64,000 nucleotides of DNA from Candidatus Baldrarchaeum yapensis. Lineage in GTDB: Archaea; Asgardarchaeota; Baldrarchaeia; Baldrarchaeales; Baldrarchaeaceae. The position numbers were made by a program, and so were the translations under genes. Each line of letters starts with the position of its first letter. Positions within the stretch are counted from its first letter, which is position 1. Below, one piece after another: positions 1-64,000 of the stretch. Under the pieces are notes generated by a model. The model saw only the letters and a program-made list of their open reading frames with translations, was not told the DNA's origin and searched no databases. The DNA lies in assembly GCA_016840465.1 (NCBI GenBank), contig JAEOSH010000002.1, positions 36,782 to 100,781 on the forward strand. The letters run 5' to 3'.

Positions 1-618
1 AACGTAGTCATTCTCCCTCAGAAAATCCATTATTTCGGAAGGTGTGTTTACGAGATATACACTACAATAGGCCCCTAATCCGCGCCTCTCGATTTCCTGT
101 AATAATTCTTCGCTATCGACCAGTACAATCCTCCCGCTTATATATTTCTTGAAAACTGCCTTCTTTAACGACCTCATCTGAGATAAAAGATTGCTAATCT
201 TTGTAATCACCTGTTCGTCCAAGGACAACACAAAATTTCGCGCATCTGTAAAGTATTTAAGTCTACTAAGTATTTCATTCACTTTGCTCGACGGAAGAGG
301 GAAATAAAGGAGCAATTTTTCTTTCCCATAGTCAGTTCTCGCATAGGATCTTATGATTCTCAAAATGTTCTCGTAAATTTCAAAGGCATCCCTTGTTTTT
401 AGCACGGTATCCGGAGATACACCTTCACGCATCTCATATGCTTTCATTACTATCTTCACTGCGAGTTTTCTTCCGATACCGGGTATGGACGCTATATCTG
501 CGATTCTTCCATCAAATATCGCAGATAAGGCGGACTCTTCTGATCCGAAATGGTCTATTAACTTCTCAGCAACCTTGGGTCCTACACCTGGGATGTCAGT
601 AAGCTTCTTCACTTCCAT
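1..618 (-). CDS. Partial protein of unknown function with an N-terminal tandem helix-hairpin-helix (HhH)2 domain; C-terminus lies beyond the window start
   Basis: Manual translation of the minus strand from ATG 616-618 is open through position 1 (206 codons). N-terminus LTDIPGVGPKVAEKLIDHFGS...IASIPGIGRKLAVKIV resembles UvrC/XPF-type (HhH)2. Absent from the ORF track, presumably because its stop is outside the window. Confidence 0.5.
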   Translation of the reverse strand, partial: MEVKKLTDIPGVGPKVAEKLIDHFGSEESALSAIFDGRIADIASIPGIGRKLAVKIVMKAYEMREGVSPDTVLKTRDAFEIYENILRIIRSYARTDYGKEKLLLYFPLPSSKVNEILSRLKYFTDARNFVLSLDEQVITKISNLLSQMRSLKKAVFKKYISGRIVLVDSEELLQEIERRGLGAYCSVYLVNTPSEIMDFLRENDYV

Positions 619-830
619 TCCGATTGTTACCTCGTGTCTCTTTAGATTCTGTGGTTTTTGATTCAAAACCTACTGAGTATTTTATCCAAGTTATTGTTTT
701 AATTATTGTTGCGGCAGTCATCTCGAACTATTACCCTTATCGGCTAGGGCTTAAACTTGTGATCTTTGTTCGTAAAATTTTTCTGTAAGCAGATCAAAGA
801 AGATGAGAAAAAGCATTCGAGGATGAAACT

Positions 831-1997
831 ATGCAATCTGGCAGAAAAACTCCATTACTAATGCTACCTGGACCAACAAACGTTCCTGATGAGGTATTAA
901 AGGCAATGCAGATGGGAATTATAAACCATAGAGGGGATGACTTCCATAAACTGTATGAGGAGATAACTGAAGGGTTGAAGTATGTTTTTCAAACGGAGCA
1001 GGAGGTCTTTACACTCACGGCCTCAGGAACTGGTGCGGTTGAGACGGCGATCTCCAACGTCATAAAGCCAGGAGATAACGTTTTGGTGTTGGTAAATGGA
1101 GAGTTCGGGGAAAGAGCAGCAAAAATGGCCGAGATATTTGGAGGAAAAGTGTATAAGCTAACCGCTGATTACGGGTACGCCATTCTTCCGGGCATGCTTG
1201 AGGATTTTCTAGAGAGAAATAAAAACATGGATGTTATGGTATTTGTGTACAACGAGACTTCCACTGGTGTCAGAAATCCAGCAAGAGAGTTAGTTTCTAT
1301 TGCGAAAGATCATGGATTGCTGACCATATGCGATGCAATTTCTAACTTGGGCGGAGATTATTTGTATATGGACAAATGGGGCATAGATGTCGTTGTTTCA
1401 GGTTCGCAGAAGTGCATAGCCGCACCTCCTGGGCTTTCATTTATAGCCTTAAGCGATGATGCATGGAAAAAAGTGGAGAGGAACGATTCTCGCAGAAACT
1501 ACTACTTTGACCTCATAAGAATAAGAGAATTCCATGAAAGGAGGGAAACTCCTTTTACACCGGCAATCTCATTGTTTTATGCTTTGAAAGTCGCATTAGA
1601 ATTAATTAGGGAAGAGGGGCTGGAAAATCGAATAAAAAGACACATCGTATGTTCAAAAGCCCTCAGAGAAGGGTTACGGTCGTTGAATTTGAAACTACTT
1701 GTAAAGGACGAAGAATTTGCATCACGAACAGTAACCGCGGTAATAAATCCCGATAATATTTTAGATTCTGAAATACGCAAACTTATGCTTGACAAATACA
1801 ACATTGCAATTGCAGGGGGCATGGGGAAACTTAAAGGGAAAATATTTAGAGTTGGCACAATGGGAATAATCAATAGAGACCTTGTAATTAGGTTTCTCGA
1901 GGCACTTGAAAACGTTCTCAGAGAATTAGGGTATAATATTACTGAGATGGGAAAATCACTTGTGGTGGCAAATAATGTGTTCGAAAGAAACTCCTAG
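831..1997 (+). CDS. Class V aminotransferase (alanine-glyoxylate / serine-pyruvate aminotransferase family)
   Basis: 388 aa; PLP-lysine motif VVSGSQKCIAAPPGLSF; overall AGXT-like architecture. Confidence 0.8.
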   Translation: MQSGRKTPLLMLPGPTNVPDEVLKAMQMGIINHRGDDFHKLYEEITEGLKYVFQTEQEVFTLTASGTGAVETAISNVIKPGDNVLVLVNGEFGERAAKMAEIFGGKVYKLTADYGYAILPGMLEDFLERNKNMDVMVFVYNETSTGVRNPARELVSIAKDHGLLTICDAISNLGGDYLYMDKWGIDVVVSGSQKCIAAPPGLSFIALSDDAWKKVERNDSRRNYYFDLIRIREFHERRETPFTPAISLFYALKVALELIREEGLENRIKRHIVCSKALREGLRSLNLKLLVKDEEFASRTVTAVINPDNILDSEIRKLMLDKYNIAIAGGMGKLKGKIFRVGTMGIINRDLVIRFLEALENVLRELGYNITEMGKSLVVANNVFERNS

Positions 1998-2808
1998 TGT
2001 TGAACGACCAATAATAGCAATACTTACGGATTTTGGTACCAATACCTGGTATCCAGCTGCAATGAAGGGTGTAATTTTATCAATATGCCCTGATGTTAAC
2101 ATCGTAGATATCTCTCATGAGGCACCAAGTTACGACGTTATTTCTTCCTCCTTTATATTATTGCAGACGATAAAATATTTTCCTAAGGGAACAATATTTT
2201 TAGTCGTTGTAGATCCTGGTGTCGGAACGAGGAGAAGAAGAATTGCAATAAAGACAAAAAATTACTATTTTGTCGGGCCAGATAATGGCGTGATGATTCC
2301 CGCGGCCAGATGGGATGGAATTGTGAAAATAGTCGAGATAAGCAACAAGAGGTATATGCTTCCTAAAGTTTCTAAGACTTTTGAAGGACGTGACGTGTTT
2401 GCACCCGCGGCAGCATATTTGGCCCGTGGAGTAAAGATAGAGGATTTTGGGGATGAAATTTCCGATCCGGTCGATTTACACATACCAAGACCTGTGCTTA
2501 GGGAAGATGCTATAGAAGCCGAGGTAATTTACATAGATAAATTTGGAAACATCATAACAAACGTGCATGCTGATCTCTTACAAAAATTAAAGATTAACGT
2601 CGGATCTGTATTTACCGTCGAAATCAAAGGAAGAAGGTACGAAATTCCATTCGCATCCACATATGGTGATGTGAGCAAGGGAGAGCCGTTGTTGTTAATT
2701 GATAGCTCTGATTACCTCGAATTGTCAATAAACATGGGAAACGCCGCTGAAACCTTCGGTTTGAAGCGAGGAGATAAAGTATTATTGAGGGTTGCTGAGA
2801 AGAAGTAG
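1960..2808 (+). CDS. S-adenosyl-L-methionine hydroxide adenosyltransferase family protein (DUF62, fluorinase/chlorinase-like)
   Basis: IIAILTDFGTNTWYPAAMKGV..VVDPGVGT matches DUF62. Overlaps the upstream CDS by 38 nt; start may be the Met at 1975. Confidence 0.75.
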   Translation: MWWQIMCSKETPSVERPIIAILTDFGTNTWYPAAMKGVILSICPDVNIVDISHEAPSYDVISSSFILLQTIKYFPKGTIFLVVVDPGVGTRRRRIAIKTKNYYFVGPDNGVMIPAARWDGIVKIVEISNKRYMLPKVSKTFEGRDVFAPAAAYLARGVKIEDFGDEISDPVDLHIPRPVLREDAIEAEVIYIDKFGNIITNVHADLLQKLKINVGSVFTVEIKGRRYEIPFASTYGDVSKGEPLLLIDSSDYLELSINMGNAAETFGLKRGDKVLLRVAEKK

Positions 2809-3489
2809 TAGTTCTTCCGCTCTAATGATATACTCATTTGGTACGAGCCCCTTCTCACTTATGGGTATACCTTCTCTAGTCAATAGGTTCCACTTGTGCT
2901 GTACTCCATAACTATACCCACCTAAACTTCTGTCCTTCATGATCACGCGATGGCAGGGAATCACCAACGGCAGCGGGTTCCTAGCCAATATGCGCGCCAC
3001 TTTTCTTGCATACCTGTTAGTTCCTGCAATAACCTTAGAAATTTCGCCGTACGTTGTTACAAATCCTCTAGGAATTTTCATAGTTATTGATAACACTTCC
3101 TTGTCAAATCGAGGTATCTTGTCCATAATGTATACCTCTCTTTCGGAAAATTTTACCCCTCCACTTGTCCACGCCGACCATAGTTTGTAAATGTATTTTT
3201 CAGATCTTCTACGCAGATTTCGAGGAAGCTTAGAAATGGGAACAAAGTGTACATCCCTCGAATTTTTTATTGTTTTAAAGTATCTGTCTCTTATGTCTCT
3301 AAAGGCCAACATTGAAACATTTAGCGGCCTCTGTATTCTGAATTTCTGCAAAACATTGAGAATGCACACGAGAGTGTCTTTTAAATCCAACATTGGTATA
3401 GTACTACACACGAGCCTTCCATCATCCGAGATACAAATTCCAATCCATGAGTTTTCTTTCCTTCCCGCTATGATGAACAGTTCATCCAT
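2782..3489 (-). CDS. ogt: Methylated-DNA-protein-cysteine methyltransferase (O6-alkylguanine-DNA alkyltransferase) with N-terminal domain
   Basis: C-terminal active-site motif IPCHRVI with a wHTH (VTTYGEISKVIAG); 235 aa. Confidence 0.8.
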   Translation of the reverse strand: MDELFIIAGRKENSWIGICISDDGRLVCSTIPMLDLKDTLVCILNVLQKFRIQRPLNVSMLAFRDIRDRYFKTIKNSRDVHFVPISKLPRNLRRRSEKYIYKLWSAWTSGGVKFSEREVYIMDKIPRFDKEVLSITMKIPRGFVTTYGEISKVIAGTNRYARKVARILARNPLPLVIPCHRVIMKDRSLGGYSYGVQHKWNLLTREGIPISEKGLVPNEYIIRAEELLLLLSNPQ

Positions 3490-3518
3490 TTACGTCCCCG
3501 ACCTTTAAAGAGATAAGT

Positions 3519-4604
3519 GTGAACTTGTTAATCATAGGTCGGAGTGTGCATCAAATGATAAAGATAGATGGGAGTCAAAAAGAAGGTGGCGGGCAAATTT
3601 TAAGATATAGCTGTGCACTTTCGGCAATATTAAGTCAGCCAATAGAAGTTTTTAACATAAGGGCCAAGCGTTCAAACCCAGGACTCAGAGCACAGCACAT
3701 AACTGCGGTTAAACTAATAGGAGAAATGGTCGATGCACAGATAACGGGACTCAGCGTAGGATCCATGAAAATTCAATTCATACCGCGATCCAAACCTAAG
3801 GGAAAAAGTTATTTCTTAGATGTTGGAACCGCCGGATCTACAGCATTAGTGTTACAGGCAGCGCTTCCCGTTGCGACATTTGCGGACAATAATGTGAAAC
3901 TGCGGCTGATTGGGGGCACATCGGTTCGTTGGGCACCCCCGATGCTCTACTTTAAAGAGGTCTTACTTCCTCTTCTGGAGAAATTTGGTGTTAAAGCCGA
4001 AATTAATATCGAGCGCGAAGGGTACTACCCTAAGGGAGGAGGAATTATTGAGGCGCTCATTAGTCCTAGTGATAGGCTGTCTGCGATCTCTTTAGACGAA
4101 TACAGCGAGGTTATCGCAATTAGAGGAGTATCCTATTGTACTAACCTGCCTGCACATGTTGCGGAAAGACAGGCAAGAAGCGCAGAAGAGATTCTAAAAT
4201 CTTCCGGATTTGAAAATGTAGAGATAATAGTCGACCCGAGAAGGAGGGGTGTTGGAACGGGTTCAGGTATAGTTCTGTGGGCAGTTACTGACCAGGGCAT
4301 AGTCGGCGGCGACGCACTTGGAGAAAAGGGGAAGCGGGCAGAAGTCGTCGGAAGAGAGGCCGCTGAGAAGTTAATAAAAGCTTTAAAGACAAAATCTCCA
4401 ATAGATGAGCATGCTCTTGACAATTTAATAATTTACATGGCACTTGCAGACGGAGAATCTAGAGTTGTTGCGCCCGAGTTGACATTACATGCAGATACCG
4501 CAATCGATCTATGTAAAATGATAGTAGGCGCGGAATTCAAAGTTATAAAACGCCCCCAAAACGTCGAGGTTGTATGCAAAGGCATAGGCTTCTCACGTGA
4601 CTAA
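3519..4604 (+). CDS. rtcA: RNA 3'-terminal phosphate cyclase
   Basis: KIDGSQKEGGGQILRYSCALSAIL N-terminal signature; about 345-360 aa. Start may be the Met at 3555 (MIKIDGS). Confidence 0.85.
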   Translation: MNLLIIGRSVHQMIKIDGSQKEGGGQILRYSCALSAILSQPIEVFNIRAKRSNPGLRAQHITAVKLIGEMVDAQITGLSVGSMKIQFIPRSKPKGKSYFLDVGTAGSTALVLQAALPVATFADNNVKLRLIGGTSVRWAPPMLYFKEVLLPLLEKFGVKAEINIEREGYYPKGGGIIEALISPSDRLSAISLDEYSEVIAIRGVSYCTNLPAHVAERQARSAEEILKSSGFENVEIIVDPRRRGVGTGSGIVLWAVTDQGIVGGDALGEKGKRAEVVGREAAEKLIKALKTKSPIDEHALDNLIIYMALADGESRVVAPELTLHADTAIDLCKMIVGAEFKVIKRPQNVEVVCKGIGFSRD

Positions 4605-5642
4605 TCAGGTAGTCTTTTCTTTAAAGTAATACGATAATGCTCTATCTAACGCCTCCTTAACGCCTATCCCTTCTATCGCCACCATCTCAATCGCATCTTC
4701 TCCAAAGTACTTCTTCGCTTCCTTCACCTTATCAGGAGGAGAGATGTCGATTTTGTTGATGGCAACGATCTTCGGTATCTCCTTAAATGCTTCGCAGAAT
4801 TCTTTGAAGAGCGCGACTTGCTCATCAAGAGTATATCCGCATGATGCAGAGGGATCCACTATGAATATCATCACATTTGCCAAGTGACGCAAAGCCAGTA
4901 TCGCTTGCATCTCAGCTTTATTTCTTTTGGATATAGGCCTATCAAGAACCCCCGGCAAGTCTAAGATCTGGCAACGCTCTTCATTGAGTTCTATGTGCCC
5001 AACAATGATATTTTTTGTTGTAAAGGGATATGGTGCTATTTCCGGCTTTGCTGACGATACTTGCTTCACGAAGGTGCTTTTGCCGACGTTTGGATAACCC
5101 GTTACGACAATTGTAAAGAGGGAGGGGTCTATGGATGGTATCCTCATCATTTTCTCGCGCGCACTCCTAAGAAATTCAAATTTATCATCTAATTCTTTGA
5201 CAAAACTTGCAATTCTTCCATATGCGGCCCTTCTTTCAAACGCTGCCTCTCTAGGTGTTGCGGATAGCCTTATCCTTAAAATGTGTTCTCTTGCTATTTT
5301 TTCAACAACCTCTGTTGCTTTATTTATGGCCCCTAAATATTTCCTGAGCGTATCCACGCCCACAAGAAGGTCTATTAGATCTCTATAAAAGGGATGTAAA
5401 TCCCTTATAAAGGGAAAACTGTCGACAATCTTCTTTAATCTATCTCTTATCACTTGCATAACCGTTCTTACTCTTGCCTCTTCCCGTCTTCTCGCTTTCA
5501 CTATCGGGGGGAGTTTTTCCTTAAGCCCTACGGAAACCTTCGATGCCCTCCTGAAAGCCACATCTATTAACTGCGCAGCTGTTGGTATTTCTGGGATTTT
5601 GCTGAAGTCGATGACGGTCATTTTTAATACCTCTTTGACCAT
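4605..5642 (-). CDS. NOG1-family GTP-binding protein (ribosome biogenesis GTPase)
   Basis: P-loop GYPNVGKSTF and G2 PYPFTTK, with a NOG1-type N-terminal helical domain. Confidence 0.75.
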   Translation of the reverse strand: MVKEVLKMTVIDFSKIPEIPTAAQLIDVAFRRASKVSVGLKEKLPPIVKARRREEARVRTVMQVIRDRLKKIVDSFPFIRDLHPFYRDLIDLLVGVDTLRKYLGAINKATEVVEKIAREHILRIRLSATPREAAFERRAAYGRIASFVKELDDKFEFLRSAREKMMRIPSIDPSLFTIVVTGYPNVGKSTFVKQVSSAKPEIAPYPFTTKNIIVGHIELNEERCQILDLPGVLDRPISKRNKAEMQAILALRHLANVMIFIVDPSASCGYTLDEQVALFKEFCEAFKEIPKIVAINKIDISPPDKVKEAKKYFGEDAIEMVAIEGIGVKEALDRALSYYFKEKTT

Positions 5643-5926
5643 TTTACCTCTCCAGTGTCTCTCCTTCGTACCTCAAGCACTCTATGTAATGGTATATACA
5701 CCTCTTCACCCTTTTCATCGGTGTAAATGAGAAACTGCGCGTCAACTCTCTTAATTAACGATGCTGAAATTATCTTTCTTGCTCGGTATGCTCCCCGATG
5801 CAAAATCACAACCTCATAATTTTCGGGATCCTCACGCGGATCCCAGAGGATCTTGTTGAGAACATCTCTAATCCACATACCTTTTCCTCGCTTGATCATG
5901 ACCAACAGCTTCCAGTTCGTAGTCAT
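5624..5926 (-). CDS. Small conserved hypothetical protein (about 85-100 aa)
   Basis: ORF overlaps the DUF1152 stop; real start probably an internal Met near 5878. Sequence WDPRE...YEVVILHRGA...IPLHRVLEV has a conserved-small-protein character; family not confidently recognised. Confidence 0.4.
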   Translation of the reverse strand: MTTNWKLLVMIKRGKGMWIRDVLNKILWDPREDPENYEVVILHRGAYRARKIISASLIKRVDAQFLIYTDEKGEEVYIPLHRVLEVRRRDTGEVKWSKRY

Positions 5927-6839
5927 ACTCCGTTTTTATTCCTAACCTATGTAATGCCTCGACTGCCTCCATAAAGGATTCCGTATGCGCCACTGCTTGC
6001 GCCAATGGACTTATACTGTATAAAACGTTAGGAGATAATAGAAATACCAATGTCGATAAAATGGAAACATGCGCATATCTTCTGCCTCTCCTTATTATTT
6101 TAAGTCCTAAGTTGCCATCAAACACCAATACAGGCAATCTGCTTGCCTCTGTCTCGATAATTGTTAAAGCTTCCTTCATGATGACATACTCGTCGCGCAA
6201 CATGCCAATCGCACCTAGATATCCTCCCATTCGAGCGACCTCCTCTATCCTTGACAATGCCTCATCTACTGTAAGTTCACCATCACATCCCACGCCAAAC
6301 ACACCTATTATTGTCGGGACATCCATCTGCGCAAGAGCCGCCAGCATCATCGAATCCGCGAGAGGACTCTGAAGGCCCGGTTCTTTTCCCTCGGCTAATA
6401 CATCACCGCCCACGTCTATACCTATAATTGCTCCAATATTCACTCGCTTTGCCAGGTCTTTAAGCCCTCTAATTATTCCTTTCACACCCTTGTTTATGTC
6501 GACTAAAATGACACCTCTCCCAAGTATTTTTGAGAGCTTGCTTGCCTGAAAAACCACACCACTTTTCGTTTTTGTTTGCGGACCTGCTAGTGCCACTGTT
6601 TCACTAATCCTCACGATGCCGTCTATTTCATCTAAAGCTCTAGGTCCAGGTTTTCCACTGACCTCTATCCTCTCCCACGTCAATGAACCCAACACGACGG
6701 GGACGCCGAGCCTTTCAAGAAAGAACATCATTGGGAGGCAACCTAAGATGTCACCACCACCTCCAATTCCTATGACTAAGCACATACTTCCCGATTGCTT
6801 TAAGTCTGCTAATAATGACATTAACATTTTAGACACCAT
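5868..6839 (-). CDS. DUF1152-like archaeal protein
   Basis: 323 aa with an IGIGGGGDILG glycine-rich motif near the N-terminus; assignment from memory of the family, not verified. Confidence 0.45.
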   Translation of the reverse strand: MVSKMLMSLLADLKQSGSMCLVIGIGGGGDILGCLPMMFFLERLGVPVVLGSLTWERIEVSGKPGPRALDEIDGIVRISETVALAGPQTKTKSGVVFQASKLSKILGRGVILVDINKGVKGIIRGLKDLAKRVNIGAIIGIDVGGDVLAEGKEPGLQSPLADSMMLAALAQMDVPTIIGVFGVGCDGELTVDEALSRIEEVARMGGYLGAIGMLRDEYVIMKEALTIIETEASRLPVLVFDGNLGLKIIRRGRRYAHVSILSTLVFLLSPNVLYSISPLAQAVAHTESFMEAVEALHRLGIKTEYDYELEAVGHDQARKRYVD

Positions 6840-6863
6840 CTCCTAGGAACTTCAGGGGTCCTT

Positions 6864-8258
6864 ATGCACAAAGACGTAACGATAGATAAACATGCTCATA
6901 AAGCTTTAACAATAGTTTTAGCATTAGATGAGAATTGGTACAGTTTTGCACCGTTACTGGCGTCTCTGGAGAAAAATGCAGACGTACTGAGGTTAACAGA
7001 CGTTGTTATTTGTAAAACTCTTAAAGAGTATATGATGGAAATTCGTCGAAGGGGGAATCTCTACGATAAGATTTTAGTGCTACTATCTTTCTTTACAACT
7101 CAAATTTCCGAAATTACGCTCATTTTCAGGGAAACCAACCTCATGAGACGACATTTAAACGAAAATATCCTGCTTATATGTGGAGGGCCTCATCCGAGTG
7201 GTGATCCAATAAAAACATTAAAACTGGGAGCGGATGTTGTTGTAAGGGGAGAAGGAGAGTACATTCTCCCGCCTTTACTTAGGGCTATTATAATAGGAGA
7301 GCCATTAAGGGAGAGCCTAAGGAATATTGCAGAGGTTATTTGCATTGATAACAGTAACAAATTTGTGATATCGCCGAGTGTGATGGTCAACCTTGATGAG
7401 GTTTCTCCATATTCCAGCAAATGGAATCTTCATCCGCCCATAGAGATAAGTAGAGGATGCCCCTTTGGCTGCAAGTACTGCGAAGTTTCATATATTTTTG
7501 GAAAGAAAATGCGCCATAGAAGCGTTGATTCCATAGAAAGGATAGCAAAACATTACATCGCTCGTGGGCTGACAGATCTCAGATTCATATCATCGAACTC
7601 GTTTGCTTATGGTTCGAGGAATGGTGTTCGGCCGAATCCTCAAAAGGTTATAAAGTTGTTGCGACGATTGCATGCGCTTAATGGAGAAAAAAGAATATTT
7701 TTTGGAACATTCCCGTCGGAGGTACGTCCAGACTTTGTAATGCCAGAGCTCGTGGATGCCGTCGTGAAATACTGTAACAATAGAAAAATAGCGGTAGGAG
7801 CGCAGTCGGGTAGTGAAAGAGTGTTAAGGGCTATAGGTAGGGGGCATGATGTGGATTGCGTATATTCGGCCGTTGATATTATCAGGGAGAGAGGACTCAT
7901 TCCGGTAGTCGACGTAATATTTGGGCTTCCACCTGAGAGTCCAGAAGACCAAATGGCCACTCTTGATCTCGTCAAAAACTTAATATCATCAGGAGCGGAG
8001 GTTCGTGTTCATTACTTCATGCCTCTCGCCGGTACGCCATATGCATATGCCACACCCAAACCTCTATTAGATGCTGTGCGAAAAGAGTTAAGGAGGTTAA
8101 CTGGATCAGGTAAAGTGAGAGGTGCCTGGGAATTACAAGAAAGAATTTCCTGGTACTTAGTGCGATGGCGAGAACACACGTCTTCAGAGGGTGTCAACGG
8201 TGGAGCGCATACTGAGCAAGTTACAATTAGTTTTCACGAGAGCAAGAGAAATGCTTGA
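6864..8258 (+). CDS. B12-binding-domain radical SAM protein
   Basis: CxxxCxxC cluster motif ISRGCPFGCKYCE preceded by a cobalamin-binding-like segment ICGGPHPSGDP...GADVVVRGEGE. Confidence 0.7.
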   Translation: MHKDVTIDKHAHKALTIVLALDENWYSFAPLLASLEKNADVLRLTDVVICKTLKEYMMEIRRRGNLYDKILVLLSFFTTQISEITLIFRETNLMRRHLNENILLICGGPHPSGDPIKTLKLGADVVVRGEGEYILPPLLRAIIIGEPLRESLRNIAEVICIDNSNKFVISPSVMVNLDEVSPYSSKWNLHPPIEISRGCPFGCKYCEVSYIFGKKMRHRSVDSIERIAKHYIARGLTDLRFISSNSFAYGSRNGVRPNPQKVIKLLRRLHALNGEKRIFFGTFPSEVRPDFVMPELVDAVVKYCNNRKIAVGAQSGSERVLRAIGRGHDVDCVYSAVDIIRERGLIPVVDVIFGLPPESPEDQMATLDLVKNLISSGAEVRVHYFMPLAGTPYAYATPKPLLDAVRKELRRLTGSGKVRGAWELQERISWYLVRWREHTSSEGVNGGAHTEQVTISFHESKRNA

Positions 8259-8844
8259 CGAGAAAGATAAAGTGCGAGAGGAGGCCCTAAGAACGACCAG
8301 AGAAATCATTAGATTGTGTGGAGAGGCTGTGAGAAGGATGCATCGTGGGGAGTTTGACGAGGCTTTCAAGAACGTTACCGATGCATCACGAAAAATGAGA
8401 GATCTCGAGCAAATCCTTTCATCACATAAAGATATCCTTCATGAGGGATATGTGCAGGCAGCATACCAGGAACTAGCTGAGGCATATATACTCTATCACC
8501 TCTTGAAAAGTAAGGACCTGCCATTGCCGGAGGAAATAGGAGTACCCTACGTGCCTTACATATTGGCTTTAGGAGATGTTATAGGCGAGCTTAGGCGGGT
8601 TATTTTAGACAGATTGAGAAGTGGCGACTTTTCATCGAGTGAAACTTACTTCAGGATAATGGAGGAAATTTTCTCTTATCTAATCACGTTAGATTATCCT
8701 GATGCGCTAATACCCGGTCATAGACGCAAGTGCGATATTGCACGCGGGATTCTTGAAAAGATGCGCGGAGACCTATTTCTTGCTGTACATAGAGAGAAGT
8801 CTATAGAACTCATGAAAAGGCTTTTGGAGAGGTTAAAGAGTTGA
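8191..8844 (+). CDS. Translin family protein
   Basis: All-helical, about 200 aa, with the translin/TRAX signature LGDVIGELRR. Start likely the Met at 8251; stop overlaps the nfi start (ATGA). Confidence 0.65.
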   Translation: MSTVERILSKLQLVFTRAREMLDEKDKVREEALRTTREIIRLCGEAVRRMHRGEFDEAFKNVTDASRKMRDLEQILSSHKDILHEGYVQAAYQELAEAYILYHLLKSKDLPLPEEIGVPYVPYILALGDVIGELRRVILDRLRSGDFSSSETYFRIMEEIFSYLITLDYPDALIPGHRRKCDIARGILEKMRGDLFLAVHREKSIELMKRLLERLKS

Positions 8845-9509
8845 AACGAAATCTACAAACTTATGGCAAAATATCAATCGAAAAAGCTAGAAGAGCACAA
8901 AGACTGCTTGCAGAAATGGTAATCGAGCATGATGATTTCAAGAACCCACCAGATATAATCGGCGGGGTTGATGTTTCCTACCTTGGCAATAGAGCCGTTG
9001 GGGTTGCAGTGCTGCTCGATTTTAGGACACTTGAACTCGTAGAATATGCAACCGCAGTTGTAGATGTCAAATTCCCATATGTCCCGACATTACTCGCATT
9101 TAGAGAATTCTTCCCAATGGCAAAAGCAATACTGTCTTTAAAACGGAATGCGGACATCTATATGATAGATGCTCAAGGCAGACTTCATCCCTACGGACTG
9201 GGAGCCGCATGTCACATTGGAGTCGTATTAGATATTCCGACCATAGGTGTCGCAAAACGCTTGCTTTGCGGCACGATCGGTGCGCGCTCAGATGATGTCG
9301 CCCCCGTTGTTCTAGATGATAAAATCATAGGTGCTGCTGTCTGGACCGGACGTTCCAAAAAGCCCATATTTGTTAGTGTTGGACATAAAGTATCGCTGAA
9401 TACAGCCATTCGTTTAGTTAAGCAGACCACGAGAAAGGGACGAAAGTTGCCAGAACCTATAAGGTTAGCGCATTCGATTGCCACAAGATATAGGTCGAGA
9501 ATTCGGTGA
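8841..9509 (+). CDS. nfi: Endonuclease V (deoxyinosine 3' endonuclease)
   Basis: IIGGVDVSYLGNRAVGVAVLLDF and the following conserved EndoV core. Confidence 0.85.
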   Translation: MKRNLQTYGKISIEKARRAQRLLAEMVIEHDDFKNPPDIIGGVDVSYLGNRAVGVAVLLDFRTLELVEYATAVVDVKFPYVPTLLAFREFFPMAKAILSLKRNADIYMIDAQGRLHPYGLGAACHIGVVLDIPTIGVAKRLLCGTIGARSDDVAPVVLDDKIIGAAVWTGRSKKPIFVSVGHKVSLNTAIRLVKQTTRKGRKLPEPIRLAHSIATRYRSRIR

Positions 9510-10192
9510 GGTTTATGATAAAAGACAGATTATTCACGACATTATATGTACTAGCAAAACTAGGTGCATGCAACAGAGCGGTGGAAATATCTACGGTGAA
9601 ATTGGGGAAAGAATTGGGAATAAGTCAGCAGAGTGCCTCCCGCAGGCTACAAGAACTTGAAAAGTTGGGATTGATAGTGAGAGAAATAAGCAGACGTGGA
9701 CAACTGGTCAGAATTACCGAAAGGGGGTTGGATATGCTAAGAGATTTTTATTATGGCTTACGAGAAATCCTAGAGGGCATATCTCCTGTAATAAGGATTA
9801 GAGGAAAGCTATTTACCGGTCTTGGAGAGGGACGCTTTTATGTGTCACTAGAGGGGTATAGGAGGCAATTTATTGAAAAGTTGGGGTTCGATCCGTATCC
9901 TGGAACATTAAACCTCAAGCTTGTGAGCAAGGAGGACGTTGACGCCTACAGGTCACTATTATCCTCGAGGAATGGAATAAGAATAGAGGGATTCAGCGAT
10001 GAGAAGCGAACCTATGGAGATGCTATCTGCTATCCGGTGCTTATAAATGGGAAAATCCACGGCGCTATTGTGAAAGCCAGACGGACTCATTATGGAGACG
10101 ACGTTGTCGAGGTAATAGCACCAGTTTGTTTGCGAGATTACTTAAAACTAAAGGATGGAGATATCATAGAACTTATTTTCGAGAGATATTAG
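9506..10192 (+). CDS. ribK: CTP-dependent riboflavin kinase with N-terminal wHTH domain
   Basis: GRFYVSLEGYRRQFIEKLGFDPYPGTLNLKL matches archaeal RibK (MJ0056 family); N-terminal 85 aa is a wHTH. Confidence 0.8.
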   Translation: MRFMIKDRLFTTLYVLAKLGACNRAVEISTVKLGKELGISQQSASRRLQELEKLGLIVREISRRGQLVRITERGLDMLRDFYYGLREILEGISPVIRIRGKLFTGLGEGRFYVSLEGYRRQFIEKLGFDPYPGTLNLKLVSKEDVDAYRSLLSSRNGIRIEGFSDEKRTYGDAICYPVLINGKIHGAIVKARRTHYGDDVVEVIAPVCLRDYLKLKDGDIIELIFERY

Positions 10193-10845
10193 GCGTTTTC
10201 ACGCTCCATAAGTTTGTTTGCCTTTTCTAATATTTTTGAAGTTTTTGCCAGCGGGGAGTCGTCCCATACATCAAGTCTCACTATTTCTGTGACAATTCCC
10301 CGTTTTTTGAGATTCTTTCTCAGGACTTCTTCGTCAACCTTTTGATCTCTGCCCAACGCTATGATGTCTGGTTTTATTTTCTCGATGGGGGTTAAAATGT
10401 CGTCTTCAGATCCGAGTATTGCGATATCTACGGGCTTTAGTGATTCGACTACCTGTCTTCTTTGCTCTTCCGGAACCACCGGTGGTCTTGATTTTAAACG
10501 TAAAACGTTCTTGTCCCGAGCGACGATTACGATTAAGACATCGCCTAACTCCTTAGCGGCCTTTAATGTTCTTATATGGCCTGTATGAATTATGTCAAAT
10601 GTACCTGCAGTCACTATGACTTTTATAAGGGAGCGTCCCTTCTCTGTTACTATGAATTCTCGGTTATTGTCGTTAGATACGGGTTTCACGAGTCCGTACT
10701 TATATGCTCTTTCCAAGGCATTACGTATGCTATTTTCATCGATGTCCATAATCTTTAACAACTCTTCTACCGAAAATCGCCCTTTCTTGAATTGCAACAC
10801 AAAGGCCCACTTTAGTATTTTCTTAAGGAGCATATCTGTCCTCAT
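10189..10845 (-). CDS. ribL: FAD synthase (archaeal RibL-type cytidylyltransferase) with N-terminal wHTH extension
   Basis: VVTAGTFDIIHTGHIRTLKAAKELGDVLIVIVARD...PEEQRRQVVESLKPVD...KPDIIALG closely parallels MJ1179 RibL; the first 75 aa form a wHTH. Confidence 0.7.
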   Translation of the reverse strand: MRTDMLLKKILKWAFVLQFKKGRFSVEELLKIMDIDENSIRNALERAYKYGLVKPVSNDNNREFIVTEKGRSLIKVIVTAGTFDIIHTGHIRTLKAAKELGDVLIVIVARDKNVLRLKSRPPVVPEEQRRQVVESLKPVDIAILGSEDDILTPIEKIKPDIIALGRDQKVDEEVLRKNLKKRGIVTEIVRLDVWDDSPLAKTSKILEKANKLMERENA

Positions 10846-10930
10846 TAACCTATCATCTCTTCCTATGCGTACATTATCATATAGATGGCATGCTCTTTAT
10901 ACCTAAGGATCACCATTAACACATAGCATA

Positions 10931-11521
10931 TTACTTTATGCCGAGAAACCATCTAGCAAACTTTTCTGCCGCTCTTGCTCTGTGGGAAAGCTTATTCTTT
11001 TCATGTAAGATCATTTCTCCGAAAGTTCGACCATCACCCTCTTCTGGGCAAAAAATGGGATCGTAGCCAAATCCGTGAGATCCTCTAATTTCCTCCGAAA
11101 TGACTCCGTACACGTACCCATCGAATGTGATAGGGTTATTACCTGGCTCGCAATATGCAATCACACTTTTAAAATATGCCCGCCGATTTTTTACTCCCTT
11201 TAGGAGTTTTAGTATGCCCTCATTTCCTATAGTTTTAAATACGTATGAGGAATAAGGACCAGGGAATCCCTTTAATTCCTCTATGAACAGTCCAGCGTCT
11301 TCCACTATGACCGGGACACCATACTCGTTTGCCGCGACTCTTGCAGAGAAACTTGCAATCGTTTCGAGGTCATCTGCCTGTATTTCAATTATCTTGCTCT
11401 TAAGCCACTCGACATTTATTCCGAATCTTGATAAAATCTCCCTTAACTCCATAAATTTATGCTTATTTCCGGTGGCAACATGTAATTTCCTTTTATCCTT
11501 GTCTTTTGCGTTCTTTAACAT
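10931..11521 (-). CDS. Non-canonical purine NTP pyrophosphatase (Ham1/ITPase family)
   Basis: LHVATGNKHKFMELREIL start and downstream FGYDPIF motif. Confidence 0.8.
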   Translation of the reverse strand: MLKNAKDKDKRKLHVATGNKHKFMELREILSRFGINVEWLKSKIIEIQADDLETIASFSARVAANEYGVPVIVEDAGLFIEELKGFPGPYSSYVFKTIGNEGILKLLKGVKNRRAYFKSVIAYCEPGNNPITFDGYVYGVISEEIRGSHGFGYDPIFCPEEGDGRTFGEMILHEKNKLSHRARAAEKFARWFLGIK

Positions 11522-12140
11522 ATCTTCCCCTCCTTCTTATCTCCTCAACCCTTTCTAGAACCTCTTTTCCGGCACTCTCTCCCACAATTTCGAAATATCC
11601 TTCCATGATCCACTTAAAGTACAGATCATCCTTCTCGTAATGGGTACTTTCCAATGCACGGCGCATGAGGTGTATATCCACGGCCCGATCCTCCAGTTCT
11701 TTCGAATACTCCGCCAATCCGAAGTCTATGAACACTATTCTTCCATCAGGGGAGAGTATCATATTAGAGGTTGTTAGATCACCGTGTATTATCCCGTTGT
11801 TATGAAGTTTTCCTACAAGTCTGCCGATTTCCCTGCATATTTCTCGTGCCCTATCTTCTGAAAGTTTATCAAGAATGTCCTTGAGAACTTGACCCTCTAT
11901 ACGTTCCATGATTATAGATCCGCTTTCGAGATCTATGAAGTAGAGGGCCGGGGTTGGAACTCCCGCCTTCTTTGCATCAAGGAGTATGCGCGCTTCATGT
12001 CGAGTTCTCGACATTCTTAATTTCATGTCGAGTTCAGGGATACGATATCTTTTAGGTATGCGCATTTTCCTTATCGCGTCAAATCCGTACCATTCTTCTC
12101 TGATAATCCAGGCCTCCGCGCCCTTCTTTATGATCTCCAT
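11493..12140 (-). CDS. bud32: KEOPS complex Bud32 protein kinase (Kae1-associated kinase)
   Basis: Small atypical kinase of 215 aa; catalytic HGDLTTSNMIL and DFGLA motifs. Confidence 0.8.
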   Translation of the reverse strand: MEIIKKGAEAWIIREEWYGFDAIRKMRIPKRYRIPELDMKLRMSRTRHEARILLDAKKAGVPTPALYFIDLESGSIIMERIEGQVLKDILDKLSEDRAREICREIGRLVGKLHNNGIIHGDLTTSNMILSPDGRIVFIDFGLAEYSKELEDRAVDIHLMRRALESTHYEKDDLYFKWIMEGYFEIVGESAGKEVLERVEEIRRRGRYVKERKRQG

Positions 12141-12267
12141 GATGTTTCACTCCATAGAAATCCTTTATAGATCGTATCCTTAAAACCTATAGCAACTGCT
12201 TAAGCGTAACTATTCCGGGTGCTCGAGAAGGTCTTTCATTCCAAAGAAGATAACGGAGGTATAGGAT

Positions 12268-12465
12268 TTGAGTTCAAAGAAAAAGAAGAAGCTAGAGATT
12301 GCTATTTACAAATACTATGAGGTAGTGAACGGAAAACTTGTGAGAAAAAGGAAGTTCTGCCCTAGATGTGGGCCGGGTGTTTACCTTGCGGATCACCCAG
12401 ACAGATACGCATGTGGAAAATGCGGATATACAGAATTCAAAAAGCAGCCAGAAAAACGCAGTTAG
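12268..12465 (+). CDS. rps27ae: Ribosomal protein S27ae
   Basis: Zinc ribbon [27 protein letters not shown]; TTG start with GGAGGT about 10 nt upstream. Confidence 0.85.
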
Positions 12466-12467
12466 GA

Positions 12468-12776
12468 TTACTCTTTCTCTTTCGTCTCCTCAGGCAGTTT
12501 ATTCCTCTCAATTATGTATTTTGGCTCTATTGCTAGTGCATCCTCCTTCGTGTTATATATGTGTATGACTCCTCGCGTCCTTGCTATACCAAATTCCGAT
12601 AGCAAACTCTTGACATAAACCCTATCTATATCTGCCGCATACATTGCTGCTATTTTCTTTCTTATTTCTACCCTTCTAGGAGTCCCCTGTCCGGGGTGTT
12701 CTATTATTACTTCTATTTCCTTCCTATGCAATAACGGGTTATCTCTCTCCTTCACAACCTTTATTTCTAAAGACAT
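12468..12776 (-). CDS. rps24e: Ribosomal protein S24e
   Basis: VVKERDNPLLHRKEIEV...TRGVIHIYNTKEDA. Confidence 0.85.
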   Translation of the reverse strand: MSLEIKVVKERDNPLLHRKEIEVIIEHPGQGTPRRVEIRKKIAAMYAADIDRVYVKSLLSEFGIARTRGVIHIYNTKEDALAIEPKYIIERNKLPEETKEKE

Positions 12777-13311
12777 GCGTAGGTCCCTCCATTCGTGATA
12801 TTATATCTAAAGCCTTCTTCTTGATATCCTCATTTACCTTTATCACCACGAGACCCTCATTTGGTTGTCCATATATTATAACTGCCCCAAGCGGGGCATG
12901 TATTACTGCAGGAAGGGTTAATAAGTCCTCCTCTCCTTCCACAAATATCCTGATGCGTTGACCGGAGTTAATTGCTCTCTTTATGGCAAGCCACGCATCC
13001 AAAGTTATCGTACCCGCTGGATTTTTTGTCTTTATATCAATGGCATCACATACCCTTGGGCTTTGATATTCCTTTCTAAGAGTCTTCATATCCACTATGG
13101 AAACATCCGGAACGAGTCCCACATCGAGTAATGACTCTGTAACCACATCACCTACGGCTACTATTAGGTTTGGCGAAAAGCTTTTTATTATTTTTACAGC
13201 CTCAATTGTCGATTTTGGATGTTTGCCACGGATCAGTATTCCGATTGGCTTCTTTAGTTCATCACGCAGAGATTCCGGCAACACTAGGCGTTCGCTTTCT
13301 TCACTCATCAT
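12739..13311 (-). CDS. DUF359 protein (probable GTP-dependent dephospho-CoA kinase)
   Basis: LIVAVGDVVTESLL core; conserved archaeal neighbourhood DUF359-S24e-S27ae. Confidence 0.55.
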   Translation of the reverse strand: MMSEESERLVLPESLRDELKKPIGILIRGKHPKSTIEAVKIIKSFSPNLIVAVGDVVTESLLDVGLVPDVSIVDMKTLRKEYQSPRVCDAIDIKTKNPAGTITLDAWLAIKRAINSGQRIRIFVEGEEDLLTLPAVIHAPLGAVIIYGQPNEGLVVIKVNEDIKKKALDIISRMEGPTHVFRNKGCEGER

Positions 13312-13496
13312 CTTACCCTCAAGGCATATCTCCCTTCCTTATTTATTTTCAGCCTTTTCGCAATTTCAGAGTTTTCTGGATCGATTATGATAACTATACC
13401 TGAGAAATTTGCGGAAAGATTTCTGGAGCCGCATTTTGGACAAACATCTTTTCCTCTAACTATAAAGTGGCATTTTTTGCATGCTTTTTCCTTCAA
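13308..13496 (-). CDS. spt4: Transcription elongation factor Spt4 (RNAP subunit E'')
   Basis: 62 aa; zinc ribbon CKKCHFIV...CPKCGS. Confidence 0.8.
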   Translation of the reverse strand: MKEKACKKCHFIVRGKDVCPKCGSRNLSANFSGIVIIIDPENSEIAKRLKINKEGRYALRVR

Positions 13497-14063
13497 TTAC
13501 TCTCCCTCTTTACGTTCTTCTATTCTTTTAACTTCCTCTTTTATCCACTCCAGCTTTCCTAGGAAGGGTTGACGCATGGTTAGACCTATTCTCCCACCTT
13601 TACCTCCCTTCAGGCTTATGGCTGTTATTCTAGCTCTAACTCTATCTCCTTCCGATAGAACTCTCCCGGACTCCTTTCCGAGGAGAGATGAACGTTTCGG
13701 ATCATATGATATGAAATCATCCGTTATTTGGCTGATATGGCATAATCCGTCCATGGGACCTAAGCGCACGAAAACGCCAAAACTGACTACCTCTATGACC
13801 TCACCCTCGATAACTTCGTACATTTCGGGCTTAAACGTCAAGGCTTCAAATACAACTTCATGGTATGTGGCGCCATCACCCGGAATTATCTTCCCCAGCC
13901 CGACCTCGTCAACTTTTAGAACCATTATGACAAACCCGAGTTCTGAATCTAGGGTTCCCTCGTATTTTTCCTTAAGCGCGGAAAGAGCCGCCTCGTCGAT
14001 GGGTTTATTGAGAAGGTTCGGTGGAATCCGCACAATATCTTTAACCTTAACCAATTTGTACAT
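13497..14063 (-). CDS. rpoE: DNA-directed RNA polymerase subunit E' (Rpo7) with S1 domain
   Basis: MYKLVKVKDIVRIPP...GEVIEVVSFGVFVRLGPMDGLCHISQI. Confidence 0.85.
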   Translation of the reverse strand: MYKLVKVKDIVRIPPNLLNKPIDEAALSALKEKYEGTLDSELGFVIMVLKVDEVGLGKIIPGDGATYHEVVFEALTFKPEMYEVIEGEVIEVVSFGVFVRLGPMDGLCHISQITDDFISYDPKRSSLLGKESGRVLSEGDRVRARITAISLKGGKGGRIGLTMRQPFLGKLEWIKEEVKRIEERKEGE

Positions 14064-14096
14064 AACCGCACCTCCGGTTTTCTCAATAGAGTCTCT

Positions 14097-14525
14097 CTAT
14101 ATGATGGTTCCCTCCAGTTCGAAATGCGATAATTGTCTGAGAAAGATTACGGGAACACCATTTTTTCGAAGTTCTCTTCTTAACTTGTTATCGCAGGTCG
14201 CAACGCACCATTTATACTTTTTGGCGGTTTTTAATATTGTCTCATCGACCGTCTTGCCTCGACATTCGTCCGGAACCTTAATAAGCTTGTACTTCCTCGC
14301 AAGCGCAAGCGCAAAAGACGCCTCTCTTTTTGTTTTAGGAGACGCCGTTTGGCGCAGTTTCTCCAATTCTTCCAGTATGCAGTCCAATATTACAGGTTCA
14401 AACGCTCGCTCAACTACACGTGCTATTTCATGTTCTAGATTTATGTGCATTTTGGACGGAAGCATTAACATATTCGTATCCAGTATAACACCTACCTTTT
14501 GAGACCTTTCACTTGATGATCCCAT
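14097..14525 (-). CDS. PIN-domain protein (conserved partner of eIF2gamma/Rpo7 cluster)
   Basis: ILDTNMLM acidic PIN motif; conserved position between rpoE' and eIF2gamma. Confidence 0.65.
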
Positions 14526-15771
14526 ACCCTATTAGCCTCCATCGTCCGCTTATTTGCCTACTTATTGCAACTCTTGCTCCCTCCTCTGCACATACTGGTC
14601 TTCTGAGCACCACCTCGATTTCATCTCCCCTCACAGAAGTAACAGTACCGACGGTCGCAGCAGTTCCGACGTTAAGCATCAAGTTCTCTCTCACTCTTAT
14701 TTTCTCAACTTTTTTCATGTCTGCTGTTCCAACCGCGCGCTCAAGCAGGCGGGCCTCCAATATTAACGTATCCAGAACTGGTGGCAATGTACCCGGTTTT
14801 CCAGCAACGTTTCCGACCATTCCATCAGCTTTTGTTAATGAGGGATCTAAAGTCGTTTCTATGCCTATTAATCCCCCTGGTCCTGCTTCTTTTAATGGTA
14901 TATTCCCCCCAGCCATCAAGTTTACGACTTCCGTAAATATTGGCTCATACACATTCCTCTTCACTGGTAATCCTGGCCTTATCTCAACTTCGTCTCCTAA
15001 TCTGATTTTTCCTTGAATTATCGTTCCGCCCAGAACTCCTCCCTTCAGTTTATCAGGTCTCGTACCGGGCTTATTGATATCGAAAGATCTTGCAACGTAG
15101 AATCGTGCTGGTTTTGAGAAATCGCGTGTTGGCGTTGGTATGAACTCCTCAATTGCCTGTACAACTACATCTATATTGGCACCAAATACTGCCGACGTTG
15201 GTATAATGGGAGCGTCTTCTGCGACGGTTCCCTCAACGAATTTTTTTATTTGCTCATAGTTCTTTATTGCTTCCTCCTTCGACACTAGTTCCACTTTATT
15301 TTGAACTATAATTATATTCTTAACGCCAATTATTTGGAGAGCAACAAAATGTTCCCTTGTTTGCGGTTGGGGACATGGTTCATTTGCCGCAATGACGAGG
15401 ATGGCTCCATCCATGATAGCTGCTCCGGATAACATCGTTGCCATTAATATCTCGTGACCTGGACTGTCAACAAACGATATCCTTCGAAGAACCTGAAGTT
15501 TTTCACCGCAGTGGGGGCATGTGTCTCCCTTTGCCATAAATGTCGTCATATAACATTGAGGTGGGGGACAATTCGGGCATTTCCTTATTGTGGCATCCGC
15601 GTATCCAAGTTTTATTGATATTCCACGACGAATTTCCTCACTATGCCTGTCAGTCCATTCACCGGACAAAGCCTGCACTAGGGTTGTCTTCCCGTGATCT
15701 ACATGCCCTACAACTCCTATATTTATTTCACTTTGGCGTTTTTCGTCTTCCAGTATCAATTCACTCCTCAC
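14509..15771 (-). CDS. eif2g: Translation initiation factor 2 subunit gamma
   Basis: [20 protein letters not shown]-loop; zinc knuckle CPNCPPPQC...CPHCG; 420 aa. Confidence 0.9.
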
Positions 15772-16177
15772 CCTCCTCCTTTTCTTTTGTCGCGCCCACT
15801 AACTCCTCTATGGGCTTAGGACCTTCTTTTATGACTTTTACGTTTACCTGCACAATGTCCTCTGTAATGGTGTTTCCTCTAACAGTCTTCTTTCTCCGCT
15901 CGCCTTTTCTCTTAGGATGAAAGCCTGGCGGGCCAGAGAGTAATACTCTTCTCCTAACACCACCATGAATATCTGGTCTCATCGGAAAGCCATCTTTGTC
16001 CGTGCCACCACGGATCTCAAACTCGTAACCTGGGAAGCCAAGAGGATCTCCTGGGACGATATCGCCTATCTTCTTGCCTATGAGGACCCGACATTTACTT
16101 TCGTCTAGAGTCACTTGGTAAGCTCTTCCGGTTTTGGGTACTGAAATTACGAGTTTCATTTCCACCATTGTGATCAC
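15761..16177 (-). CDS. rps6e: Ribosomal protein S6e
   Basis: [16 protein letters not shown]...[18 protein letters not shown]. Confidence 0.85.
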
Positions 16178-16193
16178 CTTCCTCCATCTGGCG

Positions 16194-17990
16194 TTATTTC
16201 CGAGAACTCCTTTTTATTTTCATTATCTCGTTGAGTAACTCCAGTTCTTCGGATGATAATTCCTCAGAGAACTTTAATTTTAACGTTCTGATGTGTGGCT
16301 CCGGCACGTCGACATAAATTATATCTCCTTCTTTTATGTGCCTACCGACTATGGCTTCCCTTATAGATATTGCAACTTCCATACCCGCGGTTGCTTCCCG
16401 AAGACTCTGACCTGCCTGTTGAATTTGCATTATTTGACCTATATATTTTCCACTTGATGTCATAAGGGGATACCTAGGTCGTATTCTTCCGACGAGTACC
16501 TTAACCCCCACGATTGCCGGCTTACTTCTCCTAAACACATAACCCGGCAGTATCATTATTTTTGCCGGCATTATTATCTTTTCTAATGTCAATTTCTTTT
16601 CTTCTTCTCGCTTCTTCGTAACCCAATTATCGTAATCCTCAAGTAGTTTGTAGATTATGTTGCTCCAAAATATTGGAATGTCATATTTTTTAGCTTCCTC
16701 TTCGGCGTCCGGCAAAATTTTTACGTTAAAAGCTAGTATTGCTGCTCGATATGGATCCTTTTCCATGACAACTACCGCTTCCATGACATCACGCTTTGAT
16801 ACATCGCCAATACCTGCAAGTCTTATTGGAACATCATGTCTCCGTAAGTAATTTACTAGCGCTTCTAGAGATCCCAAGGTATCCGCTTTTAAAACAACAC
16901 CAACCTTATCTGTCGAAATTATGATCTTCTTGACTTCCTTCTCAATCTCGTCAACTACGGATTGTAACTCTGATTCATCCCAGACCGCACGCATTGGAGA
17001 GCCAGCAACAGCGCCTTCGAGATTTGGAGCGACAAGTTTTACTCCTGCGGCTGCCACCACTTCATCTACCGGTGTGAACTTCTCACGAGGATCCCTTATT
17101 TCATCTAAAGGCTTTGGTAAAAGTATAGCACGAAGTTTTGTGACAATAGGTCCCTCTATTCCTCCTATTACGATGATATCATCCTTTCTCAGTACTCCAT
17201 CGTAGATTATCGCATTCACTGTTAAACCGAGTCCGAGTTCTTCCTTTACCTCGAGAATAACTCCTTTTGCCGGCCCTTCCTTAAATTCGAGTTGTTTTTT
17301 CATGTAGCGCTGAGTCAGACCGGCGAGTACAAGTAAAAGTTCAGGTATCCCCTCCCCCGTTTTTGCACTTGTTGGGACGATGGCAACTGTTTTTGAGAAA
17401 TCAGTAACTCTATCAAACCTTTCAGCGCTGAACCCGACGGCACTCAAGGACCCGACTATTTGGTATATTTTTTCGTCTAAGTACCTCCTGACGGCTGGAT
17501 CTTGCAGTTTTATTGATTCTGTAAAGTATTGTGTGGGTCCGGGTCTCCACCCGGGGATCCTGTCTATTTTGTTTGCGGCAACTAAAAATGGAACTCGCCT
17601 TTCCTTCAAGATGTCTATGCATTCCCATGTTTGAGCTTGGAATCCCTCCATTATATCAACTACTAGTATTGCGAAGTCTGCAGCGGCTCCGCCCCTAACT
17701 CTAAGGTTGTAAAATGCCTCATGCCCTGGAGTATCTATGACTAGGATTCCTGGGATTGTCAACTTCACTTTATACATTTCCATGAGTTTGCCACAAATTT
17801 TCTCAATTACGGGGGATGGAAAGAAGGATGCACCAATGTGCTGGGTCTAGCATCAGGCCGTGGAAAACGGCCTGATTATGCCCCCAGCCTCTCTTTGTTG
17901 GACGGCCGTCCCACGGATTTTATCAAGCAATGAGGTCTTTCCATGATCTATATGTCCCAAAACAACGCATATGGGCTGCCTTAGACGCAT
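16194..17990 (-). CDS. infB: Translation initiation factor aIF5B (IF-2) with an internal 30-nt non-coding insert; coding parts 17877-17990 and 16194-17846
   Basis: Exon 1 (38 codons) [38 protein letters not shown] ends at 17877. A 30-nt insert (17847-17876) with in-frame TGA and TAG follows. The frame then resumes [10 protein letters not shown]...DTPGHEAF (G2/G3 motifs). GGTGAGGTGATC sits upstream of ATG 17988-17990. The ORF track shows only the downstream 529 aa. Confidence 0.8.
17847..17876 (-). other. Candidate bulge-helix-bulge (BHB) intron inside infB (30 nt)
   Basis: Sense RNA: GCUGGG-GGCA-[UAA]-UCAGGCCG-uuuucca-CGGCCUGA-UGCU-[AGA]-CCCAGC. Outer helix 6 bp, central helix 4 bp (GGCA:UGCU with one G-U), two 3-nt bulges, inner hairpin 8 bp. 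Cutting after the 2nd nt of each bulge removes exactly 30 nt and restores ...GGI|TQHIGA. Confidence 0.6.
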
Positions 17991-18081
17991 AAGATCACCT
18001 CACCAATTAGCGTTAAGAAAACAAAGAGTACTTAGGCAAGCAAAAATATTTTTGGCTTAGGAAAAGAAGAAGAAATGACGT

Positions 18082-18534
18082 TTAATAAACCATTCTATCA
18101 CTGCATCTCTCATACTCGTATAGTTCATCATCGCTAAAGAATATTGACATTTCGTACTTTGCTCTCTCTACAGAGTCTGCAGCGTGAATTATGTTCTTCG
18201 TTAGATTTAGTCCAAAGTCCCCCCTTATAGTGCCGGGGCTTGCCTCTCTAGGATTTGTCGCTCCAATAAGTCTTCTAACGACCGATACTGCCTCCTCGCC
18301 TTCTATGACCATCGCAACTACGGGACCTGAAGTAACAAATGAAACTAACTCATCGAAGAAATGCTTACCCTTATGTATATCGTAAAGACGTTCGGCTCTC
18401 TCTTTATCCAGCCAAACCATTTTGAGAGCTACTACCTTAAGACCCTTGCGCTCGATTCTTGAAATTATCTCCCCTATGAGACCTCGTTGTACACCGTCAG
18501 GCTTTATCATTACAAAGGTTCTTTGTATTGCCAT
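18082..18534 (-). CDS. ndk: Nucleoside diphosphate kinase
   Basis: [24 protein letters not shown]...NIIHAADS. Confidence 0.9.
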
Positions 18535-18538
18535 TTAT

Positions 18539-18745
18539 TCACCCTCGTTTCTTCTCCTGTTCCCTTCCTCTCCAGAACTTCGTCCATTTGAATTTTCTAG
18601 GGTCTCTGCCCATCTCTATCATGGATATCCTACATTTGCTACTGCAGAACCAGAGAACCCTGCCATCATTTTTTACGTACATCATCCCTGTCCCAGGCTC
18701 TATTTCCTTTCCACAGAATGAACATTTTTGCCCACGTAACATCAC
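18539..18745 (-). CDS. rpl24e: Ribosomal protein L24e
   Basis: [31 protein letters not shown]. Confidence 0.85.
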
Positions 18746-18772
18746 GATTACCTCTTAGCCTCGCTACTCAGT

Positions 18773-18988
18773 TCACCTTACTGTGATCTTTCGTGCTTCA
18801 CGTTCGGTTTCTCTTAACATTAATATATCGCCAAGTCTAACCGGACCCTTCACATTCCGGGTGAGAATCCTACCTTTATCCTTTCCTTCTAATATCCTTA
18901 CACGTACCTGTATGACCTCACCAGCAACTCCCGTTCTTCCGATGATTTGTATTACTTCCGCTGGCGTTCCTCTGTCCTCGCTGCTCAT
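18773..18988 (-). CDS. rps28e: Ribosomal protein S28e
   Basis: [27 protein letters not shown]. Confidence 0.85.
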
Positions 18989-19007
18989 GAAATACCACCT
19001 ACTTCTC

Positions 19008-19379
19008 CTACTTCTTCAGCTCTTTTAATTTTCTTATTATGTCCTCTACGAGTTCTTTCGCATCTCCCGGATCTATTATGCACGCAGATGCTGCCTTTAC
19101 ATCTATGCCCGCAGCGGCACCCAGCCTTTCCTTACTTGGCACGTAGATATATGGGATGTTCTTTTCCTCAGCTAGTGGTGGGAGATGCATGACTATTTCA
19201 GGAGGATCTACATCCTCCGCTATCAGTACAAGTTTTGCCTGACCTCTTTCTATAGCTTTTGTTGTCTCATTAGTCCCCTTCTTTATCTTACCCGTGTTTC
19301 TTGCTATTTCAAGCGCCTGATACGCCTTTTCTGCAAGTTCCTTCGGGACCTCAAATTTTACATATGGGGGTTTTGCCAT
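19008..19379 (-). CDS. rpl7ae: Ribosomal protein L7Ae (K-turn binding)
   Basis: [59 protein letters not shown]. Confidence 0.9.
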
Positions 19380-19549
19380 TTTCTTCCTCCCTCCGGCGCC
19401 TTATGCCTTCATGAGTCAGCAGTGAAAAAAGGTAATCCATTAGTGTTTAAGAAAATTTCGTTGAGTGAACAGAATTTCGCATTTAATAGGTTCAAACTGA
19501 GGAAAAACTCTCCCTCTCTTCTTACCTTCACGTATTTAACTGATAGTTA

Positions 19550-20338
19550 TCAGATGATTATACGTGTGCCTTTAACACTTTCTCCGATCAATGCCTTTCT
19601 CAACAGGTCCGGTACGCCTCCATTTATGATTAACACCTCTTTGCATGATGTTCCTTTCAGTAACATGAGCGATTGTAACTTCCCAATGATCCCACCAGTT
19701 GCGTCACTCGGCTCCTGTCTTAGCAGTTTTACTAGGTCTCTAAGTTCATCAATTGAAATATTATCTATTAAGATCCGGCGCCTCTCGTCTTCCTTATACA
19801 AAAATATACCATCAACATCTGTCACAAAGATCGCTCGCTTGATGTTAAGATCTCTTACCACATTTACTAAGATTTTATCGCCAGATATTATCGAGAAACC
19901 ATATGATACGTCTAAAACGACATCACCAAATAGTACGGGCGTTAGTCCCATCTCTAACACACGCTTAATAACTGTGACATCAAAGTAGGTAACTTCGCCT
20001 TTGTCCATTACAACAAACGACGATGGTTGCAACGAAAAAACATTAATTCCAGCATTTTCCAACGCTTTGACGACAATATCGTTAAGAATCAGCATCGCCT
20101 TACGAACTTCATGAACCATGCCACTCCATTCTTTCCCTTTCACTATTTTTTCGGCTAATTGATATTTGATTGCAAGAGGATGACCAAATGATCCTCCGCC
20201 ATGTATCACAATTACCCTCTTACCAGATTCTGCAAGTTCGGAACAAAGTCTTTCAAGGACTTCTTTGTTTACGCTCCACGGCTTCCTTTTATTAGTTATT
20301 ATACTTCCACCGAGTTTTACTGCTATGATGTCCTTCAA
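19550..20338 (-). CDS. ipk: Isopentenyl phosphate kinase (amino-acid kinase family)
   Basis: IIAVKLGGSIITNK...VIVIHGGGSFGH...LQPSSFVV...VTDVDGIF parallels MJ0044 IPK. Confidence 0.8.
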   Translation of the reverse strand: MKDIIAVKLGGSIITNKRKPWSVNKEVLERLCSELAESGKRVIVIHGGGSFGHPLAIKYQLAEKIVKGKEWSGMVHEVRKAMLILNDIVVKALENAGINVFSLQPSSFVVMDKGEVTYFDVTVIKRVLEMGLTPVLFGDVVLDVSYGFSIISGDKILVNVVRDLNIKRAIFVTDVDGIFLYKEDERRRILIDNISIDELRDLVKLLRQEPSDATGGIIGKLQSLMLLKGTSCKEVLIINGGVPDLLRKALIGESVKGTRIII

Positions 20339-20365
20339 GAAACTTCTCCCTAGTTTTTAGTTCTA

Positions 20366-20992
20366 TTACGTTTGCACAGGCTTTTGAGGTATTATTTTCG
20401 TCTCAAATTCCTCTACTGGGATTGGAAGATCTCCATCGGGTGGTATTGCTCCACGTTCGCGTAGGATTTGTCTCGCAAGTAACCAATAGATGAGAGACAA
20501 CGCTTTTCTTCCCTTATTATTCGTGGGAATCACAAGATCTATGTATGCAGTATTCGCATCCGTGTCGCAGAGGGCAACTATTGGGATTCTGGCATCAACG
20601 GCTTCTTGAACTGCTTGCCTATCTGCTCTCGGATCCGTAATTATTATCACGTCTGCCTCAACGTAATATTTGGAAGACGGGTTTGTTAAAGTCCCCGGAA
20701 TAAACCTTCCGGGGATGGCTATTGCCCCGACAACTTCAGCGAACTTTTTAACCGGTCTTTGTCCATACTGCCTTGCAGACACTGCAAGAATCTTTGATGG
20801 CTCAAATCTTGATAGGAATTTCGCTGCAATACGGATTCTTTCATCGGTTTTTCTGACATCAAGCACATACAGACCGTCTGGACGTGTTCGATATATGTAC
20901 TGTGCCATATATCCGGTCTTTATTTTCGTCCCTATGTGGACTCCTGCTGCAAGATATTGATCCAAAGGAACTAACAGAGTATCGCTACTCAT
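20366..20992 (-). CDS. rps2: Ribosomal protein S2
   Basis: [29 protein letters not shown]. Confidence 0.9.
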
Positions 20993-21215
20993 ATTCCATC
21001 TCCTCTTCAGCTTCTTCCTCCCTGGCAGGCGGGAAACTGAACTTCAATACTTCATCTATCAACTCCACATGGCTCAATAACATTCTTCTACAACAATATC
21101 TTTTTAATCCTAAATCATCAAGGACTTTTTTCGGGTCTTCACCACTTTCAACTCTTTTCTTGAACTCTTCCCATTTATCAGCAATAACCTTACCACATGT
21201 AAAGCTTCCCGCCAC
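20985..21215 (-). CDS. rpoN: DNA-directed RNA polymerase subunit N (Rpo10) with acidic C-terminal tail
   Basis: [14 protein letters not shown]...[19 protein letters not shown]; tail [11 protein letters not shown]. Confidence 0.8.
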
Positions 21216-21308
21216 CGACGGAAATTCGTCGGTGGTATCGGACCGGGATTATCATATCAGAGTCACCCTAACACCGTCGATGCATCTGATTCACCTCGAT
21301 ATTCAGCA

Positions 21309-22019
21309 TTGATGTTTTCAAAATTCCCTCTTTTAATCTTCCTTTTGAGTTCATGCATCTGGAATACTGATATCAGGTTCGGGAAATTAAATGAGCATGG
21401 TGGTGAGTTAATGCAAAGGGATTTGAGAGCCATAGTTGCACGTGAGGCCGCGCGATTGCTATACTTTGGCGTTGTAGAAGAATATTATGCTGCAAAAAGG
21501 TTAGCTGCAGAAAATTTGGGAGTTAACGTTCTTCCAAGTAATAGAGAAATTGCACTTGCGTTGGACGAGTTTGCAGATTTGATAGAGGGAGAGGATAGAG
21601 CCAAGAGACTTGTCAAAATGCGAGAAGACGCCCTAGAATTGATGTTAATCCTGAAGGATTATCGTCCAAGGCTGATAGGGAGTGTTTGGAGGGGGACCAT
21701 TACCAGAAATAGTGACATTGATATTGAGGTTTTTTCGGAGAATGTGGATGACGTTGTAGAGACGCTGATCAAGAATGGCATAAAGGAAATAAGAGTGGAG
21801 GAGGTCAAGAAGCACACAGATGATCTGAAGAGAGTATTTATTCATATAAAAACAAAATCTAGAAGGGGATTTGAAGTGGATATAGCCGTTAGGGATTCGA
21901 ATGACCACGATAAATATGAAATTTGCGAAATATTTGGAGATCTTAAGAAAGGACTTTCTATAAAGGAGCTTAAAAGGGTTTTAAGGGAAAATCCTGTGCA
22001 GAAATTCGTCCCTATATGA
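21309..22019 (+). CDS. Pol-beta-superfamily nucleotidyltransferase of unknown specificity
   Basis: GSVWRGTITRNSDIDIEVF (GS...DxD NTase motif). The N-terminal 34 aa of the ORF look spurious; likely start is the Met near 21411. Confidence 0.5.
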   Translation: MMFSKFPLLIFLLSSCIWNTDIRFGKLNEHGGELMQRDLRAIVAREAARLLYFGVVEEYYAAKRLAAENLGVNVLPSNREIALALDEFADLIEGEDRAKRLVKMREDALELMLILKDYRPRLIGSVWRGTITRNSDIDIEVFSENVDDVVETLIKNGIKEIRVEEVKKHTDDLKRVFIHIKTKSRRGFEVDIAVRDSNDHDKYEICEIFGDLKKGLSIKELKRVLRENPVQKFVPI

Positions 22020-22028
22020 GGGATTGAT

Positions 22029-23273
22029 ATGTTGGCGGTTGTACTCGCGGCGGGAGAAGGACAGCGCTTACGCCCACTCACCTTCTCGAGACCAAAGCAC
22101 ATGCTACCAGTGGCAGGAAAACCGCTATTGGAGCACATCATTAGATTTCTTGTTTCTGCAGGACTGAAACGAATAATTTTAGTTGTTAGCTATATGAAGG
22201 AAAAAATTCAAAACTTTTTTGGCGACGGAAGACGTTTTAATGCCAAAATAATGTACGCTTTCCAGGAGAAACCATTGGGAACCGCTCATGCTCTACTTAC
22301 CGCCGCCGAATACGTAGATTCTGACAAATTCCTCTTAATTTATGGAGATGTACTTACAAAAAATGACAACATCATAAATCTATTAAGATTTTACGAAAAA
22401 AGTTGTGCAGATGCTGTGATTTCGACATATTATGTTCAGGACATCTCAAAATATGGGCTTTTGGAAATAAAAAATGGAAATGTAACAAATATTATCGAGA
22501 AACCAGAAAATAAGAGTTCCGGCTACATAAATGCTGGAATATACGTATTTAACTCTGCAATTTTGGATACTATAGAGAAAGTAAAACTTTCTGTTCGTGG
22601 CGAATACGAACTCACAGACGCCATTCGGGAAATGATTACACGCGGTTATACGGTTAAAGCGTACGAGTTAAAAGATTGGTGGATTGATGTGGGGTATCCG
22701 TGGGATCTCCTGAGAGCAAACGAGTTACTGATGCGTGATCTCCAGACTGATATAAGAGGGATTGTAGAGGAATATGCTGTAATAAAGGGTCCTGTTGTGG
22801 TGGGGAGGGATGCCGTTATTAGGGCAGGAGCTTACATTGAGGGGCCTGTAATAATAGGAGAAGAGAGCGACATTGGGCCAAACTGTTACATACGCCCGTA
22901 TACGTATATAGGGAGGCGATGCCGAATAGGTAACGCGTGTGAGGTGAAAAACAGCATAATAATGGACGGAACACACATTGCTCATCTATCTTACGTGGGT
23001 GATAGCATAATTGGCGAGAATGTGAATTTCGGTGCCGGCACAATAGTAGCAAATCTTAGATTTGACGATAAACCTGTGAAGGTTACTATTAAAGGTGAGA
23101 AAATTAGTAGCGGAAGAAGGAAACTTGGTGCGATAATTGGAGACAACGTAAAAACTGGTATCGGGTGCACAATAATGCCCGGAGTTACTGTAGGTCCAAA
23201 CAGCATCCTTGGACCGAACGCCCTAATATTACATGATGTCCCACCGAATACTGTTGTTAAGGATAAGTGGTAA
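22029..23273 (+). CDS. Bifunctional sugar-1-phosphate nucleotidylyltransferase / left-handed beta-helix acyltransferase (GlmU-like)
   Basis: MLAVVLAAGEGQRLRPLT..KPLL N-terminal NTase signature; C-terminal hexapeptide repeats. Confidence 0.75.
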   Translation: MLAVVLAAGEGQRLRPLTFSRPKHMLPVAGKPLLEHIIRFLVSAGLKRIILVVSYMKEKIQNFFGDGRRFNAKIMYAFQEKPLGTAHALLTAAEYVDSDKFLLIYGDVLTKNDNIINLLRFYEKSCADAVISTYYVQDISKYGLLEIKNGNVTNIIEKPENKSSGYINAGIYVFNSAILDTIEKVKLSVRGEYELTDAIREMITRGYTVKAYELKDWWIDVGYPWDLLRANELLMRDLQTDIRGIVEEYAVIKGPVVVGRDAVIRAGAYIEGPVIIGEESDIGPNCYIRPYTYIGRRCRIGNACEVKNSIIMDGTHIAHLSYVGDSIIGENVNFGAGTIVANLRFDDKPVKVTIKGEKISSGRRKLGAIIGDNVKTGIGCTIMPGVTVGPNSILGPNALILHDVPPNTVVKDKW

Positions 23274-23342
23274 CTTTTCGAAAAACTTTACACATGAATG
23301 AGGGTTTGATATTCATAGAGAGTTGTCGTTGGGATGTGAAGA

Positions 23343-23861
23343 ATGTCCGGTCGCGATGAGAATTATGAGAGGAAAATTCGACGAGAAATAGACAAGATGC
23401 TTGCGAAGTTTGCGGGGAGGATGTTATCCAGAGCATATGATGCGATCTACCATAAATTGCTTAAAGCGATGCAGGATGGAGTGATAAAGGTTGATGAGTA
23501 TGGTATAGAAATGGATCCAGAGACTTTTAGAAAGATTTTCCCCGCACTTGCAGAAGAGGTGTTCTCGGGAGTTGCTAAGTGTTCCATTTCTGGTGTTAGA
23601 AGTGAAGGAACGAGTTATGTCGATGAACTTAGAAATCCGGATGTGATAAGCTTTATAAGAAGGGCAAAGAGCGTAGATGAGGCCCTTGAAGTTATAGATT
23701 TTCTTGAAAAGCGTGGTGAAATTTCAAAAGAGTATGCTGATCGTTTACGGAAGCAGTTACGCGAAAAGGGATTAGAAAGTTTCGGTCCTCGAAAAGAACC
23801 TGGTTATTACATAAAGAGATATTACAAACCACGTTTTTACGATTTTGAGGAGGAAGATTAA
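23343..23861 (+). CDS. Hypothetical protein (172 aa, charged, acidic C-terminus)
   Basis: ORF only; no recognised motif. Lies 8 nt upstream of, and co-oriented with, the large membrane protein. Confidence 0.35.
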   Translation: MSGRDENYERKIRREIDKMLAKFAGRMLSRAYDAIYHKLLKAMQDGVIKVDEYGIEMDPETFRKIFPALAEEVFSGVAKCSISGVRSEGTSYVDELRNPDVISFIRRAKSVDEALEVIDFLEKRGEISKEYADRLRKQLREKGLESFGPRKEPGYYIKRYYKPRFYDFEEED

Positions 23862-23868
23862 AAGATAG

Positions 23869-26031
23869 TTGCTGGTGAGATGCATGAAGGAGATTCTCAT
23901 TTCATTGCTAATATCTTTGTTACCACTATTTGTAGCGCTCACTTTAATGATATGTTTAAAGAAGGCTAAGAGGTCAGAACTTTTAGTGCGCATATGCGCA
24001 GCATTTGTTATTTTTTGGACAATTTACTGTGTTTTTTCGGCAATGTTCTTTATGTTAATGGGAAGAGAGCCCGAAGTACTAATTACTAGGACAACATTCG
24101 ATTGGAATGCCGTGTTGTTGATGTTATCATTGCTGTTAGCCGAGGCTACACATGCCTTCATTGTTGCGGTCGTGTATTATCCGCTCTTCCTTTATCCGTT
24201 AATTTACGTTTTAGCGCCGATAATTTCCGTCTTAATACTGTGTATTAATGTGGGCACATCACGATTGAAAGAAGTAGATACGTGGATCGACATAAAGTCT
24301 TATGAGAGGATGAATTGGAAGGAAGAAGTGGAATTTCTGAAATTGTCAATTGTAAGCCTTCCAGTATCATTGTACTTCCTAGTAACGATACTGAGACTAT
24401 TCGGATATGAAGAGAACCCAATGGCCGTGGGAACTACGGCTCTTGGCTGGATAATTGAAGTGTTCGTAGTAACGCTACTGGCGTTTATTCTCGGAGCGCA
24501 TATTTTGTATGCGGCAAGAGTCTATCATCAAGGAGTCTTCTTAGGGGAGGTTTTGAAGGGTAGAATCTTTCGAGGCTTCCTTGTGGTCGGGCTAATAATG
24601 TCCATAATGAGCATCTTGACGTTTTTGCAGGCACACCCGATCGCCATTTACACGATACTCTACTTTTCCGCATACTACATTATGGTTGTAGGAATATTTC
24701 TTCTCTTTTTTAGATTCTTTGAACCGATCTCGGTCTACATATTTGTGAAATTGATTGCTTTCCTGAAGTCACCACGAGAGCTTAGAATTTCCCCCATCTC
24801 TATTGTGATAAGCGTAATGTGTGCTGTAGTTGCTGTTAGCGTGACATTGCTTTTCATGCGAACATTCCTTATCACTGTTCAACAACCGTTGACATACAGA
24901 ATATCAGAAGACATTTCTAAATGCTTGATACGGCAGGTTGCAACGTATAACTCCATATTGAATGTTTGTGCAGTACTAACAATGTCTGCTGTGCAAACTC
25001 TCCTAGCTATAGTAGTACTCTCAGCTACCGCGTTTGTCACGAAGAAGGCCCTCCTGGGACGCGGAATAATCGTTCCGGCAATCTTTACTGGAATCGCCAA
25101 GGTTTTCACGGATATCATTCTTGTCAAGATAGAAAGATCCCTATTCTGGGAAGTGTTTGTATTCTCTGCATTCAAGATCTCTAATGTGATGATCTTTTTG
25201 CCACGTTCTGCATTCCTGAAGATGGATCCTATACTGGAGACATCATTCATTGCATTATTTTATCCGTACGAGATACTAAAAACAATTTCGACTATATTGG
25301 TGCTGATAATAGCGTTTTATCTGTTCTTTGGAGGCATTCATACGTTTAGAGTCAAACAAGCGCGTGCAAATCTGTTATTCGTATGTGAAAGAGATGGTTT
25401 GCTTGATCGCGATACATTATTTAAACCAGTGGATGAACTGCCCATACTGATCGATTCTGTAGAATTAAATGATAACGAGAGGAGAATTCTTGACCTTTTG
25501 AGTCAGTACAAAGCGATGAAGTTCGCATCGCTTTTGGAATTGTCAAATATGAACCGAAAAGAATTAATTTCCGTGTTGAAAAGTTTGAAGCGCAAGAAGT
25601 TAATAGAGATGTATGCATGCGATTTGGAAGTGGAAGTTCCGGTACCCTCAATTCTCGGGCTTTATGTCGTTAGTAATGAGGGTCTACCCATATATTCTGA
25701 AGAATTTGCAGAAAAAGCTATAGATCCGACTTTGATTTCTGGAATGTTCTCCGCAATTTCTAGCTTTTTAAAGGAAACTGTAAGAAGTGCAGAACGGCTA
25801 AGAAAAATAGATCACGGGGATATAATTATAGTGCTCGAGTATGGATCTAAGTTTTTCGTCGCATTAATAGTCGACCGAGAGACGCCAGAAATCCGTATGC
25901 GCCTGAAGAACTTTGTTACGATGTTTGAAGTGAAATACGGCCGATTCATTAAAGAGGGGTACGTTGATCTTGGAAGGTTCGCGGACGCAAAAGATCTCGT
26001 GAGGGAGGTTTTTGGCGAATTCCTACAATAA
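23869..26031 (+). CDS. Polytopic membrane protein (about 13-14 predicted TM helices) with cytoplasmic C-terminal wHTH + Roadblock/LC7-like domain
   Basis: First about 480 aa are strongly hydrophobic. C-terminus NDNERRILDLLSQYKAMKFASLLELSNMNRKELISVLKSLKRKKLI looks wHTH. Following GLPIYSEEF...ISGMFSAISSFLKE...IIIVLEYGSKFFVALIVDRE...RMRLKNFV matches the Roadblock/LC7 beta-alpha-beta-beta-alpha pattern. Confidence 0.5.
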   Translation: MLVRCMKEILISLLISLLPLFVALTLMICLKKAKRSELLVRICAAFVIFWTIYCVFSAMFFMLMGREPEVLITRTTFDWNAVLLMLSLLLAEATHAFIVAVVYYPLFLYPLIYVLAPIISVLILCINVGTSRLKEVDTWIDIKSYERMNWKEEVEFLKLSIVSLPVSLYFLVTILRLFGYEENPMAVGTTALGWIIEVFVVTLLAFILGAHILYAARVYHQGVFLGEVLKGRIFRGFLVVGLIMSIMSILTFLQAHPIAIYTILYFSAYYIMVVGIFLLFFRFFEPISVYIFVKLIAFLKSPRELRISPISIVISVMCAVVAVSVTLLFMRTFLITVQQPLTYRISEDISKCLIRQVATYNSILNVCAVLTMSAVQTLLAIVVLSATAFVTKKALLGRGIIVPAIFTGIAKVFTDIILVKIERSLFWEVFVFSAFKISNVMIFLPRSAFLKMDPILETSFIALFYPYEILKTISTILVLIIAFYLFFGGIHTFRVKQARANLLFVCERDGLLDRDTLFKPVDELPILIDSVELNDNERRILDLLSQYKAMKFASLLELSNMNRKELISVLKSLKRKKLIEMYACDLEVEVPVPSILGLYVVSNEGLPIYSEEFAEKAIDPTLISGMFSAISSFLKETVRSAERLRKIDHGDIIIVLEYGSKFFVALIVDRETPEIRMRLKNFVTMFEVKYGRFIKEGYVDLGRFADAKDLVREVFGEFLQ

Positions 26032-26040
26032 TCAAATTGG

Positions 26041-27003
26041 GTGCTAAAAGTGAGCGAGATAAGGCCTATAAAGATAAGTAAGGGTTTAAAAGTCAGTGAT
26101 TTGATCCACGAATATGGAAAAGCCGGGGTTTTCGGGGCAGGTAGGGTCTCACGAGCCGTAGAAATCTTAAGCGAGATGTTTTCTGATGACAAAGCTACTG
26201 TCTATTTAGGCTTCTCGGGTGCGCTCTGTGCAGCTGGTATGCGACAAATATTTGCAGAAATGATAAAAGAGGGGCTTTTGGACGTAATTGTAACTACTGG
26301 TGCTAATGTTACTCATGATATAATAGAGGCGCTTGGAGGCAGACATATAAGGAACATTAAGTACTTAGATGATGAGGATCTCCGTAGAAGGCAATTAAAT
26401 AGAATATTTGATGCATTTATAAGCGATGAGGCTTTTATTACCTTTGAAAAGAAAATCCAGATGATACTTTCTGATATAGAGGAAAAAAAGCGTAAAAATG
26501 GAATTGCTCCCTTCGAACTCATCTGGGAAATTGGCTACAGAATAAACGATCCGAATTCCATGGTGCGGCAGGCGGCTCTGAATAATGTTCCGATATTTTG
26601 CCCAGCGATAGTAGACTCAATACTAGGTCTGCAGATCTATCTCTTTTCTCAGGAAAATACCATCAAGATAGATCCCTTGAAGGACTTAAGGAAGATAATA
26701 GATATAACATTCGAATCTGACCGTAAGGGTGCAATTATTTTGGGAGGTGGTGTCCCCAAAAACTTCATATTTCAGGCAGCGCTCATTACAGGGAAGGGTT
26801 TTGATTATGCAATTCAAATAACGATGGACAGGCCTGAGGCCGGGGGTCTTAGTGGAGCCTCGATTGCTGAGGCGATCTCTTGGGGTAAAGTTAAAAGTGA
26901 TGCGCAGTGGGTTGATGTTATAGGTGATGTGACAATAATCTTTCCGTTGATCCTTTCGGCAGCATTGGATAACATGGGAAAGGGCAAAGGTTCTACTCGC
27001 TAA
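26041..27003 (+). CDS. dys: Deoxyhypusine synthase
   Basis: GFSGALCAAGMRQIFAEMIKEGLLDVIVTTGANVTHD...GGGVPKNF. Confidence 0.85.
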   Translation: MLKVSEIRPIKISKGLKVSDLIHEYGKAGVFGAGRVSRAVEILSEMFSDDKATVYLGFSGALCAAGMRQIFAEMIKEGLLDVIVTTGANVTHDIIEALGGRHIRNIKYLDDEDLRRRQLNRIFDAFISDEAFITFEKKIQMILSDIEEKKRKNGIAPFELIWEIGYRINDPNSMVRQAALNNVPIFCPAIVDSILGLQIYLFSQENTIKIDPLKDLRKIIDITFESDRKGAIILGGGVPKNFIFQAALITGKGFDYAIQITMDRPEAGGLSGASIAEAISWGKVKSDAQWVDVIGDVTIIFPLILSAALDNMGKGKGSTR

Positions 27004-28360
27004 AATAGTACCAGGGCTCATGCAATTTTATGGTCTCTTTTCTCTTCTTTTCCAGGCCATACCTTTGGTAAGGCTTTGTTAAATGTCTATGTGCACGAGG
27101 CGGTGGTATGTAGAGTCCATCTTTCAGATCTCGCTTTATTTCTTCTACTTCTTTTTCTGCATCGACCAATTTTAAGCCACACTTTTTACAGCGATAACCA
27201 CCTGATCTGCCCAATGACTTCATACGTTTTCCGCACTTTGGACATTTGGGGTTTCTAGAAATAAACTTTCTTGCCAACTTTACGATTTCAATTTTTTCAA
27301 GGTTTACGGTAAATTTCGAGCCATTCAGAGGTCTAACACCCCCATATGCTATGATTTCATCGCCCGGTTCGAGTTTTTGAATTATTTTGCGAAAATCTCC
27401 AGTGGGCTCATATGCTGCAGCATCTATGGCGCCCGTCTCATCCCTTAGTCTCACTATTACGTGCCCACCCTCAATTACCTCGGGTTTAGAATCAACTATA
27501 GCTTTGATTTTACAGGGCAGATACGGCCTTAGCTCGGATATTTTCCTATAAACTATAAGATGATCATCGGTTCCCTGGTTTGTCCGAAAAATCACCCAAC
27601 ATGCGATTGGCTCGCCCGTCTTGATGTACTTTAGCGCTTCGATTAATACCCTAGGATTCTCCCCCCTAATGCCAAAGAGCACCGGATCTGGGCCATGTGG
27701 TGTAATGAGAATTCTACCGGTTTCATAATCGACATTATTAAAAGTGAGCGGAAAGGTTTCCCTATCCATCAGCATGACTGATTGCGGATCCACTCTCCTA
27801 GGAGTTCCCCAATTCTCTCTTTTCCTATACGCAAGCAACTCGTACGTGTAATCGCCATCAAGAGTTTCGCCGACTGCTGCAAGAGCTCCTATAATTCCTC
27901 TGCGTTCCTTATAGCCTATTATCTCAACATTCAACATTTTTGCGATTCTCTCTGCCTCCTCGATTTCGACAATATCTCTTATTACCTTTTTTGCAAAACA
28001 CTTTAGCGGTGTAGGAATCTTTCCTCTTAAGAACGCTATACCGGGATTTGTCTTTTCATCCTCGATCATAAACCATTTTTCTACTTCCTGTATGACTGTA
28101 CGTTTTATTTCTTCGATAAGATTCTCGTTTACGAGAACTCTTATTGCTACCGCGCCGTTTCCCCTCGTCTTGTATGGTACATTTGGGTTTAACCTGATAA
28201 GGTTGGGATAGTCAATGAATTCAACTTCGAACTCCTTTACAAGTTTTCTGATAATTTGTGCTGCTATGTAAGTCGTACATCCACCCCTTACCGAGTCTGT
28301 ATCATCTATTCCTATGTGAAACTCTATTTTGGGGCCAAAATGCGAGATTTTGCTCACCAC
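26993..28360 (-). CDS. tiaS: tRNA(Ile2) 2-agmatinylcytidine synthetase
   Basis: N-terminal FHIGIDDTDSVRGGCTTY kinase-like signature; C-terminal zinc ribbon CPKCGKRMKS...YRCKKCG. Confidence 0.75.
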   Translation of the reverse strand: MVSKISHFGPKIEFHIGIDDTDSVRGGCTTYIAAQIIRKLVKEFEVEFIDYPNLIRLNPNVPYKTRGNGAVAIRVLVNENLIEEIKRTVIQEVEKWFMIEDEKTNPGIAFLRGKIPTPLKCFAKKVIRDIVEIEEAERIAKMLNVEIIGYKERRGIIGALAAVGETLDGDYTYELLAYRKRENWGTPRRVDPQSVMLMDRETFPLTFNNVDYETGRILITPHGPDPVLFGIRGENPRVLIEALKYIKTGEPIACWVIFRTNQGTDDHLIVYRKISELRPYLPCKIKAIVDSKPEVIEGGHVIVRLRDETGAIDAAAYEPTGDFRKIIQKLEPGDEIIAYGGVRPLNGSKFTVNLEKIEIVKLARKFISRNPKCPKCGKRMKSLGRSGGYRCKKCGLKLVDAEKEVEEIKRDLKDGLYIPPPRAHRHLTKPYQRYGLEKKRKETIKLHEPWYYFSE

Positions 28361-29217
28361 CTTGCCAGAGGCAACAAAAATGCTACCATTGCAAGAAGCA
28401 TCGCCAATAGTATTTTGTTTTTAACGTTTCTTGCATTAGCGGGCGATGGATCCTTTATCAGTTTCACTGATAAAAATACGAAGAAAGAATCGGCTACTAA
28501 AACCCCTATCAGATACGCTATTGTCAGCAAATTCATTAGATACGGTAAGGGGCTCAATAAAACCGCGGTTATATAGAATAAAGCTGCAATTTTTGCCGCT
28601 TTGTCCTCTCCAAGACTTATCGCTACTGTTTTTATTCCTTTGGCCTTATCTCCCTCAACATCCACGATTCCCTTATTTACTTCACGGCCCAGATTTGCAA
28701 AAAACGCTAAAAGAGCAAATATCATTAGAAGATGTGTTACTCCCACGCCCACTGCGATGCCACCATAGAGGAAAGGGGCAGCAACGCACGCGCTTACTAC
28801 TGCGTTCCCGAGCAAACCATACTTCTTCAGTTTGAAGTTATACATTATTGCGAGCGTCCAAAAGAGTAGAGCAAAGAGAAAACTGTACAATCCGAGCAAT
28901 GCTGAAAAGAGAAGCCCTAACGCTGATAAAATTGCGGAAAATATTAATGCCTCCTCGGGACTTATCGCCCCCCTTGGTATGGGTCTATGAGGCGCATTGA
29001 TAGCATCAATATGCCTGTCAAAATAATCGTTTGACGCATCTGCGGCACCTTGTATCAAAAAACCGGTCAGAAAGCCAAATATCGCGTGATATGAAGAAGG
29101 AGCACTTCCATGTAATGCAAACAATTCCCCTATTATCACCGCGATACCTATCATCACGCAATTAGGCACACGCATTAACTCGATAATGGCCTTTAACTTT
29201 TCCATACTCTCTCCCAC
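28354..29217 (-). CDS. UbiA-family prenyltransferase (probable digeranylgeranylglyceryl phosphate synthase)
   Basis: Membrane protein; ADASNDYFDRHIDAINAPHRPIPRG aspartate-rich motif. Confidence 0.7.
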   Translation of the reverse strand: MGESMEKLKAIIELMRVPNCVMIGIAVIIGELFALHGSAPSSYHAIFGFLTGFLIQGAADASNDYFDRHIDAINAPHRPIPRGAISPEEALIFSAILSALGLLFSALLGLYSFLFALLFWTLAIMYNFKLKKYGLLGNAVVSACVAAPFLYGGIAVGVGVTHLLMIFALLAFFANLGREVNKGIVDVEGDKAKGIKTVAISLGEDKAAKIAALFYITAVLLSPLPYLMNLLTIAYLIGVLVADSFFVFLSVKLIKDPSPANARNVKNKILLAMLLAMVAFLLPLARW

Positions 29218-29249
29218 TCTTTCTCAAGCCGTAGAAAAAACGATAATGA

Positions 29250-29324
29250 TGGGCCCGGCGGGATTTGAACCCGCGACCCCCGGCTTATCAGGCCGGTGCT
29301 CTAACCATGCTGAGCTACGGGCCC
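29250..29324 (-). tRNA. tRNA-Ile (anticodon GAU)
   Basis: rc = GGGCCCGTAGCTCAGCATGGTTAGAGCACCGGCCTGATAAGCCGGGGGTCGCGGGTTCAAATCCCGCCGGGCCCA; anticodon loop CUGAUAA; no encoded CCA. Confidence 0.85.
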
Positions 29325-29348
29325 TGAGGTTGCACGTGCCTACACATC

Positions 29349-29359
29349 CATATATTTTA
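29349..29359 (-). promoter_or_regulatory. TATA-like element about 30 nt upstream of tRNA-Ile
   Basis: Sense AAAATATATGG. Confidence 0.35.
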
Positions 29360-29360
29360 G

Positions 29361-29435
29361 TGGTGGACCCGCCGGGATTCGAACCCGGGGCCTCCGCCTT
29401 GCGAGGGCGGCGCTCTACCACTGAGCTACGGGCCC
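29361..29435 (-). tRNA. tRNA-Ala (anticodon CGC)
   Basis: rc = GGGCCCGTAGCTCAGTGGTAGAGCGCCGCCCTCGCAAGGCGGAGGCCCCGGGTTCGAATCCCGGCGGGTCCACCA; G3:U70 identity pair; CCA encoded. Confidence 0.85.
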
Positions 29436-29458
29436 CATCATTACTCTTTTTACCTTTA

Positions 29459-29470
29459 ACCTTTAAATTT
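29459..29470 (-). promoter_or_regulatory. TATA-like element about 30 nt upstream of tRNA-Ala
   Basis: Sense AAAATTTAAAGG. Confidence 0.4.
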
Positions 29471-29629
29471 TCCTACGTGTTTACATGTTGCTTTCCGGGA
29501 TAAAAAGAGTTAGTTAGCATGTAAAGTTGATCTTAGACGAGGACTAAGACTATTCTGGGAGGGGTGATTTTGCCTAAGAGAGGATGTGCGATCAGTCTAA
29601 AGGTTATGGTTTTAGGGGAGGTAATCTGG

Positions 29630-32080
29630 CTAAATTTTCAGATATACTGTGTATTCTTTGCCGCCCACTTGAAAGCTTTCCGAGATCATTCCCTCAGTGG
29701 TTGGTGGTGTTCCGAAATTTATACTTCTTGCCTTATGCATTTCCTTTAAGTCCTTTTCGAAGGGCTTGAGGTCTTTCGGCAACCATAACTCGCTTATTGA
29801 GGCTCTCAATGATATCTTCTTTGATTTTTTCAGTTTCCAGACACAACTGTTTGCTTTCAGAAGTATCGGCGTTACATTTGTTAAATCGGTCTCCCACTCC
29901 TTTGTCGGCTCAGGAAATCTCTCCAAATGAATGCTCTTGTTAGGAGAGTAGAGAGTGCGGTATATCTTTTCCGTAATGAAGGGAGTTATCGGAGCGAGCA
30001 ATTTCAATATCGTCTTTAGAGCTGTGTGAAGTGCATACCATGCGCCCCTTTGCTCTTCCTCCGAGAATGTTCCGTCTCTATTATAGGCACGTGATTTTAC
30101 GAGTTCTATGTAATGTGATGCAAATGTCTCCCATACGAATGAACGTATGACGTTTGCAGGTATTTGGAAGTTAAGGGCTTCATACCCCTTCTTTGCCTCT
30201 TTTATCAATTTGTTCAGTTCTCCGAGGATCCATCTATCGGCGGGGAGTAATGTGAATCTCTCCTCAGGTATAGGGAACGCTGAGATGAAACGGGCAATGT
30301 TCCAGAGTTTTACCAAGAATTTAAACGCTCCTTGGAGTCTTTGTTCCGAGAATCTAATATCAGATCCGAGACCAGCCTCCATACTAGACCATAGCCTCAT
30401 AGCGTCCGCGCCATATTTCTCTATCAGGGGACGCGGCCATATTATGTTGCCTTTTGACTTAGACATTTTTTCGCCTTTTTCGTCGAGTACCATGCCGCTT
30501 ATCCATACTTCTCTAAAGGCGGGCGCCTTGAGTAATAGATATGACCTAAGAATTGTGTAATACAGCCATGTCCGGACAATATCCTTTCCCTGAGGGCGTA
30601 AAGAGCACGGAAATGTTCTTTCAAAGAATTTCTGATCTCTCAGATACCTTAGTATTTGTAAATTGCTGATTCCTGAATCAAACCACGTGTCAAATGTTCT
30701 CTCTTCTCCACGGAATCCTTTTTTCGACCCACAGTGGGGACACTTATCAAAGGGCGGGGGTTCCCTCCATGGCTGATAATACTTTCCCGGTGGAGGCACT
30801 ACTGCTTTTCCGCATTCCAAGCAGTACCATAATGGTATCTCCGTTCCGTAGTACCTACGTCTACTGATGGGCCAATCGGTTGTCACAGCATTTATCCAAT
30901 TTAGTAATAATTGTTTGCTCTCGGGAGGGAAGAATTTGATCTCATCTACGATCTTCTTTAATTCGGGGAGAAATTCTACCTGCTTGAGATAGTATTCCGG
31001 CATTATTATGAACTCTATTGGATCCTTGGATCGCCAACATATCGGAATTCTATGGATTATTTTTTCTTTCTTTACTACGAGCCCCAGTTTCTCGAGATCC
31101 TTTATTATCTCTTCTCGAGCGCGTTTTACGGGCAGGCCCTTGTACTTGCCCGCAACTTCCGTCATTGTGCCATCGGGGCTTATTGCCGTTATAGGTTTCA
31201 ACTTCAGCTCCCGATAAAGGCGTACATCTGTGTAGTCACCGAATGAGCATACCATCATGGCACCTGTTCCAAATTTAGGGTTTGCCTCCTTATGTGGTAT
31301 TATCGGAACTTCTAAGTTGTATATCGGCACTATTGCAGTTTTCCCATGGAGTTGCTTGTATCTATCGTCATCGGGATGTACTATCACACATCCACAGGCG
31401 CAAAGCAACTCGGGGCGTGTCGTAGCAATAATTAAGTCCTGCCCTGTCTCTTTCACCTTGAATTTTATATAGACGAGAAGGGTTTCTTCTTCAGCGTACT
31501 CGACCTCGGCGTCTGCAATTGTTGTCCGGCAGGTAGGACACCAGTTGTTGGGCCTGACGGCTTCGTATATCAGTCCTTTTTTCCAGTATTCTATAAATGT
31601 CGCTTGTGTTATTCTTCTATATTCAGGACTGTCAGTTCTATAAATGTCCTTATCGTCGAAGGAGTTGCAACTAAGGCCCATTCTTCTGGCGATCCAAATT
31701 ATGTCTTTTTCATACTCGTCCAGTAATTTCTTACATAGTTCTATGAACTTTTCGCGGGGCACCTCGAAAAACCTAACATTAAACATTTTCTCTGCTTCTA
31801 CCTCTATAGGTAAACCGTTTCTGTCAATCCCAAATGGAAATAAGACTTCATATCCTTGCATGCGCCTAAATCTTGCGATCATGTCTATTTGACCGTAATG
31901 TATTGCACCTCCGAGGTGCCATTTTCCACTTGCATAGGGTGGCGGTGTGTCTATGGAGTATATAGGTTTGTTTGTGTTCTCATTGAACTTGTATGTTTGT
32001 TCTTTTTCCCAAAGTTCTAGTATCTCCTCCTCTATCGAGGGATCCCACCTAGTCTCTCCTAATTTTGGCTTAAACTCCAT
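29630..32080 (-). CDS. valS: Valyl-tRNA synthetase (class I aaRS)
   Basis: HIGH-region variant PPYASGKWHLGGAIHY, KMSKSKGN, 816 aa, editing-domain-sized insertion. The Val/Ile/Leu subfamily call rests on size and motif resemblance. Confidence 0.7.
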   Translation of the reverse strand: MEFKPKLGETRWDPSIEEEILELWEKEQTYKFNENTNKPIYSIDTPPPYASGKWHLGGAIHYGQIDMIARFRRMQGYEVLFPFGIDRNGLPIEVEAEKMFNVRFFEVPREKFIELCKKLLDEYEKDIIWIARRMGLSCNSFDDKDIYRTDSPEYRRITQATFIEYWKKGLIYEAVRPNNWCPTCRTTIADAEVEYAEEETLLVYIKFKVKETGQDLIIATTRPELLCACGCVIVHPDDDRYKQLHGKTAIVPIYNLEVPIIPHKEANPKFGTGAMMVCSFGDYTDVRLYRELKLKPITAISPDGTMTEVAGKYKGLPVKRAREEIIKDLEKLGLVVKKEKIIHRIPICWRSKDPIEFIIMPEYYLKQVEFLPELKKIVDEIKFFPPESKQLLLNWINAVTTDWPISRRRYYGTEIPLWYCLECGKAVVPPPGKYYQPWREPPPFDKCPHCGSKKGFRGEERTFDTWFDSGISNLQILRYLRDQKFFERTFPCSLRPQGKDIVRTWLYYTILRSYLLLKAPAFREVWISGMVLDEKGEKMSKSKGNIIWPRPLIEKYGADAMRLWSSMEAGLGSDIRFSEQRLQGAFKFLVKLWNIARFISAFPIPEERFTLLPADRWILGELNKLIKEAKKGYEALNFQIPANVIRSFVWETFASHYIELVKSRAYNRDGTFSEEEQRGAWYALHTALKTILKLLAPITPFITEKIYRTLYSPNKSIHLERFPEPTKEWETDLTNVTPILLKANSCVWKLKKSKKISLRASISELWLPKDLKPFEKDLKEMHKARSINFGTPPTTEGMISESFQVGGKEYTVYLKI

Positions 32081-32342
32081 ACAAAATCACCTCTCCACGT
32101 ATCAATCCATGGAGAAACAGACTGCAATCGCAATCTTTGCCTATATGGAGAAGTAGACTGTTTTTCTCGCGTTGCTACGATCTTGTTAGCAGTTGACTTT
32201 ACAACACCTCCAACTCACATCGGGAACCTCCGTTATTAGGAGGATGTATAAGGTAGATCTTTAAATAATTTTTTACCCTTGATGTTCGGGCATGCATACA
32301 TATCCAAGGAGCAATGTAACAGGAGAGAGTCAGGTGTGATGC

Positions 32343-33065
32343 ATGAAGAGGGTAGTGATAAAGATAGGCGGTTCTATAATCTTCCGGTCAGATGGAACCT
32401 TGAATGATGATCTGATGAGGAAGTACGCGATCGTAATTAGAGATTTATTAAAGGACGATATCTTGCCCTCTATTGTGACCGGTGGTGGCATTATGAGTAA
32501 AAAATACGTAAAATGGGCTAAAAACTTCGGCGCTAACGATGCATTATGTGATATGCTTGGAATAACGCTATCTCGCGCAAACGCCTTACTACTGATATCT
32601 GCTCTTGGAGATATTGCATACCCAACCGTTCCAACATCCTTAGAAGAAGCATTGAAGGCTATAGCATCGGGGAAGGTCGTAGTAATGGGAGGACTTCAAC
32701 CAGGGCAATCAACAAACGCCGTAGCAGCACTTTTAGCGGAAAGTATTGGTGCTGAAATGCTGATAATCGCTACAGACGTAGATGGAATTTACAGTGCTCC
32801 GCCTGAGATGTCCGATGCAAAATTGCTTAAAAGGATTTCGCCAGGCGGGTTGCTGTCGTTAATACTCAAGCATTCGAGTTTTGAAGCGGGAAAGTACCAG
32901 TTGTTTGACCCACTTGCTGTTCTAATTATACAGAGAGCCGGAATAGTTGTGAGAGTAATCAACGGAATTGATCCCGAGAATGTAGTCAGAGTTCTTAGGG
33001 GCGAGGACATTGGTACGTTAGTACTGCCTGAAGACAAGCGATATGGTGCGGGGGGTGGGATTTGA
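32343..33065 (+). CDS. pyrH: Uridylate kinase (archaeal type)
   Basis: VVIKIGGS...IVTGGG amino-acid-kinase fold, about 230 aa. The last 22 nt overlap tRNA-Leu on the opposite strand. Confidence 0.75.
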   Translation: MKRVVIKIGGSIIFRSDGTLNDDLMRKYAIVIRDLLKDDILPSIVTGGGIMSKKYVKWAKNFGANDALCDMLGITLSRANALLLISALGDIAYPTVPTSLEEALKAIASGKVVVMGGLQPGQSTNAVAALLAESIGAEMLIIATDVDGIYSAPPEMSDAKLLKRISPGGLLSLILKHSSFEAGKYQLFDPLAVLIIQRAGIVVRVINGIDPENVVRVLRGEDIGTLVLPEDKRYGAGGGI

Positions 33066-33159
33066 ACCCACGTAGGCCTACGCCAGCGGATCTTGAGTCT
33101 CGACCGGGGGTCACGTATAGCCCCGACCGCCGCCTTTGACCGGGCTCGGCCACCCCCGC
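33044..33159 (-). tRNA. tRNA-Leu (anticodon CAA) with 28-nt intron at non-canonical position 30/31
   Basis: Mature arm GCGGA-CUCAAGA-UCCGC only forms after removing UCGGGGCUAUACGUGACCCCCGGUCGAG (plus-strand 33099-33126). BHB: CGGC-[GGU]-CGGGG...CCCCG-GUCG-[AGA]. Type II variable arm, discriminator A, CCA encoded. Confidence 0.75.
33099..33126 (-). other. tRNA-Leu intron (28 nt, BHB, position 30/31)
   Basis: See tRNA-Leu. Central helix CGGC:GUCG (one G-U), 3-nt bulges GGU and AGA, inner hairpin CGGGG:CCCCG. Confidence 0.65.
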
Positions 33160-33218
33160 ACTGCGAATGTATCTTATTATCACGGGTTAAATTAAGTTTT
33201 CTCTTGTGAAGGTGGGAT

Positions 33219-34435
<1,217 letters not shown>

Positions 34436-34439
<4 letters not shown>

Positions 34440-34984
34440 TCATCCTTTTGTTTGTTTATTCTTTTCTTCCACGCAACTTTCCTTTTTAATTCTCCCCCAC
34501 ATTCTGGGCAGATATTACCTGAATAATCGGAAGGATATTGTCTTTTGCAGAACGGGCAATACAATCTCCATTGGATTTCCTCTTTTATTCCCGAGTAAGC
34601 TACTGGGGTGAAATCTACAGAGAGTCTTCTTGCAACGTTCTGGATCGCGTAATCATCAGATACTATTATTGGTTCCACGTTTCTCTCTCGCTTAAGTTTA
34701 AGAGCTAGTGCTAATAATTTTATATCCGTCGCATCTAATTTCCATAAATCACCAGTGTTGCGTGCTTCACGCTTTACTATCTCCACGTATTCGTCCTCAG
34801 GTGAGAGAACCTTAACCTTTCCGGATAATATGCTTACGTCTAAGACAAACTTTGCCCTTCTTGTTTTCACCTCATCAAGTACCTCTGGAACAGTGTATTG
34901 CTCAAAATCGGCAAATTGTGGATTAAATCCTCCGATAAAAGATGATGCGTCGAGAACCAACACTTTATGCCTTTTACTTGACAT
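34436..34984 (-). CDS. nob1: Nob1 endonuclease (PIN domain + zinc ribbon), pre-16S rRNA D-site nuclease
   Basis: N-terminal PIN (VLDASSFIGG); C-terminal CPFCKRQY...CPECGG. Confidence 0.75.
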
Positions 34985-35798
34985 TTACAGTACCACGCTT
35001 CAGCAAGCTAAGTATTTCTTCAATAAGCTGTGGAGTCGAGGCTGCAATAACAGACACTTTCTCTGACAGGTCTATCTTGTAATTCATCGGGCTTCCATTG
35101 CCATTTCTAATAATAGCGCCACTTTCCTCAACTATCAGTTTTGCCGCTGCAATATCGGTGACTTTTAATGCTCCCCGAACATCCACTAGTGCATCATACG
35201 CCCCGCAACCAACATAACACAATTCGAGTGCTACAGCTCCGAGTAACCTTATTTTCTTAACGGCACTTATAAGACTCATAATTGTTGATTTGTCAGTATT
35301 ATACGCGTAGAGGCATATCATTGCATCTTTCAATGACTTCACATGGGAAGGTTTCATTTTATCCCCATTCCAGTACGCTCCCTGACCTTTTATCGCCTCA
35401 AATACGTCTCCGCTCACCAGGTCTCTCACGAAACCGTAGATGATATTATCTAGTGTATTTCCAGTCGCTATTGCTGCTGAAAAACAATAAAACGCGATAC
35501 CTCTGGAGGCGTTTGACGATCCGTCGAGCGGATCTATTAGAATCGTAAAATTCGGTTTCTTTCCTATGATGATTTCGCCGCTCTCTTCACTTAATATTCT
35601 AACATCCTTAAAATATTCTCTGATGAACGATAATGTTGTATCTTCCGCAATTTTGTCTATAAACTTTGTATATTCGCCCGCAGGATTTCTCCCAACTATC
35701 TTTCTCCCTTCGGGCCGTCCTCGCAGTTTTTTGGTACTTTTGATAACCTCATTCGATAACTCCACAAACATTTCACTTATTTTTTCCAAATCCAACAT
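34974..35798 (-). CDS. suhB: Inositol monophosphatase / fructose-1,6-bisphosphatase family protein
   Basis: ILIDPLDGSSNASRGIAFY metal-binding motif. Confidence 0.75.
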   Translation of the reverse strand: MLDLEKISEMFVELSNEVIKSTKKLRGRPEGRKIVGRNPAGEYTKFIDKIAEDTTLSFIREYFKDVRILSEESGEIIIGKKPNFTILIDPLDGSSNASRGIAFYCFSAAIATGNTLDNIIYGFVRDLVSGDVFEAIKGQGAYWNGDKMKPSHVKSLKDAMICLYAYNTDKSTIMSLISAVKKIRLLGAVALELCYVGCGAYDALVDVRGALKVTDIAAAKLIVEESGAIIRNGNGSPMNYKIDLSEKVSVIAASTPQLIEEILSLLKRGTVNVK

Positions 35799-36507
35799 AC
35801 AGATCGCCGTGTGTTCTTCGTAATGAAATTATACGCGCCTTACATTCATGTCTCTCGGACGAGTTAATAACGTTTTTCAGGATAACATAACCTGCGAGAT
35901 CCAGTACTTTTTTCGCTTTGTCTATGAGAACAGTGTCGCTTGTTGCGACTACGTCTCCTGATTCCAAAATTTCCCTATCAGGACTTTTTGAAGTCTTTGC
36001 TGTTCCTCTTATAGAATACTCCATCAGCATTTTTCTCATCATAGCTGCAAGTTCGCCACTTCTGCTTATAGGTTCGTCTAGTATTATTGTTGCCGTTTTC
36101 GGTTGTAGTTCTTTTATTGCTAGGATCATGAGCAGAAGCGCTCTTTTTGTTGCCTCAGAAATTCTGTACTTTCGAAATACACCTGCAATGTCGCGTATAA
36201 AACCGTCATCGCATAAGAGGAGGAGCCTGCCGAGCAAAAAGCTTTCTATGGTTATTAAGACATTATATCCGTCTACTGATAACGTGTACCTTGGTAGTGT
36301 GGATGGAGAGACCTTTTTTATAATCCTCATTCGCGCTATTCTGAACGGAAAAACTGCACGTAAGAGTATATAACGCTCATTTTCGGATAGACGATAATGT
36401 TCACTTACTATTCTTAAAGCTACATGTTGCTTATATCCTCTATGCAATAAATATCTATAATCTTTTGCAGCCTCAATAAGTCTTGCGGGTGAAAAAATTT
36501 CAGACAC
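35773..36507 (-). CDS. Conserved hypothetical protein with NYN/YacP-like (PIN-related) nuclease domain
   Basis: TLSVDGYNVLITIESF...TATIILDEP. The ORF-track N-terminus (poly K/R) is an alternate-frame reading of the L12 acidic tail. Probable start is GTG near 36507 or an internal Met. Confidence 0.4.
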   Translation of the reverse strand: MSEIFSPARLIEAAKDYRYLLHRGYKQHVALRIVSEHYRLSENERYILLRAVFPFRIARMRIIKKVSPSTLPRYTLSVDGYNVLITIESFLLGRLLLLCDDGFIRDIAGVFRKYRISEATKRALLLMILAIKELQPKTATIILDEPISRSGELAAMMRKMLMEYSIRGTAKTSKSPDREILESGDVVATSDTVLIDKAKKVLDLAGYVILKNVINSSERHECKARIISLRRTHGDLYVGFGKNK

Positions 36508-36547
36508 CAGTAAATCACCAAGATGAGTGGGAAAGATGAAAAATACC

Positions 36548-36865
36548 TTAACCGAATAGCGCTCCAAGCCCTGTAATCTCTTCCTCTTCCTTCTTCTCTT
36601 CTTTTTCCTTCTTTTCCTCTTCTGCCTTTGCCGGAGCTTTTTCTTCTTCAGCAGGAGCAGAAGGCGCAGTAGATGCGATGGGAGCGACAAAAGATGCGCT
36701 CTTTATGGCCTCTTCTATGTTTATCTCACCTATTGCTGCGACGAAGGCCTTTATCCTAGCAGCATCCGCCGATATGCCTGCGGCTTCGAGGACCTTTCTG
36801 AGGTTTTCTTCATTTATTTCCTTTCCGGCCCGATGCAATAGCAGTGTTGCATACACATATTCCAT
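36548..36865 (-). CDS. rpl12: Ribosomal stalk protein L12 (P1)
   Basis: [22 protein letters not shown]...[12 protein letters not shown]. Confidence 0.85.
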
Positions 36866-36886
36866 TGCATGCACACCTCCTTAACA

Positions 36887-37927
36887 TTAACCAAACAATG
36901 CACCTAACCCTGTTATTTCTTCTTCCTCTTTCTTTTCCTCTTCCTCTTTGACTTCTTCCTCCTTTATTTCTTTTTCTCTTTTAACCTCTTCGACCGGGGA
37001 AGGTGCCTCTACCGCAATCTCCTCAGGTATCAACTCGGGGTTGCGTTCCTTTATTTTCAGTGCGAGTGATCTAGCCTCCATATCGGCTTTTGCAAAGAGT
37101 TGTTGCAGAACCTCCGGAACCGGTAGGGCTACCGATAATGCAAGACTGTAAGCTTCCATATGGGCCTTCTGGAGAAGTGCAGGCATGATTTCACTGATCG
37201 GCAGTGCTGCGTTCAAAGCCAAGTTTAGGGCTTCTTGTTCAGCTTGAGAAATCATTTCTTTGAACTTATCGATATTAGGGAGAAGATCTTCGCCCTTTAG
37301 TATTATCCCGTCATCATATGCTGCATGCATGGTCAATCCTACGGTTATTGGTTCGATTCCCAGTCTTGAGAGAATTATGGCAACTTTTCTAGAAATCCTC
37401 TCTCCTGCTTTTACAACTACAGTGTCTTTGGTGACCCATATGGTTCCTGATTCCACCCTAGTGGGTATCCCTAGTTCACTGAGTTCGCTTATCACAGGTC
37501 CTGGGGGTATCCCCGTGTTTCCGGCTGGAACTATAATGTCATTCGGAGCAATTTGGCCTGCCTTCGCCGGCGCGCGCATCTTGTTCTTTTCTAGAAATAA
37601 ATTGAGTTTCACGGGATTCTCGTTTGTTAATATAAGTGCGGTTTGACCTCTTACTTCATCTGCAAGTTTCGATATTCCCTGTTTAAACTGTTCAGCCCTT
37701 CTTAAGGCTATCTTTATGAATGTGTTCTTCGATACTTTAATGATCGCCTTATCTCTGAGTGCAAACCTTAATTTTTGTAATTGAGCGGCACCTATTCCTT
37801 CGATCTTAGTAATACCTACAGCCTTGAACTTCTTAATTAGTTCCAACAACTCCCTTACCTTTTCTACTTTCCTCTTCGGAACTGGCCTGCCTTGCCGCGT
37901 TAATTCTACCTGTTGCATTCCTATCAC
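36887..37927 (-). CDS. rpl10: Ribosomal protein L10 (P0)
   Basis: 346 aa; C-terminal [15 protein letters not shown] identical to the L12 tail. Confidence 0.9.
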   Translation of the reverse strand: MIGMQQVELTRQGRPVPKRKVEKVRELLELIKKFKAVGITKIEGIGAAQLQKLRFALRDKAIIKVSKNTFIKIALRRAEQFKQGISKLADEVRGQTALILTNENPVKLNLFLEKNKMRAPAKAGQIAPNDIIVPAGNTGIPPGPVISELSELGIPTRVESGTIWVTKDTVVVKAGERISRKVAIILSRLGIEPITVGLTMHAAYDDGIILKGEDLLPNIDKFKEMISQAEQEALNLALNAALPISEIMPALLQKAHMEAYSLALSVALPVPEVLQQLFAKADMEARSLALKIKERNPELIPEEIAVEAPSPVEEVKREKEIKEEEVKEEEEKKEEEEITGLGALFG

Positions 37928-38580
37928 CTCAGCCTAACCTCCACTGTGGGACTCATCGTAAACTTCAAATGCACGGATTTGAGATGTTCACGCCCGCGCT
38001 CAAGTTTTTCTAGAACAAAATCCACCACAGCCTTGGCGTTTTCTGCTAGTTCCCTATCATCCATGTCCTCCGTTCCCACTTTAGTATTAATTATGGGATT
38101 ATTTCGCATTTTTATCTTCGTCATCCTCTGAAATCTTTCAACTATCGACTTAATGTCCGCCGTTGGTGGAATGGGAGTTGGCATTTTTCCACGTGGGCCA
38201 AGGAATCTACCTAAGATCCTACCGACAAGTGGCATAAGATCCGTTTGTGCAACGAAGAAATCAAATTGCTTAGCCAATTTCTTTATGGCTTTCTTATTAC
38301 CTTCTAAAGCCACCAAATCATCCCTTGTTATCACATGGGCATTTGTTTCTCTTTTTGCACGAAGCGCCAGATCTCCCTCTGCTATAACACAAACCTTTAT
38401 TGGCTTCTTTATCGGGTGGGGGAGTACCACGTTTGCAGTGATCCTGTTCTCTGGCTTATTTAGGTCTATTCCCTTAAATGACATGAGTATTTCAAGAGAT
38501 TGTTTAAATCTCCTCTTCTTATTCACTTCTCTTAGTTTCCTTATTGCCTCTAAGAAATTTTCAAGCGGTATGGACATCAA
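37924..38580 (-). CDS. rpl1: Ribosomal protein L1
   Basis: Typical L1 length and sequence; overlaps the L10 start. Confidence 0.9.
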   Translation of the reverse strand: MMSIPLENFLEAIRKLREVNKKRRFKQSLEILMSFKGIDLNKPENRITANVVLPHPIKKPIKVCVIAEGDLALRAKRETNAHVITRDDLVALEGNKKAIKKLAKQFDFFVAQTDLMPLVGRILGRFLGPRGKMPTPIPPTADIKSIVERFQRMTKIKMRNNPIINTKVGTEDMDDRELAENAKAVVDFVLEKLERGREHLKSVHLKFTMSPTVEVRLR

Positions 38581-39072
38581 TTATTCCTCCTTTAACAGAT
38601 GATCCCACAGTCCTTCATCAATTTCCTTTTGAACGACTTTCGGATGTTTGCCCTCAACAGTGACCCCCATACTAACACAGGTCCCAAGTATCGTCTTAAC
38701 AGCAGCTTTTAGACTGTACACGAACATATCCTTCATCTTCATCTTCGCTATTTTTATCACTTGTTCCATTTTAAGGTCTCCTATAATCTCGGACCCGGTG
38801 CGCCCACTACCCTTCTCCTTCTTTAGTTCCTTCAGTATGAGTGCACTTGCTGGCGGGGTACCTATCTCTACCCAGAACTCTTTAGTCTCTTTATCCACCG
38901 TCACTTTAACTGGAACTTTCATCCCAGCAAATTCCTTTGTTAGTTCATTTATCTTCTGAACAACCTGATACAGGTTGACCCCTGTTGGGCCGAGGGCGGG
39001 ACCGAGAGGAGGGCCTGCAGATGCCTTTCCTCCTTCCACTAATAACTCCACCGTTACCTTCTGGCCCATCAC
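38581..39072 (-). CDS. rpl11: Ribosomal protein L11
   Basis: [23 protein letters not shown]. Confidence 0.9.
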
Positions 39073-39560
39073 GTACCACCTCCACTTTCAGATCTGACGA
39101 CTTTGATTACATCTATATGGACCCTAAGTGGTATTGGGGACGCAGATGTCAAGAGTTCCACGACGGCCTCTTCCTTATCTGTATCAACCTTAATTACTCT
39201 AGCACGCTCGCCTCTAAATGGGCCGCTTGTTATTTCAACAATATCCCCAGATTTTATAGGTGTTATTGCTGTTTTTGGAACTAAAAATTGCTCTAATTGT
39301 TCGATCGGAATTTTTCCTATCGCGCGTCCTTTCACATGGGGAATGCCAAATGTTATTCTCCTTATTGTCTCCTTATTATCCGCCTCTATAAAAATAAATC
39401 CTCTAATCCCATCGGGAATCAAAATTGATGCTATGGGTTCTTTCCTCTCTCGTGCCCTTCTATAAATTATAGATGCAACTATTCGCTCCTGTCCAGCGGT
39501 CGTTCTGATCGCAAAAATTCCCATCTTTCTTCTCTCTTCGCTTTTACTCATGTCATACAC
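39069..39560 (-). CDS. spt5: Transcription elongation factor Spt5 (NusG; NGN + KOW)
   Basis: [18 protein letters not shown]...[22 protein letters not shown]. Confidence 0.85.
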
Positions 39561-39735
39561 CCGTTAAAAGAGCAAATAGTAGTCTGATCGCAAAGGCTAT
39601 TAGTCCTAAGATTATCAGCCCAAGTGCGGAGATCCTTAATCCTATTTTTAACTCTTCACCCGATGGCTTTTTAGCCATTCTCAATACACGCCTTAAGTCC
39701 TCAAAGAAGCTTTTTATCTTCATCATTATCATCAC
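39553..39735 (-). CDS. secE: Protein translocase subunit SecE (Sec61 gamma)
   Basis: 60 aa, single C-terminal TM; conserved position upstream of nusG. Confidence 0.75.
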   Translation of the reverse strand: MMIMMKIKSFFEDLRRVLRMAKKPSGEELKIGLRISALGLIILGLIAFAIRLLFALLTGV

Positions 39736-39767
39736 GCGCCAGAGGGAAGATCGATTTGCGTGTGAGC

Positions 39768-39780
39768 ATTCAGAATAAAT
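39768..39780 (-). promoter_or_regulatory. Candidate promoter element upstream of secE
   Basis: Sense TTTATTCTGAAT; the same 12-mer recurs upstream of ftsZ. Confidence 0.3.
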
Positions 39781-39859
39781 TCATTACGTCTGCTGTGCCA
39801 ACTCCCTTAAAAATTTATTTATTAGGAAATTTACGCGATGAAAAGAAACACCAAGGATG

Positions 39860-40954
39860 CTAAAAGCCTCCGGGCAACTCGACCTCGTGTGCGTTTAGAT
39901 GCTCCAGGAGTTTGACCATGTACGAGGAATCTATACCCGATGCTATTAACGTTATTCTCACAAATCTTTCAAGTGAGGGCTCTATAATAGCACCCCACTT
40001 TATTTCTGCCTCAGGATCTATCATCGACGATATCCTTTCTATGATTATCTGCACATCCTTAAGTGTCAGGTCCGGCCCACCTGTTATGTTTATAAGTGCA
40101 CCACGCGCACCACTTATGTCAACATCCAACAGGGGGTTGTATATTACTTTCTCGACGGCCTCCGTTGACCGGTTTTCTCCTTCACTTTCTCCGACTGAAA
40201 TTAGTGAGAGTCCTGCATCTTCCAATATTGTTCTCACATCGGCAAAATCAACATTTACAAGCCCTGGTTTGGTTACAAGTTCCGTAATTCCCTTTACTGC
40301 GCTTATCAATATCTCGTCTGCAAGGAGGAAAGCCTGAGAAATCGTGAGATCGGGATTTATGGACAATAATCTGTCATTTGGTATTGCAATAACCGTATCA
40401 CATATCTTTACCAATTTCTTCAATCCCGACATTGCATTTAACAAGCGCTTCTTGCCCTCTACTTTAAATGGCAGTGTGCAAACAGCCACTGTTAATGCTC
40501 CTTGATCCTTCGCAGCCCTCGCAACGATGGGTGAGGCTCCCGTTCCGGTTCCACCCCCTAGGCCACACGTTATAAACACAAGATCTGCACTTACGAGTTC
40601 TTTTATTCTGTCAAAGTCTTCTAAGGCTGCAGCTTCACCTATCGACGGGTCGTTCCCGGCGCCCAATCCGCCAGTTATCTCCTTACCTATTAGCAATTTT
40701 CTATCAGCCTTTGCTGATAAGAGGTCTTGAACATCTGTGTTTATAGCAAGCGTTTCCACACCATCTATTCCCAGTTCCTTTAACCTAGTTACAGTGTTGT
40801 TTCCAGCACCTCCCACTCCAGCCACTAATATCCTAGATCGCATACTCCTCAGTATTTTCTCAAGCTCCTCATCAGAGTACCATGACCTGCTTTCCACATC
40901 TCTGCGCTCATTGGTATCAAGTAAACCCTCCGCTATGTGATCCATTATGGTCAC
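39860..40954 (-). CDS. ftsZ: Cell division GTPase FtsZ
   Basis: GVGGAGNNTV and tubulin signature GLGGGTGTGASPIVA. GTG at 40954 or ATG at 40945. Confidence 0.85.
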   Translation of the reverse strand: MTIMDHIAEGLLDTNERRDVESRSWYSDEELEKILRSMRSRILVAGVGGAGNNTVTRLKELGIDGVETLAINTDVQDLLSAKADRKLLIGKEITGGLGAGNDPSIGEAAALEDFDRIKELVSADLVFITCGLGGGTGTGASPIVARAAKDQGALTVAVCTLPFKVEGKKRLLNAMSGLKKLVKICDTVIAIPNDRLLSINPDLTISQAFLLADEILISAVKGITELVTKPGLVNVDFADVRTILEDAGLSLISVGESEGENRSTEAVEKVIYNPLLDVDISGARGALINITGGPDLTLKDVQIIIERISSMIDPEAEIKWGAIIEPSLERFVRITLIASGIDSSYMVKLLEHLNAHEVELPGGF

Positions 40955-40962
40955 CCTCGAGA

Positions 40963-40977
40963 ATTCAGAATAAAAAG
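40963..40977 (-). promoter_or_regulatory. Candidate TATA/promoter element upstream of ftsZ
   Basis: Sense CTTTTTATTCTGAAT, about 25 nt upstream of ATG 40945 (leaderless-type spacing). Confidence 0.3.
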
Positions 40978-41037
40978 TAGGGCGCTTCTTTTACAACTGT
41001 GTACTCTTTTGGTGATACGATGATGAGGATCAAAATA

Positions 41038-41979
41038 TTATATAAGGAGCGCTAGCAACGCCTTTTCCGTATGAAGTCGGTTCTCTGCTTGATCCCACAC
41101 GACCGAGTGCACGGGGTCATCTATAACTTCGGGTGCAACTTCCTCTCCTCTGTGAGCGGGAAGGCAATGCATAAAGATGAAGTCTTTCTTCGCATGTGAT
41201 ACGAGTTCTTTATTAACTTGCCAACCTTCAAAGTCCTTCTTTCGTTTTTCCGTCTCATGTTCCATGCCCATTGATACGAAGACATCAGTATAAATGACGT
41301 CCGCGTTTTCAACAGCCTCTATGGGATCATTTGTTATTACGACCTGCGAACCACTATGTGATGCGTTCTCCATTGTCCATTCTATTACGAATTCTTTTGG
41401 CTCATAGCCCTTAGGGGTTGCCACCGCAATATCTGCACCAAGTTTTGAGCACGCTATCATCAACGAGTGACAAACATTGTTTCCATCGCCCACGAATGCC
41501 ACCTTGACTCCTTTCAATCTACCTTTCTTCTCAATTATTGTCATGATGTCTGCTAGTGCTTGGCAAGGATGGAATAAGTCACTTAACGCATTTATTACCG
41601 GAACCGTTGCGAATTCCGCAAGTTCCTCTAAATCTTTATGATCATATACTCTAGCGACTATTCCGTGAACGTATCTACTCAATACTCGTGCAGTATCGGA
41701 TATTAGTTCTCCTCTTCTCAGTTGCAAATCGTCCCATCGAAGATAGAGAGCCGTGCCACCTAATTCATACATTGCAACCTCAAAACTGACTCTTGTACGC
41801 GTTGATGGTTTTTGGAATATCATTGCGATCGTCTTATTACGTAAAGGCTTTCTAAACTCGCCATACGCTCTTTCCCTTTTAAACTCAAACGATGATTGGA
41901 GAATGAACTGTATCTCTTCAGGAGAGTAATCTTGAAGTGTCAGGAAGTCTCTACCACGAATATTTGCCATAAAATTCAC
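41038..41979 (-). CDS. argF: Ornithine carbamoyltransferase
   Basis: STRTRVSFEVA and HCLPAHRGEEV motifs; 313 aa. Confidence 0.8.
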   Translation of the reverse strand: MNFMANIRGRDFLTLQDYSPEEIQFILQSSFEFKRERAYGEFRKPLRNKTIAMIFQKPSTRTRVSFEVAMYELGGTALYLRWDDLQLRRGELISDTARVLSRYVHGIVARVYDHKDLEELAEFATVPVINALSDLFHPCQALADIMTIIEKKGRLKGVKVAFVGDGNNVCHSLMIACSKLGADIAVATPKGYEPKEFVIEWTMENASHSGSQVVITNDPIEAVENADVIYTDVFVSMGMEHETEKRKKDFEGWQVNKELVSHAKKDFIFMHCLPAHRGEEVAPEVIDDPVHSVVWDQAENRLHTEKALLALLI

Positions 41980-41982
41980 CCC

Positions 41983-42903
41983 TTATAACCCACTAAGAAT
42001 GTTGTTAACGAACCATTCTGGGTCGAACTCTTTAAGATCATCGAGCGAGGTTCCCGTTCCTATAAATATTATGGGTTTTCCGGTAACATGAACTATCGAA
42101 ATTGAAGACCCACCTTTTACATCGGCGTCAACTTTTGTTAATATTGAACAATCTATTCCTACTGCCTCGTGGAACTTTTGGGCCTGTTCGAAAGCGTCGT
42201 TGCCGGCCAGTGCATCCCCAACGAATATTGTAAGATCTGGTTCGACCACCCTTGCTATTTTCTTCATCTCATCCATCAAATTTTTATCTGTTTGAACTCG
42301 CCCAGCAGTGTCTATTAGTACCGCATCTATTCCTTTCGCCTTTGCATGCATTACAGCGTCATAGGCGACGGCGGCCGGATCCGCCCCATATTGATGTTTT
42401 ATGACCCTAACACCGACCCTTTTTGCCAATTTTTCCAACTGTTCTATTGAGCCCGCCCGGAACGTATCTGCTGCTGCAAGAACGACAGAGTATCCATGCT
42501 TTTTGAGGAGATTCGCAAGTTTGGCTATCGTAGTTGTTTTTCCTGTCCCATTAAATCCCACAAATAACATAACCGTTGGTTTTCCCATTTTTCGATTTTT
42601 CTCAAGCATTTCAAAAATATCAACCTTAGAAGGAGGATTTAGAATCTTTAATAACGTATTTCTTAACACATCAAGAACCAACTTTCGCGGGTTTTCAAGA
42701 ATTCCTATTTTCTTTCCCACGAGAGTCTCTTTTATCTTTTCGGCCAACTCTTCAGCGACTGGTAGTGCCACATCTGCGCTTACAAGTGCAAGTTTAAAGT
42801 CCCATAATATTTCATCGAGAGACTCTTCGCTGAGCGTTTTTTTGGTGACTTTTTCCAAGAGCTTGCCTATGCTCCTTTTGAGCTTTTCAAACAACGTATA
42901 CAC
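41983..42903 (-). CDS. ftsY: Signal recognition particle receptor FtsY
   Basis: GFNGTGKTTTIAKLA...DTAGR SRP-GTPase motifs. Confidence 0.85.
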   Translation of the reverse strand: MYTLFEKLKRSIGKLLEKVTKKTLSEESLDEILWDFKLALVSADVALPVAEELAEKIKETLVGKKIGILENPRKLVLDVLRNTLLKILNPPSKVDIFEMLEKNRKMGKPTVMLFVGFNGTGKTTTIAKLANLLKKHGYSVVLAAADTFRAGSIEQLEKLAKRVGVRVIKHQYGADPAAVAYDAVMHAKAKGIDAVLIDTAGRVQTDKNLMDEMKKIARVVEPDLTIFVGDALAGNDAFEQAQKFHEAVGIDCSILTKVDADVKGGSSISIVHVTGKPIIFIGTGTSLDDLKEFDPEWFVNNILSGL

Positions 42904-42907
42904 CCGT

Positions 42908-43360
42908 TTATTGCCCTTTCTGTTGTACTCTTTGCTGTTGCAGTTTTTCGGCTATTGATTGTATCTGTCTTTGCAATTCTGACATCCGTGCAAGCAGTTG
43001 AGCAAGCAGATTTTCCCTCTGCATTTTTATGTTTTGGAGTTCTGCAATCCTATTTTCGATAAATTGTTTTGCTTGCTCAATGGGCTTCAGTATTGCAACA
43101 TTTGCTCCAACATTTATTATCACGTTCTCGTGGTCCACCAGTTTTGCTTTGAGAAAAGCTCGGCCACCTATGGGTATTAATATTTCGTCCCTTCCCTCTC
43201 CTCTTATAATCCCCTCTAAAGTCTCCGCTGTTATCCTCAACTGATCTATCGATGCACCAACTATATACAATTCCTGCTGTATTAAATCTGCTTGAGCCTT
43301 ATAGAAATTATACTCCATAATCAATTTCTGAAGTGTGTTTTCGCTAACCTCTTCAGCCAT
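42908..43360 (-). CDS. pfdA: Prefoldin alpha subunit
   Basis: Coiled-coil-hairpin-coiled-coil of 150 aa; conserved position next to ftsY/LX/aIF6. Confidence 0.7.
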   Translation of the reverse strand: MAEEVSENTLQKLIMEYNFYKAQADLIQQELYIVGASIDQLRITAETLEGIIRGEGRDEILIPIGGRAFLKAKLVDHENVIINVGANVAILKPIEQAKQFIENRIAELQNIKMQRENLLAQLLARMSELQRQIQSIAEKLQQQRVQQKGQ

Positions 43361-43365
43361 TTGTA

Positions 43366-43617
43366 TTACCTCATTATTTTGTCTGTCTTGCAGAAGAACC
43401 TTACTATTGGATCCTCTACCTCCTCAGGAGATATCTCCGTCACATTTGATATTTTTATTGCCCGTCGTTTGACGCGGTGATCACTTCCTATTTTCGACAA
43501 AACATATTCTATTGCGTGTTCTTTTTTCAATGCACGTACCTCTTTGACGAATCTCACTATATCACCGTTGTTTCTGAAATATCCTTCTATCCTGAATACT
43601 TTGGGATGCTCCTCCAA
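43366..43617 (-). CDS. rplX: Ribosomal protein LX (L18Ae)
   Basis: KVFRIEGYF...EHAIEYVLSKIGSDHRVKRRAI. Confidence 0.75.
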   Translation of the reverse strand: MEEHPKVFRIEGYFRNNGDIVRFVKEVRALKKEHAIEYVLSKIGSDHRVKRRAIKISNVTEISPEEVEDPIVRFFCKTDKIMR

Positions 43618-43628
43618 GGAGCAACACC

Positions 43629-44300
43629 TCAGACGCCGAGGGTTTCACTAATCCTTACCATTTCGTGATATGTAGTGTTTAATCCCACAGCGGCGCCCTT
43701 CGAGTTTGCAATCATTCCCGCACCTACAAATGGCATACCATGGTTAACGGTGCCGATACCTATAGGGACTTTAAATATAGATGATATCCACTCTATCTCC
43801 TCATCCGAGAACATTGGATTTAATAATATTCCCTTATTGGTTGCAACCCCACAAGATCCAACAAGAGGGATCGTGTAATTTTCTCTCCTTAATACTTCAA
43901 CATCCAGTACATCGGCTATTATCCTAATGGCTTTAAAATCAAACTCGGGATGCACAATCGCATGTTTATCATTTGTAAGTATAAGGTTACCTAGTGCCGT
44001 TAACTTTGACGGCAACCTTTCGATATTGACATCACCACCGAGTTTCTCATGTAGCTGCCTTATCTCATCATCACTCGCATAATATGGAACCAGTATTCCT
44101 TTGGAATTAGCAGATACAAGAACGCCAATTAACGTACTATCGCCTATCTTCGCCTTTATAACCGGAACATCCAACGTTCTTTCTAGAGATTCTACTATTT
44201 TTTCCTCAGCATCAAATCTTACAAGAACAAATTTGTCTGTTGCGACTGCAAATACTCCGATATTAACATTGCCATTTATGTCTATTCGTATGATCGCCAA
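43629..44300 (-). CDS. eif6: Translation initiation factor 6 (aIF6)
   Basis: IRIDINGNVNIGVFAVATDKFVLV pentein repeats. Confidence 0.85.
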   Translation of the reverse strand: MAIIRIDINGNVNIGVFAVATDKFVLVRFDAEEKIVESLERTLDVPVIKAKIGDSTLIGVLVSANSKGILVPYYASDDEIRQLHEKLGGDVNIERLPSKLTALGNLILTNDKHAIVHPEFDFKAIRIIADVLDVEVLRRENYTIPLVGSCGVATNKGILLNPMFSDEEIEWISSIFKVPIGIGTVNHGMPFVGAGMIANSKGAAVGLNTTYHEMVRISETLGV

Positions 44301-44304
44301 ATTC

Positions 44305-44595
44305 TCACCCTTCGGCTAAGTAAACTGTCACGACATCGTCCTCTGTTTTCTGAGCTCTGACCTTTATCTTCCGTGGAGGCTTCTGAATACCTCTCTCCCA
44401 TATTTTCTCGTTTAACTTTGTGTCTATTTTCACTTCTTTAGCTTTCATATGCCTCTTTATAAATTCTTTTATCGCATTTATTGCCTTCTTCGCTCTCTTT
44501 CTTCTAGAAACACATATGAATTTTTTCGCAAGGGGAATCACATATATTCTTTCCTCTTTGACAACCTCTGCTCCCGCGGACCCCGCTTCTTCCAT
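44305..44595 (-). CDS. rpl31e: Ribosomal protein L31e
   Basis: RIYVIPL...[24 protein letters not shown]. Confidence 0.85.
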
Positions 44596-44612
44596 ATTTT
44601 TTCACCCTAAAG

Positions 44613-44768
44613 TTAGAGTTTTAGTCTTTTTCGCCTCCAATGTCTTCTTTTGGGATGTGTCCTGACCCTTCCCTTCGTTCTTACGATAACCCATAATGGG
44701 ACACTTCTATTTGATTTTAAAGCGCTTGCAAGTCGTAATTTTTTTCCTAAAGGTTTTGCTCGAGCCAT
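44613..44768 (-). CDS. rpl39e: Ribosomal protein L39e (found manually; below ORF-track size cutoff)
   Basis: Minus-strand translation from ATG 44766-44768: [51 protein letters not shown] (51 aa). Confidence 0.8.
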
Positions 44769-44780
44769 TATGACACCTTC

Positions 44781-45116
44781 CTACCTAAATTTTATTTTCG
44801 GCTCACGTCTTGTACTATACAATCTTTTGAGGATTTCTTTCAACATGTCATCGGTTATAGGTAGCTGAACTCTTCCAGTCTGGGCAAGCCTTATCAATTC
44901 TAACTCCAGTTGTTCTGCAAATGTTGGCCGCACCATTTTTATCCTTGTTAATCTTTCTCTAGCATCGGGCGTGAGAATCCTTCGAAGAATTGCTGCCTTC
45001 TGCTCTTCCATTTGTCTTCGCAGTTCTTCCCTTCTACGTGCTTCTTCCAACTCCCTTTGCAACTCAAGTAATCTTCTTCTTCTAAGAGCCTCCAACTCGG
45101 CATCCTCTTCCAACAT
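44781..45116 (-). CDS. PDCD5/TFAR19-like DNA-binding protein
   Basis: AAILRRILTPDARERLTRIKMVRP...LIRLAQTGRV. Confidence 0.7.
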   Translation of the reverse strand: MLEEDAELEALRRRRLLELQRELEEARRREELRRQMEEQKAAILRRILTPDARERLTRIKMVRPTFAEQLELELIRLAQTGRVQLPITDDMLKEILKRLYSTRREPKIKFR

Positions 45117-45140
45117 AACCGCCTCTCATCACGTACTTTC

Positions 45141-45602
45141 TTAATATTTTGTAAGTGCTGGTATTTGTTTTTGCAGTTTTATTTTTATTTCATGTGCCAG
45201 TTTGTCGAGGAGAGATCTACCCATATTTGTGAGTCTTCTTCCCTCTTTCGGAACCTTTTCGACTAGTCCCACCGCTTCTAGTTGTTGCAGAGCCTTTCTG
45301 ATTATGGACCCACTACCTTTGTAGAAATGCTCAGGGCATGCACCATTGTTTTTGCGACCACCATACATGTTCCTAAGGCGCGATACGCCTATTGGACCAT
45401 GGATGTATAGTTTTCTCAGGAGAGATGCACACCTAACGTACCACCAGTCTGGATCAGTGGGCGCTCTTTCCTTGTGTACGCCGGTTTTAACGAAATTTGC
45501 CCATGGTGGGGGTTTTATCTTGGGACTTTTCTTCAACTCCTCGGCAACTCTCTTAATGAGGAGATCTGCTGGTACATCATATACCGTTGTCACGGCACTC
45601 AC
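45141..45602 (-). CDS. rps19e: Ribosomal protein S19e
   Basis: [20 protein letters not shown]...[18 protein letters not shown]. Confidence 0.85.
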
Positions 45603-45672
45603 GCCCTTGAGATGATTACTTTCTGAAGGTTATCATTAATTTCAACTAAAATTTTTTGTCATCGGAAGTTCC

Positions 45673-46014
45673 TTAAGACCTCTTCTTAACCCTGTTAACT
45701 TTGTAGGGGTACCTTATTTGTCTTTTACAGTTAAAGCACGTAATGGTAATATGAGGATATCTATTCGTCCTGAGTCTAACCCGGCAATTAACACCGGGAA
45801 CGAGGAATGTACCACAATGTTTGCAGATTCTCCTCTTTATATGACGCGGTATGCGAACCCTACACTTCATACTTATTTTGCGTATTAAATCTATATACCG
45901 TTGTGCAAGTTCTGGCAACTCCTCGAACAACTTGCTTGCCATCTCATATAATATCTCCATTCGCTGGCGGGCAATGTCTCTTATCAGTGCGCGCTCACTC
46001 TTCCTTCTAGCCAT
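45673..46014 (-). CDS. rnp4: RNase P protein component 4 (Rpp21)
   Basis: RIARQRMEIL...zinc ribbon CKHCGTFLVPGVNCRVRL...CFNC. The ORF-track N-terminus is probably upstream read-through; start taken at the MARRK Met. Confidence 0.75.
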   Translation of the reverse strand: MARRKSERALIRDIARQRMEILYEMASKLFEELPELAQRYIDLIRKISMKCRVRIPRHIKRRICKHCGTFLVPGVNCRVRLRTNRYPHITITCFNCKRQIRYPYKVNRVKKRS

Positions 46015-46094
46015 TGCATCACATTCCTCATCATTTTTATTGGGTTTAAGACCTAATTTTTCATACACGCTTTAATGAATATAGATCTTTTTGG

Positions 46095-46811
46095 GTGCTC
46101 ACAATGCTGATGTTCATAGTTGCAGAAGCAGCACTCGAGGTGATTCCTCCAATCTTGAGACATTACAAGGCCATCCAGAGGCTTGCAAGCAGAAGAGGAA
46201 AGCGTCCTGATGAAATGCTATTAGACTCTTCACTTCATCATTACTATATGAGGGCGTATCTAGGGGATTTTCACAAACGCGGTCGCCCTGATATTGTACA
46301 CATGATTCTCCTATCAGTCATGGGAACCCCACTCAATAAGGAAGGATTGCTCTCCGTCTACATTCACACATATAACGATTATGTGCTTTACATTAACCCC
46401 GAGACAAGGCTTCCTAAGAACTACAATCGATTTGTTGGCCTTATGGAACAATTATTTAAATTAGGAAAAGTGCCCCCAGAAGGAGAGGCATTAATCAGAC
46501 TTGAGAAGAAAACATTAACTCAGTTGCTTGAGGAATTGAACCCTGATAAGGTGATACTGTTTTCGGAAGGTGGAGAATTGGTTGACCTTTTCGAGTTCTT
46601 TAAGAGGTTTTCTCCGGATGAAAATATAGCAGTCATGATTGGTGGTTTTCCGCACGGCAGTTTTAGGGAGGAAACGGAAAAACTTGCTGATGTCAAAGTA
46701 TCCATAGATCCTGAACCGTTGGAGGCGTGGGTAGTTGCATCTCGGATAATTTACGCATATGAATACACTATCGGCGTGACGAGAAATCGTTTATTGAAAA
46801 AGTTAGGGTGA
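46095..46811 (+). CDS. nep1: Ribosomal RNA small subunit methyltransferase Nep1 (SPOUT)
   Basis: RPDIVHMILLSVMGTPLNKEG motif. Confidence 0.8.
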   Translation: MLTMLMFIVAEAALEVIPPILRHYKAIQRLASRRGKRPDEMLLDSSLHHYYMRAYLGDFHKRGRPDIVHMILLSVMGTPLNKEGLLSVYIHTYNDYVLYINPETRLPKNYNRFVGLMEQLFKLGKVPPEGEALIRLEKKTLTQLLEELNPDKVILFSEGGELVDLFEFFKRFSPDENIAVMIGGFPHGSFREETEKLADVKVSIDPEPLEAWVVASRIIYAYEYTIGVTRNRLLKKLG

Positions 46812-48031
46812 TAAAGTTGTTAATAGGAATTGTGGGAAAGCCCTCATCGGGAAAAACAACGTTTTTGAATGCTGCATGTTTGACTTCATACAAAGTTGCC
46901 GATTACCCGTTTACAACCATAGAGCCCCAGCCTGGGACTGCTTTTGTCCGCGTAAAATGTGTTTGTAAGGAGTTTGACGTTAAATGCAATCCTAAAGTGG
47001 GTTATTGTGTCAATGGCGTACGATATGTGCCCGTACATATGCTCGATGTTGCTGGTCTCGTTCCAGATGCCTGGATGGGAAGGGGGTTAGGGAATAAGTT
47101 CTTAGATGACCTTAGAACGGCAGATGCCCTGATTCATGTGGTTGATGCAAGTGGCTCCACTGATGCTGAGGGCAGAAAAGTGCCACCAGGATCATGGGAT
47201 CCGGTAAAGGACGTCGAATTTCTCGAAAGAGAGATAGCTATGTGGATAGTTCAGATACTCAAAAGGGACTGGAGAAGGCTTGTAGGCAAAGCACGAAGTT
47301 TAAGAGTAAAGCCGGAGGATGTATTATTTGAACGATTATCTGGATTGAAAATTTCAAAAACGGATATAGCATCCGCTTTAAAGGCCAGCGGGTTGGAGGG
47401 AAAGAAGCTAGATACTTGGAATGATGACGATCTGTATAATTTCGTTAAAGTTTTACGAGAGATATCAAAACCGATGATAATTGCTGCGAACAAAATAGAT
47501 TTGCCATACGCGGAAGAGAACCTCAAGCGACTCATAGAAGTATTTAAAGGAAGATATGAAGTTGTTCCTTGTTGCGCTGCAGGTGAATATGCACTTAGGC
47601 AACTTGCACAGCGAGGGATAATCAGTTATAACCCAGGGGATTGCGATTTTGAAATTTTAAAGCCGGAAAAACTTTCTAAAGATGCTTTAGATAGATTGGA
47701 AAGGTTAAGATCTCAGGTGCTAAAAAAATATGGATCTACTGGCGTACAGATGGTATTAGAAAAGGTAGTATTTGAGTTATTGGATCTTATCCCCGTATTT
47801 CCGGTAGAAGATCCAAAGAGACTTACCGATCATCATGGAAATGTGCTTCCGGATGTCTTTTTGGTACCGAGGGGCTCAACCGCACGGGATTTAGCTTACA
47901 TGATACATACCGAATTAGGAGATACGTTTCTTTATGCAATTGATGTAAGAACGGGTATGAGACTGGGTGAAGACGAGGAACTCAAAGAGAGAGCTGTTGT
48001 AAAAATTGTTGCAACAGCCGCGAGGAGGTAG
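46808..48031 (+). CDS. Obg-like GTPase (YchF/Ygr210 family)
   Basis: GIVGKPSSGKTTFLNA P-loop, PFTTIEPQPG G2; about 400 aa. Confidence 0.7.
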   Translation: MIKLLIGIVGKPSSGKTTFLNAACLTSYKVADYPFTTIEPQPGTAFVRVKCVCKEFDVKCNPKVGYCVNGVRYVPVHMLDVAGLVPDAWMGRGLGNKFLDDLRTADALIHVVDASGSTDAEGRKVPPGSWDPVKDVEFLEREIAMWIVQILKRDWRRLVGKARSLRVKPEDVLFERLSGLKISKTDIASALKASGLEGKKLDTWNDDDLYNFVKVLREISKPMIIAANKIDLPYAEENLKRLIEVFKGRYEVVPCCAAGEYALRQLAQRGIISYNPGDCDFEILKPEKLSKDALDRLERLRSQVLKKYGSTGVQMVLEKVVFELLDLIPVFPVEDPKRLTDHHGNVLPDVFLVPRGSTARDLAYMIHTELGDTFLYAIDVRTGMRLGEDEELKERAVVKIVATAARR

Positions 48032-48036
48032 GAAAT

Positions 48037-49014
48037 ATGGAAATTAGAGTCTTGGTAACTGACCCTATACACAAAGATGGCATCGAACTTCTGAAAAAAA
48101 GTGGTTTTTCTGTAGATGAAAAGCCCGACATTAGCCATGATGAACTCGTGAAAATAGTAGGAGATTATGAAGTACTTATTGTGAGAGGACGTACTAAAGT
48201 CACAAGAGACGTGATTTCGGTTGCTAAAAAGTTAAAGGTCATTGGGAGAGCTGGTGTCGGTTTGGATAATATAGACTTAGAGGCCGCACGAGAGAGAGGT
48301 ATTACTGTATTCAATGCGCCGGAGGCCGCGTCAGTTGCCGTTGCAGAACTCGTATTTGGGCTTCTAATTGCAGTAATGCGCGGAATATGTTTAGGAAATG
48401 CGGCACTTAAAAGAGGAGAATGGATTAAAGCAAAACTTATGGGACATGAGTTAAGAGGAAAAGTTTTAGGAATAATAGGCTTAGGCAGAATAGGAACCGA
48501 GGTTGCAAAGCGCGCTAAGGCATTTGAAATGTACGTAAAGGCGTATGATGTTAGGGAAGAGGCCCGGCAATTGGCAGAAAGTTTAGGAGTCGAGTTTGTC
48601 GGGACTTCTAGGGAGGCGTTTGAGGAGTTGCTTAGAACTTCTGACATTATAACGATTCATGTCCCACTGACCAAGGACACTTATCATTTAATAGGCAAAA
48701 AAGAACTATCACTCATGAAACCCAATGCTATCATCATAAATACCTCACGAGGTGGGGTTATCGATGAAAATGCCCTTTATGAGTTCCTCAAAGAGAGAAA
48801 AATATACGCCGCAGGACTCGATGTTTTCGAACAAGAACCCCCACGAGATCTGCGATTAGTCGGATTACCCAATGTGGTGGCTACACCACATATAGGGGCA
48901 TCAACAGAGGAGGCCCAAAGAGCAGCATCTATAACTATTGCTGAGAGAATAATTCAGTACTTTGGAGAGAAAGGATGGCGCCGGGGGCGGGATTCGAACC
49001 CGCGCGGCCCGTAA
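48037..49014 (+). CDS. D-isomer-specific 2-hydroxyacid dehydrogenase family (phosphoglycerate dehydrogenase-like)
   Basis: GIIGLGRIGTEVAKRA NAD motif and catalytic R/E/H pattern. The last 39 nt overlap tRNA-Ser antisense. Confidence 0.7.
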   Translation: MEIRVLVTDPIHKDGIELLKKSGFSVDEKPDISHDELVKIVGDYEVLIVRGRTKVTRDVISVAKKLKVIGRAGVGLDNIDLEAARERGITVFNAPEAASVAVAELVFGLLIAVMRGICLGNAALKRGEWIKAKLMGHELRGKVLGIIGLGRIGTEVAKRAKAFEMYVKAYDVREEARQLAESLGVEFVGTSREAFEELLRTSDIITIHVPLTKDTYHLIGKKELSLMKPNAIIINTSRGGVIDENALYEFLKERKIYAAGLDVFEQEPPRDLRLVGLPNVVATPHIGASTEEAQRAASITIAERIIQYFGEKGWRRGRDSNPRGP

Positions 49015-49026
49015 GGGCCACGGGCT

Positions 49027-49039
49027 TTATGGTCGAAAT
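49027..49039 (-). other. tRNA-Ser intron 2 (13 nt, relaxed BHB/BHL at canonical 37/38)
   Basis: Bulges AGA and AAA flank a 3-bp helix UGG:CCA; no inner stem, so processing would need a relaxed-specificity endonuclease. Confidence 0.4.
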
Positions 49040-49047
49040 CTCCAGGC

Positions 49048-49066
49048 TTGCGCCCGCCGTAGCGGT
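49048..49066 (-). other. tRNA-Ser intron 1 (19 nt, strict BHB core)
   Basis: Helix GCGC:GCGC flanked by bulges GGA and AAG; inner stem CCGC-uacg-GCGG. Confidence 0.55.
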
Positions 49067-49200
49067 CCGCGCCTTGGCCAGCTAGGCTACCCCGGCGCGA
49101 TAATACCTATATGGGAGTTATGGTGGGGAAATGATTACATCCCGATACGGTACTTCGCTCTACTAATTTTACTTTTGGTTTTGACAGAAACTTATATTTT

Positions 49201-49833
49201 TTATGACATTGGTTTGCTTAATGGTGCTTCGCAAAGTCTTGATAAAAACACGAAATATCCTTTCTTTTTCGCTAAAATTTCAAGATTGCCGAATGTTTCT
49301 TCCATGAACTTCATTATTCTTTCTGCGCCTTTATTTCTTTTTGCGACGATTTGTAGAGTTCCTCCATTTTTCAAATGTATTGGTGCGAGTTTTATTAATT
49401 TGATAACAGTATCGAGTCCCTTATGGATCGGAGGGTTAGAAACTATAGCATTGAACTTCATGCCTCTAACTGGCTCATAAAGATCTCCCTGAATCACTTT
49501 TACATTTCTCACACCGTTTCTCTTAGCGTTCTCACGCGCTAACATTACTGCCCTCCTGTTAATATCCGTCATTATAACATGCAACCTTTCATTTATCTTT
49601 GCGGCCACTATCCCTATAACACCATAACCGCATCCAAGATCTAGGAAAGTTCCCTCATTCGGAATTTCCATGGTTTCGACAAGAAGTCTTGTCCCTAGGT
49701 CTACTTTCTTGTAGGAAAAAACTCCAGACGCTGTTAAAAACTCGAATATATGCCCTCTAAGGACAGTCTTTACGAGAAAAAGTTCAAATTCTGTAATCTG
49801 CTCTTCTGAATAATAATGCGGCATTCTAACCAC
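49201..49833 (-). CDS. Class I SAM-dependent methyltransferase (RsmC/METTL5-like methyltransferase small domain)
   Basis: LDLGCGYGVIG SAM motif and NPPIH (N-methyl-amine MTase motif IV). Confidence 0.65.
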   Translation of the reverse strand: MVRMPHYYSEEQITEFELFLVKTVLRGHIFEFLTASGVFSYKKVDLGTRLLVETMEIPNEGTFLDLGCGYGVIGIVAAKINERLHVIMTDINRRAVMLARENAKRNGVRNVKVIQGDLYEPVRGMKFNAIVSNPPIHKGLDTVIKLIKLAPIHLKNGGTLQIVAKRNKGAERIMKFMEETFGNLEILAKKKGYFVFLSRLCEAPLSKPMS

Positions 49834-50839
49834 TCTTCTTGAATTCCTTCCAACTAGGATACGTGCCTCTTTTCATAATCACTCTATCGATGGTCGCTGC
49901 TATGCCCTTACTCTTCTTTAGTATTTCCTCCGTCGACATAACTGCTCTGCCCAATGCTATAACTTCATCTTTTAATGTAAAAATCGCAACAAGATCCCCC
50001 GGCTTTATTCCTTCGTGTAATTTAACAATCCCGGGTACGGTAAGATGGGCACCATGACACAAGGCATCTACTGCCGAGTCACGCACCCAAATATGCGGCA
50101 GATGATCTAATGCGCGCTCGACGGGCTGTATGCATTTTCTCAGAAACTGTTCGTCGCCATCTTCCTTCCAGAAGTGATAAGCATCCACAAGATCATGAAG
50201 TGTAACCAGTGTTTCATCCTCTTTAAACGGTCCAGTTCTTGTCCTCCTTAGCTCTCTCATGTGAGCGCCGCTACCTAGTGCCTCGCCGATATCAAAAATA
50301 AGCTTTCTAATGTAAGTTCCAGCTTGACATCCAACCCTCATCAGAACGTTTCTTCCTTCTATCTCCAGAATTTTTATATAGTAAATCTTTCTCGTTCTAA
50401 GGCGGCGTTTCACAGACGATCTTACCGGGGGACGTTGATAAATTTCGCCCACAAATTCACTAACGACTTCCCTGATTTTGTCTTCTGGCACATCCCTGTG
50501 TAAGTACATGACTGTTACGTACTCTTTTCCTGCAGGTAATAGTGTTTGTATGACCTTTGTTGCATTTTCTAGCGCTATAGGAAGCACTCCAGTGACGCCG
50601 GGATCCAAAGTTCCTCCATGACCCGCTTTTTTAACATTTAATATCCGTTTTATCCAAGCAACTACCTCATGGCTTGTGGGTCCCGCTGGTTTGTCCAAAT
50701 TTATTACTCCATTTTCTATTAGACTCTCTATTGGACGTTCGTCTGGGTAACAACCGTATCTGGGATCTGTTTCTGCCTCGCTTTTGACAATGATCTTTCT
50801 TTTCACATCGGATGGAAGCTTACACTCCATTAATGCCAC
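49826..50839 (-). CDS. cbf5: H/ACA RNP pseudouridine synthase Cbf5 (TruB family + PUA)
   Basis: INLDKPAGPTSHEVVAWIKRIL...GHGGTLDPGVTGVLPIAL. The gene is uninterrupted here. Confidence 0.85.
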   Translation of the reverse strand: MALMECKLPSDVKRKIIVKSEAETDPRYGCYPDERPIESLIENGVINLDKPAGPTSHEVVAWIKRILNVKKAGHGGTLDPGVTGVLPIALENATKVIQTLLPAGKEYVTVMYLHRDVPEDKIREVVSEFVGEIYQRPPVRSSVKRRLRTRKIYYIKILEIEGRNVLMRVGCQAGTYIRKLIFDIGEALGSGAHMRELRRTRTGPFKEDETLVTLHDLVDAYHFWKEDGDEQFLRKCIQPVERALDHLPHIWVRDSAVDALCHGAHLTVPGIVKLHEGIKPGDLVAIFTLKDEVIALGRAVMSTEEILKKSKGIAATIDRVIMKRGTYPSWKEFKKSG

Positions 50840-50899
50840 CAGATACTATTCAAAAAGATGGTAAATTAGGACTTCGGTTCTTGGATATCGCAAAAGAAA

Positions 50900-51199
50900 T
50901 CAAAGGGATATTTTAACCCTCTCACGCATAAAATCGAGTATGCCTTCTTTCTCCAGAGCACTTCTTACCTCATCATCGCTGGCATTCTTTGGTATATTTA
51001 TTTTGCGTGGTGTAGGCTCTAGATGCTTGATATTGCATCTTCTTCGCTTAACACCGGACACATCCTTTGGTCCAGTTACCAGTACAAAATTTTTGTCTAT
51101 AATGTCTACGATCACGCACTTTCTTCCAGCTTCTCTTCCCATAGTCTTCACACATATCCTTCCGATATCTATCAGGCGCTCTGCACTCATGACCATCAC
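50900..51199 (-). CDS. rpl14e: Ribosomal protein L14e
   Basis: KOW-like [19 protein letters not shown]. Confidence 0.8.
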
Positions 51200-51747
51200 C
51201 GCACCTTTTGTGATGCTAGGTATTCTTCAATCACAGTTTTTAAAATCTTGAGTACGCTCTCTATTGAAAACTTTTCTGTATTGATCATGACGTCGTATAT
51301 TTTCGGATCAAAAGGCTCCGCTCCATATATCTCCTTATATCTCTTTAATTCGCTCAACTCTCTCTCGAGAGTCTCTTTATATGCCTGTTTATAACTTATG
51401 CCGTCTCTTTTTGCAATTCTCCTAACCCTAACTTCCAAAGGGGCGGTTACGAGTATTTTTAAGTCGGCAATTTCACGTGCAACCCATGCAGTCAACCTTC
51501 CATCAAGAACAACATTGCCCCTTCTGGCCTCATTTAGAGTTGTATTGTCGATCATTCTGTCTATCTCATAATCTTTTTCAGCTTGCTTGCTAAATTCACT
51601 TAATGATAGCCCCTTTTCCTTTGCAAGCCGCCTAAATATCTCTCCTGCGGAAAAGTACCGCAAATTAAACTCCTTTGCTATAAATTTTGCATATGTTGTT
51701 TTTCCACTGCCAGCGGGTCCGCTGATCGCTATTGTTATTTTCTTCAC
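51196..51747 (-). CDS. cmk: Cytidylate kinase (archaeal type)
   Basis: [25 protein letters not shown]-loop. Confidence 0.8.
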
Positions 51748-52019
51748 ATGAACATTCCTCGCACGGTCTCCTTTATCTTACGAGATAGACAATTCGGACA
51801 TAAGTATCCACCATATGGGCGCTCGGGTCTTCTGGAAGATTTTGGCAACTTTCTTAGTTCACTGGGTCTAAGTCTTGGAACGCCTCCCAGCGGTTTTCCA
51901 CAGAGTGCACACTTCGCGAAGTCGACCTTCTTTTTCTCGTAATGAATTACAACGCGACCTCCTGGAGTTCTAACGAAATGCTTTTTCGCAGACCTCGACC
52001 TATACCTTGGTTGCGGCAT
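51744..52019 (-). CDS. rpl34e: Ribosomal protein L34e
   Basis: [18 protein letters not shown]...CALCGKPL. Confidence 0.85.
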
Positions 52020-52035
52020 TCATACATCCCCCAAA

Positions 52036-52536
52036 TCACATCTTTACTGTTAGCTTTCTCAGGAGAGAGCCGAATGAGAAGCTGCAAAGTACGTACCACC
52101 ATATGAAATTTAAACTCCCGATACCGTCCTCATAAACTTGACCAAAGAATGAAGGTACTTCCACAGGAACTAAAACCACCGGGGCGTCGCCATAGACCAT
52201 GTTACGGAGTATCAAAAAGAGCGTTATAAACACTACGGATGATATTATGAAGAACTTGAAGGTTTCCTTTGCGAGTTCCATTTCCAACTTTTTTATCCTC
52301 CTTTCGTGTCTCTTCAACTTTACGAACTTCCTCTCATCCCCCTCTCTGTAAGCTCTCAGCAATTCGGATCTCCATTTCTTTATTTCGCTACTATATCTTT
52401 GAACCTTATTTATGTCTGTAGTTACTTTTTGAATTAGTATCGAGAGAGCTGAGAATAGAAGAGCAAATAGAAGAATGGAAATCGTGGAATACGGCATCGT
52501 TCTTAATGTTTCTATTATATCCGCCATTCTTTTCAC
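52036..52536 (-). CDS. DUF106-family membrane protein (EMC3/Oxa1-like insertase homolog)
   Basis: 3 TM with a central coiled-coil; conserved position between secY and cmk. Confidence 0.6.
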   Translation of the reverse strand: MKRMADIIETLRTMPYSTISILLFALLFSALSILIQKVTTDINKVQRYSSEIKKWRSELLRAYREGDERKFVKLKRHERRIKKLEMELAKETFKFFIISSVVFITLFLILRNMVYGDAPVVLVPVEVPSFFGQVYEDGIGSLNFIWWYVLCSFSFGSLLRKLTVKM

Positions 52537-52539
52537 CCG

Positions 52540-54000
52540 TTATTCTAATCCTAAGAACGCTCTCACTGCCGGATGCAATTCAGCAAGTTGTTCTCTTAGG
52601 ATTAACTGGTAATATTGATAAAGAATATCAACAAAGAGGAGAATTCCCACACCAGTCCCTAATGCCCCTAAGAAGTCTGCAAATACCGCGAGTAGCCCTA
52701 TTAGAATACCGCTGAAAATTGTGACAGGAGGAATGTATCGCTTAAATATTCTTTCTAGAATTCTCTCGGAGGACCTAAATCCGGGAACCTGAAGGCCTGC
52801 CTGTACAAGTTGCTTTGCTATATCAGCGGGAGCCATACCGGAAACTTCGACCCAAAGCACACCGAAAATCACACAAAGTATTAAGAACAGCACCATATAG
52901 GTAACCGCGCGTACTGGGTCCTCGATTACTGCTTGAATACCACGTGGTGGGCTCAGATAATAAGCTAACCCCGTTGTTGGCTTAACAATGCCTTCCTCGG
53001 TAATCTCATACCTTCCAAGTATATCTACTATGAGCCTGAGAAATGCGTTTTCCGAGTCTCCCCATCTTCGCCATGTGAGTTGCGAAGTGAAGAGAATAAT
53101 TGCGTAAAACGCTTGAGCAAATATTACTGGAATCACGGAAACATACATTAAGCGTATTGGATAGGTTCCTCTTATTCCTCTAAATCTAGAATAAGCAACA
53201 GGGATCTCTATTCTACACGTTTCTATATAAACTATTACTATGAAGAGTATTATTGTCGTTATAACTCCCGTCATGTCAGGTAAATTCTTCCCTCTATTTA
53301 ATATGGATATAAGTTCATTCCACTTGCCCGTATTCCAAGCATTGCCCACTGCCTGAAAGAATGCTATCACCGCGCCGTAGGCATAACCATCACCATTGGG
53401 TATAGAAAATGGAGAAAAAGCATTCCACATAATTCTGTCCGCAACACCTGCTATTATGAAAATACTAACTCCGCTACCTATTCCCCAACCCTTTTGTATC
53501 ATTTCATCCATCAAGATGATTATTATCCCCGCAAATAATAATTGGAAGAATATCAGAACTGCTGTGTTGAACGCTATTCTGCCGTATGCACCACTAGCTA
53601 TGTACATTACTGCTTGAACCATTGTGAGTAAAATTGCTAACACCTTTTGAACACCTGTAAAGAGCGCACGATCTTCCGGATCACTCAAATCGATATCTAT
53701 CATTCGAGATCCTACTAGTACTTGCATGAGCAATCCTGCTGTTACTATAGGGCCAATGCCCAACTCTGTTAATGTTCCCCTAGATGATGCAAGAACCACT
53801 CTTATGGAGTAAAAGACGTCGGGAGCATGTGGGGAGTGTGGAATCCCATAAAGCGGTATGTTACTCATAATTATGTATATTATCATGACAAGTAGCGTCC
53901 ATCCCAATTTTTCCCGAAGACTGACTCTACGGGTTGGAGGCTTTACTTCCGGTGTTATTCTTATCAGCGGAGAAAATGCCTGCAGAAATTTACTTGGCAT
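52540..54000 (-). CDS. secY: Protein translocase subunit SecY
   Basis: 486-aa, 10-TM protein; conserved position downstream of L15. Confidence 0.9.
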   Translation of the reverse strand: MPSKFLQAFSPLIRITPEVKPPTRRVSLREKLGWTLLVMIIYIIMSNIPLYGIPHSPHAPDVFYSIRVVLASSRGTLTELGIGPIVTAGLLMQVLVGSRMIDIDLSDPEDRALFTGVQKVLAILLTMVQAVMYIASGAYGRIAFNTAVLIFFQLLFAGIIIILMDEMIQKGWGIGSGVSIFIIAGVADRIMWNAFSPFSIPNGDGYAYGAVIAFFQAVGNAWNTGKWNELISILNRGKNLPDMTGVITTIILFIVIVYIETCRIEIPVAYSRFRGIRGTYPIRLMYVSVIPVIFAQAFYAIILFTSQLTWRRWGDSENAFLRLIVDILGRYEITEEGIVKPTTGLAYYLSPPRGIQAVIEDPVRAVTYMVLFLILCVIFGVLWVEVSGMAPADIAKQLVQAGLQVPGFRSSERILERIFKRYIPPVTIFSGILIGLLAVFADFLGALGTGVGILLFVDILYQYYQLILREQLAELHPAVRAFLGLE

Positions 54001-54002
54001 TT

Positions 54003-54464
54003 CTAACTACCCTCGGATGTCTCGCCTATTTTTATAACCTCACCACCAGCATTTATTATTTTTTCGGCAGCCTTTTCAGAGAACTCTATCGCTTTAACTA
54101 TAAGCGGTCTGGTGACCTTCCCCTTTCCTAACACCTTCTCGTAACCAAGTTTTGTCACGTCTATCACTATTTTGTCATCTTTAAATTCCGCCTTGCCCTC
54201 CTTGGCAAGTCTTTCGGCAATCTCGTCGAGTTCTCCGACATTTATAGCGGATAGTTCTTTAACTAGTCTAAAGTACCTTGTAAATCCGTGCTTTCCAAAG
54301 TAATCAGGTTCATATTTAACGATATATGTCCAGAGGTGCTTATGTCTACCACTCTTTCCTCGACCTCCACGTTGTCCAGCACCTCTATGTTGTCCTACGC
54401 GTCCATAACCATGCGTTCGTGACCCTCGCATTTTTCGCGATTTTTTCCTCCTTCTCACTACCAT
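54003..54464 (-). CDS. rpl15: Ribosomal protein L15
   Basis: RKMRGSRTHGYGRVGQHRGAGQRGGRG. Confidence 0.9.
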   Translation of the reverse strand: MVVRRRKKSRKMRGSRTHGYGRVGQHRGAGQRGGRGKSGRHKHLWTYIVKYEPDYFGKHGFTRYFRLVKELSAINVGELDEIAERLAKEGKAEFKDDKIVIDVTKLGYEKVLGKGKVTRPLIVKAIEFSEKAAEKIINAGGEVIKIGETSEGS

Positions 54465-54479
54465 TGCTTAACCTCCTAA

Positions 54480-54974
54480 TCAGACCATTCTCTCCAATAA
54501 CTCGTTAATAGCTTCACCCCTATATCCGAGTTCCCCGCCCTCTTGGTAATGCCTCTTCTTTGACCCTCTAAATCCTCCCTTGGGTGGATGTAATCGAAAT
54601 ACTGGTTTCATTCTTGGTATGTCTTTCAATTCCGCCTCAAACTTCAAGAAGGCATCAACAAACTCTTCTATAGACTTGAATCTCGTAGTCTTTTGAAGAT
54701 ATTCGTCTGTTATCTTTTTATTGCCCTCTAATCTTCCCCTCTTCCTAATCAGTTTTATTAGCGCTTCCCTGTTTACCTCTCCCCATGTAACATAATCTTT
54801 TACCTTCTGTAACATACCGAGATAACTGGGACGATCATCTATTATAATAGCATGATTTACCTTGTGAAGTCTAAGCATTTTTAAAGTATCTAAAACCTCT
54901 TTACGTACTCCGGGCTCTCCTCGCAATCTTATTACTACTAAACGCTTACTTCTTTGTTGCTCCATTCGAATCAC
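54480..54974 (-). CDS. rpl30: Ribosomal protein L30
   Basis: [25 protein letters not shown]. Confidence 0.9.
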
Positions 54975-54976
54975 CG

Positions 54977-55612
54977 TTACTTCCAGTCCTTTGGAGATAC
55001 GAACTTATAAGTGTTCTTTAAAGCGTCATATACCGCCTTCGCGAAATTATGGGTGGTTCTAGTCTCCCCTAACGTTTTTGTCCATACGTCCTGTATACCT
55101 GCAAGTCTAAGAACGGTTTTTGCCACGTCACCTGCAACTAGTCCTGTTCCACGTGGTGCAGGGATTAGCGTGACCACTACGCTGCCACATTTGCCAGTAA
55201 CTTTAAACGGAACAGAGTGCGGTCGCCCACAACGACATTCCCAGCTTCCACAACCTCTTCTAACAGGTATTATGTTCAATTTCGCATCTATAATAGCTTT
55301 TCTTATTGCTTGACTAACCTCTGCCGCTTTTCCCTCTCCTACGCCAACGTATCCATCTCTATTTCCGATAACCACCGTTGCTCTGAATTTCGATCTTTCT
55401 CCGGCATCAGTTTGACGCTGCACTAGGTTTATGTCTATAACTTCCTCCTCAAGGTTCGGTAATAGCATATCTACTATTTCGACTTCCTTTATCACAAGTC
55501 CTTCCCTGAAGATTTCCTCTATTGACGTAATATGGCCCTCCTTGACTAAACGTCCTACTTTCGTTTTAGGGATCCACTCCTCGAGGTTTGTGGATGTCGA
55601 CCTAACTACCAC
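54977..55612 (-). CDS. rps5: Ribosomal protein S5
   Basis: Typical S5 dsRBD; C-terminal [14 protein letters not shown]. Confidence 0.9.
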
Positions 55613-56213
55613 TCTTCACCACCTCGGAGAAACTTTGAAGGATCTGCTCTTTCACTTCTTCAAAGTGTTTGGGAAGATCTTCTGGCCGCAGGCCACGTTT
55701 GATGTATTGTGAAAATTGACGCTGATACCTCTCGGGATCTTGTGACAATAACAGGCTTGCGTATTCTGCTATATGCTCTCCTCTTATACTTTTTTCGTAA
55801 AAGATACCCTCGCCATGCGGGACTTCAAGTCCAGCATCCACGGCACCTTTCAGTGCAGCGAAAACACGACATCCTTTTGACGGTCTATGAAGACCTATAT
55901 CAAGTATAGCCTTCTTTATGCCCTTCTTAAGGGCCTTAAGACCAACTAGAAGCCCAACCAAGTACGCAGCTGGCACATTTCCCGTATAACCCTTCCATCC
56001 ATAATCTCTCACTAATTCTTGCGTGTGGGCAGATACGAGAGTATAGTCTCCCTCGGGTTTTGCAATCACTATTTGCGCGATTGTGTGCTTCAGGCTCTTT
56101 CTTACAACCAGTCTTGGAAGACCGGATATTACCAGTTTTCTCCTAAGATAGTAATTTGTTTTTCCCTCGCGTCTCCTTCTAAACGGCACCTTATATCTTG
56201 AGCCCCTTGCCAT
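55602..56213 (-). CDS. rpl18: Ribosomal protein L18
   Basis: [27 protein letters not shown]. Confidence 0.9.
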
Positions 56214-56229
56214 TGGTGATCGTACCCCT

Positions 56230-56682
56230 TTATTCTAATCTAACTCTTCTCAGAAGGTTGTTCTCCTCGATGTACATCATCAAGTGTCTGACGCTCTTGA
56301 ACATCCCACCCTTTGCTCTTCTGTAAAGCATCCTATAAACGGATCTTGTAATCAATCTTCTATCTCGCAATTCCCTCAACTTCTTTCTTATTGCACGTAT
56401 TCTCGCCATCCATGCTTCTTTTCTTGGCATTCTTGCCGTCTTTTTACCCTTCTTTGATCCAGGACCTCTTTTGTGTTTCCTCTTTTTGCGCATTTTGACC
56501 CTGATTCTAGAGATTCCCTTCTCGGGCTTGACGCGTATCACACCTTCCTTAATCAGCCTCCTTATATCCTCCCTAGTTGCTGCCATTGAAACTTCATCTA
56601 TCATCTCAGGATCTATCCAGATCCTATTCTCCCCCACGCCCAAAATCTCAGCTGCTAATCTCCTCTTGCTCCGCAAATTCAA
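56230..56682 (-). CDS. rpl19e: Ribosomal protein L19e
   Basis: [25 protein letters not shown]. Confidence 0.9.
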
Positions 56683-57094
56683 GGGCTTCCTCCTCCTCTT
56701 CCTCTATAAACTCCCTAGGATTGAGAATCTTAAATCCCATATCAATAGCCTTCTTAACGATCTCCTTTCTCTTCTTTTTGCCCACAGTATGCGCAATTCT
56801 TATGGCATGCTCTTCTGGGTCTAATTTGTCAAGATCTTCGGGTCGGTATACGAGGATTTCCTTGTACCCAGATGGATGCAACCCTCTCACAGCTCTGGGG
56901 GCTCCGTACCCCACAGTTGGCATTTTGCCCCAGCCTTTCCATTTTTGTCGTACTTTGTTATCAATTCCCCTCGGCCTTCTCCAGTTCTCCTTAACCCTCA
57001 CATACCTCCAACTCTCGTACCTCACAAAGTCTGGTTTCTTTCTTTTTAGTCTTTCCCTGAGTCTCAAAAGCTGCTGCTTTGTTTCTAGAGTCAT
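56648..57094 (-). CDS. rpl32e: Ribosomal protein L32e
   Basis: [31 protein letters not shown]. Confidence 0.9.
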
Positions 57095-57110
57095 AAACTC
57101 ACTCTCCGGA

Positions 57111-57689
57111 TCATATTATGCGTTTAACGACATCTCCCAACTGGCGCTCGTAAAGGTATATTCCATCTTGGAATATCCTTGGATCCTTATCCTTTATTTT
57201 CGTTGCCTGTTGTATGTTTGCGGCCGTCTGCCCTACCTCTTCTATATTTATACCTTCAACCACGACATCGTCCTGCTCAACGCGAACTTTGACATTTCCG
57301 ACAATTTCAGCAACACGAGGAGCCCGTTCACCGAGAAAGTTTTCAATGTACACTTTGTTCCCTTCAACTCTAACGTTTATGGGGTAGTGAGAATACACTA
57401 TCTTAAGACGGTAGACGAACCCCTTTGTCACACCAATGATCATATTTCTGATATGTGCGGCAATCGTTCCAACCATGGCCTTTTCGCGTCTCCTAGGAAA
57501 ATAGGAAAATACCTTGACGACCCTTGAGTTCTCGTCATACTCTATAATCACGGGTGCGTAATCAAAGGCCCGTTCCAAGACCCCTTTCGGACCTTCAACT
57601 CTTACCTTCTTCCCCTCAATGGAAATTTTTACATCCTCTGGAACCTTGACATCAACTTCCACCACTGGAAGTCGTGCCATTGTTATCAC
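57111..57689 (-). CDS. rpl6: Ribosomal protein L6
   Basis: Typical two-domain L6 (VKISIEGKKVRVEGPKG...). Confidence 0.9.
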   Translation of the reverse strand: MITMARLPVVEVDVKVPEDVKISIEGKKVRVEGPKGVLERAFDYAPVIIEYDENSRVVKVFSYFPRRREKAMVGTIAAHIRNMIIGVTKGFVYRLKIVYSHYPINVRVEGNKVYIENFLGERAPRVAEIVGNVKVRVEQDDVVVEGINIEEVGQTAANIQQATKIKDKDPRIFQDGIYLYERQLGDVVKRII

Positions 57690-58091
57690 CTAGTACACGT
57701 ACGCGATCAGCCTTCCACCGATGCCACGCTTTTTCGCCTCACGGTGCGTCATCACGCCTTGTGAGGTGGATACTATCAGTACTCCCACGTCATACGCGGG
57801 GAGGTACCTCTTCTCCCAGTATTCGAACTCATTCTTCTTCACGGGATATCGTGGCTTAATAACTCCACATTTGTTAATTCTACCAAGTAACTGAACTCTA
57901 AATACCCCTGCACGTCCATCGTCGATATACTCGAATTCTCCTATGTAACCTTCCTGTAACATTATTTTAAGAACTGCACCTATCAATTTTGACGCTGGTC
58001 TTATGTACACTTCCTTCTTACCTGCCATCTCGTGATTCATTATGTTCGAAAGAGCATCTGCCAGTGTATCCATGCGGCACATCATGAACAC
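57690..58091 (-). CDS. rps8: Ribosomal protein S8
   Basis: [32 protein letters not shown] start at 58091 or ATG at 58085. Confidence 0.9.
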
Positions 58092-58097
58092 CTCCTT

Positions 58098-58259
58098 TTA
58101 TCGCTCACCCAACTTTTTAAACCCCAGTTTCTCGGCAACCTCCCTGAAACATCTTCTACATAACATTAAACCGTACCTTCTAATAATCCCACGGTGAGTG
58201 CCGCAGCGTCTACATGTTCTACTACCCTTACCGAACTTCCTGACTCTCTTCTCATTCAT
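58098..58259 (-). CDS. rps14: Ribosomal protein S14 (zinc-binding type Z; found manually)
   Basis: Minus-strand translation from ATG 58257-58259: [53 protein letters not shown] (53 aa, C-x2-C...C-x2-C). Confidence 0.85.
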
Positions 58260-58265
58260 ACATCA

Positions 58266-58826
58266 TCACCCCTTCACTATCTGTACGCCAAATGTTTCCA
58301 TCAAGTAAACCATGGCTTCCTCTTTAGTCATCCTATGTCTGCGTGGAACCTTTCTCTTACATCTTCTCCTCCTACTGATTCTGTACCCTGGCCTTTCGAA
58401 CGATATACATACATCCATTCCGAATACCCCCAATTCCGGATCGTATTTCGTTCCAGGGATATCTATGTGCTCCTTTATTCCAAAGCTTAAGTTTCCATAC
58501 TCATCGAAACTGCTAACTTTGACGGTGTTGTTTATCGCTGCGAAGGCTTTTCTAAGAAACTCTATTGCTCTTTCTCCTCTCAGAGTTACTTTGCATCCTA
58601 TAGGTTCGCCCTTTCTTATCCCAAATCCTTTTATGGTTTTTCTTGCTTTCGTCTTTACTGGCTTCTGGTTTGTTAGTTGTTCAAGTACTTTCATGGCCTT
58701 TTCTAGCCTCTCGCCGCTCTGACCTACCCCCATATTAACTACTACCTTTTCTATTCTCGGCCTCCTCATGGGGTTCTTTTCCCATTCTTCTAAAATCTTT
58801 GCTTTAATTTCCTCCGAAATTACCAT
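58266..58826 (-). CDS. rpl5: Ribosomal protein L5
   Basis: [21 protein letters not shown]. Confidence 0.9.
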
Positions 58827-58837
58827 AATTCCACCCG

Positions 58838-59599
58838 CTATTCAAATGCGGATTCTGGTAATGAAATTAAGGGTTTGTCAAATCCTACCGGGAAGACATA
58901 ATTTAGGGGGGCTTGGAAGATGTCTCCCTTTTCATTTTCTAGCACGATAACGGTATATTTCTTACTTATACCCCACCTTATCTCCTTTATCTTACCGATA
59001 CGCCCCATGTTTTTGCCAAGTACAACAAGTCCCAATACGCCTTCCTTCATTGGAACATACTCGAGAATCTCCTGCTCAGGAATTGTTATTTTTAGGGTAC
59101 TCATCGTCTTGTAAATATCCTCCTCCGGTTTCGTCGGATCTTTTACCCTTATGAGAATGTTCCTGCCGTCATGGAGGTTCAATTGTATATGTCCACCTTT
59201 TACCGTAGTTTTGTCCTCGATTCTACATAGTTTATACTTTGCCTCCTCAACTGGAATTCTAAACAGGTCTATGTATCCTCCCTTCAATGGTAACACTCTG
59301 TAAGCTTCCCCAATATCAGGAATCTCTATAACGTTCATTATGCCAACTGGGAACTTATAATTCCTCACAACCACACCATCGACTCTCACTTTGCCCTCTC
59401 CAAGAATCCTTCTTGCCTCACGCGCCGTTTTTGCATATCCAAGTATGTCTCTTATGATTAGGAGGAGAGGCAGAGATGCACCTATGCACCTAGGTCCTGG
59501 ACTGGGCCTGGGTGCCCATTTGTACTCCTTTCTTGGTATGGGCCAGAAATCGGGTGCTGCTAACCTTTTAAGATGCCGCTTGGGCCCCTTCTTCGCCAA
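58838..59599 (-). CDS. rps4e: Ribosomal protein S4e
   Basis: [36 protein letters not shown]. Confidence 0.9.
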
Positions 59600-59993
59600 T
59601 TTGGAGTGCCTCCCTAGCTTTTGCTTTTCTCTCTATAATTTTTCTTCTCCACTCATCACTCTCATCAAGTTTTACTATCATAACCTTCGAAGGGTGGATC
59701 GGGTAAAATGCAGCTGACCCATCTGCCTTCTGAATTGTTACATTTTTTATATAAAGCCTATATCTCTTCAAATCGACCTTTATAACCTCACCCTCTACTC
59801 CCCTAAAGTTCCCACGCATGACCCTAACAACATCTCCCTTCCTCACTGGCAACCTTTTTATTCCATATTTCCCACGAAGTTCGTCGGAAAGCGGAGCGGT
59901 CATCATCTTTACTCTATGGTGTAAGGGAGCATTGTAGAGATATCTCCTCTGCTTGCGCGGTTGCTTAGTCTTTTGAGGCGGCGCTGCCGGCAT
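59568..59993 (-). CDS. rpl24: Ribosomal protein L24 (KOW)
   Basis: [18 protein letters not shown]...[25 protein letters not shown]. Confidence 0.85.
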
Positions 59994-60003
59994 ATCCCAT
60001 CAC

Positions 60004-60423
60004 CTATATCACGATGCTAGCAATTCTAGCAACAGATGGCCATCTTTCAGCGGCCTCTTTGGCCACAGGTCCGTGAATTTCTGACCCCTTTGCATCACCT
60101 TCAGGTGAAACAACCACTGCCGCGTTGTCCTCAAATGCCACCCAGACGCCATTAGGCCTTCTGAAGGGCTTTCTCTGCCTTATGATTATCGCCCTGACAA
60201 TTTGACGACGCATTGTTGGGGTTCCTTTAGTAACCGATGCAACAACCATATCGCCCACTGCTGCAGATGGTAGTCTTCTTAATCTACCCTTATAACCTAT
60301 CACGCCTATTATTGTAAGCTCTTTTGCGCCACTGTTATCTGCACACTTCACAACGGCACCCACAGGAATTCCCCTGCTGATCTTGAATCTTACACCTAGT
60401 CCTCTCTTTCTTGCTTTTGACAT
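60004..60423 (-). CDS. rpl14: Ribosomal protein L14
   Basis: [26 protein letters not shown]. Confidence 0.9.
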
Positions 60424-60776
60424 TACCTCTTCCCTCCTTTCTCAGCTCTTCTGATAACCTCGACCACTACGAAACTTACAGTCTTGCTTAAAGGACGACA
60501 TTCGGCTATTCTTACCCAATCACCCGTTCTTGCGTTGATACAGGGAGGATTATGTGCGGGGATATGAGATTTCCTTCTTTCGTACCTCTTATACTTAGGA
60601 ACATACTTTACGTAATCTCTCCTTACAATTACCGTTTTCTGCATCTTGTCACTAACCACTACTCCAGTGAGCGTGCGCAATCGTACCGGAAGTGAGCCGT
60701 GAAACGGACAATTTGGATCATCGCATTCTCTCTCCGGGGATTTTACATTCAGCCCAATGTTGCGAACCCGTGACAT
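60423..60776 (-). CDS. rps17: Ribosomal protein S17
   Basis: [26 protein letters not shown]...[14 protein letters not shown]. The ORF-track N-terminal 8 aa are probably upstream read-through. Confidence 0.85.
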
Positions 60777-61058
60777 CACTCTAACACCTGCACAAACCAT
60801 GTAACTACTTTACAAGGACTGATTATCATGTTGTGAAAGACCTCTCGTGAAACTTCATTTAAAAATAGCGGCACTAACATGAACGCAGAGTAACGTGAAG
60901 TTTGCACTCCATGTCTGGAGAGAACACACGTTTTTGCCATTCTCTCCGACAATAATGTTTATTATGATAGGGGCTCGTCGTGCTGATATTTTGAATATTA
61001 AGCTTCTAAAGGTTCGAAACTTTTAAATTACTCAATTTGTTAGATGCACGGATGAGAG

Positions 61059-61358
61059 ATGCCTAGGGAGGTAAACAATGTGAGTTCAGAAAACGCGGTG
61101 CTGATAGGGAAGAAGCCACCGATAAGCTACGTGTTAGCAGTGTTAACGCTCTTTCACAGGGGAGCGGACAAAGTCTGTATAAAGGCTAGAGGTAAGGCCA
61201 TAAGTAAGGCCGTTGATGTTGCGGAAATCGTAAGAAATAGATTTTTGACGGATGTTGAGGTCGAGAAAATTGTCACGGGAACTGAGGAAATAAGAACTCC
61301 TGACAATAACGTACTTAACGTTTCAACAATAGAAATATTATTAGCCAGAAAGACTTAA
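61059..61358 (+). CDS. albA: DNA/RNA-binding protein Alba
   Basis: VLIGKKPPISYVLAVLTLFHRGADKVCIKARGKAISKAVDVAEIVRNRF. Confidence 0.85.
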   Translation: MPREVNNVSSENAVLIGKKPPISYVLAVLTLFHRGADKVCIKARGKAISKAVDVAEIVRNRFLTDVEVEKIVTGTEEIRTPDNNVLNVSTIEILLARKT

Positions 61359-61457
61359 CAGCCTTAGAGATACAAGCAATTATAAACATAAGTTTTTGGC
61401 ACTATATAGACGAAGCTTCCAAATATTTTTTAGATCACAACCAAGGAGAGATAGGAA

Positions 61458-61964
61458 TTGAAAGCGCCATTATGCAGTGTCTGTCTGAAAAGTGAAATTT
61501 TCTGCCCCACGTGCCAAGAAAAATTGGAAAAGGGAGAAGTCAGTGAACTCGATGTCAAAGTAATAAAGGAGTTAATAGAGTTAGAAAAAGAATTTCCGGA
61601 ACTCAAAGACGTAGAGTTCAAAAAGAGTCTAGAGGTAGGACCGTTGCTTGTTATAATGTTTTCAGAACACTCATTAACAAAACTCTCTTCCGTTAAAAGA
61701 GCAATTGCAAAGAAGCTTTCTAATGTCTTCAAGAAGAAAATACGACTTATAGAGTCAACAAAGGATATAAGAAGAGTTGCAGAGGAGTTGCTTGCTCCAG
61801 CCCAAGTGCTGGGAGTGAATACTATATGGTTGCCAGATGGTACTTATGAAAAGAAAGTAAGGGTCGAGAGAACTAATAGGAGGAGATTGCCAGCCGATCC
61901 TAGAACTCTCGAAGAAATTTTGCGAACAATATCCAATGAGCCCATAAGAATTGTTTTTGAGTAG
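61458..61964 (+). CDS. Zinc-ribbon + KH-like RNA-binding protein (family uncertain)
   Basis: N-terminal CSVCLKSEIFCPTCQ (C-x2-C-x7-C-x2-C); C-terminal VLGVNTIWLPDGTYEKKVRV resembles a KH/NusA-like fold. Not confidently assigned. Confidence 0.4.
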   Translation: MKAPLCSVCLKSEIFCPTCQEKLEKGEVSELDVKVIKELIELEKEFPELKDVEFKKSLEVGPLLVIMFSEHSLTKLSSVKRAIAKKLSNVFKKKIRLIESTKDIRRVAEELLAPAQVLGVNTIWLPDGTYEKKVRVERTNRRRLPADPRTLEEILRTISNEPIRIVFE

Positions 61965-62058
61965 ATACATATAAGTTCCTGGTGTTCTATTAAATTTGTG
62001 CCAACTAACTAAATCTTTTTTATTGATCTACTCATGCAGTCATTAATGGTGTGGAATT

Positions 62059-63375
62059 ATGGAACCCTTAGGAGACTGGAGAAGAACGCATTGGTCATCT
62101 GAGATAACGCCTGCTTTAGACGGAACCACGGTCACTGTATGTGGGTGGGTTCACAGAATAAGAGACCTAGGACGATTGGTTTTTATCGTTTTAAGGGATC
62201 GGGAAGGAGTCGTACAAATAACAATTCCGAAAGACAAGGTTCCCGAGCACACATTTGAGAAGGCAAAAAAACTCATCCGTGAAGATGTCATAGCCGTTCG
62301 CGGGAAAGTTCGCTTTTATGAAAAAGCGCCCAACAACGTTGAAATAATAGCAAATGAGATAAGGATTCTAAATAAGGTTTCACCGCCACTGCCCCTAGAT
62401 CCCGCGGGAGATGTAGATGCGGACCTTGATACTAGACTCAATGCCAGGATAATAGATTTACGACGACCGCAAACTTTCGCAATTTTCCGAATAAATCATA
62501 TCGTATTACAAAGCATTAGGGAGTTTTTGACAAATGAGGGTTTCATCGAGGTGAACACGCCTAAAATAATAGCAACTGCAACTGAGGGAGGGACTGCGCT
62601 TTTTCCTGTTTCGTATTTTGGAAGACAGGCTTTTCTGGCTCAGAGTCCCCAACTTTATAAGGAAGAATTAACGGCAGCACTAGAGAAAGTATTTGAAATA
62701 GGACCCGTATTTAGAGCCGAAGAGCACAATACCACTAGGCATCTATGCGAGTTGGTGATGGTGGATTTAGAATGCGCATTTGCAACCGCGGATGATGTCA
62801 TGAACATCCTAGAGAGATTGATAGCTCATGTGTTTAGGGAAGTAAAGAGTAAGTGTAGCAAAGAACTAAAGATCCTTAACAGAGAGGATCTCGAAGTTCC
62901 GGGTACTCCATTTCCACGATATACATACACGCAAGTTCTCGAGTTACTAAGAGAGCATGGAATCGAAATTCCGTGGGGAGAGGACCTTCCGACACCTGCG
63001 CTTAGGAAATTAGGGGAAATCCTTAAGGGGCCTTATTTTATAACCGAGTGGCCTACCGAGTCAAAACCATTTTACATAAAACCCAAAGATGAGGATCCCA
63101 AAGTTTCCGAATCCTTCGACTTCATGTGGGGATGGCTCGAGTTAGCATCAGGCGGAACAAGAATTCACAACAAAGAACTCCTGATTAAGAGATTGAAAGA
63201 GCAGGGACTTAATCCTAAGTCATTTGAGTATCATTTGAGGGTTTTCGACTGGGGGATGCCGCCTCATGCCGGATGGGGATTAGGGCTTGCAAGATTACTG
63301 ATGGTAATATGCAACGTTAGAAATATAAGAGAATGTGTCCTCTTTCCTCGAGACAAAAGTAGACTTGTTCCTTAA
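62059..63375 (+). CDS. aspS: Aspartyl-tRNA synthetase (archaeal/eukaryotic class IIb)
   Basis: OB-fold N-terminus; [11 protein letters not shown] motif 2; GGGIGLERLLM-like motif 3 ([11 protein letters not shown]). Confidence 0.85.
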
Positions 63376-63383
63376 GAGATCCA

Positions 63384-63791
63384 TCAACGGTAACTCTTTT
63401 GAAATCGCGCTCTTGCACTCCTTCCGCCGAATTTTTTAGGCTCGGTCCTCCGAGGATCTCCAACAAGCATTGTTCTGTCATACTCTAGAAACTTCCGTTT
63501 CAGTTCTTCGCTTTTCATCCATTCAACGAGCCCTCTTGCTATGGCGATACGTGCCGCCTCTGCCTGTCCCATGAATCCTCCGCCCTCGACTTTCACATCT
63601 ATATCCACTTTACTAACTATTTCCTCCCCTGCAAGAAGCAACGGTTCCATAATCTTCCATCTTGCAAGTTCGGGTTGATATATCTCGACTGGTATGTTGT
63701 TTATTCTAACTCTGCCCTTCCCTTCCCTTATCACGGCCCTGGCAATTGCAGTTTTTCGTTTTCCACTCGATAGTATTATGTTCTTCTTCAA
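63384..63791 (-). CDS. rps9: Ribosomal protein S9
   Basis: [20 protein letters not shown]...[15 protein letters not shown]. Confidence 0.9.
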
Positions 63792-64000
63792 TTTTCACCA
63801 CCAGCCATAGATTTAGGGGGATTCCATCCTATTTGACGAGAAAGTTCAAAAATAGTTATGTACTTGCCTCTTAATCTAGATGCATCTGCGATCTTTAATT
63901 TTTCTTTAGGTACATCTTTGAGTTCTTCGGGTACACCTATGAAGACACGTAATCTCTTATACGCCATTCTCCCCCTCCATGTTTTCCAAGGAAGCATTCC
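63788..64000 (-). CDS. rpl13: Ribosomal protein L13 (C-terminal part; gene continues beyond window end)
   Basis: C-terminal L13-like sequence ...[26 protein letters not shown]; the ORF is open to the window edge. Confidence 0.75.

Follow-up and report, generated by a model that had tools for sequence, protein, structure and literature searches.

The infB gene for aIF5B in the window (the whole stretch of 64,000 nucleotides that was analysed) contains 30 nucleotides within its coding region that are best read as a bulge-helix-bulge (BHB) mRNA intron, predicted from the sequence to be cleaved by EndA and ligated by RtcB, and we give this reading a probability of about 0.88. The original prediction of a candidate endonuclease-spliced intron at this place is supported by the restoration of the reading frame, by covariation within the BHB and by selection on the exons, from which we infer splicing itself as well as the action of EndA and RtcB on the transcript. 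As far as we found, infB would be the second protein-coding gene with a BHB intron in its coding region. The archaeal mRNA BHB introns found in the literature, including the EndA literature of 2018-2025, are those of cbf5 (coding region) and HVO_1309 (5' UTR), and full-text searches yielded no earlier report of such an mRNA intron for aIF5B/infB, Asgard archaea, Baldrarchaeota/-ia or Bathyarchaeota.

The insert in the infB reading frame and its fold

Re-reading the sequence recovered the start codon (ATG, 17990-17988) with its Shine-Dalgarno-like sequence, the G1 motif, the stop-bearing insert and the resumption of the frame for 550 codons as they had been described before (Table 1). Exon 2 opens with ACC CAG CAC (TQH) and ends with the stop codon at 16194. 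With the predicted splice sites at 17877/17876 (5') and 17847/17846 (3'), removal of the 30 nucleotides gives ...EAGGI/TQHIGA... and a gapless aIF5B of 588 residues, which reaches 875 bits with NCBIfam PRK04004 (cut-off 468) and aligns to A. pernix aIF5B (5fg3) with no gap across the junction (E 2e-220). The unspliced mRNA can code for a 45-residue peptide only.

Table 1. Positions of the infB gene parts, of the elements of the predicted fold and of the tRNA introns in the window; a slash marks the predicted cut or junction.
Feature	Position	Strand	Remarks
infB/aIF5B gene	16194-17990	-	Broken after codon 38 by the 30-nt insert; from translation
Shine-Dalgarno-like GGTGAGGTGATC	17993-18004	-	5' of the infB start codon; read from the sequence, putative function
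infB/aIF5B exon 1	17877-17990	-	38 codons, from ATG over the G1 motif GHIDHGKT to ...REAGGI; from translation
Predicted 30-nt BHB intron AUCAGGCCGUUUUCCACGGCCUGAUGCUAG	17847-17876	-	In-frame UGA and UAG; excision restores GGI/TQH
infB/aIF5B exon 2	16194-17846	-	550 codons and stop, from the G2/switch-I motif TQHIGA
Complete hBHBh' motif	17840-17888	-	MFE structure
hBHBh' outer helix	17883-17888 with 17840-17845	-	GCUGGG:CCCAGC, 6 bp, exonic on both strands
hBHBh' central helix	17879-17882 (exon, GGCA) with 17849-17852 (intron, UGCU)	-	4 bp, one G.U
hBHBh' bulge 1	17876-17878	-	UA/A
hBHBh' bulge 2	17846-17848	-	AG/A
hBHBh' inner helix	17867-17875 with 17853-17861	-	9 bp
hBHBh' loop	17862-17866	-	MFE structure
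tRNA-Leu(CAA)	33047-33159	-	28-nt BHB intron at 33099-33126; Rfam tRNA 41 bits, 37-nt insertion
tRNA-Ser(GGA)	48979-49096	-	Apparently two introns; Rfam tRNA 39 bits, 47-nt insertion
tRNA-Ser(GGA) intron 1	49048-49066	-	19 nt, anticodon stem; BHB cut rule by manual parse
tRNA-Ser(GGA) intron 2	49027-49039	-	13 nt, canonical 37/38; 3/4 central pairs, less certain

The minimum free energy (MFE) structure of positions 17830-17900 on the minus strand (ViennaRNA) has -32.2 kcal/mol and a z-score of -4.3, and none of 200 shuffled sequences folded as well. It contains the outer helix, the central helix and both bulges of the fold proposed before, while the inner hairpin comprises nine instead of eight base pairs. 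The BHB is defined by a 4-bp helix and two 3-nt bulges, with the first two anticodon bases of tRNAs in the central helix and splicing at 37/38 (PMC4090602). From this definition follows the cut after the second nucleotide of each bulge, the rule on which the original prediction had relied; the tRNA-Leu(CAA) intron of the window obeys it and so, on manual reading, does the first tRNA-Ser(GGA) intron. Applied to infB, the canonical cut removes exactly the 30 nucleotides.

A BHB of equal quality (outer plus inner helix at least 15 bp, intron at most 150 nt) is expected about 0.9 times per shuffled 64-kb window, counting both strands, and the fold by itself is therefore not rare. The probability that the cut sites of a BHB match the single frame-restoring excision is of the order of 1e-7. 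A simple scan for contiguous-helix BHBs over the whole window (outer plus inner helix at least 11 bp) gave 22 matches against 22.3 in shuffled sequences, and the other top matches (27096-27237 and 31948-31973 on the plus strand, 46417-46456 on the minus strand) are antisense to coding genes and were put down to chance. A search for ORFs fused by excision, both partners having to span 60 codons or more, found no second mRNA BHB intron in the window and the related loci; its candidates had weak 3+3-bp helices only and joined adjacent genes.

In the proposed mechanism, the pre-mRNA codons for A-G-G-I (GCU GGG GGC AUA) and T-Q-H (ACC CAG C) would pair mutually and also with the insert's 3' end. 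Such pairing would form the 6-bp outer helix, the 4-bp central helix and the two 3-nt bulges, and the middle of the insert would fold into the 9-bp hairpin. EndA, the splicing endonuclease of tRNAs and rRNAs, would recognise the BHB and cut after the second nucleotide of each bulge, RtcB would ligate the exons, and the intron would probably be circularised. The mature mRNA with the junction GGCAUA/ACCCAGCAC would be 30 nucleotides shorter and, reading ...EAGGITQHIGA..., would encode the full 588-residue GTPase.

Other types of intervening sequence were considered and rejected. A group I or group II self-splicing intron needs a ribozyme core of hundreds of nucleotides, and the inserts in this gene comprise 19-33 nt; only tRNAs reach the Rfam threshold in the window, and a permissive scan of the region gave hairpin matches at chance level (E at least 1). 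An intein would have to be translated, and the inserts carry stops or a frame shift and have at most 11 codons. The analogy to homing elements that had been drawn for the insert site gains no support from an endonuclease ORF, the introns being only 19-33 nt long. An artefact of sequencing or assembly at the palindrome had also been named as a danger; local misassembly is possible at hairpins, and the data are metagenomic. However, it is excluded because the same 30 nucleotides are present in separate assemblies made by separate pipelines (ENA/NCBI with 63x coverage, Logan SRR6823440, JGI). Diverged versions were moreover found at this site in dozens of contigs from at least four other lineages, which leaves the explanation with a negligible probability. 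The truncated infB call is found on 12 contigs, and the identical 30-nt sequence was read in two of the loci (L006, L007).

Inserts in relatives and selection on the exons

Most aIF5B relatives do not have the insert, and the closest ones have a different insert at the same boundary, as came out of the alignment of orthologues that had been proposed as a check. The insert-free relatives (at most 62% identity; Bathyarchaeia, Freyarchaeota, Asgardarchaeia) read ...GGITQHIGA... or ...GGMTQHIGA... across this position. In a second Baldrarchaeia lineage, with 69% amino acid identity, this codon boundary is occupied by an insert of 33 nt, whose hairpin sequence is unrelated but which builds the same BHB, and further variants of this lineage were obtained from metagenomes. 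Three further lineages (L022/L023, L018, and L021) have inserts of 19-20 nt, again with a canonical BHB at the same boundary. The closest named relatives of L022/L023 are Bathyarchaeia, and the clade of these two comprises at least 13 protein clusters. The spliced infB genes of L004, L008, L011, and L022 are uninterrupted and encode about 590 residues. The earlier description of such introns as very rare is true of published cases, but in nature whole uncultured archaeal clades carry them, hidden by truncated gene calls. The search of genome contigs with the spliced protein retrieved no close relative and only a match of 50% identity (L001).

Two 3-nt bulges on opposite strands and 4 bp apart are present in all eight variants, which represent five types. 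The relatives have strict hBHBh' motifs as in the window, with outer helices of 4-6 bp and inner helices of 3-11 bp. The structure is kept despite the divergence in sequence: with the two Baldrarchaeia types aligned, 102 of 102 pair cells are paired (20-36% in slid controls), four pairs have changed on both sides in a compensatory way and three are wobble-type changes, in a small sample of 5+3 sequences and about five independent types. Exon and intron compensate each other also across lineages, in the central helix (GGCA:UGCY versus GGGA:UCCC), and compensation is likewise seen in the outer helix (GCUGGG:CCCAGC versus GUUGGG:CCCAAC). The intron cores are not conserved between lineages. The canonical position is the sole symmetric cut that gives the GGITQ or GGMTQ appropriate for the lineage in five of five intron types, and GGMTQ results exactly where the intron-less relatives of that lineage read GGMTQ. 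Reasoning from the parsed variants, symmetric cuts shifted by one nucleotide would introduce a wrong residue in at least one lineage. Not all folds are perfect. In two Baldrarchaeia sequences (L008, L011) the central helix is open in the MFE structure, from which the BHB conformer is 1.3 kcal/mol away at 37 °C, on the less stable side, while at 80 °C the two have the same energy, and L018 has one C.A mismatch in the outer helix. Some members of the clade may have G.A at one central pair, as judged from protein N-termini only. A second intron was considered for the sister cluster with members of 466 and 424 residues, but it was rejected, as no interruption is left in these genes after splicing and the short members come from calls with internal starts. 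In P0150 (L019/L020) infB might be split or trans-spliced, but a chimeric assembly is more likely, the gene downstream being an exact alphaproteobacterial DctM.

Both infB exons are under strong purifying selection, and the codons with which they contribute to the BHB have not changed even at synonymous sites. Exon 1 is identical to that of the other Baldrarchaeia lineage at 33 of 38 positions. In the comparison of the window infB with L004, pN is 0.077 and pS 0.87 in exon 1, the 21 codons that follow the intron have a pN of 0.114, and pS is saturated (0.84-0.92). The six BHB-forming exon codons are identical between these two genes, whereas 12 of the 14 flanking codons for the same amino acid differ; in intron-less infB genes, the synonymous sites of the BHB-forming codons are variable.

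These data bear on the possibility that infB is a decaying pseudogene, or that a truncated aIF5B starting at an internal Met is used and the hairpin is incidental. Such a gene would agree with the public infB calls, which cover only 527-529 residues of exon 2 from the internal Met, and with NCBI having apparently issued no infB protein. However, the low pN (0.08-0.11 at a saturated pS of 0.87-0.92) is found in exon 1 and in the 21 codons between intron and internal Met, exactly those codons that cannot be translated without splicing and whose selection contradicts the pseudogene suggested earlier as a refutation. In addition, the internal Met is not conserved in relatives and is Leu in the sister lineage, the truncated product would miss the P-loop and the switch-I Thr, and an interruption at one boundary with covariation has been kept across lineages at saturated synonymous divergence. 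The synteny NDK-infB-S6e-aIF2gamma is conserved and only one infB copy is seen there; a second intact infB is possible beyond the 64-kb window. Altogether a pseudogene or a functional truncation is very improbable. As to the annotation, the NCBI protein accessions of NDK and S6e follow directly upon each other although infB lies between them, which suggests that no infB protein was issued here. It counts against splicing that a collection of 5.8 billion clustered proteins, to which assemblies of public runs contribute, contained no spliced full-length protein of the intron lineages.

It is similarly hard to believe that the insert stays in the mRNA and that the ribosome either skips it, in the manner of the programmed bypassing of T4 gene 60, or reads through its stop codons. 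The stable hairpin and the stop soon after the last sense codon do resemble the gene 60 gap. However, programmed bypassing requires matching take-off and landing codons, and in the five types the take-off codons AUA or AUG face UAG, CAA, CAU, CAA, and CAG as the triplets before exon 2, so that bypassing of the gene 60 type does not apply. Read-through cannot restore the frame across the inserts of 19 and 20 nt, and it would add 10-11 unconserved residues to switch I. Both would also leave unexplained why two 3-nt bulges are placed exactly 4 bp apart and why exon and intron changed in a compensatory manner.

BHB splicing in the host and in known systems

The host splices BHB introns, to judge from its tRNA-Leu(CAA) gene. 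Its intron has a non-canonical position in the anticodon stem, its BHB (read manually) consists of the central helix CGGC:GUCG and the bulges GG/U and AG/A, and ARAGORN recognises a tRNA-Leu(caa) after removal of the intron by the BHB rule. ARAGORN's own intron placement is off this rule in both the tRNA-Leu and the tRNA-Ser gene (with a tRNA-'Pyl' call), and the parse by the BHB rule was used instead. When the isolated anticodon arms of the tRNAs were folded, their own BHBs were not reproduced (z about 0). Within the 64-kb window there are no genes for EndA and RtcB. Asgard archaea have an (alpha-beta)2 EndA with an L1 loop, the type that has been tied to cbf5 pre-mRNA splicing (PMC5829648).

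The cbf5 intron of Crenarchaeota (Watanabe 2002; Yoshinari 2006; Yokobori 2009, PMC2738675) is the nearest in kind: it is short (16-44 bp; PMC2738675) and free of ORFs, lies in the coding region of an essential conserved gene related to RNA and translation, forms a BHB at the exon-intron boundaries, and has a patchy distribution with gains and losses. The hetero-oligomeric (alpha-beta)2 EndA of its hosts can be counted as a further likeness. However, cbf5 encodes a pseudouridine synthase instead of aIF5B, its hosts are Sulfolobales and Desulfurococcales whereas the infB intron belongs to Asgard Baldrarchaeia, to a clade with Bathyarchaeia as closest named relatives and to further lineages, and cbf5 splicing has been demonstrated experimentally while that of infB is deduced from sequence. 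Unlike in cbf5, the infB motif is a strict hBHBh', and invariant codons of a GTPase motif supply half of it. The infB intron is not an orthologue of the cbf5 intron either, although it would work alike; cbf5 of the window is intact, as had been stated, with an uninterrupted ORF of 334 residues (49826-50839, minus strand) and DKCLD, TruB_N, and PUA domains.

The archaeal tRNA and rRNA introns processed by EndA and RtcB share the 4-bp helix, the two 3-nt bulges and the cut after the second bulge nucleotide, and the tRNA-Leu and tRNA-Ser introns occur in the same genome as the infB intron. The infB substrate differs in being an mRNA that is open to ribosome loading during its synthesis, and in that the exon halves of the motif must satisfy both the protein sequence and the base pairing. 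The 5' UTR intron of HVO_1309 in Haloferax volcanii (Schwarz 2020, PMC7714728) shows an mRNA as endonuclease substrate in vivo and in vitro, but it lies in an untranslated leader and no reading frame is rebuilt. HAC1/XBP1 splicing by IRE1 and tRNA ligase or RtcB resembles the proposal for infB in that a short mRNA intron at structured sites is excised by a protein endonuclease independently of the spliceosome, that a tRNA-type ligase joins the exons and that the frame changes; it differs in the endonuclease IRE1, in having twin stem-loops instead of a BHB, and in its regulation by stress.

Possible role and consequences of the intron

Our guess is that the intron is a tolerated passenger and that the essential gene keeps its splicing competence under selection. 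That it is kept as a regulatory checkpoint, by which the output of aIF5B is tied to the activity of EndA and RtcB and thus to the capacity for tRNA and rRNA maturation, seems quite unlikely; its logic would resemble that of HAC1/XBP1 splicing. The retention at one site of an essential initiation factor across deep lineages would fit, as would the location early in the ORF, where unspliced mRNA gives nothing useful. Precursors of rRNA are likewise substrates of EndA, and expression changes when the HVO_1309 5' UTR intron is removed (PMC7714728). However, most archaea lack the infB intron, other Asgard lineages and the majority of Bathyarchaeia among them, its cores differ between lineages, the cbf5 intron is likewise without known function (PMC7714728), and the essentiality of the gene already explains why splicing competence is kept. 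More broadly, it is rather unlikely that the intron is a checkpoint of EndA and RtcB and/or a mobile mini-intron instead of a passive passenger. As a checkpoint, it could make the production of the subunit-joining factor dependent on EndA and RtcB and in this way couple translation initiation to the maturation of tRNA and rRNA in Asgard and Bathyarchaeia-like archaea. As a mobile element, it could have inserted repeatedly, e.g. by reverse splicing, at a 'proto-splice site' formed by the self-complementary GCUGGG...CCCAGC of the GGITQ motif, which, if true, would account for unrelated cores at one boundary in different phyla.

Asgard archaea are the closest known relatives of eukaryotes. A spliced intron in the switch-I motif of one of their essential translation GTPases would bear on how protein-only RNA splicing reaches mRNAs (cf. 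RtcB and XBP1/HAC1). The introns of 19-33 nt at one boundary form a natural series in which the rules of BHB recognition in mRNA, as well as the gain and loss of introns, can be compared. Every infB gene call seen for the intron lineages is truncated or apparently without a protein. Marker-gene sets, phylogenies and estimates of completeness that use aIF5B are affected by this, and gene callers that take BHBs into account would repair the truncated calls. The infB intron is also a directly testable case of splicing versus coupled translation; splicing must compete here with ribosomes that start just 114 nucleotides upstream.

A stop-containing insert in infB and its fold

The infB gene lies in the conserved order L7Ae-S28e-NDK-infB-S6e-aIF2gamma. 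Its first exon encodes 38 residues ending in ...REAGGI, and past a 30-nt insert the frame continues unchanged with TQHIGASFF... for 550 codons (Table). Without the insert the gene encodes a protein of 588 aa whose match to NCBIfam PRK04004 reaches 875 bits (cut-off 468) and which aligns to Aeropyrum pernix aIF5B (5fg3, E 2e-220) without gaps across EAGGITQHIGAS. The predicted product is a textbook aIF5B; the noted split of this gene by a stop-containing insert is confirmed.

The perfect bulge-helix-bulge (BHB) claimed for the insert is also borne out. The MFE structure of 17830-17900 (minus strand) is an exact hBHBh' motif, the strict form with outer and inner flanking helices (-32.2 kcal/mol, z -4.3). 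A BHB is defined by two 3-nt bulges flanking a 4-bp helix, and in pre-tRNAs the central helix pairs anticodon bases 1-2 and splicing occurs at 37/38 (PMC4090602), so that each bulge is cut after its second nucleotide. For infB this rule predicts cuts at 17877|17876 and 17847|17846, which excise the 30 nt and nothing else. By itself, so strong a BHB is not rare, occurring about 0.9 times per shuffled 64-kb window; the chance that its cut sites are also the sole frame-restoring excision is of the order of 1e-7. Group I/II introns and inteins were ruled out by the size and content of the insert.

Coordinates and elements of infB, its predicted introns, two tRNA genes and cbf5
Feature	Position	Strand	Description
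infB start ATG	17990-17988	minus	GGTGAGGTGATC upstream
infB insert	17876->17847	minus	30 nt, AUCAGGCCGUUUUCCACGGCCUGAUGCUAG, in-frame UGA and UAG
infB BHB outer helix			GCUGGG:CCCAGC (MFE fold)
infB BHB central helix			GGCA:UGCU (MFE fold)
infB BHB bulges			UAA, AGA; opposite strands (MFE fold)
infB BHB inner hairpin			9-bp (MFE fold)
L021 intron			20 nt, GUUCAUGAACAGAAUCCCAU, boundary GGI|TQH
L018 intron			20 nt, CUCCCCCUGAGGGAUCCCAA, boundary GGM|TQH
L022/L023 intron			19 nt, CUCCCGUGCGGGAUCUCAG, boundary GGM|TQH
tRNA-Leu(CAA)	33047-33159	minus	28-nt intron 33099-33126, non-canonical, inside anticodon stem
Probable tRNA-Ser(GGA), class II	48979-49096	minus	two BHB introns; manual parse
tRNA-Ser(GGA) intron 1	49048-49066		19 nt, within anticodon stem; central helix GCGC:GCGC
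tRNA-Ser(GGA) intron 2	49027-49039		13 nt, canonical 37/38; central pairs 3/4 only
cbf5	49826-50839	minus	uninterrupted, 334 aa; DKCLD, TruB_N, PUA domains

Probable introns at the same boundary in other lineages

The sole close homologue cluster of the infB product (P0002, 69% identity) is by name from the Baldrarchaeia, an Asgard class, and is likewise N-terminally truncated. Its infB carries a 33-nt insert with an in-frame UAG at the identical boundary GGI|TQH; the hairpin is wholly different (UCUAGUCAGAC/GUCUGGCUAGA), and the BHB is kept, with an unchanged outer helix, GGCA:UGCC as central helix and a pair of 3-nt bulges. The ortholog comparison suggested in the original prediction thus found a different insert at the same place in the closest relatives. 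A pattern scan of metagenomes yielded three more variants, differing in the central helix (UGCC to UGUC), the inner helix (U.G to U-A), the loop and the third nucleotide of bulge 1. When the Baldrarchaeia BHBs are aligned, all pair cells (102/102) hold standard pairs and at four pairs both partners have changed; in a control with the partner shifted by 1-3 columns, 20-36% of cells are paired. Two variants have an MFE fold that gains one G.U at the expense of the central helix, which opens; their BHB conformer lies at most 1.3 kcal/mol higher at 37 C and is level with the MFE fold at 80 C.

Many short N-terminal fragments were among the matches when 1.84 billion representatives were searched with the 38-aa exon 1, and the DNA of three of them contains additional introns, each in a canonical BHB, at the same infB boundary (L021, L018 and L022/L023, Table). 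None of the 20-, 20- and 19-nt introns is divisible into whole codons, and reading through them cannot restore the frame; stop-codon read-through therefore fails as an explanation. Programmed bypassing of the insert by the ribosome fails as well, on the test of take-off and landing codons. The central helices are GGGA:UCCC/UCUC, in which the synonymous third base of the exon co-varies with the intron; the L022 outer helix, GUUGGG:CCCAAC, has a compensatory pair of exon changes and that of L018 a single C.A mismatch. In the GGM-type lineages (L018, L022/L023) the canonical cut gives Met, which matches 37 intron-less Bathyarchaeia-type proteins with E[AV]GGMTQ. Cutting after the second bulge nucleotide is the only rule that gives the right residue in all five intron types.

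Spliced in silico, the L022 gene encodes a complete aIF5B of 592 aa. Its clade comprises 13 clusters with 87 sequences (76-98% identity), every cluster being N-terminally truncated, and nine representatives have ten out-of-frame codons before TQHIGAS, as expected from 11 nt of exon 1 plus the 19-nt intron. Full-length proteins follow as the next relatives (65% identity), and the closest relatives with a name are Bathyarchaeia (61-63%).

Several smaller observations concern these lineages. In L018 (395-584) and L022 (3085-3165) the MFE adds a 7-bp exon-exon helix outside the BHB (e.g. GCUCCGA...UUGGAGC, codons Q-L-R-E with I-G-A), and the structured region therefore exceeds the canonical motif. 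The leader of P0349 and P0350 (564 aa, L022 clade) ends in ...SK instead of ...SQ before TQHIGAS, pointing to an A at a central-helix position that requires C; judged from protein sequence, these possibly have a relaxed BHB with G.A at one central pair. Six short aIF5B/eIF5B N-terminal fragments diverging just past EAGG(I/M) may represent more intron-bearing lineages (P0169, P0171, P0176, P0192, P0226 and P0286, the last eukaryote-like in appearance). In two marine thaumarchaeal contigs with L7Ae-S28e-NDK-infB (L019 3001-3262, L020 2825-3086) infB stops exactly past ...EAGGI, at the intron boundary, followed by AT-rich DNA and then by DctM, an exact match to a protein of an alphaproteobacterial MAG. 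This junction, present in 4 contigs, probably arose by chimeric assembly, although its breakpoint coincides with the intron boundary.

Selection, splicing capacity and known mRNA introns

Comparison of the window with the sister locus L004 shows saturation at synonymous sites (pS 0.84-0.92). For exon 1 pN is 0.077, and for the 21 codons from the intron to the gene callers' internal start it is 0.114; these are the very stretches that are of use only once the intron is removed. The sister lineage has Leu in place of that internal Met. All six exon-side codons of the BHB (GCT GGG GGC ATA | ACC CAG) are identical in both, and 12 of the 14 flanking codons with the same residue differ. Intron-less genes have GCA GGG GGG ATT ACT CAG, GCT GGA GGT ATT ACG CAG or GCT GGT GGT ATT ACA CAA at this site. 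That infB is a pseudogene is contradicted by the selection on it, the conserved synteny and the conservation of the insert.

In the BHB pathway, EndA cleaves at the bulges and RtcB ligates the exons; following this established pathway, EndA would cut at both infB bulges and RtcB would join the exons. Neither gene was found within the 64-kb window, which contains two tRNA genes with introns. The first becomes tRNA-Leu(CAA) with a clean 5-bp anticodon stem when 28 nt are taken out according to the BHB rule, which is preferred to the shifted ARAGORN placement that leaves U.U in the stem. The second, miscalled "tRNA-Pyl(cta)" by ARAGORN, is best explained, by manual parse, as a tRNA-Ser(GGA) that carries two BHB introns. 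Non-canonical and multiple tRNA introns are accompanied by a broad-specificity (alpha-beta)2 EndA, which Asgard and TACK archaea share (PMC5829648).

Only cbf5, with coding-region BHB introns of 16-44 bp (PMC2738675), and HVO_1309, with one in the 5' UTR (PMC7714728), were found as archaeal mRNA cases in the searchable literature, so the predicted infB intron is a well-supported new addition to a known class. As late as 2025, a paper on EndA refers for mRNA introns to the cbf5 studies alone, and searches combining BHB or intron with aIF5B/initiation factor, Asgard, Baldrarchaeota/-ia or Bathyarchaeota found no earlier report. In contrast to cbf5, so far the sole gene with a reported coding-region BHB intron, it is infB that is split here, cbf5 being intact as originally noted. 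The intron is most likely a passenger; regulatory and mobile roles are conceivable but lack support.

Consequences for annotation

Besides its biological interest, the intron has a practical consequence for annotation. The truncated infB product (P0001, 527 aa) occurs in 12 contigs, drawn from assemblies of ENA/NCBI, JGI and Logan, and the identical 30 nt were read directly in 2 of them. An artefact of sequencing, or of assembly at the palindrome, fails as an explanation given these independent assemblies. No spliced-length infB protein of the intron-bearing lineages was present in the protein collections searched. Proteins that exactly match neighbours of infB are assigned by NCBI to "Candidatus Baldrarchaeia archaeon". 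NDK, S6e and aIF2gamma of this MAG have consecutive NCBI accessions (MHA1594705/06/07), and infB (16194-17990) therefore apparently lacks a protein record there. For the sister lineage, the NCBI, JGI and ENA deposits are all N-terminally truncated "IF-2" proteins (559, 533, 466 and 424 aa).

What the first reader, a model, noticed from the sequence alone, without database searches (positions are those of the whole stretch)
16194..49096. Cross-locus inference: intron-rich translation loci imply a relaxed-specificity splicing endonuclease in an organism with euryarchaeal-like synteny
Three independent BHB elements lie within about 32 kb of each other. Several lack a strong outer helix, and one (tRNA-Ser intron 2) lacks the inner hairpin.
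- Such substrates are handled by heterotetrameric or epsilon2-type EndA (Crenarchaeota, Nanoarchaeota, ARMAN-like lineages), not by the strict homodimeric/homotetrameric euryarchaeal enzymes.
- Yet the ftsZ-secE-nusG-rpl11-rpl1-rpl10-rpl12 order resembles Euryarchaeota, DPANN and Korarchaeota.
- If one mRNA intron exists, more may be hidden in other apparently truncated or frameshifted genes of this genome.
Basis: inference. Interest (0 to 1): 0.5.

Follow-up and report, generated by a model that had tools for sequence, protein, structure and literature searches.

The report
Mini-introns split two Asgard protein genes
This stretch of an uncultured Asgard (Baldrarchaeia) archaeon carries five tiny tRNA-type (bulge-helix-bulge) introns, two of which interrupt essential protein genes (translation factor aIF5B and RNA polymerase subunit N); in the literature searched, only cbf5 has such an intron in its coding sequence.

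Summary
The range has four BHB loci with five introns, all on the minus strand.
- aIF5B: 30 nt.
- tRNA-Leu(CAA): 28 nt at position 30/31.
- tRNA-Ser(GGA): 19 nt at 29/30 and 13 nt at 37/38.

Cutting after the second base of each 3-nt bulge restores the invariant motifs GGI|TQHIGAS and MIIPVR|CFTCGK, and gives perfect cloverleaf tRNAs. Both mRNA introns recur at the same junctions in other Baldrarchaeia lineages, with different, compensating helix sequences. aIF5B exon 1 shows 21 synonymous against 5 non-synonymous codon differences.

The organism is labelled Candidatus Baldrarchaeia (Asgard). Asgard archaea are reported to have an (alpha-beta)2 EndA with the L1 loop, which gives broad specificity, and by general knowledge (not checked here) they keep FtsZ. 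So a relaxed endonuclease beside "euryarchaeal-like" synteny is expected, not a paradox. No endA lies in the window or its 10-kb flanks, so the enzyme remains inferred.

The new result is the pair of protein-gene introns. In the literature searched, only cbf5 (Crenarchaeota) has a coding-sequence BHB intron, and cbf5 is uninterrupted here. No RNA data were available, so splicing itself is inferred.

The parts
17877..17990 (-). aIF5B (infB) exon 1: 38 codons, MRLRQ...REAGGI, holding the P-loop GHIDHGKT
   Evidence: - ORF and sequence.
- 21 synonymous against 5 non-synonymous codon differences compared with L016.
17847..17876 (-). aIF5B BHB intron, 30 nt (AUCAGGCCGUUUUCCACGGCCUGAUGCUAG), with in-frame stop codons
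   Evidence: -.
- Present at the same junction in L016/L017 and L020-L024, both as 33-nt variants.
17840..17888 (-). Full hBHBh' motif of aIF5B: GCUGGG / GGCA / UAA / inner hairpin / UGCU / AGA / CCCAGC
   Evidence: - The minimum-energy fold equals this structure, z = -5.9.
- Across 3 variants, 100% of cells are paired and 4 pairs change on both sides.
16194..17846 (-). aIF5B exon 2 (550 codons plus stop), starting TQHIGAS...
   Evidence: -.
- The spliced 588-aa product is colinear with intron-less homologues.
21237..21255 (-). rpoN (Rpo10) exon 1: ATG ATA ATC CCG GTC CGA T (MIIPVR plus the first base of the Cys codon)
21206..21236 (-). rpoN BHB intron, 31 nt (ACCACCGACGAAUUUCCGUCGGUGGCGGGAA). 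Central helix UCCG:CGGG, bulges AUA and AAG, inner helix 9 bp, outer helix 2 bp
   Evidence: -.
- Variants of 31 nt (L018/L019) and 42 nt (L020) sit at the same junction.
20985..21205 (-). rpoN exon 2 (..GC TTT ACA TGT.. = [12 protein letters not shown]...), ending at its stop codon, which overlaps the rpsB start
   Evidence: -.
- Pipelines call it with a false N-terminus, MAGSFTCGK (P0125).
33047..33159 (-). tRNA-Leu(CAA) gene with a 28-nt intron (33126..33099) at position 30/31; weak (2-bp) outer helix
   Evidence: - Rfam score 41 bits; sequence.
- After intron removal, ARAGORN finds a perfect 85-nt tRNA-Leu(CAA).
48979..49096 (-). tRNA-Ser(GGA) gene with intron 1 (49066..49048, 19 nt, position 29/30, HBh'-like) and intron 2 (49039..49027, 13 nt, position 37/38, bulge-helix-loop without inner helix)
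   Evidence: - Rfam score 39.3 bits; sequence.
- After removal of both introns, ARAGORN finds a perfect 86-nt tRNA-Ser(GGA).
36548..40954 (-). Gene cluster ftsZ-secE-nusG-rpl11-rpl1-rpl10(P0)-rpl12(P1)
   Evidence: - Pfam hits.
- secE is identified only by size and position.
49826..50839 (-). cbf5, uninterrupted. It serves as a comparator, being the only gene found in the literature searched with a BHB intron in its coding sequence
   Evidence: Full-length DKCLD, TruB_N, TruB_C_2 and PUA matches.

Best explanation
The window comes from an uncultured Asgard archaeon (class Baldrarchaeia). Its transcripts carry at least five short BHB introns in this stretch: two in mRNAs (aIF5B and rpoN) and three in two tRNAs.

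Proposed mechanism:
- Each primary transcript folds so that the two splice sites lie in 3-nt bulges separated by a 4-bp helix.
- The archaeal splicing endonuclease EndA cuts after the second base of each bulge.
- The RtcB-type ligase joins the exons, and the 13-42-nt intron is released, probably as a circle.
- Without splicing, aIF5B stops after 45 residues and RpoN after 21. Expression of both essential proteins therefore depends on the tRNA-splicing machinery.

Because several sites are non-canonical (positions 29/30 and 30/31, 1-2-bp outer helices, one bulge-helix-loop), the enzyme must be a broad-specificity type. The most likely form is the (alpha-beta)2 EndA with the L1 loop that has been reported for Asgard archaea. 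The ftsZ-secE-nusG-r-protein order is ordinary for an FtsZ-bearing lineage and does not conflict with this.

Shown: the structures, their exact geometry, restoration of conserved protein and tRNA sequences, conservation with compensating changes, and purifying selection on exon 1.

Inferred: actual cleavage and ligation in the cell, and the enzyme type.
For: Structure
- The aIF5B minimum-energy fold is an exact hBHBh' (z = -5.9). The same holds in the relatives (z = -6.5 and -5.8).
- The aIF5B motif is unique in the window by BHB score: 48, against at most 39 in shuffles.

Product
- Splicing at the bulge positions gives ...REAGGI|TQHIGAS..., colinear with the invariant motif of intron-less homologues.
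- It also gives MIIPVR|CFTCGK for RpoN, identical to the N-terminus of the 20 intron-less homologues whose sequences were read (P0127-P0134 and the atypical-length hits).
- The 31-nt rpoN insert shifts the reading frame, and the 30-nt aIF5B insert has in-frame stop codons.

Conservation
- aIF5B: three intron variants (30, 33 and 33 nt) at the same junction. All 57 cells are paired, 4 pairs change on both sides, and slid controls pair only 19-40%.
- rpoN: three variants (31, 31 and 42 nt) with the same core. One has an unrelated 14-bp inner helix.
- aIF5B exon 1: 21 synonymous against 5 non-synonymous codon differences in 38 codons.

Not an artefact
- Four independent assemblies, 99.95-99.98% identical with different SNPs, carry identical inserts.
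- Of the 16 listed members of the relatives' 30-member cluster (only 15 members plus the query are listed), all are called N-terminally truncated.

tRNAs
- Perfect cloverleaves appear only after intron removal.

Lineage and enzyme
- NCBI names, taxonomy and a Ribophorin_I domain.
- Asgard archaea carry (alpha-beta)2 EndA with the L1 loop (PMC5829648).
- Relaxed motifs go with the heterotetrameric or epsilon2 enzyme types.
Against: - There is no RNA evidence. No protein matching the spliced form of either gene at about 100% identity appeared among the best database hits.
- endA was not found in the window or in the 10-kb flanks and could not be retrieved for this genome, so the enzyme type rests on lineage and the literature.
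- The lineage label is the submitters'. The closest intron-less aIF5B homologues (about 62% identity) are a mix of Asgard and Bathyarchaeia proteins.
- For rpoN and tRNA-Leu the minimum-energy fold of our sequence prefers a slipped register over the BHB register. The BHB register is supported by comparison with relatives and by the product, not by energy.
- The 2-bp outer helices may still satisfy a minimal hBHBh' definition. The firm evidence for a relaxed enzyme is therefore mainly tRNA-Ser introns 1 and 2 and the non-canonical positions.
Confidence: 0.85

Rival explanations
1. The interruptions are not introns. They are small palindromic insertions (a MITE-like hairpin, decaying pseudogenes or assembly errors), and the genes are dead or replaced by other copies.
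For: - NCBI's pipeline calls no aIF5B CDS at this locus (L002).
- No spliced-form protein was seen among the best database hits.
Against: - The inserts are identical in four independent assemblies.
- They occupy the same position in lineages only 69% identical in aIF5B, with compensating changes in the helices.
- Exon 1 is under purifying selection, 21 synonymous against 5 non-synonymous differences.
- Both downstream ORFs are otherwise intact across 550 and 72 codons.
- Both genes are universal, normally single-copy and essential.
- The BHB geometry predicts, to the nucleotide, the junction that restores invariant residues.
Confidence: 0.03
2. The inserts are skipped during translation (ribosomal bypassing or hopping, or frameshifting) rather than removed from the RNA.
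For: A stable hairpin lies directly after the take-off point, with a stop codon close behind it. This resembles the phage T4 gene 60 bypass (from general knowledge).
Against: - There are no matching take-off and landing codons.
- The rpoN junction falls inside a codon (U|GC). The required Cys can only arise by joining the RNA, not by hopping.
- What is conserved is specifically the two 3-nt bulges and the 4-bp helix, which is the EndA recognition geometry. The rest of the hairpin is free to change.
- The same geometry operates in the neighbouring tRNAs, where translation plays no part.
Confidence: 0.02
3. The introns are real, but the endonuclease is not the (alpha-beta)2-plus-L1 type. It could be an epsilon2-like enzyme, a fused alpha'2 with a specificity loop (as reported for Korarchaeum), or an undescribed architecture.
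For: - endA was not seen here.
- EndA architecture has changed repeatedly by duplication, fusion and transfer. Korarchaea have a fused form carrying L1 (PMC5829648).
- That study sampled only four Asgard genomes and no Baldrarchaeia.
Against: All four Asgard phyla examined had (alpha-beta)2 with L1, and the loop is described as conserved throughout TACK and Asgard.
Confidence: 0.12
4. EndA cleaves the two mRNAs at the BHB as a decay or regulatory switch, without productive ligation.
For: In Haloferax a BHB in the 5' UTR of HVO_1309 is an EndA substrate that affects expression (PMC7714728).
Against: - Here the BHB sits inside the coding sequence of essential genes.
- Only exon ligation yields the conserved protein, and there is no alternative full-length reading frame.
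- Exon 1 is under selection as coding sequence.
Confidence: 0.03

Closest known systems
BHB intron in the cbf5 pre-mRNA of Crenarchaeota (Watanabe 2002; Yoshinari 2006; Yokobori 2009, PMC2738675)
   Same: - A short BHB intron inside the coding sequence of an informational gene.
- It is removed by the tRNA-splicing endonuclease and is linked to hetero-oligomeric EndA.
- It shows lineage-specific gain and loss.
   Different: - The host genes are aIF5B and rpoN.
- cbf5 itself is uninterrupted here.
- The lineage is Asgard rather than Desulfurococcales or Sulfolobales.
- Two such genes lie within 4 kb of each other.
BHB intron in the 5' UTR of HVO_1309 mRNA, Haloferax volcanii (PMC7714728)
   Same: It is an mRNA substrate of EndA other than tRNA or rRNA.
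   Different: That one lies in an untranslated region of a euryarchaeon with a strict alpha'2 enzyme. The ones here interrupt reading frames.
Non-canonical and multiple tRNA introns of Thermoproteales, TACK and Asgard (Marck and Grosjean 2003; Sugahara 2008; PMC4090602, PMC5829648)
   Same: - Positions 29/30 and 30/31.
- Two introns in one tRNA.
- HBh' and hBH (bulge-helix-loop) forms.
- Dependence on a broad-specificity EndA.
   Different: Nothing essential. The tRNA part of the finding is an ordinary member of this class, in a lineage not yet surveyed.
Unconventional cytoplasmic splicing of HAC1/XBP1 mRNA in eukaryotes (Ire1 plus tRNA ligase/RtcB)
   Same: - Protein-only mRNA splicing at paired stem-loop sites.
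- Exon joining by the tRNA ligase.
- A short intron whose removal changes the reading frame.
   Different: The endonuclease is Ire1, not the Sen/EndA family. The resemblance is functional only, is recalled from general knowledge, and was not tested here.
Inteins in archaeal aIF5B (seen here in L005/L012)
   Same: It is an intervening element in the G domain of the same gene.
   Different: It is removed at the protein level. It lies at the P-loop, about 25 codons upstream, and is hundreds of codons long.

Membership tests
Archaeal BHB (splicing-endonuclease) intron in a protein-coding gene | A 4-bp central helix flanked by two 3-nt bulges on opposite strands | tested here: met
   - aIF5B: GGCA:UGCU with bulges UAA and AGA.
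- rpoN: UCCG:CGGG with bulges AUA and AAG.
- The same core is found in every relative examined.
Archaeal BHB (splicing-endonuclease) intron in a protein-coding gene | Flanking outer and inner helices (h and h') | tested here: met
   - aIF5B: 6 bp outer and 8-11 bp inner.
- rpoN: inner helix 9-14 bp but outer helix only 2 bp (GG:CU, or AG:CU in L020). That is minimal or relaxed.
Archaeal BHB (splicing-endonuclease) intron in a protein-coding gene | Cutting at symmetric bulge positions yields an uninterrupted ORF colinear with homologues | tested here: met
Archaeal BHB (splicing-endonuclease) intron in a protein-coding gene | The structure, rather than the sequence, is conserved among relatives | tested here: met
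   - aIF5B: 4 pairs changed on both sides, 100% of cells paired, slid controls 19-40%.
- rpoN: the inner helix is replaced wholesale in L020.
- Only three variants of each intron were available.
Archaeal BHB (splicing-endonuclease) intron in a protein-coding gene | Removal demonstrated in RNA (RT-PCR, RNA-seq or in vitro cleavage) | not testable with these tools
   No transcript data were available, and no spliced-form protein appeared among the best database hits.
cbf5 pre-mRNA intron family specifically | The intron lies in the cbf5 gene | tested here: not met
   cbf5 (49826..50839) is full length and uninterrupted.
Non-canonical tRNA introns (relaxed BHB) | The intron lies at a position other than 37/38 and/or the motif lacks one flanking helix, and removal gives a standard cloverleaf | tested here: met
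   - tRNA-Leu at 30/31.
- tRNA-Ser at 29/30.
- tRNA-Ser at 37/38 in bulge-helix-loop form.
- Supporting calls: 7, 8, 12, 51.
(alpha-beta)2 EndA with L1 (Crenarchaea-specific) loop | Separate alpha and beta subunit genes in the genome | not tested
   - No endA lies in the window or its 10-kb flanks.
(alpha-beta)2 EndA with L1 (Crenarchaea-specific) loop | L1 insertion near the catalytic His of the alpha subunit | not tested
   No EndA sequence is available for this organism.
(alpha-beta)2 EndA with L1 (Crenarchaea-specific) loop | The organism belongs to a lineage reported to carry it (TACK or Asgard) | tested here: met
   - NCBI names give Candidatus Baldrarchaeia, and the taxonomy places it in Asgard.
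- A Ribophorin_I domain scores 38.5 bits.
Strict euryarchaeal EndA (alpha4 or alpha'2) system | All introns are canonical hBHBh' at position 37/38, with one per tRNA | tested here: not met
   - Two of the three tRNA introns are at 29/30 and 30/31.
- One tRNA has two introns.
- One intron is a bulge-helix-loop.

The most novel reading that the evidence does not exclude
Baldrarchaeia have co-opted the tRNA-splicing machinery (EndA plus RtcB) as a genuine mRNA-splicing system. Two of about 75 genes are interrupted in this window, both near their 5' ends and both in core information-processing genes. The genome may therefore hold dozens of such mini-introns, and production of the transcription and translation machinery may be gated by RNA-splicing capacity. 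This would be the densest protein-only mRNA splicing known in any prokaryote, in the archaeal group closest to eukaryotes.
Probability: 0.2. Interest if true: 0.85.

Novelty: new member of a known kind. Interest (0 to 1): 0.6.

Why it matters
- A 2020 study states that cbf5 is the only BHB intron reported in an archaeal mRNA beyond its own 5'-UTR case (PMC7714728). My searches found no report of such introns in aIF5B, and no paper pairing 'Asgard' with 'bulge-helix-bulge' reports an mRNA intron; rpoN was not searched separately.
- Two further genes, conserved across several Baldrarchaeia lineages, show that endonuclease-dependent mRNA splicing is not a one-gene curiosity and that it exists in Asgard archaea.
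- These introns break automatic annotation. aIF5B is dropped or truncated and RpoN gets a false N-terminus. That distorts completeness estimates and marker-gene phylogenies for these genomes.
- The substrates form a natural test panel for EndA specificity: one strict BHB, three with weak outer helices and one bulge-helix-loop.

Tried and rejected
- **Collection scans.** Scans of the genome and metagenome collections with spliced aIF5B returned only relatives of about 50% identity, without the intron (one carries an intein), plus bacterial IF2.
- **endA.** It is absent from the window and from the 10-kb flanks. PDB EndA sequences were retrieved. I ran no further search on them, because a crenarchaeal or methanogen query would list only its own close relatives among the 120 rows shown. 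Supplements of PMC5829648 are not held.
- **Relaxed BHB plus ORF-restoration scan.**
  - Candidates at 41466..41263, 43698..43626, 32333..32085 and 46091..46143 were rejected as chance.
  - The genes concerned are already full length and the scores fall within the shuffle range.
- **NDK motif.** A BHB-like motif inside the NDK gene of L020 (8993..9029) is a coding-sequence palindrome, not an intron. Its 37 nt would break an intact ORF.
- **Pfam coverage.**
  - Coverage was checked for 40 ribosomal-protein and other translation and transcription genes.
  - All cover their profiles from the start except L34e, which starts at profile position 10 and was not pursued.
- **ARAGORN alternatives.** It read the unspliced tRNA-Ser as 'tRNA-Pyl(cta)', and it placed intron 2 at 36/37 (loop CUGGAAA).
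  - I rejected both because they do not fit the bulge geometry.
  - The 36/37 placement is not strictly excluded.
- **Rfam.** It gave no hit for the G+C-rich island in L009.

Full report
**What is in the sequence**

Rfam and ARAGORN find four tRNA genes. Two of them (33159..33047 and 49096..48979, minus strand) match only with large inserts.

The aIF5B gene is split. A 45-codon ORF holding the P-loop (17990..17853) is followed, about 70 nt later, by a 529-codon ORF that lacks it.

Reading the sequence, the conserved ...REAGGI and TQHIGAS... are separated by 30 nt that contain in-frame stop codons. These 30 nt plus their flanks fold, as the minimum-energy structure, into a textbook bulge-helix-bulge:
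- outer helix GCUGGG:CCCAGC;
- central helix GGCA:UGCU;
- 3-nt bulges UAA and AGA;
- an 8-9-bp inner hairpin.

The fold has z = -5.9, and 0 of 200 shuffles fold as well. Cutting after the second base of each bulge joins GGC AUA to ACC CAG and gives a 588-aa aIF5B.

**Significance and a fourth locus**

I wrote a BHB scorer based on weighted pairs in the outer, central and inner helices. It gives the aIF5B motif 48. The next hit in the window scores 36, and the best hits in six shuffled windows score 33-39.

The hit scoring 36 turned out to be real. It is a 31-nt insert (21236..21206) lying 19 nt into rpoN. Its removal turns a frameshifted start into [18 protein letters not shown]..., the canonical RpoN N-terminus with its zinc-binding cysteines.

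A relaxed scan combined with an ORF-restoration test found no further case in the window. A Pfam coverage check of 40 ribosomal-protein and other translation and transcription genes agreed. That makes two interrupted genes out of about 75.

**The tRNAs**

tRNA-Leu(CAA):
- Removing 33126..33099 (28 nt, position 30/31) gives a perfect 85-nt tRNA-Leu(CAA).

tRNA-Ser(GGA):
- Removing 49066..49048 (19 nt, position 29/30) and 49039..49027 (13 nt, position 37/38) gives a perfect 86-nt tRNA-Ser(GGA).

In each case the exon boundaries demanded by the cloverleaf coincide with the second and third bases of 3-nt bulges around a 4-bp helix:
- CGGC:GUCG for tRNA-Leu;
- GCGC:GCGC for tRNA-Ser intron 1;
- (C)UGG:CCA(U) for tRNA-Ser intron 2.

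The outer helices are 2 bp (Leu) and 1 bp (Ser intron 1). Ser intron 2 has the anticodon stem as its outer helix but no inner helix, so it is a bulge-helix-loop. For tRNA-Leu and tRNA-Ser intron 1, the BHB register competes with slipped alternatives that the energy model prefers.

Only the aIF5B element is a strict, strong BHB.

**Conservation**

The protein database holds this aIF5B only as truncated calls of 527 and 529 aa. Its nearest relative is a cluster at 69% identity. Every one of its 16 listed members (of 30) is also called N-terminally truncated, and NCBI names three of them Candidatus Baldrarchaeia or Baldrarchaeota. All other homologues listed are at most 63% identical and full length.

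The relatives' contigs carry a 33-nt intron at exactly the same junction, in two sequence variants (L016/L017 and L020-L024). Both fold as perfect hBHBh'.

Across the three aIF5B variants:
- every cell of the 19-pair structure is paired;
- four inner-helix pairs change on both sides;
- sliding the partners by 1-3 columns drops pairing to 19-40%.

aIF5B exon 1 differs at 31 of 114 nt between the lineages. Of the differing codons, 21 are synonymous and 5 are non-synonymous. Exon 1 is therefore translated, which makes sense only if it is joined to exon 2.

rpoN shows the same pattern. There are variants of 31 nt (L018/L019) and 42 nt (L020) at the same junction. They share the central helix UCCG:CGGR and the bulges, but L020 has an unrelated 14-bp inner helix. 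Each variant restores MIIPVRCFTCGK. The change from CGGG to CGGA, and from GG to AG in the outer helix, turns G-U pairs into A-U pairs.

Four independent assemblies of this species (99.95-99.98% identical) carry identical inserts, which rules out assembly error.

**Who it is, and what that does to the inference**

NCBI names the proteins of this contig 'Candidatus Baldrarchaeia archaeon'. That class belongs to the Asgard kingdom Promethearchaeati. A Ribophorin_I-domain protein in the left flank is consistent with this; from general knowledge, such proteins are an Asgard hallmark.

Kaneta et al. (PMC5829648) report that Asgard archaea have the (alpha-beta)2 EndA with the L1 loop otherwise typical of TACK. 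[quoted passage not shown] Yoshihisa (PMC4090602) gives the same link between enzyme type and hBH or HBh' sites.

The cluster ftsZ-secE-nusG-L11-L1-L10-L12 is present as described. An FtsZ-bearing lineage with a broad-specificity EndA is simply what Asgard archaea are (their FtsZ is from general knowledge).

The enzyme itself remains unseen.

**Mechanism and rivals**

The most likely reading is EndA cleavage at the bulges, RtcB ligation, and release of a small intron. Both proteins would then depend on splicing, because the unspliced mRNAs stop after 45 residues (aIF5B) and 21 residues (RpoN).
- **Pseudogenes or hairpin insertions** are contradicted by conservation, selection on exon 1, the essential nature of the genes, and the nucleotide-exact restoration of invariant residues.
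- **Translational bypass** fails because the rpoN junction splits a codon, and because what is conserved is the EndA recognition geometry.
- **Cleavage without ligation** cannot yield the proteins.
- **A different broad-specificity EndA architecture** remains possible.

**Comparison with what is known**

A 2020 study of EndA substrates states that, besides its own 5'-UTR case, the only BHB intron reported in an archaeal mRNA is in cbf5 of Crenarchaeota (PMC7714728; PMC2738675).

My searches for aIF5B with BHB introns, and for Asgard with BHB, found no report of mRNA introns. The library is incomplete, so this is not proof of absence.

Here cbf5 is uninterrupted. The tRNA introns are ordinary members of the non-canonical class. 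The two mRNA introns are new members of the cbf5-type class, in new genes and in a new lineage.

**Verdict**

A relaxed EndA is likely, but it is expected for the lineage and is not verified here.
- The valuable content is the pair of conserved protein-gene BHB introns in an Asgard archaeon.
- Direct RNA evidence and the endA genes are the missing pieces.

Noticed in passing
L009 15070-15700 (about 3.1-3.8 kb beyond window position 64000): A G+C-rich island of about 630 bp sits in a 42% G+C genome, between rpsM and fen1. It holds a strong BHB-like motif (my score 41; putative 55-nt insert at 15346..15400). Rfam gives no hit. It could be a foreign fragment or an unrecognised RNA.
   Followed up: partly
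L005 about 2850-3020, and L012: The aIF5B homologue of 'uncultured archaeon binchicken_co409_32' (50% identity) has an intein in the P-loop (...IVHN|TTLLDRIR) and no BHB intron. The same gene is therefore interrupted by a different kind of element in another lineage.
   Followed up: partly
window 49826-50839 (-): cbf5, the only gene the literature searched reports with a coding-sequence BHB intron, is uninterrupted in this organism.
   Followed up: yes
window 3519-4604 (+): An RNA 3'-terminal phosphate cyclase gene (rtcA; RTC plus RTC_insert domains) is present. It belongs to the same RNA-end chemistry as the RtcB ligase pathway. No rtcB or endA is nearby.
   Followed up: no
window 16194-17990 and 20985-21255; loci L001-L004; proteins P0004, P0005, P0125, P0245-P0258: Annotation pipelines mishandle both genes.
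- NCBI calls no aIF5B CDS at this locus.
- Other pipelines call aIF5B in this species as 527 or 529 aa; the relatives' aIF5B is called as 424-559 aa fragments.
- RpoN is either missed or given the false N-terminus MAGSFTCGK.
   Followed up: yes
window 48979-49014 and 33047-33065: The 3' ends of the plus-strand ORFs 48037..49014 (2-hydroxyacid dehydrogenase) and 32343..33065 (amino-acid kinase family) overlap the minus-strand tRNA-Ser and tRNA-Leu genes by 36 nt and 19 nt.
   Followed up: no
window 33044-33046 and 48976-48978 (-): Both intron-containing tRNA genes encode their 3' CCA in the genome.
   Followed up: no
L010 5101-6678 (-), about 3.3-4.9 kb before window position 1: A 525-aa protein has a Ribophorin_I domain (38.5 bits, cut-off 25) and a coiled-coil tail. 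This is a eukaryote-like glycosylation-complex component, in keeping with an Asgard origin.
   Followed up: partly
window 23869-26031 (+): A 720-aa ORF lying between DUF2095 and deoxyhypusine synthase has no Pfam match at E <= 0.1.
   Followed up: no
L018/L019 compared with L020: The samples ERZ584659 and ERZ27227321 hold a low-coverage rpoN that is 87% identical to the window's and carries a 31-nt intron. The contig-linked rpoN of the 69%-identity aIF5B lineage (L020) has a 42-nt intron. At least three intron-bearing Baldrarchaeia lineages therefore exist.
   Followed up: partly

Follow-up and report, generated by a model that had tools for sequence, protein, structure and literature searches.

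A predicted 28-nt bulge-helix-bulge intron at position 30/31 of a tRNA-Leu(CAA) gene in an Asgard archaeon

TACK archaea, like Asgard archaea, possess an (alpha-beta)2 EndA with an L1/CSL loop and a broad substrate range, and bulge-helix-bulge (BHB) introns at non-canonical positions of crenarchaeal tRNA genes, especially those of Thermoproteales, were reportedly described by Marck and Grosjean in 2003 and by Sugahara et al. in 2008. The known non-canonical sites comprise 20/21, 22/23, 25/26, 29/30, 30/31, 45/46 and others, and the split tRNA-Lys(CUU) genes of Nanoarchaeum equitans and Staphylothermus are broken at 30/31 (Yoshihisa review, PMC4090602). In the Asgard groups Atabeyarchaeia and Freyarchaeia, 92–95% of tRNA genes carry introns, often at non-canonical sites and often several per gene (PMC11291895). 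The (alpha-beta)2 endonuclease of Asgard archaea has an L1 loop of the crenarchaeal type, which has been tied to broad specificity (Kaneta et al., PMC5829648), and non-standard substrates are handled efficiently by (alpha-beta)2 and epsilon2 enzymes only (PMC6379350). tRNAscan-SE 2.0, which searches for noncanonical introns by default, counts 673 of them in 217 archaeal genomes (PMC8450103).

Here we describe a tRNA-Leu(CAA) gene in the window, that is, the whole 64,000-nt stretch of DNA analysed. The gene is very probably a functional Asgard tRNA gene with one 28-nt archaeal intron at 30/31, in the 5' strand of the anticodon stem, which is predicted from the sequence to be spliced by proteins. 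The intron belongs to a well-documented type, and its position is already published. Like the crenarchaeal (Thermoproteales) introns at unusual positions, it would be protein-spliced, is defined by the BHB of its junctions only, lies outside 37/38, falls within a short length range (14–28 nt) and needs an alternative fold of the precursor to form its BHB. Unlike the crenarchaeal cases, it resides in an Asgard host, and its sequence is unrelated to theirs save at the positions forced by pairing to exon nucleotides 25–28. The Asgard host is shared with the Atabeyarchaeia and Freyarchaeia examples, and a sister lineage (L077, L078, L081 and L083) has three introns in its tRNA-Leu(CAA); unlike those examples, the present gene belongs to another Asgard class (the hydrothermal Baldrarchaeia label), and the window copy contains one intron only. 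In the literature searched, no paper mentions Baldrarchaeia along with introns. As in the split tRNA-Lys(CUU), the discontinuity lies at 30/31 and the endonuclease and ligase machinery is presumed to be the same, whereas the split tRNA is joined in trans from two genes and the tRNA-Leu(CAA) gene is contiguous with a cis intron. With canonical 37/38 introns, one of which lies in the tRNA-Ser(GGA) gene of the window, it has in common the BHB geometry and the predicted cleavage after the second bulge nucleotide. In the canonical arrangement the outer helix is the anticodon stem and the mature domain is folded, whereas here the D and anticodon stems would have to be partly unfolded.

The tRNA-Leu(CAA) gene occupies positions 33044–33159 of the minus strand, the encoded CCA (33044–33046) included, and specifies a precursor of 116 nt and a spliced product of 88 nt. 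Read from 33159 to 33044, its sequence runs in the order GCGGGGGUGGCCGAGCCCGGUCAAAGGCGGCGG-UCGGGGCUAUACGUGACCCCCGGUCGAG-ACUCAAGAUCCGCUGGCGUAGGCCUACGUGGGUUCAAAUCCCACCCCCCGCACCA. The 5' exon (33127–33159, minus; tRNA positions 1–30) supplies the acceptor 5' strand, the D arm, G26 and GCGG, the first four nucleotides of the anticodon stem. The 3' exon (33044–33098, minus; positions 31–76) supplies A31, the anticodon loop, the 3' strand of the stem, the long variable arm, the T arm, the acceptor 3' strand, A73 and CCA, and ARAGORN places the anticodon CAA at 33093–33095 (minus). The Rfam tRNA model RF00005 matches 33047–33159 of the minus strand with 41.0 bits against a gathering score of 29; its alignment leaves a block of 37 nt in the anticodon arm unaligned and aligns the rest. 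ARAGORN in its default mode calls no tRNA at 33044–33159, and with introns allowed (-i) it reports tRNA-Leu(caa) at c[33044,33159] with an intron of 28 nt. Deletion of plus-strand positions 33099–33126 yields an 88-nt class II tRNA-Leu(CAA) that ARAGORN folds as a flawless cloverleaf, with the anticodon arm GCGGA-CUCAAGA-UCCGC and an A31–U39 pair. The long variable arm, the CAA anticodon, A73, the 7-bp acceptor stem and the T loop GGGUUCAAAUCCC all belong to a class II tRNA-Leu, and the spliced molecule is near-identical to the tRNA-Leu(CAA) of many archaea. The Rfam match, the ARAGORN -i call and the spliced cloverleaf bear out the identity, coordinates and strand that the earlier note had given for this gene.

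The same gene is found, letter for letter, in three independently assembled contigs (L061–L063); by exact look-up of neighbouring proteins, the locus lies on contig JBQSGI010000102.1 (MAG GCA_054385695.1, labelled Candidatus Baldrarchaeia archaeon, Asgard, by NCBI), and it is on two JGI metagenome contigs, with an identical tRNA in all three. The score of only 41 bits with the general tRNA model could be taken to indicate that the gene is decaying or has lost its function, and that a chance insertion stays in its transcript. However, the insert alone accounts for the low score: the exons make up a flawless class II tRNA, near-identical to its intron-less orthologues. In addition, the locus and the intron site are kept in relatives whose flanking protein is 57–62% identical, and the insert carries a BHB that is rare in shuffled sequences, so that we regard a decaying gene as very unlikely.

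The intron UCGGGGCUAUACGUGACCCCCGGUCGAG lies at 33099–33126 (minus), between positions 30 and 31, as placed by the BHB scan, the shuffle test and introns at the same site in relatives. Among sixty (60) tRNA-Leu(CAA) loci collected by a pattern scan, with one genome per species, the predicted junction GGCGGCGG-ACUCAAGAUCCGC occurs exactly in the intron-less tRNA-Leu(CAA) of many archaea, where GGCGGCGG is followed directly by ACUCAAGA. The predicted exon–exon junction is likewise contained as GGUCAAAGGCGGCGGACUCAAGAUCCGC in the intron-less loci L002, L005, L007, L010, L018, L023 and others, and L018 differs little from the predicted mature tRNA over its entire length. Because the intron boundaries share short repeats, three pairs of cuts yield an 88-nt product. 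Under the BHB rule, the 5' bulge consists of a-1, a and a+1, the central helix pairs a-5..a-2 with b-5..b-2, and the 3' bulge consists of b-1, b and b+1. Only the cut after G30 together with the cut after the last G of the intron conforms to this rule; a cut pair shifted by +1 or +2 brings G:A and G:G clashes into the central helix on inspection by hand. These clashes and the junction found in intron-less orthologues agree with the 28-nt intron at 30/31 proposed earlier. An intron at 37/38, which had been named as the observation that would speak against it, is not seen: the anticodon loop CUCAAGA is uninterrupted, and the insert precedes A31.

The dinucleotide UC/AC shared by the boundaries also makes cut sites possible elsewhere in the anticodon arm, at 31/32 or at 32/33. 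The latter corresponds to the placement by ARAGORN -i (cggtc-intron-tcaag), which gives 'Intron Insertion Position(35-36)' and likewise produces 88 nt. The product of a 32/33 intron, however, has U31 opposite U39, where the intron-less orthologues have A31, and ARAGORN works without a model of the BHB motif. Furthermore, both sites leave the four central positions unpaired (G:A and G:G, checked by hand) and are absent from the output of the BHB scan. The ARAGORN placement was rejected for the U31.U39 mismatch and the missing BHB, and an intron at either of these sites appears very unlikely compared with one at 30/31.

The predicted BHB is formed by nucleotides of both exons and of the intron. 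Its central helix pairs the exon strand C25 G26 G27 C28 (33129–33132, minus; hand check and BHB scan) with the intron strand GUCG (33101–33104, minus; BHB scan and comparison) through C25–G, G26–C, G27.U and C28–G. The 5' bulge is composed of G29, G30 and U, the first nucleotide of the intron (33126–33128, minus), with cleavage predicted after G30, between 33127 and 33126. The 3' bulge is composed of A, G and A31 (33098–33100, minus), with cleavage predicted after the last G of the intron, between 33099 and 33098. Within the intron, CGGGG and CCCCG form an inner hairpin of 5 bp with an 11-nt loop (33105–33125, minus; BHB scan). On the other side, G23 and G24, normally part of the D stem (33133–33134, minus; hand check and BHB scan), pair with C32 and U33 (33096–33097, minus; BHB scan) in a weak outer helix of only 2 bp, G24–C32 and G23.U33. 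If both bulges are cut behind their second nucleotide in silico and the exons are joined, a canonical tRNA results, as is expected of a BHB intron.

All the helices and bulges of the motif as first proposed are present, and the BHB fold draws support from a comparison of eight introns at 30/31, which represent three lineages or more. The outer helix of 2 bp stands as described, but the label 'relaxed' attached to it does not hold, for the motif has its 4-bp helix and its two 3-nt bulges. In the usual sense, BHB motifs are called relaxed (hBH, HBh' and BHL) when one bulge is missing (PMC6379350); the motif at 30/31 is a full BHB located at a non-canonical site.

In an exhaustive search of the pre-tRNA for a 4-bp central helix with 3-nt bulges, no cut pair but that at 30/31 has an inner helix of substantial length (inner 5 bp, outer 2 bp); the remaining matches are noise with helices of 2/2 bp and restore no tRNA. 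When the 28 nt were shuffled 200,000 times, all four central pairs (4/4) arose in 3.3% of the shuffles, four central pairs with an inner helix of at least 3 bp in 0.2%, and with the observed 5 bp in 0.04%. The BHB of the 28-nt intron exceeds chance, at about 4e-4 by shuffling. The statement that splicing follows the second bulge nucleotide in all three introns of the window is correct for the tRNA-Leu intron and the infB insert, while the count is not: the window contains four BHB-type inserts, two of them in tRNA-Ser(GGA). By eye, the four inserts have no sequence in common that would be a sign of intron transposition, and no box C/D-like motif is seen in the 28-nt intron.

Competition of the motif with cloverleaf stems, and a BHB that is not the minimum free energy (MFE) fold, are usual for introns at such positions. 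Here, the BHB competes with the D stem (nt 23–25) and the anticodon stem (nt 27–30), and it can form only once the D stem has melted together with half of the anticodon stem. At 37 °C the unconstrained fold has -53.9 kcal/mol, versus -49.7 kcal/mol for the best fold that contains the BHB. Since the exon contains the repeat CGGCGG, C28–G30 and the first U of the intron can pair with GUCG and extend the inner hairpin to 9 bp. This slipped register, C28-G39:C51-G59 in gene numbering, is a continuous helix of 9 bp without a 5' bulge, and the fold that contains it is better than the BHB by about 4–6 kcal/mol at 70–85 °C.

The endonuclease might accordingly recognise the slipped 9-bp fold, which would be a truly relaxed substrate of the HBh'/BHL type with unchanged cut sites, the 5' site falling among G.U/U.G pairs and the 3' site within a large loop. 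This register is the one adopted by the MFE fold, which is more stable than the fold constrained to the BHB by 4.2 kcal/mol at 37 °C; relatives with the exon sequence CGGCGG can form three of the four slipped pairs on inspection by hand, and (alpha-beta)2 enzymes accept relaxed motifs (PMC6379350). Yet slipping is impossible for the introns at the same site in Vulcanisaeta, L064 and L073, all of which form the 25–28 helix with compensatory changes. Because the lineages unable to slip keep the two-bulge 25–28 register by covariation, this register appears to be under selection, and recognition of the slipped fold is in our estimate improbable.

The covariation was followed in an ungapped alignment of the BHB core of these eight introns. 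In 8/8 sequences the central helix is 100% paired, and two of the four pairs (positions 25 and 27) show compensatory changes; the alignment was built around the assumed splice site, which somewhat favours the structure. Exon nucleotides 25–28 and the intron tail read GGGC:GCCC in Vulcanisaeta sp. AZ3, CGUC:GGCG in L064/L069 and CGCC:GGCG in L073. The two inner pairs adjoining the central helix are also 100% paired and show covariation in the eight introns, and the loop of the inner hairpin is not conserved among them. The whole named BHB structure is 85% paired, compared with 19–57% when the 3' partners are slid, and its covariation score was matched by none of 500 shuffles. The comparison neither supports nor opposes the outer helix, because its columns are invariant in all eight sequences. 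Left out of the set were L067/L068/L072, rejected as 30/31 cases because their 28-nt intron fits 32/33 by BHB geometry, and L048/L071, rejected because the intron fits 28/29, both checked by hand.

In the splicing path that we favour for the complete BHB, precursor nucleotides 23–28, which comprise the D-stem 3' strand, G26 and the two leading nucleotides of the anticodon stem, would leave their cloverleaf partners and pair instead with the final stretch of the intron and with C32/U33 to form the bulge-helix-bulge. By the known pathway, EndA would then cut each bulge behind its second nucleotide, an RtcB-type ligase would join G30 to A31, and the joined exons would refold into the cloverleaf with the A31–U39 pair. 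A Pfam scan of about 60 ORFs of the window identified RtcA at 3519–4604 and neither EndA (tRNA_int_endo) nor RtcB, and the splicing enzyme of this genome is therefore assumed from the literature. As the content of the intron is conserved only as far as the BHB needs, it most likely represents a neutral or selfish insertion that persists only because it can still be spliced.

The tRNA-Leu(CAA) gene sits between a UMP-kinase gene and a divergent gene for an RsmB/NOP-PUA methyltransferase, whose homologues of 57–62% identity bear Baldrarchaeia or Odinarchaeota labels, and the order ValRS, UMP kinase, tRNA-Leu and divergent rsmB/PUA gene is kept in those relatives. At its gathering score, Rfam finds no tRNA in the syntenic loci L076–L079 and misses the orthologues with three introns entirely. 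A motif search located the tRNA-Leu(CAA) orthologue immediately upstream in L077, L078/L079, L081 and L083, where the exons are almost as in the window and three introns are present. Intron 1 has about 24 nt and lies in the D loop; intron 3 has about 19 nt and interrupts the variable arm. Between them, intron 2, of 24–26 nt, reads GCGG/ACAG...CUGGCCGAA/ACUC, and the one-nucleotide ambiguity of its boundary is settled at 30/31 by BHB geometry. Its hairpin is unlike that of the window intron and its BHB core is the same (GCCG against CGGC), the intron tail GCCG-AA pairing with C25–C28 as GUCG-AG does in the window. Because the relatives have an intron at the same site and two more, this lineage has gained or lost introns. 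In the closest relative, L076, whose neighbouring protein is 73% identical, the contig ends inside the tRNA at about position 28. The A/T-rich 16-mer GGTTAAATTAAGTTTT at 33185–33200 (no strand assigned), located 26–41 nt upstream of the 5' end of the tRNA, in the intergenic stretch from which the tRNA and the rsmB-like gene diverge, recurs at the equivalent place in L076 and is possibly a TATA/BRE promoter element, a candidate put forward from its sequence and place.

Introns at 30/31 of tRNA-Leu(CAA) are also found in other archaea. Vulcanisaeta sp. AZ3 has one of 15 nt (L011/L022), and the tRNA-Leu(CAA) of four other Vulcanisaeta genomes is intron-less. L064/L069 carry an intron of 14 nt at this site, and the 3' strand of their stem contains a second insert. 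L073 carries one of 18 nt; the Nre-family protein that flanks it shares about 73% identity with proteins bearing the labels Hadarchaeaceae, Hodarchaeaceae or Hadesarchaea, and the intron-less tRNA-Leu(CAA) of Hadarchaeales has the same exon junction. In Vulcanisaeta AZ3, Thermoproteus and a Thermoproteales MAG, the tRNA-Leu(CAA) introns lie at 30/31, 28/29, 32/33 or nearby.

The 30/31 introns of the Asgard lineage, of the one Vulcanisaeta and of the Hadarchaeota-like contigs have unrelated hairpins, and the latter two groups have intron-less relatives alongside. All of these introns find half of their BHB ready in exon nucleotides 23–28 and 31–33, and almost every one ends in ...GAA/A. Position 30/31 of tRNA-Leu(CAA) may thus be a recurrent, sequence-determined landing site of BHB introns across archaeal phyla, a tentative proposal that we hold to be doubtful. 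The pattern would fit repeated gain by reverse endonuclease/ligase action or by intron transposition at exon contexts that furnish half a BHB beforehand, and would fit the inheritance of a single ancient intron less well.

For annotation, the consequence is a practical one, and the finding matters little past it. Finders without a BHB step miss the gene or misplace its intron, ARAGORN calling none by default and 32/33 in its intron mode; because standard finders do so, the genomes of this lineage would seem to be without a tRNA-Leu(CAA) unless they are searched with tRNAscan-SE 2.0 or a tool of the SPLITS type. The gene adds a Baldrarchaeia-labelled lineage to the Asgard groups with non-canonical tRNA introns. 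Together with the three-intron genes of the sister lineage, it makes a small and clean case of introns being gained or lost while the locus stays the same. The one mildly interesting angle is that unrelated introns occupy a single site in three distant archaeal groups, which hints at repeated gain.

The tRNA-Ser(GGA) gene (48976–49096, minus strand), the second intron-containing tRNA gene of the window, carries two inserts, and removal of both restores a perfect cloverleaf of 89 nt. The first insert, 19 nt at position 29/30 (49048–49066), has a central helix formed by G24C25G26C27 and GCGC, with bulges GG|A and AA|G, an inner hairpin CCGC(UACG)GCGG and an outer helix of 1 bp only. The second insert, 13 nt at position 37/38 (49027–49039), forms only three of the four central pairs and lacks an inner helix. 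ARAGORN run with the -i option labels this gene Pyl(cta), which is a miscall. Because tRNA-Ser(GGA) holds two inserts, the window contains four inserts of the bulge-helix-bulge (BHB) type, and not the three introns counted in the earlier note.

By comparison, the tRNA-Leu(CAA) orthologs found in the sister lineage, the syntenic relatives labelled Baldrarchaeia or Odinarchaeota, contain three introns each, located in the D loop, at position 30/31 and in the variable arm, whereas the window gene contains one. ARAGORN places these orthologs on the minus strand at 3702–3857 in L077, 3792–3947 in L078 and 1563–1718 in L079. In these three loci, as well as in L081 and L083, tRNA-Leu(CAA) lies directly upstream of the rsmB-like gene, a divergent RsmB/NOP-PUA methyltransferase gene. 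Rfam gave no match to the three-intron genes at the gathering score, and their ARAGORN label, tRNA-Ser(aga), is wrong. A two-intron form of tRNA-Leu(CAA) is found in the Thermoproteus-like loci L020, L065, L066, L070, L074 and L075: intron 1 (~26 nt) interrupts the anticodon stem on its 5' strand, a CAGG repeat leaving the position of this intron ambiguous, and intron 2 lies in the T loop. On the minus strand of L070, the full copy of tRNA-Leu(CAA) is additionally preceded, directly upstream, by a truncated duplicate in tandem that covers the 5' part of the gene (reverse-complement offsets 200 and 294).

In the window, the 3' end of tRNA-Leu(CAA) is overlapped on the opposite strand by a UMP-kinase ORF (32343–33065, plus strand), which extends 22 nt into the tRNA gene (33044–33065), its final residues GAGGGI being encoded by the complement of the acceptor and T stems. 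The ~60 window ORFs scanned yielded neither RtcB nor EndA; a gene for RtcA, the RNA 3'-terminal phosphate cyclase, lies at 3519–4604 (plus strand; RTC and RTC_insert domains, E = 2e-75). For the gap between L19e and S8 in the ribosomal-protein operon (56683–57689), where L32e and L6 would be expected on the minus strand, crude ORF picking selected an antisense ORF of 316 aa (56577–57527, plus strand) that has no Pfam match.

In Crenarchaeota, the gene classically known to carry an mRNA BHB intron is cbf5, whereas cbf5 of the window (49826–50839, minus strand; TruB_N, TruB_C_2, PUA and DKCLD domains) appears uninterrupted. A further insert of the window resides in the aIF5B gene infB (16194–17990, minus strand), where the 30-nt sequence AUCAGGCCGUUUUCCACGGCCUGAUGCUAG (17847–17876, minus strand) splits the reading frame between ...EAGGI and TQHIGAS... 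and contains in-frame stop codons; its removal yields a continuous aIF5B of 588 aa. Folded by hand, the insert adopts a full BHB in which GGCA:UGCU forms the central helix, UA|A and AG|A the bulges and GGG:CCC the outer helix, with an inner hairpin of 8 bp. The mRNA BHB introns found by literature search are those of crenarchaeal cbf5 (PMC2738675). The infB insert would be an Asgard case of a BHB intron within a protein-coding gene, and looks to be of greater interest than the tRNA-Leu(CAA) intron.

Follow-up and report, generated by a model that had tools for sequence, protein, structure and literature searches.

A tRNA-Ser gene with two interruptions

In the 64,000-nt stretch of Candidatus Baldrarchaeum yapensis DNA analysed here (the window), a locus downstream of cbf5 has the outer parts of a serine tRNA gene, and the sequence between them does not give an anticodon arm as it stands in the genome. 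The locus thus raises the question of what has to be removed before a tRNA can fold. The original prediction was that two very short introns, of 19 and 13 nt, interrupt a tRNA-Ser(GGA) gene; a single intron, another isoacceptor, or a disrupted gene might account for the same sequence. The analysis below indicates that the locus is very probably a functional tRNA-Ser(GGA) gene of Candidatus Baldrarchaeia, an Asgard class, with two introns of the BHB-type, protein-spliced kind.

The gene is complete and occupies 121 nt of the minus strand (48976-49096), the strand on which all of its features described below lie. With the two introns in brackets, its 5' part reads GCCGGGG UA GCCU AGCUGGCCA AGGC G CGG[ACCGCUACGGCGGGCGCAA]GC CUGGAG[AUUUCGACCAUAA]A GCCCG U, and its 3' part reads GGCCC-UUAC-GGGCC GC GCGGG UUCGAAU CCCGC CCCCGGC G CCA. 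The acceptor stem, D-arm, T-arm, long variable arm, discriminator G (G73, 48979) and encoded 3' CCA (48976-48978) are all intact. The Rfam tRNA model (RF00005) matched the gene at 39.3 bits and left 47 nt of the anticodon region unaligned, while a Ser(GGA)-specific covariance model (R1), built with the window sequence excluded, gave 70.7 bits. Identity elements of serine tRNAs include an extended variable arm, a G at position 73 and an anticodon for serine, and all three hallmarks are present here, as the variable arm GGCCC-UUAC-GGGCC, G73 and the anticodon GGA.

Removal of 49066-49048 (19 nt) and 49039-49027 (13 nt) yields an 89-nt RNA, i.e., a mature form of 86 nt plus CCA, which ARAGORN folds as a perfect cloverleaf and types as tRNA-Ser(GGA). 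Three exons are joined. Exon 1 (49067-49096) contains tRNA positions 1-29, that is, the 5' strand of the acceptor stem, the D-arm, G26 and C27 G28 G29, and was delimited by a sequence parse that aligns to the orthologues. Exon 2 (49040-49047) is only 8 nt long (G30 C31 C32 U33 G34 G35 A36 G37), includes the anticodon GGA at 49041-49043, and corresponds to the segment GCCUGGAR, which is invariant in all orthologues. Exon 3 (48976-49026) supplies A38, the 3' half of the anticodon stem (GCCCG), the variable arm, the T-arm, the 3' strand of the acceptor stem, G73 and CCA. The cloverleaf of a class II tRNA-Ser, with a 7-bp acceptor stem, a D-arm, a 5-bp anticodon stem and a T-arm with a GTTCRAAT loop, is obtained only after both excisions, and the same is true of a 7-nt anticodon loop with U33 and a purine at position 37. 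The original description of a 121-nt gene with a clean acceptor stem, D-arm, T-arm and encoded CCA, giving a mature tRNA of 86 nt plus CCA with the anticodon stem CGGGC:GCCCG, the loop CUGGAGA, the variable arm GGCCC-UUAC-GGGCC and a discriminator G, was reproduced in full from the sequence.

The locus was found base-for-base identical in four separately fetched loci, which trace to two or more different public contigs of a single species. Because the sequence recurs on distinct contigs, the locus is not an assembly artefact. The contigs reached via YchF belong to the same species, at 99.98% identity; they speak to reproducibility and offer no variation.

The neighbourhood is made up of archaeal informational genes. 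Nep1, a YchF-like GTPase and a 2-hydroxyacid dehydrogenase are followed, on the minus strand, by L34e, Cmk, an L14e-like protein, Cbf5, an MTS-type methyltransferase and the tRNA. About 30 nt upstream of the tRNA-Ser(GGA) gene there is no convincing TATA/BRE element; a TATA-like element is present upstream of the window's tRNA-Leu and tRNA-Ala genes, and upstream of the tRNA-Ser genes of the closest syntenic relatives described below. Given the lack of a clear TATA/BRE, the gene may be co-transcribed with cbf5 and the methyltransferase gene. Elsewhere in the window, tRNA-Leu(CAA) has an intron with a strict BHB at 30/31, so the same organism must process non-canonical introns. A sensitive Rfam scan found no further disrupted RNA genes in the window.

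One excision or two

All single and double excisions were enumerated within the 50 nt that separate G26 from the variable arm. Wherever the anticodon stem reached its full 5 bp and U33 was in place, the 19 nt removed at position 29/30 were always 49066-49048. Single excisions gave anticodon stems of at most 4 bp, with an A·C mismatch in the 4-bp stems of their products, and none placed a U at position 33. The splice sites of single excisions formed from 0 to 4 of the four central BHB pairs and from 0 to 2 inner pairs, and none joined these with an outer helix.

Scoring of the products gave the same answer. With a custom Ser(GGA) covariance model, the local-end state of Infernal absorbs all 38 nt of the anticodon hairpin, and one insertion cannot then be told from two. 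Explicit spliced products were therefore scored with a profile HMM trained exclusively on orthologues in which no genomic insertion splits the anticodon stem. The two-intron product scored 53.6 bits, the single-excision products 39.4-41.8 bits, and the unspliced sequence 36.2 bits. When the 50-nt central region was shuffled 3000 times, 14% of the shuffles permitted some two-excision stem; in eight (0.27%) a two-excision solution was accompanied by similar pairing at the splice sites, and three (0.1%) also yielded a serine anticodon. The enumeration, the splice geometry, the profile scores and the orthologues presented below all agree with the prediction that very short introns of 19 and 13 nt both need to be removed.

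The 19-nt intron at position 29/30

Intron 1 (49048-49066) interrupts the gene at the non-canonical position 29/30, where 13 orthologues are also interrupted. Its splice motif is a strict hBHBh' with all four pairs of the GCGC:GCGC central helix, a 4-bp inner helix and four of five outer pairs. The exon strand of the central helix, G24 C25 G26 C27 (49069-49072), overlaps the 3' strand of the D-stem, and the intron strand, GCGC (49050-49053), is followed by the 3' bulge A-A-G30. The 5' bulge is G28-G29-A, and on each side the predicted splice site follows the second nucleotide of the bulge. The inner helix belongs to a hairpin, CCGC-UACG-GCGG (49054-49065), with a C-G closed, UNCG-type tetraloop, read from the sequence and also formed when the precursor is folded to its MFE. 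The outer helix pairs are G23-C31, A21-U33, C20a-G34 and C20-G35.

Because G24 and C25 are part of the D-stem, the BHB conformer of intron 1 excludes the D-stem. The computed energy of the strict-BHB conformer is -50.3 kcal/mol, versus -48.8 kcal/mol for a conformer with the D-stem and without the BHB. In the unconstrained MFE fold of the precursor the register is 2 nt off, with a 3-bp helix and 2-nt bulges. In these computed folds, then, the intron-1 BHB competes both with the D-stem and with the shifted register; the shift is a caveat on the conformer that EndA would see, not on the product.

The 13-nt intron at position 37/38

Intron 2 (49027-49039) lies at the canonical position 37/38 and has a relaxed motif, HBh' or BHL-like. 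Three of the four central pairs form (G35-C, G34-C and U33-A, with C32·U as the fourth, mismatched position), and the outer helix, with all five pairs, is the anticodon stem itself. The bulges are AGA on the 5' side (A36-G37-A) and AAA on the 3' side (A-A-A38), the 3' AAA being within an enlarged bulge. A strict hBHBh' is not formed at this site: the C32·U mismatch lies beside the 3' bulge, and the inner helix is 1 bp. With three of four central pairs and a 1-bp inner helix, the motif is classed as a relaxed form only, with a well-formed bulge next to a helix, a looped other side, and an excision that restores a tRNA. A central helix with three of four pairs is common at 37/38 among the orthologues. 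The first reading of both segments is thus borne out in every particular, namely 49048-49066 at 29/30 with a strict GCGC:GCGC BHB and bulges GGA and AAG, and 49027-49039 at 37/38 with a relaxed motif, bulges AGA and AAA and a 3-bp helix.

The length of intron 2 had been described as near the lower size limit for archaeal tRNA introns. Reported lengths are 11-129 nt, with medians of 12-25 nt (PMC4090602); 13 nt is indeed near the minimum of 11 nt, but because it falls within the range of medians it is not remarkable. Orthologues with introns of 11-13 nt also exist.

The enumeration permits six adjacent placements of the 13-nt excision, which give the anticodons AUA, GUA or GGA. A usable splice motif is present only at 49039-49027 (37/38), with central 3/4 and outer 5/5; the other placements have central 0-2/4 and outer pairing of at most 2/5. 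A GUA or AUA anticodon was rejected, as it needs 13-nt excisions with central pairing of at most 2/4 and outer pairing of at most 2/5. Excision of 49026-49038, shifted by one base, gives a product identical to that of 49027-49039. More pertinent are excisions at 35/36 (49041-49029) or 36/37 (49040-49028), which keep the GGA anticodon and give a tRNA with A37 and the loop CUGGAAA. This product is an equally good tRNA, at 53.9 versus 53.6 bits, because position 37 varies between A and G among the orthologues. The geometry at these sites is poor, however, with central 2/4 or 0/4 and outer 2/5 as against 3/4 and 5/5 at 37/38, and in all the orthologues the corresponding intron parses at 37/38. We consider excision at 35/36 or 36/37 very improbable and, with excision at 37/38, the mature tRNA would have G37.

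Orthologues of the interrupted gene

The comparison set consisted of the cbf5 loci of reference genomes, in which tRNA-Ser(GGA) was parsed with a parser anchored on the T-arm and acceptor stem; four orthologues were parsed by hand on account of a third intron or an intron in the D-loop. At 53 loci, spread over many archaeal lineages, cbf5 has a tRNA-Ser(GGA) gene just downstream; the lineages include Methanosarcinales/ANME, Nitrososphaerales, Thermoplasmata, Bathyarchaeia and Asgard MAGs. An intron at 37/38, of 11-31 nt, is present in 51 of the 53 parsed orthologues. The combination of 29/30 and 37/38 introns was found in 13 other genes, from Bathyarchaeia, Borrarchaeota and others. These two introns are the only ones in L003 (Borrarchaeota), in L050, L051, L054, L055, L070, L073 and L077 (Bathyarchaeia) and in L052; they are accompanied by a D-loop intron in L032, L042 and L056, and by an apparent acceptor-stem intron in L011.

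The Bathyarchaeia and Borrarchaeota orthologues (L003, L050-L055, L070, L073, L077) share with the window gene the isoacceptor, the neighbourhood and both insertion points, and in them, too, nt 24-27 serve as the exon strand of the BHB helix. Their intron lengths, 13-27 nt and 11-17 nt, are similar to those of the window gene. They differ in the exon stem, which is CAG|GC as against CGG|GC in the window, and in the introns, which are unrelated outside a constrained 3' segment; the G/C-rich, UACG-capped hairpin of intron 1 is a further difference.

Covariation was assessed in a register-fixed alignment of 13 junctions with 11 distinct sequences. In the BHB central helix at 29/30, 95.5% of the cells are paired among the 11 distinct sequences. 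The pair between nt 25 and intron position -4 is G-C in five distinct sequences, C-G in four and G-U in one, a compensatory change. Overall pairing is 81% in the true register, compared with 12-50% in slid registers, and the observed covariation score was reached by one of 500 shuffles. The covariation comes from one pair and a few lineages.

The closest syntenic relatives are L206 (GCA_019056805.1) and L208, which have the order cbf5-MTS-tRNA-Ser and methyltransferases 59-60% identical to that of the window. In both, GCGGGCCUGGAG is uninterrupted in the genome, and this is the junction predicted for the window gene, with CGGGC-CUGGAG contiguous; the exon junction implied by the original prediction is thus found ready-made in CGGGC of these relatives. 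The exons are near-identical, with the same acceptor, anticodon arm and variable arm (the variable arm of L206 being identical), and gene order and the presence of a canonical intron are also shared. In contrast, the non-canonical intron of L206 and L208, about 20 nt long, is in the D-loop rather than at 29/30, and at 20-21 nt their canonical intron is longer than the 13-nt one of the window gene. The differing intron sites point to intron turnover between related lineages. At the same place, L209 has an intron-less tRNA-Ser(UGA) gene, and the Jordarchaeia/Freyarchaeota cbf5 loci with the closest Cbf5 proteins (L012-L015) have no tRNA beside cbf5. A metagenome pattern scan with variable gaps was used to look for genes whose exons match and whose 29/30 intron has diverged; among the matches listed there were 11 true tRNA-Ser genes, none with a 29/30 intron, and the rest were mostly chance matches in GC-rich DNA.

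In the light of the orthologues, the locus can also be considered as a pseudogene, i.e., a disrupted, non-functional tRNA gene whose insertions are never removed. The lack of an obvious promoter box upstream and the mishandling of the locus by standard tools would fit such a relic. All of the stems are perfect after excision, however, and splice motifs of a kind that is rare in shuffles (3-8/3000) flank both insertions. The cbf5-linked position of tRNA-Ser(GGA) is conserved in many archaeal lineages, and 13 orthologues have the same layout, with covariation. Further, the exons are 78% GC in a window of 43% GC, as expected of a maintained structural RNA. A pseudogene is on these grounds very improbable, slightly more so than the shifted 13-nt excision.

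The programs themselves suggest that only one intron might be present. In its intron mode (-i), ARAGORN reads the unspliced sequence as tRNA-Pyl(CUA) with one 32-nt intron, which would make the gene an amber suppressor or pyrrolysine-like tRNA, and Infernal bridges the region with one gap, retaining the stem CGGAC/GCCCG. The Infernal gap is a property of the local-end state, which skips the anticodon loop entirely, and ARAGORN makes similar miscalls (Thr, Asp, Ala, Leu or Val) on the multi-intron orthologues, so that both single gaps are artefacts. The CUA model has an A·C mismatch in the arm and G33 in place of U33, its splice sites form none of the four central BHB pairs, its product scores 39.4 bits against 53.6 bits for the two-intron product, and it conflicts with the Ser-type long variable arm, with G73, and with orthology and synteny with tRNA-Ser(GGA) across Archaea; the single-intron CUA reading is effectively refuted. 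tRNA-Pyl has a very short variable loop and an atypical small D-loop. In the window gene the variable stem-loop is 14 nt long, the D-loop is normal, position 73 is G, the CUA arm is ill-formed and there is no BHB, and the gene was rejected as a tRNA-Pyl; the only likeness is the CUA triplet that arises from the single 32-nt removal. Neither a single intron nor a different isoacceptor, two of the outcomes that would have counted against the original prediction, is thus indicated: the single-intron products score 39.4-41.8 bits against 53.6 bits, and the variable arm, G73 and the orthologues all indicate Ser(GGA).

A proposed order of intron removal

For the two-intron tRNA-Ser(GGA) gene, a splicing pathway can be proposed from the motifs. 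A single precursor transcript would carry both introns, and EndA would recognise the splice motifs. Relaxed motifs are cut only by the (αβ)2 and ε2 EndAs, and the Asgard enzymes are (αβ)2 with an L1 loop (PMC5829648); by analogy with that work, the host EndA would be expected to tolerate the relaxed motif of intron 2. Intron 1 would be recognised first, through pairing of G24-C27 with the intron GCGC, which leaves the 3-nt bulges G28-G29-A and A-A-G30. The motif would be completed by the inner CCGC/GCGG hairpin and by an outer helix between D-loop nucleotides and C31/U33-G35, and would require an open D-stem. In each bulge the cut would fall behind the second nucleotide, and ligation, presumably of the RtcB type, would then join G29 to G30. 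The 5-bp anticodon stem CGGGC:GCCCG could form only at this point, and it would serve as the outer helix of the intron 2 motif, in which G35-C, G34-C and U33-A would pair and A36-G37-A and A-A-A38 would bulge. A second round of cleavage and ligation would then give the 86-nt tRNA plus CCA.

Two features suggest this order. The outer helix of intron 2 is the anticodon stem, which is absent until intron 1 is gone, and U33-G35 are used both by the central helix of intron 2 and by the outer helix of intron 1. On this structural model splicing is probably sequential, with intron 1 removed before intron 2. Iterative removal is what the authors of tRNAscan-SE 2.0 note for archaeal introns that lie close together (PMC8450103). 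More speculatively, the 29/30 intron of the cbf5-linked tRNA-Ser(GGA) genes may reflect old vertical inheritance, spanning the Asgard Baldrarchaeia and Borrarchaeota as well as Bathyarchaeia, or else a recurrent hotspot, with its removal, from a D-stem-open conformer, obligatory before that of the 13-nt relaxed intron. We regard this broader proposal as rather unlikely; if true, it would describe an ordered, refolding-dependent pathway of tRNA maturation that is conserved across phyla.

Annotation and comparison with known systems

Default ARAGORN misses the gene, its intron mode mis-types it as Pyl(CUA), and the Rfam tRNA model half-aligns it. The only tRNA-Ser(GGA) gene seen at the locus is therefore one that standard finders miss or mis-type. 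With failures of this kind, isoacceptors may be recorded as absent, or spurious suppressor tRNAs called, when Asgard and Bathyarchaeia MAGs are annotated automatically. Incomplete tRNA sets of Asgard MAGs have been taken to point to undetected disrupted genes (PMC5829648). The gene is of value mainly for this annotation caveat, and as a single example of how introns have turned over in the tRNA genes of Asgard archaea and Bathyarchaeia. The orthologue series, which runs from no intron through 37/38 only, D-loop plus 37/38, and 29/30 plus 37/38 to three introns, is a compact data set on gain and loss at one gene.

The gene is otherwise ordinary, in that its intron sites, intron sizes and intron number are all already known for archaeal tRNAs. 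Position 29/30 is among the known non-canonical intron sites, non-canonical and canonical introns co-occur, and the splice motifs at such sites are BHB or HBh'/hBH (PMC4090602). The tRNAscan-SE 2.0 authors report up to three introns per archaeal tRNA gene and 673 non-canonical introns in 217 genomes (PMC8450103). The two introns of the gene resemble neither one another nor the window's other introns in sequence, and so there is no sign of intron transposition of the kind described in Thermoproteales.

Multi-intron tRNA genes with BHB motifs are known from Thermoproteales and other Crenarchaeota and from Thaumarchaeota (Marck & Grosjean 2003; Sugahara et al. 2007, 2008; via PMC4090602, PMC8450103). 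Like the window gene, the crenarchaeal and thaumarchaeal genes have a 29/30 anticodon-stem intron together with a canonical 37/38 intron, one site with a strict hBHBh' and one with a relaxed motif, and intron sizes within 11-129 nt. The difference is in the host, which is Baldrarchaeia (Asgard) for the window gene and Crenarchaeota or Thaumarchaeota for the known systems. Existing knowledge of how such introns work is unchanged by the window gene; what it does is add Baldrarchaeia to the lineages with multi-intron tRNAs, which fits the published inference of a broad-specificity Asgard EndA.

The cbf5-linked tRNA-Ser(GGA) gene across Archaea

The cbf5 neighbourhoods of other archaea (loci L002-L081) showed that very distant lineages share a tRNA-Ser(GGA) gene directly downstream of cbf5, the pseudouridine synthase gene; examples lie at L017:4970-5068, L036:3691-3796 and L046:5009-5107. 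A short canonical intron, 11-31 nt in length, was found in 51 of 53 cbf5-linked tRNA-Ser(GGA) genes, with only the L044 and L074 genes lacking it. Three-intron versions of tRNA-Ser(GGA) were also found, at L011:6959-7072, L032:5208-5358, L042:5039-5189 and L056:5076-5221. The introns of the L032, L042 and L056 genes are located in the D-loop, where the boundaries are approximate, at 29/30 and at 37/38. The L011 gene has introns at 29/30 and 37/38, and its acceptor stem appears to be interrupted by a third intron, of 22 nt, at about 5/6, again with approximate boundaries. Following manual excision of the introns, ARAGORN called all four genes tRNA-Ser(GGA).

At the tRNA loci L001 and L050-L077, the intron mode of ARAGORN systematically mis-typed multi-intron tRNA-Ser genes, modelling a single long intron in each gene and assigning it to Pyl(CUA), Thr(CGU), Asp(AUC), Ala(CGC), Leu(CAA) or Val(CAC). 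Such mis-typing is one likely origin of spurious suppressor and odd-anticodon tRNAs in MAG annotations.

Surroundings of the window's tRNA-Ser gene

The 80 nt upstream of the tRNA-Ser gene (window 49097-49176) were inspected and contained no TTTAAA/TTAATTT-like box at about -30, the only element found being CATATAGG, at -19 to -12. Such a box precedes the tRNA-Leu and tRNA-Ala genes of the window, as well as the tRNA-Ser genes of L206 and L208, the closest syntenic relatives. The tRNA-Ser gene may share a transcript with cbf5 and the gene for the MTS methyltransferase, both on the same strand. On the opposite (plus) strand, a 325-aa 2-hydroxyacid dehydrogenase ORF (window 48037-49014) ends within the tRNA-Ser gene, the 39-nt overlap covering 48976-49014. 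The dehydrogenase's 13 C-terminal residues (GWRRGRDSNPRGP) are antisense to the T-arm and acceptor of the tRNA, and this ORF end is retained in public gene calls.

Other tRNA genes in the window

The second interrupted tRNA gene of the window is tRNA-Leu(CAA), on the minus strand at 33044-33159. Its single 28-nt intron (33099-33126) is at the non-canonical site 30/31, and the canonical intron is absent. The intron has a strict BHB motif, with a 4/4 central helix, a 5-bp inner helix and bulges GGU and AGA, and ARAGORN called tRNA-Leu(CAA) once it was excised; Rfam reported merely a 37-nt unaligned gap. The intron-less tRNA-Ala(CGC) and tRNA-Ile(GAU) genes, each scoring high at about 76 bits, are arranged in tandem 36 nt apart on the minus strand (29250-29435), with no rRNA gene adjoining either.

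An insertion in the cbf5 gene of a relative

In L209 (GCA_053988635.1), a relative with an intron-less tRNA-Ser(UGA) gene in place of tRNA-Ser(GGA), cbf5 is split into two called ORFs. A palindromic, G/C-rich insertion of 36 nt with an in-frame TAG (L209:1654-1689) lies inside the conserved cbf5 motif GHGGTL|DP, and its removal restores the reading frame. Crenarchaeal cbf5 genes are known to carry a BHB-type pre-mRNA intron, and the L209 insertion looks like a candidate intron of this type, resembling the crenarchaeal one.
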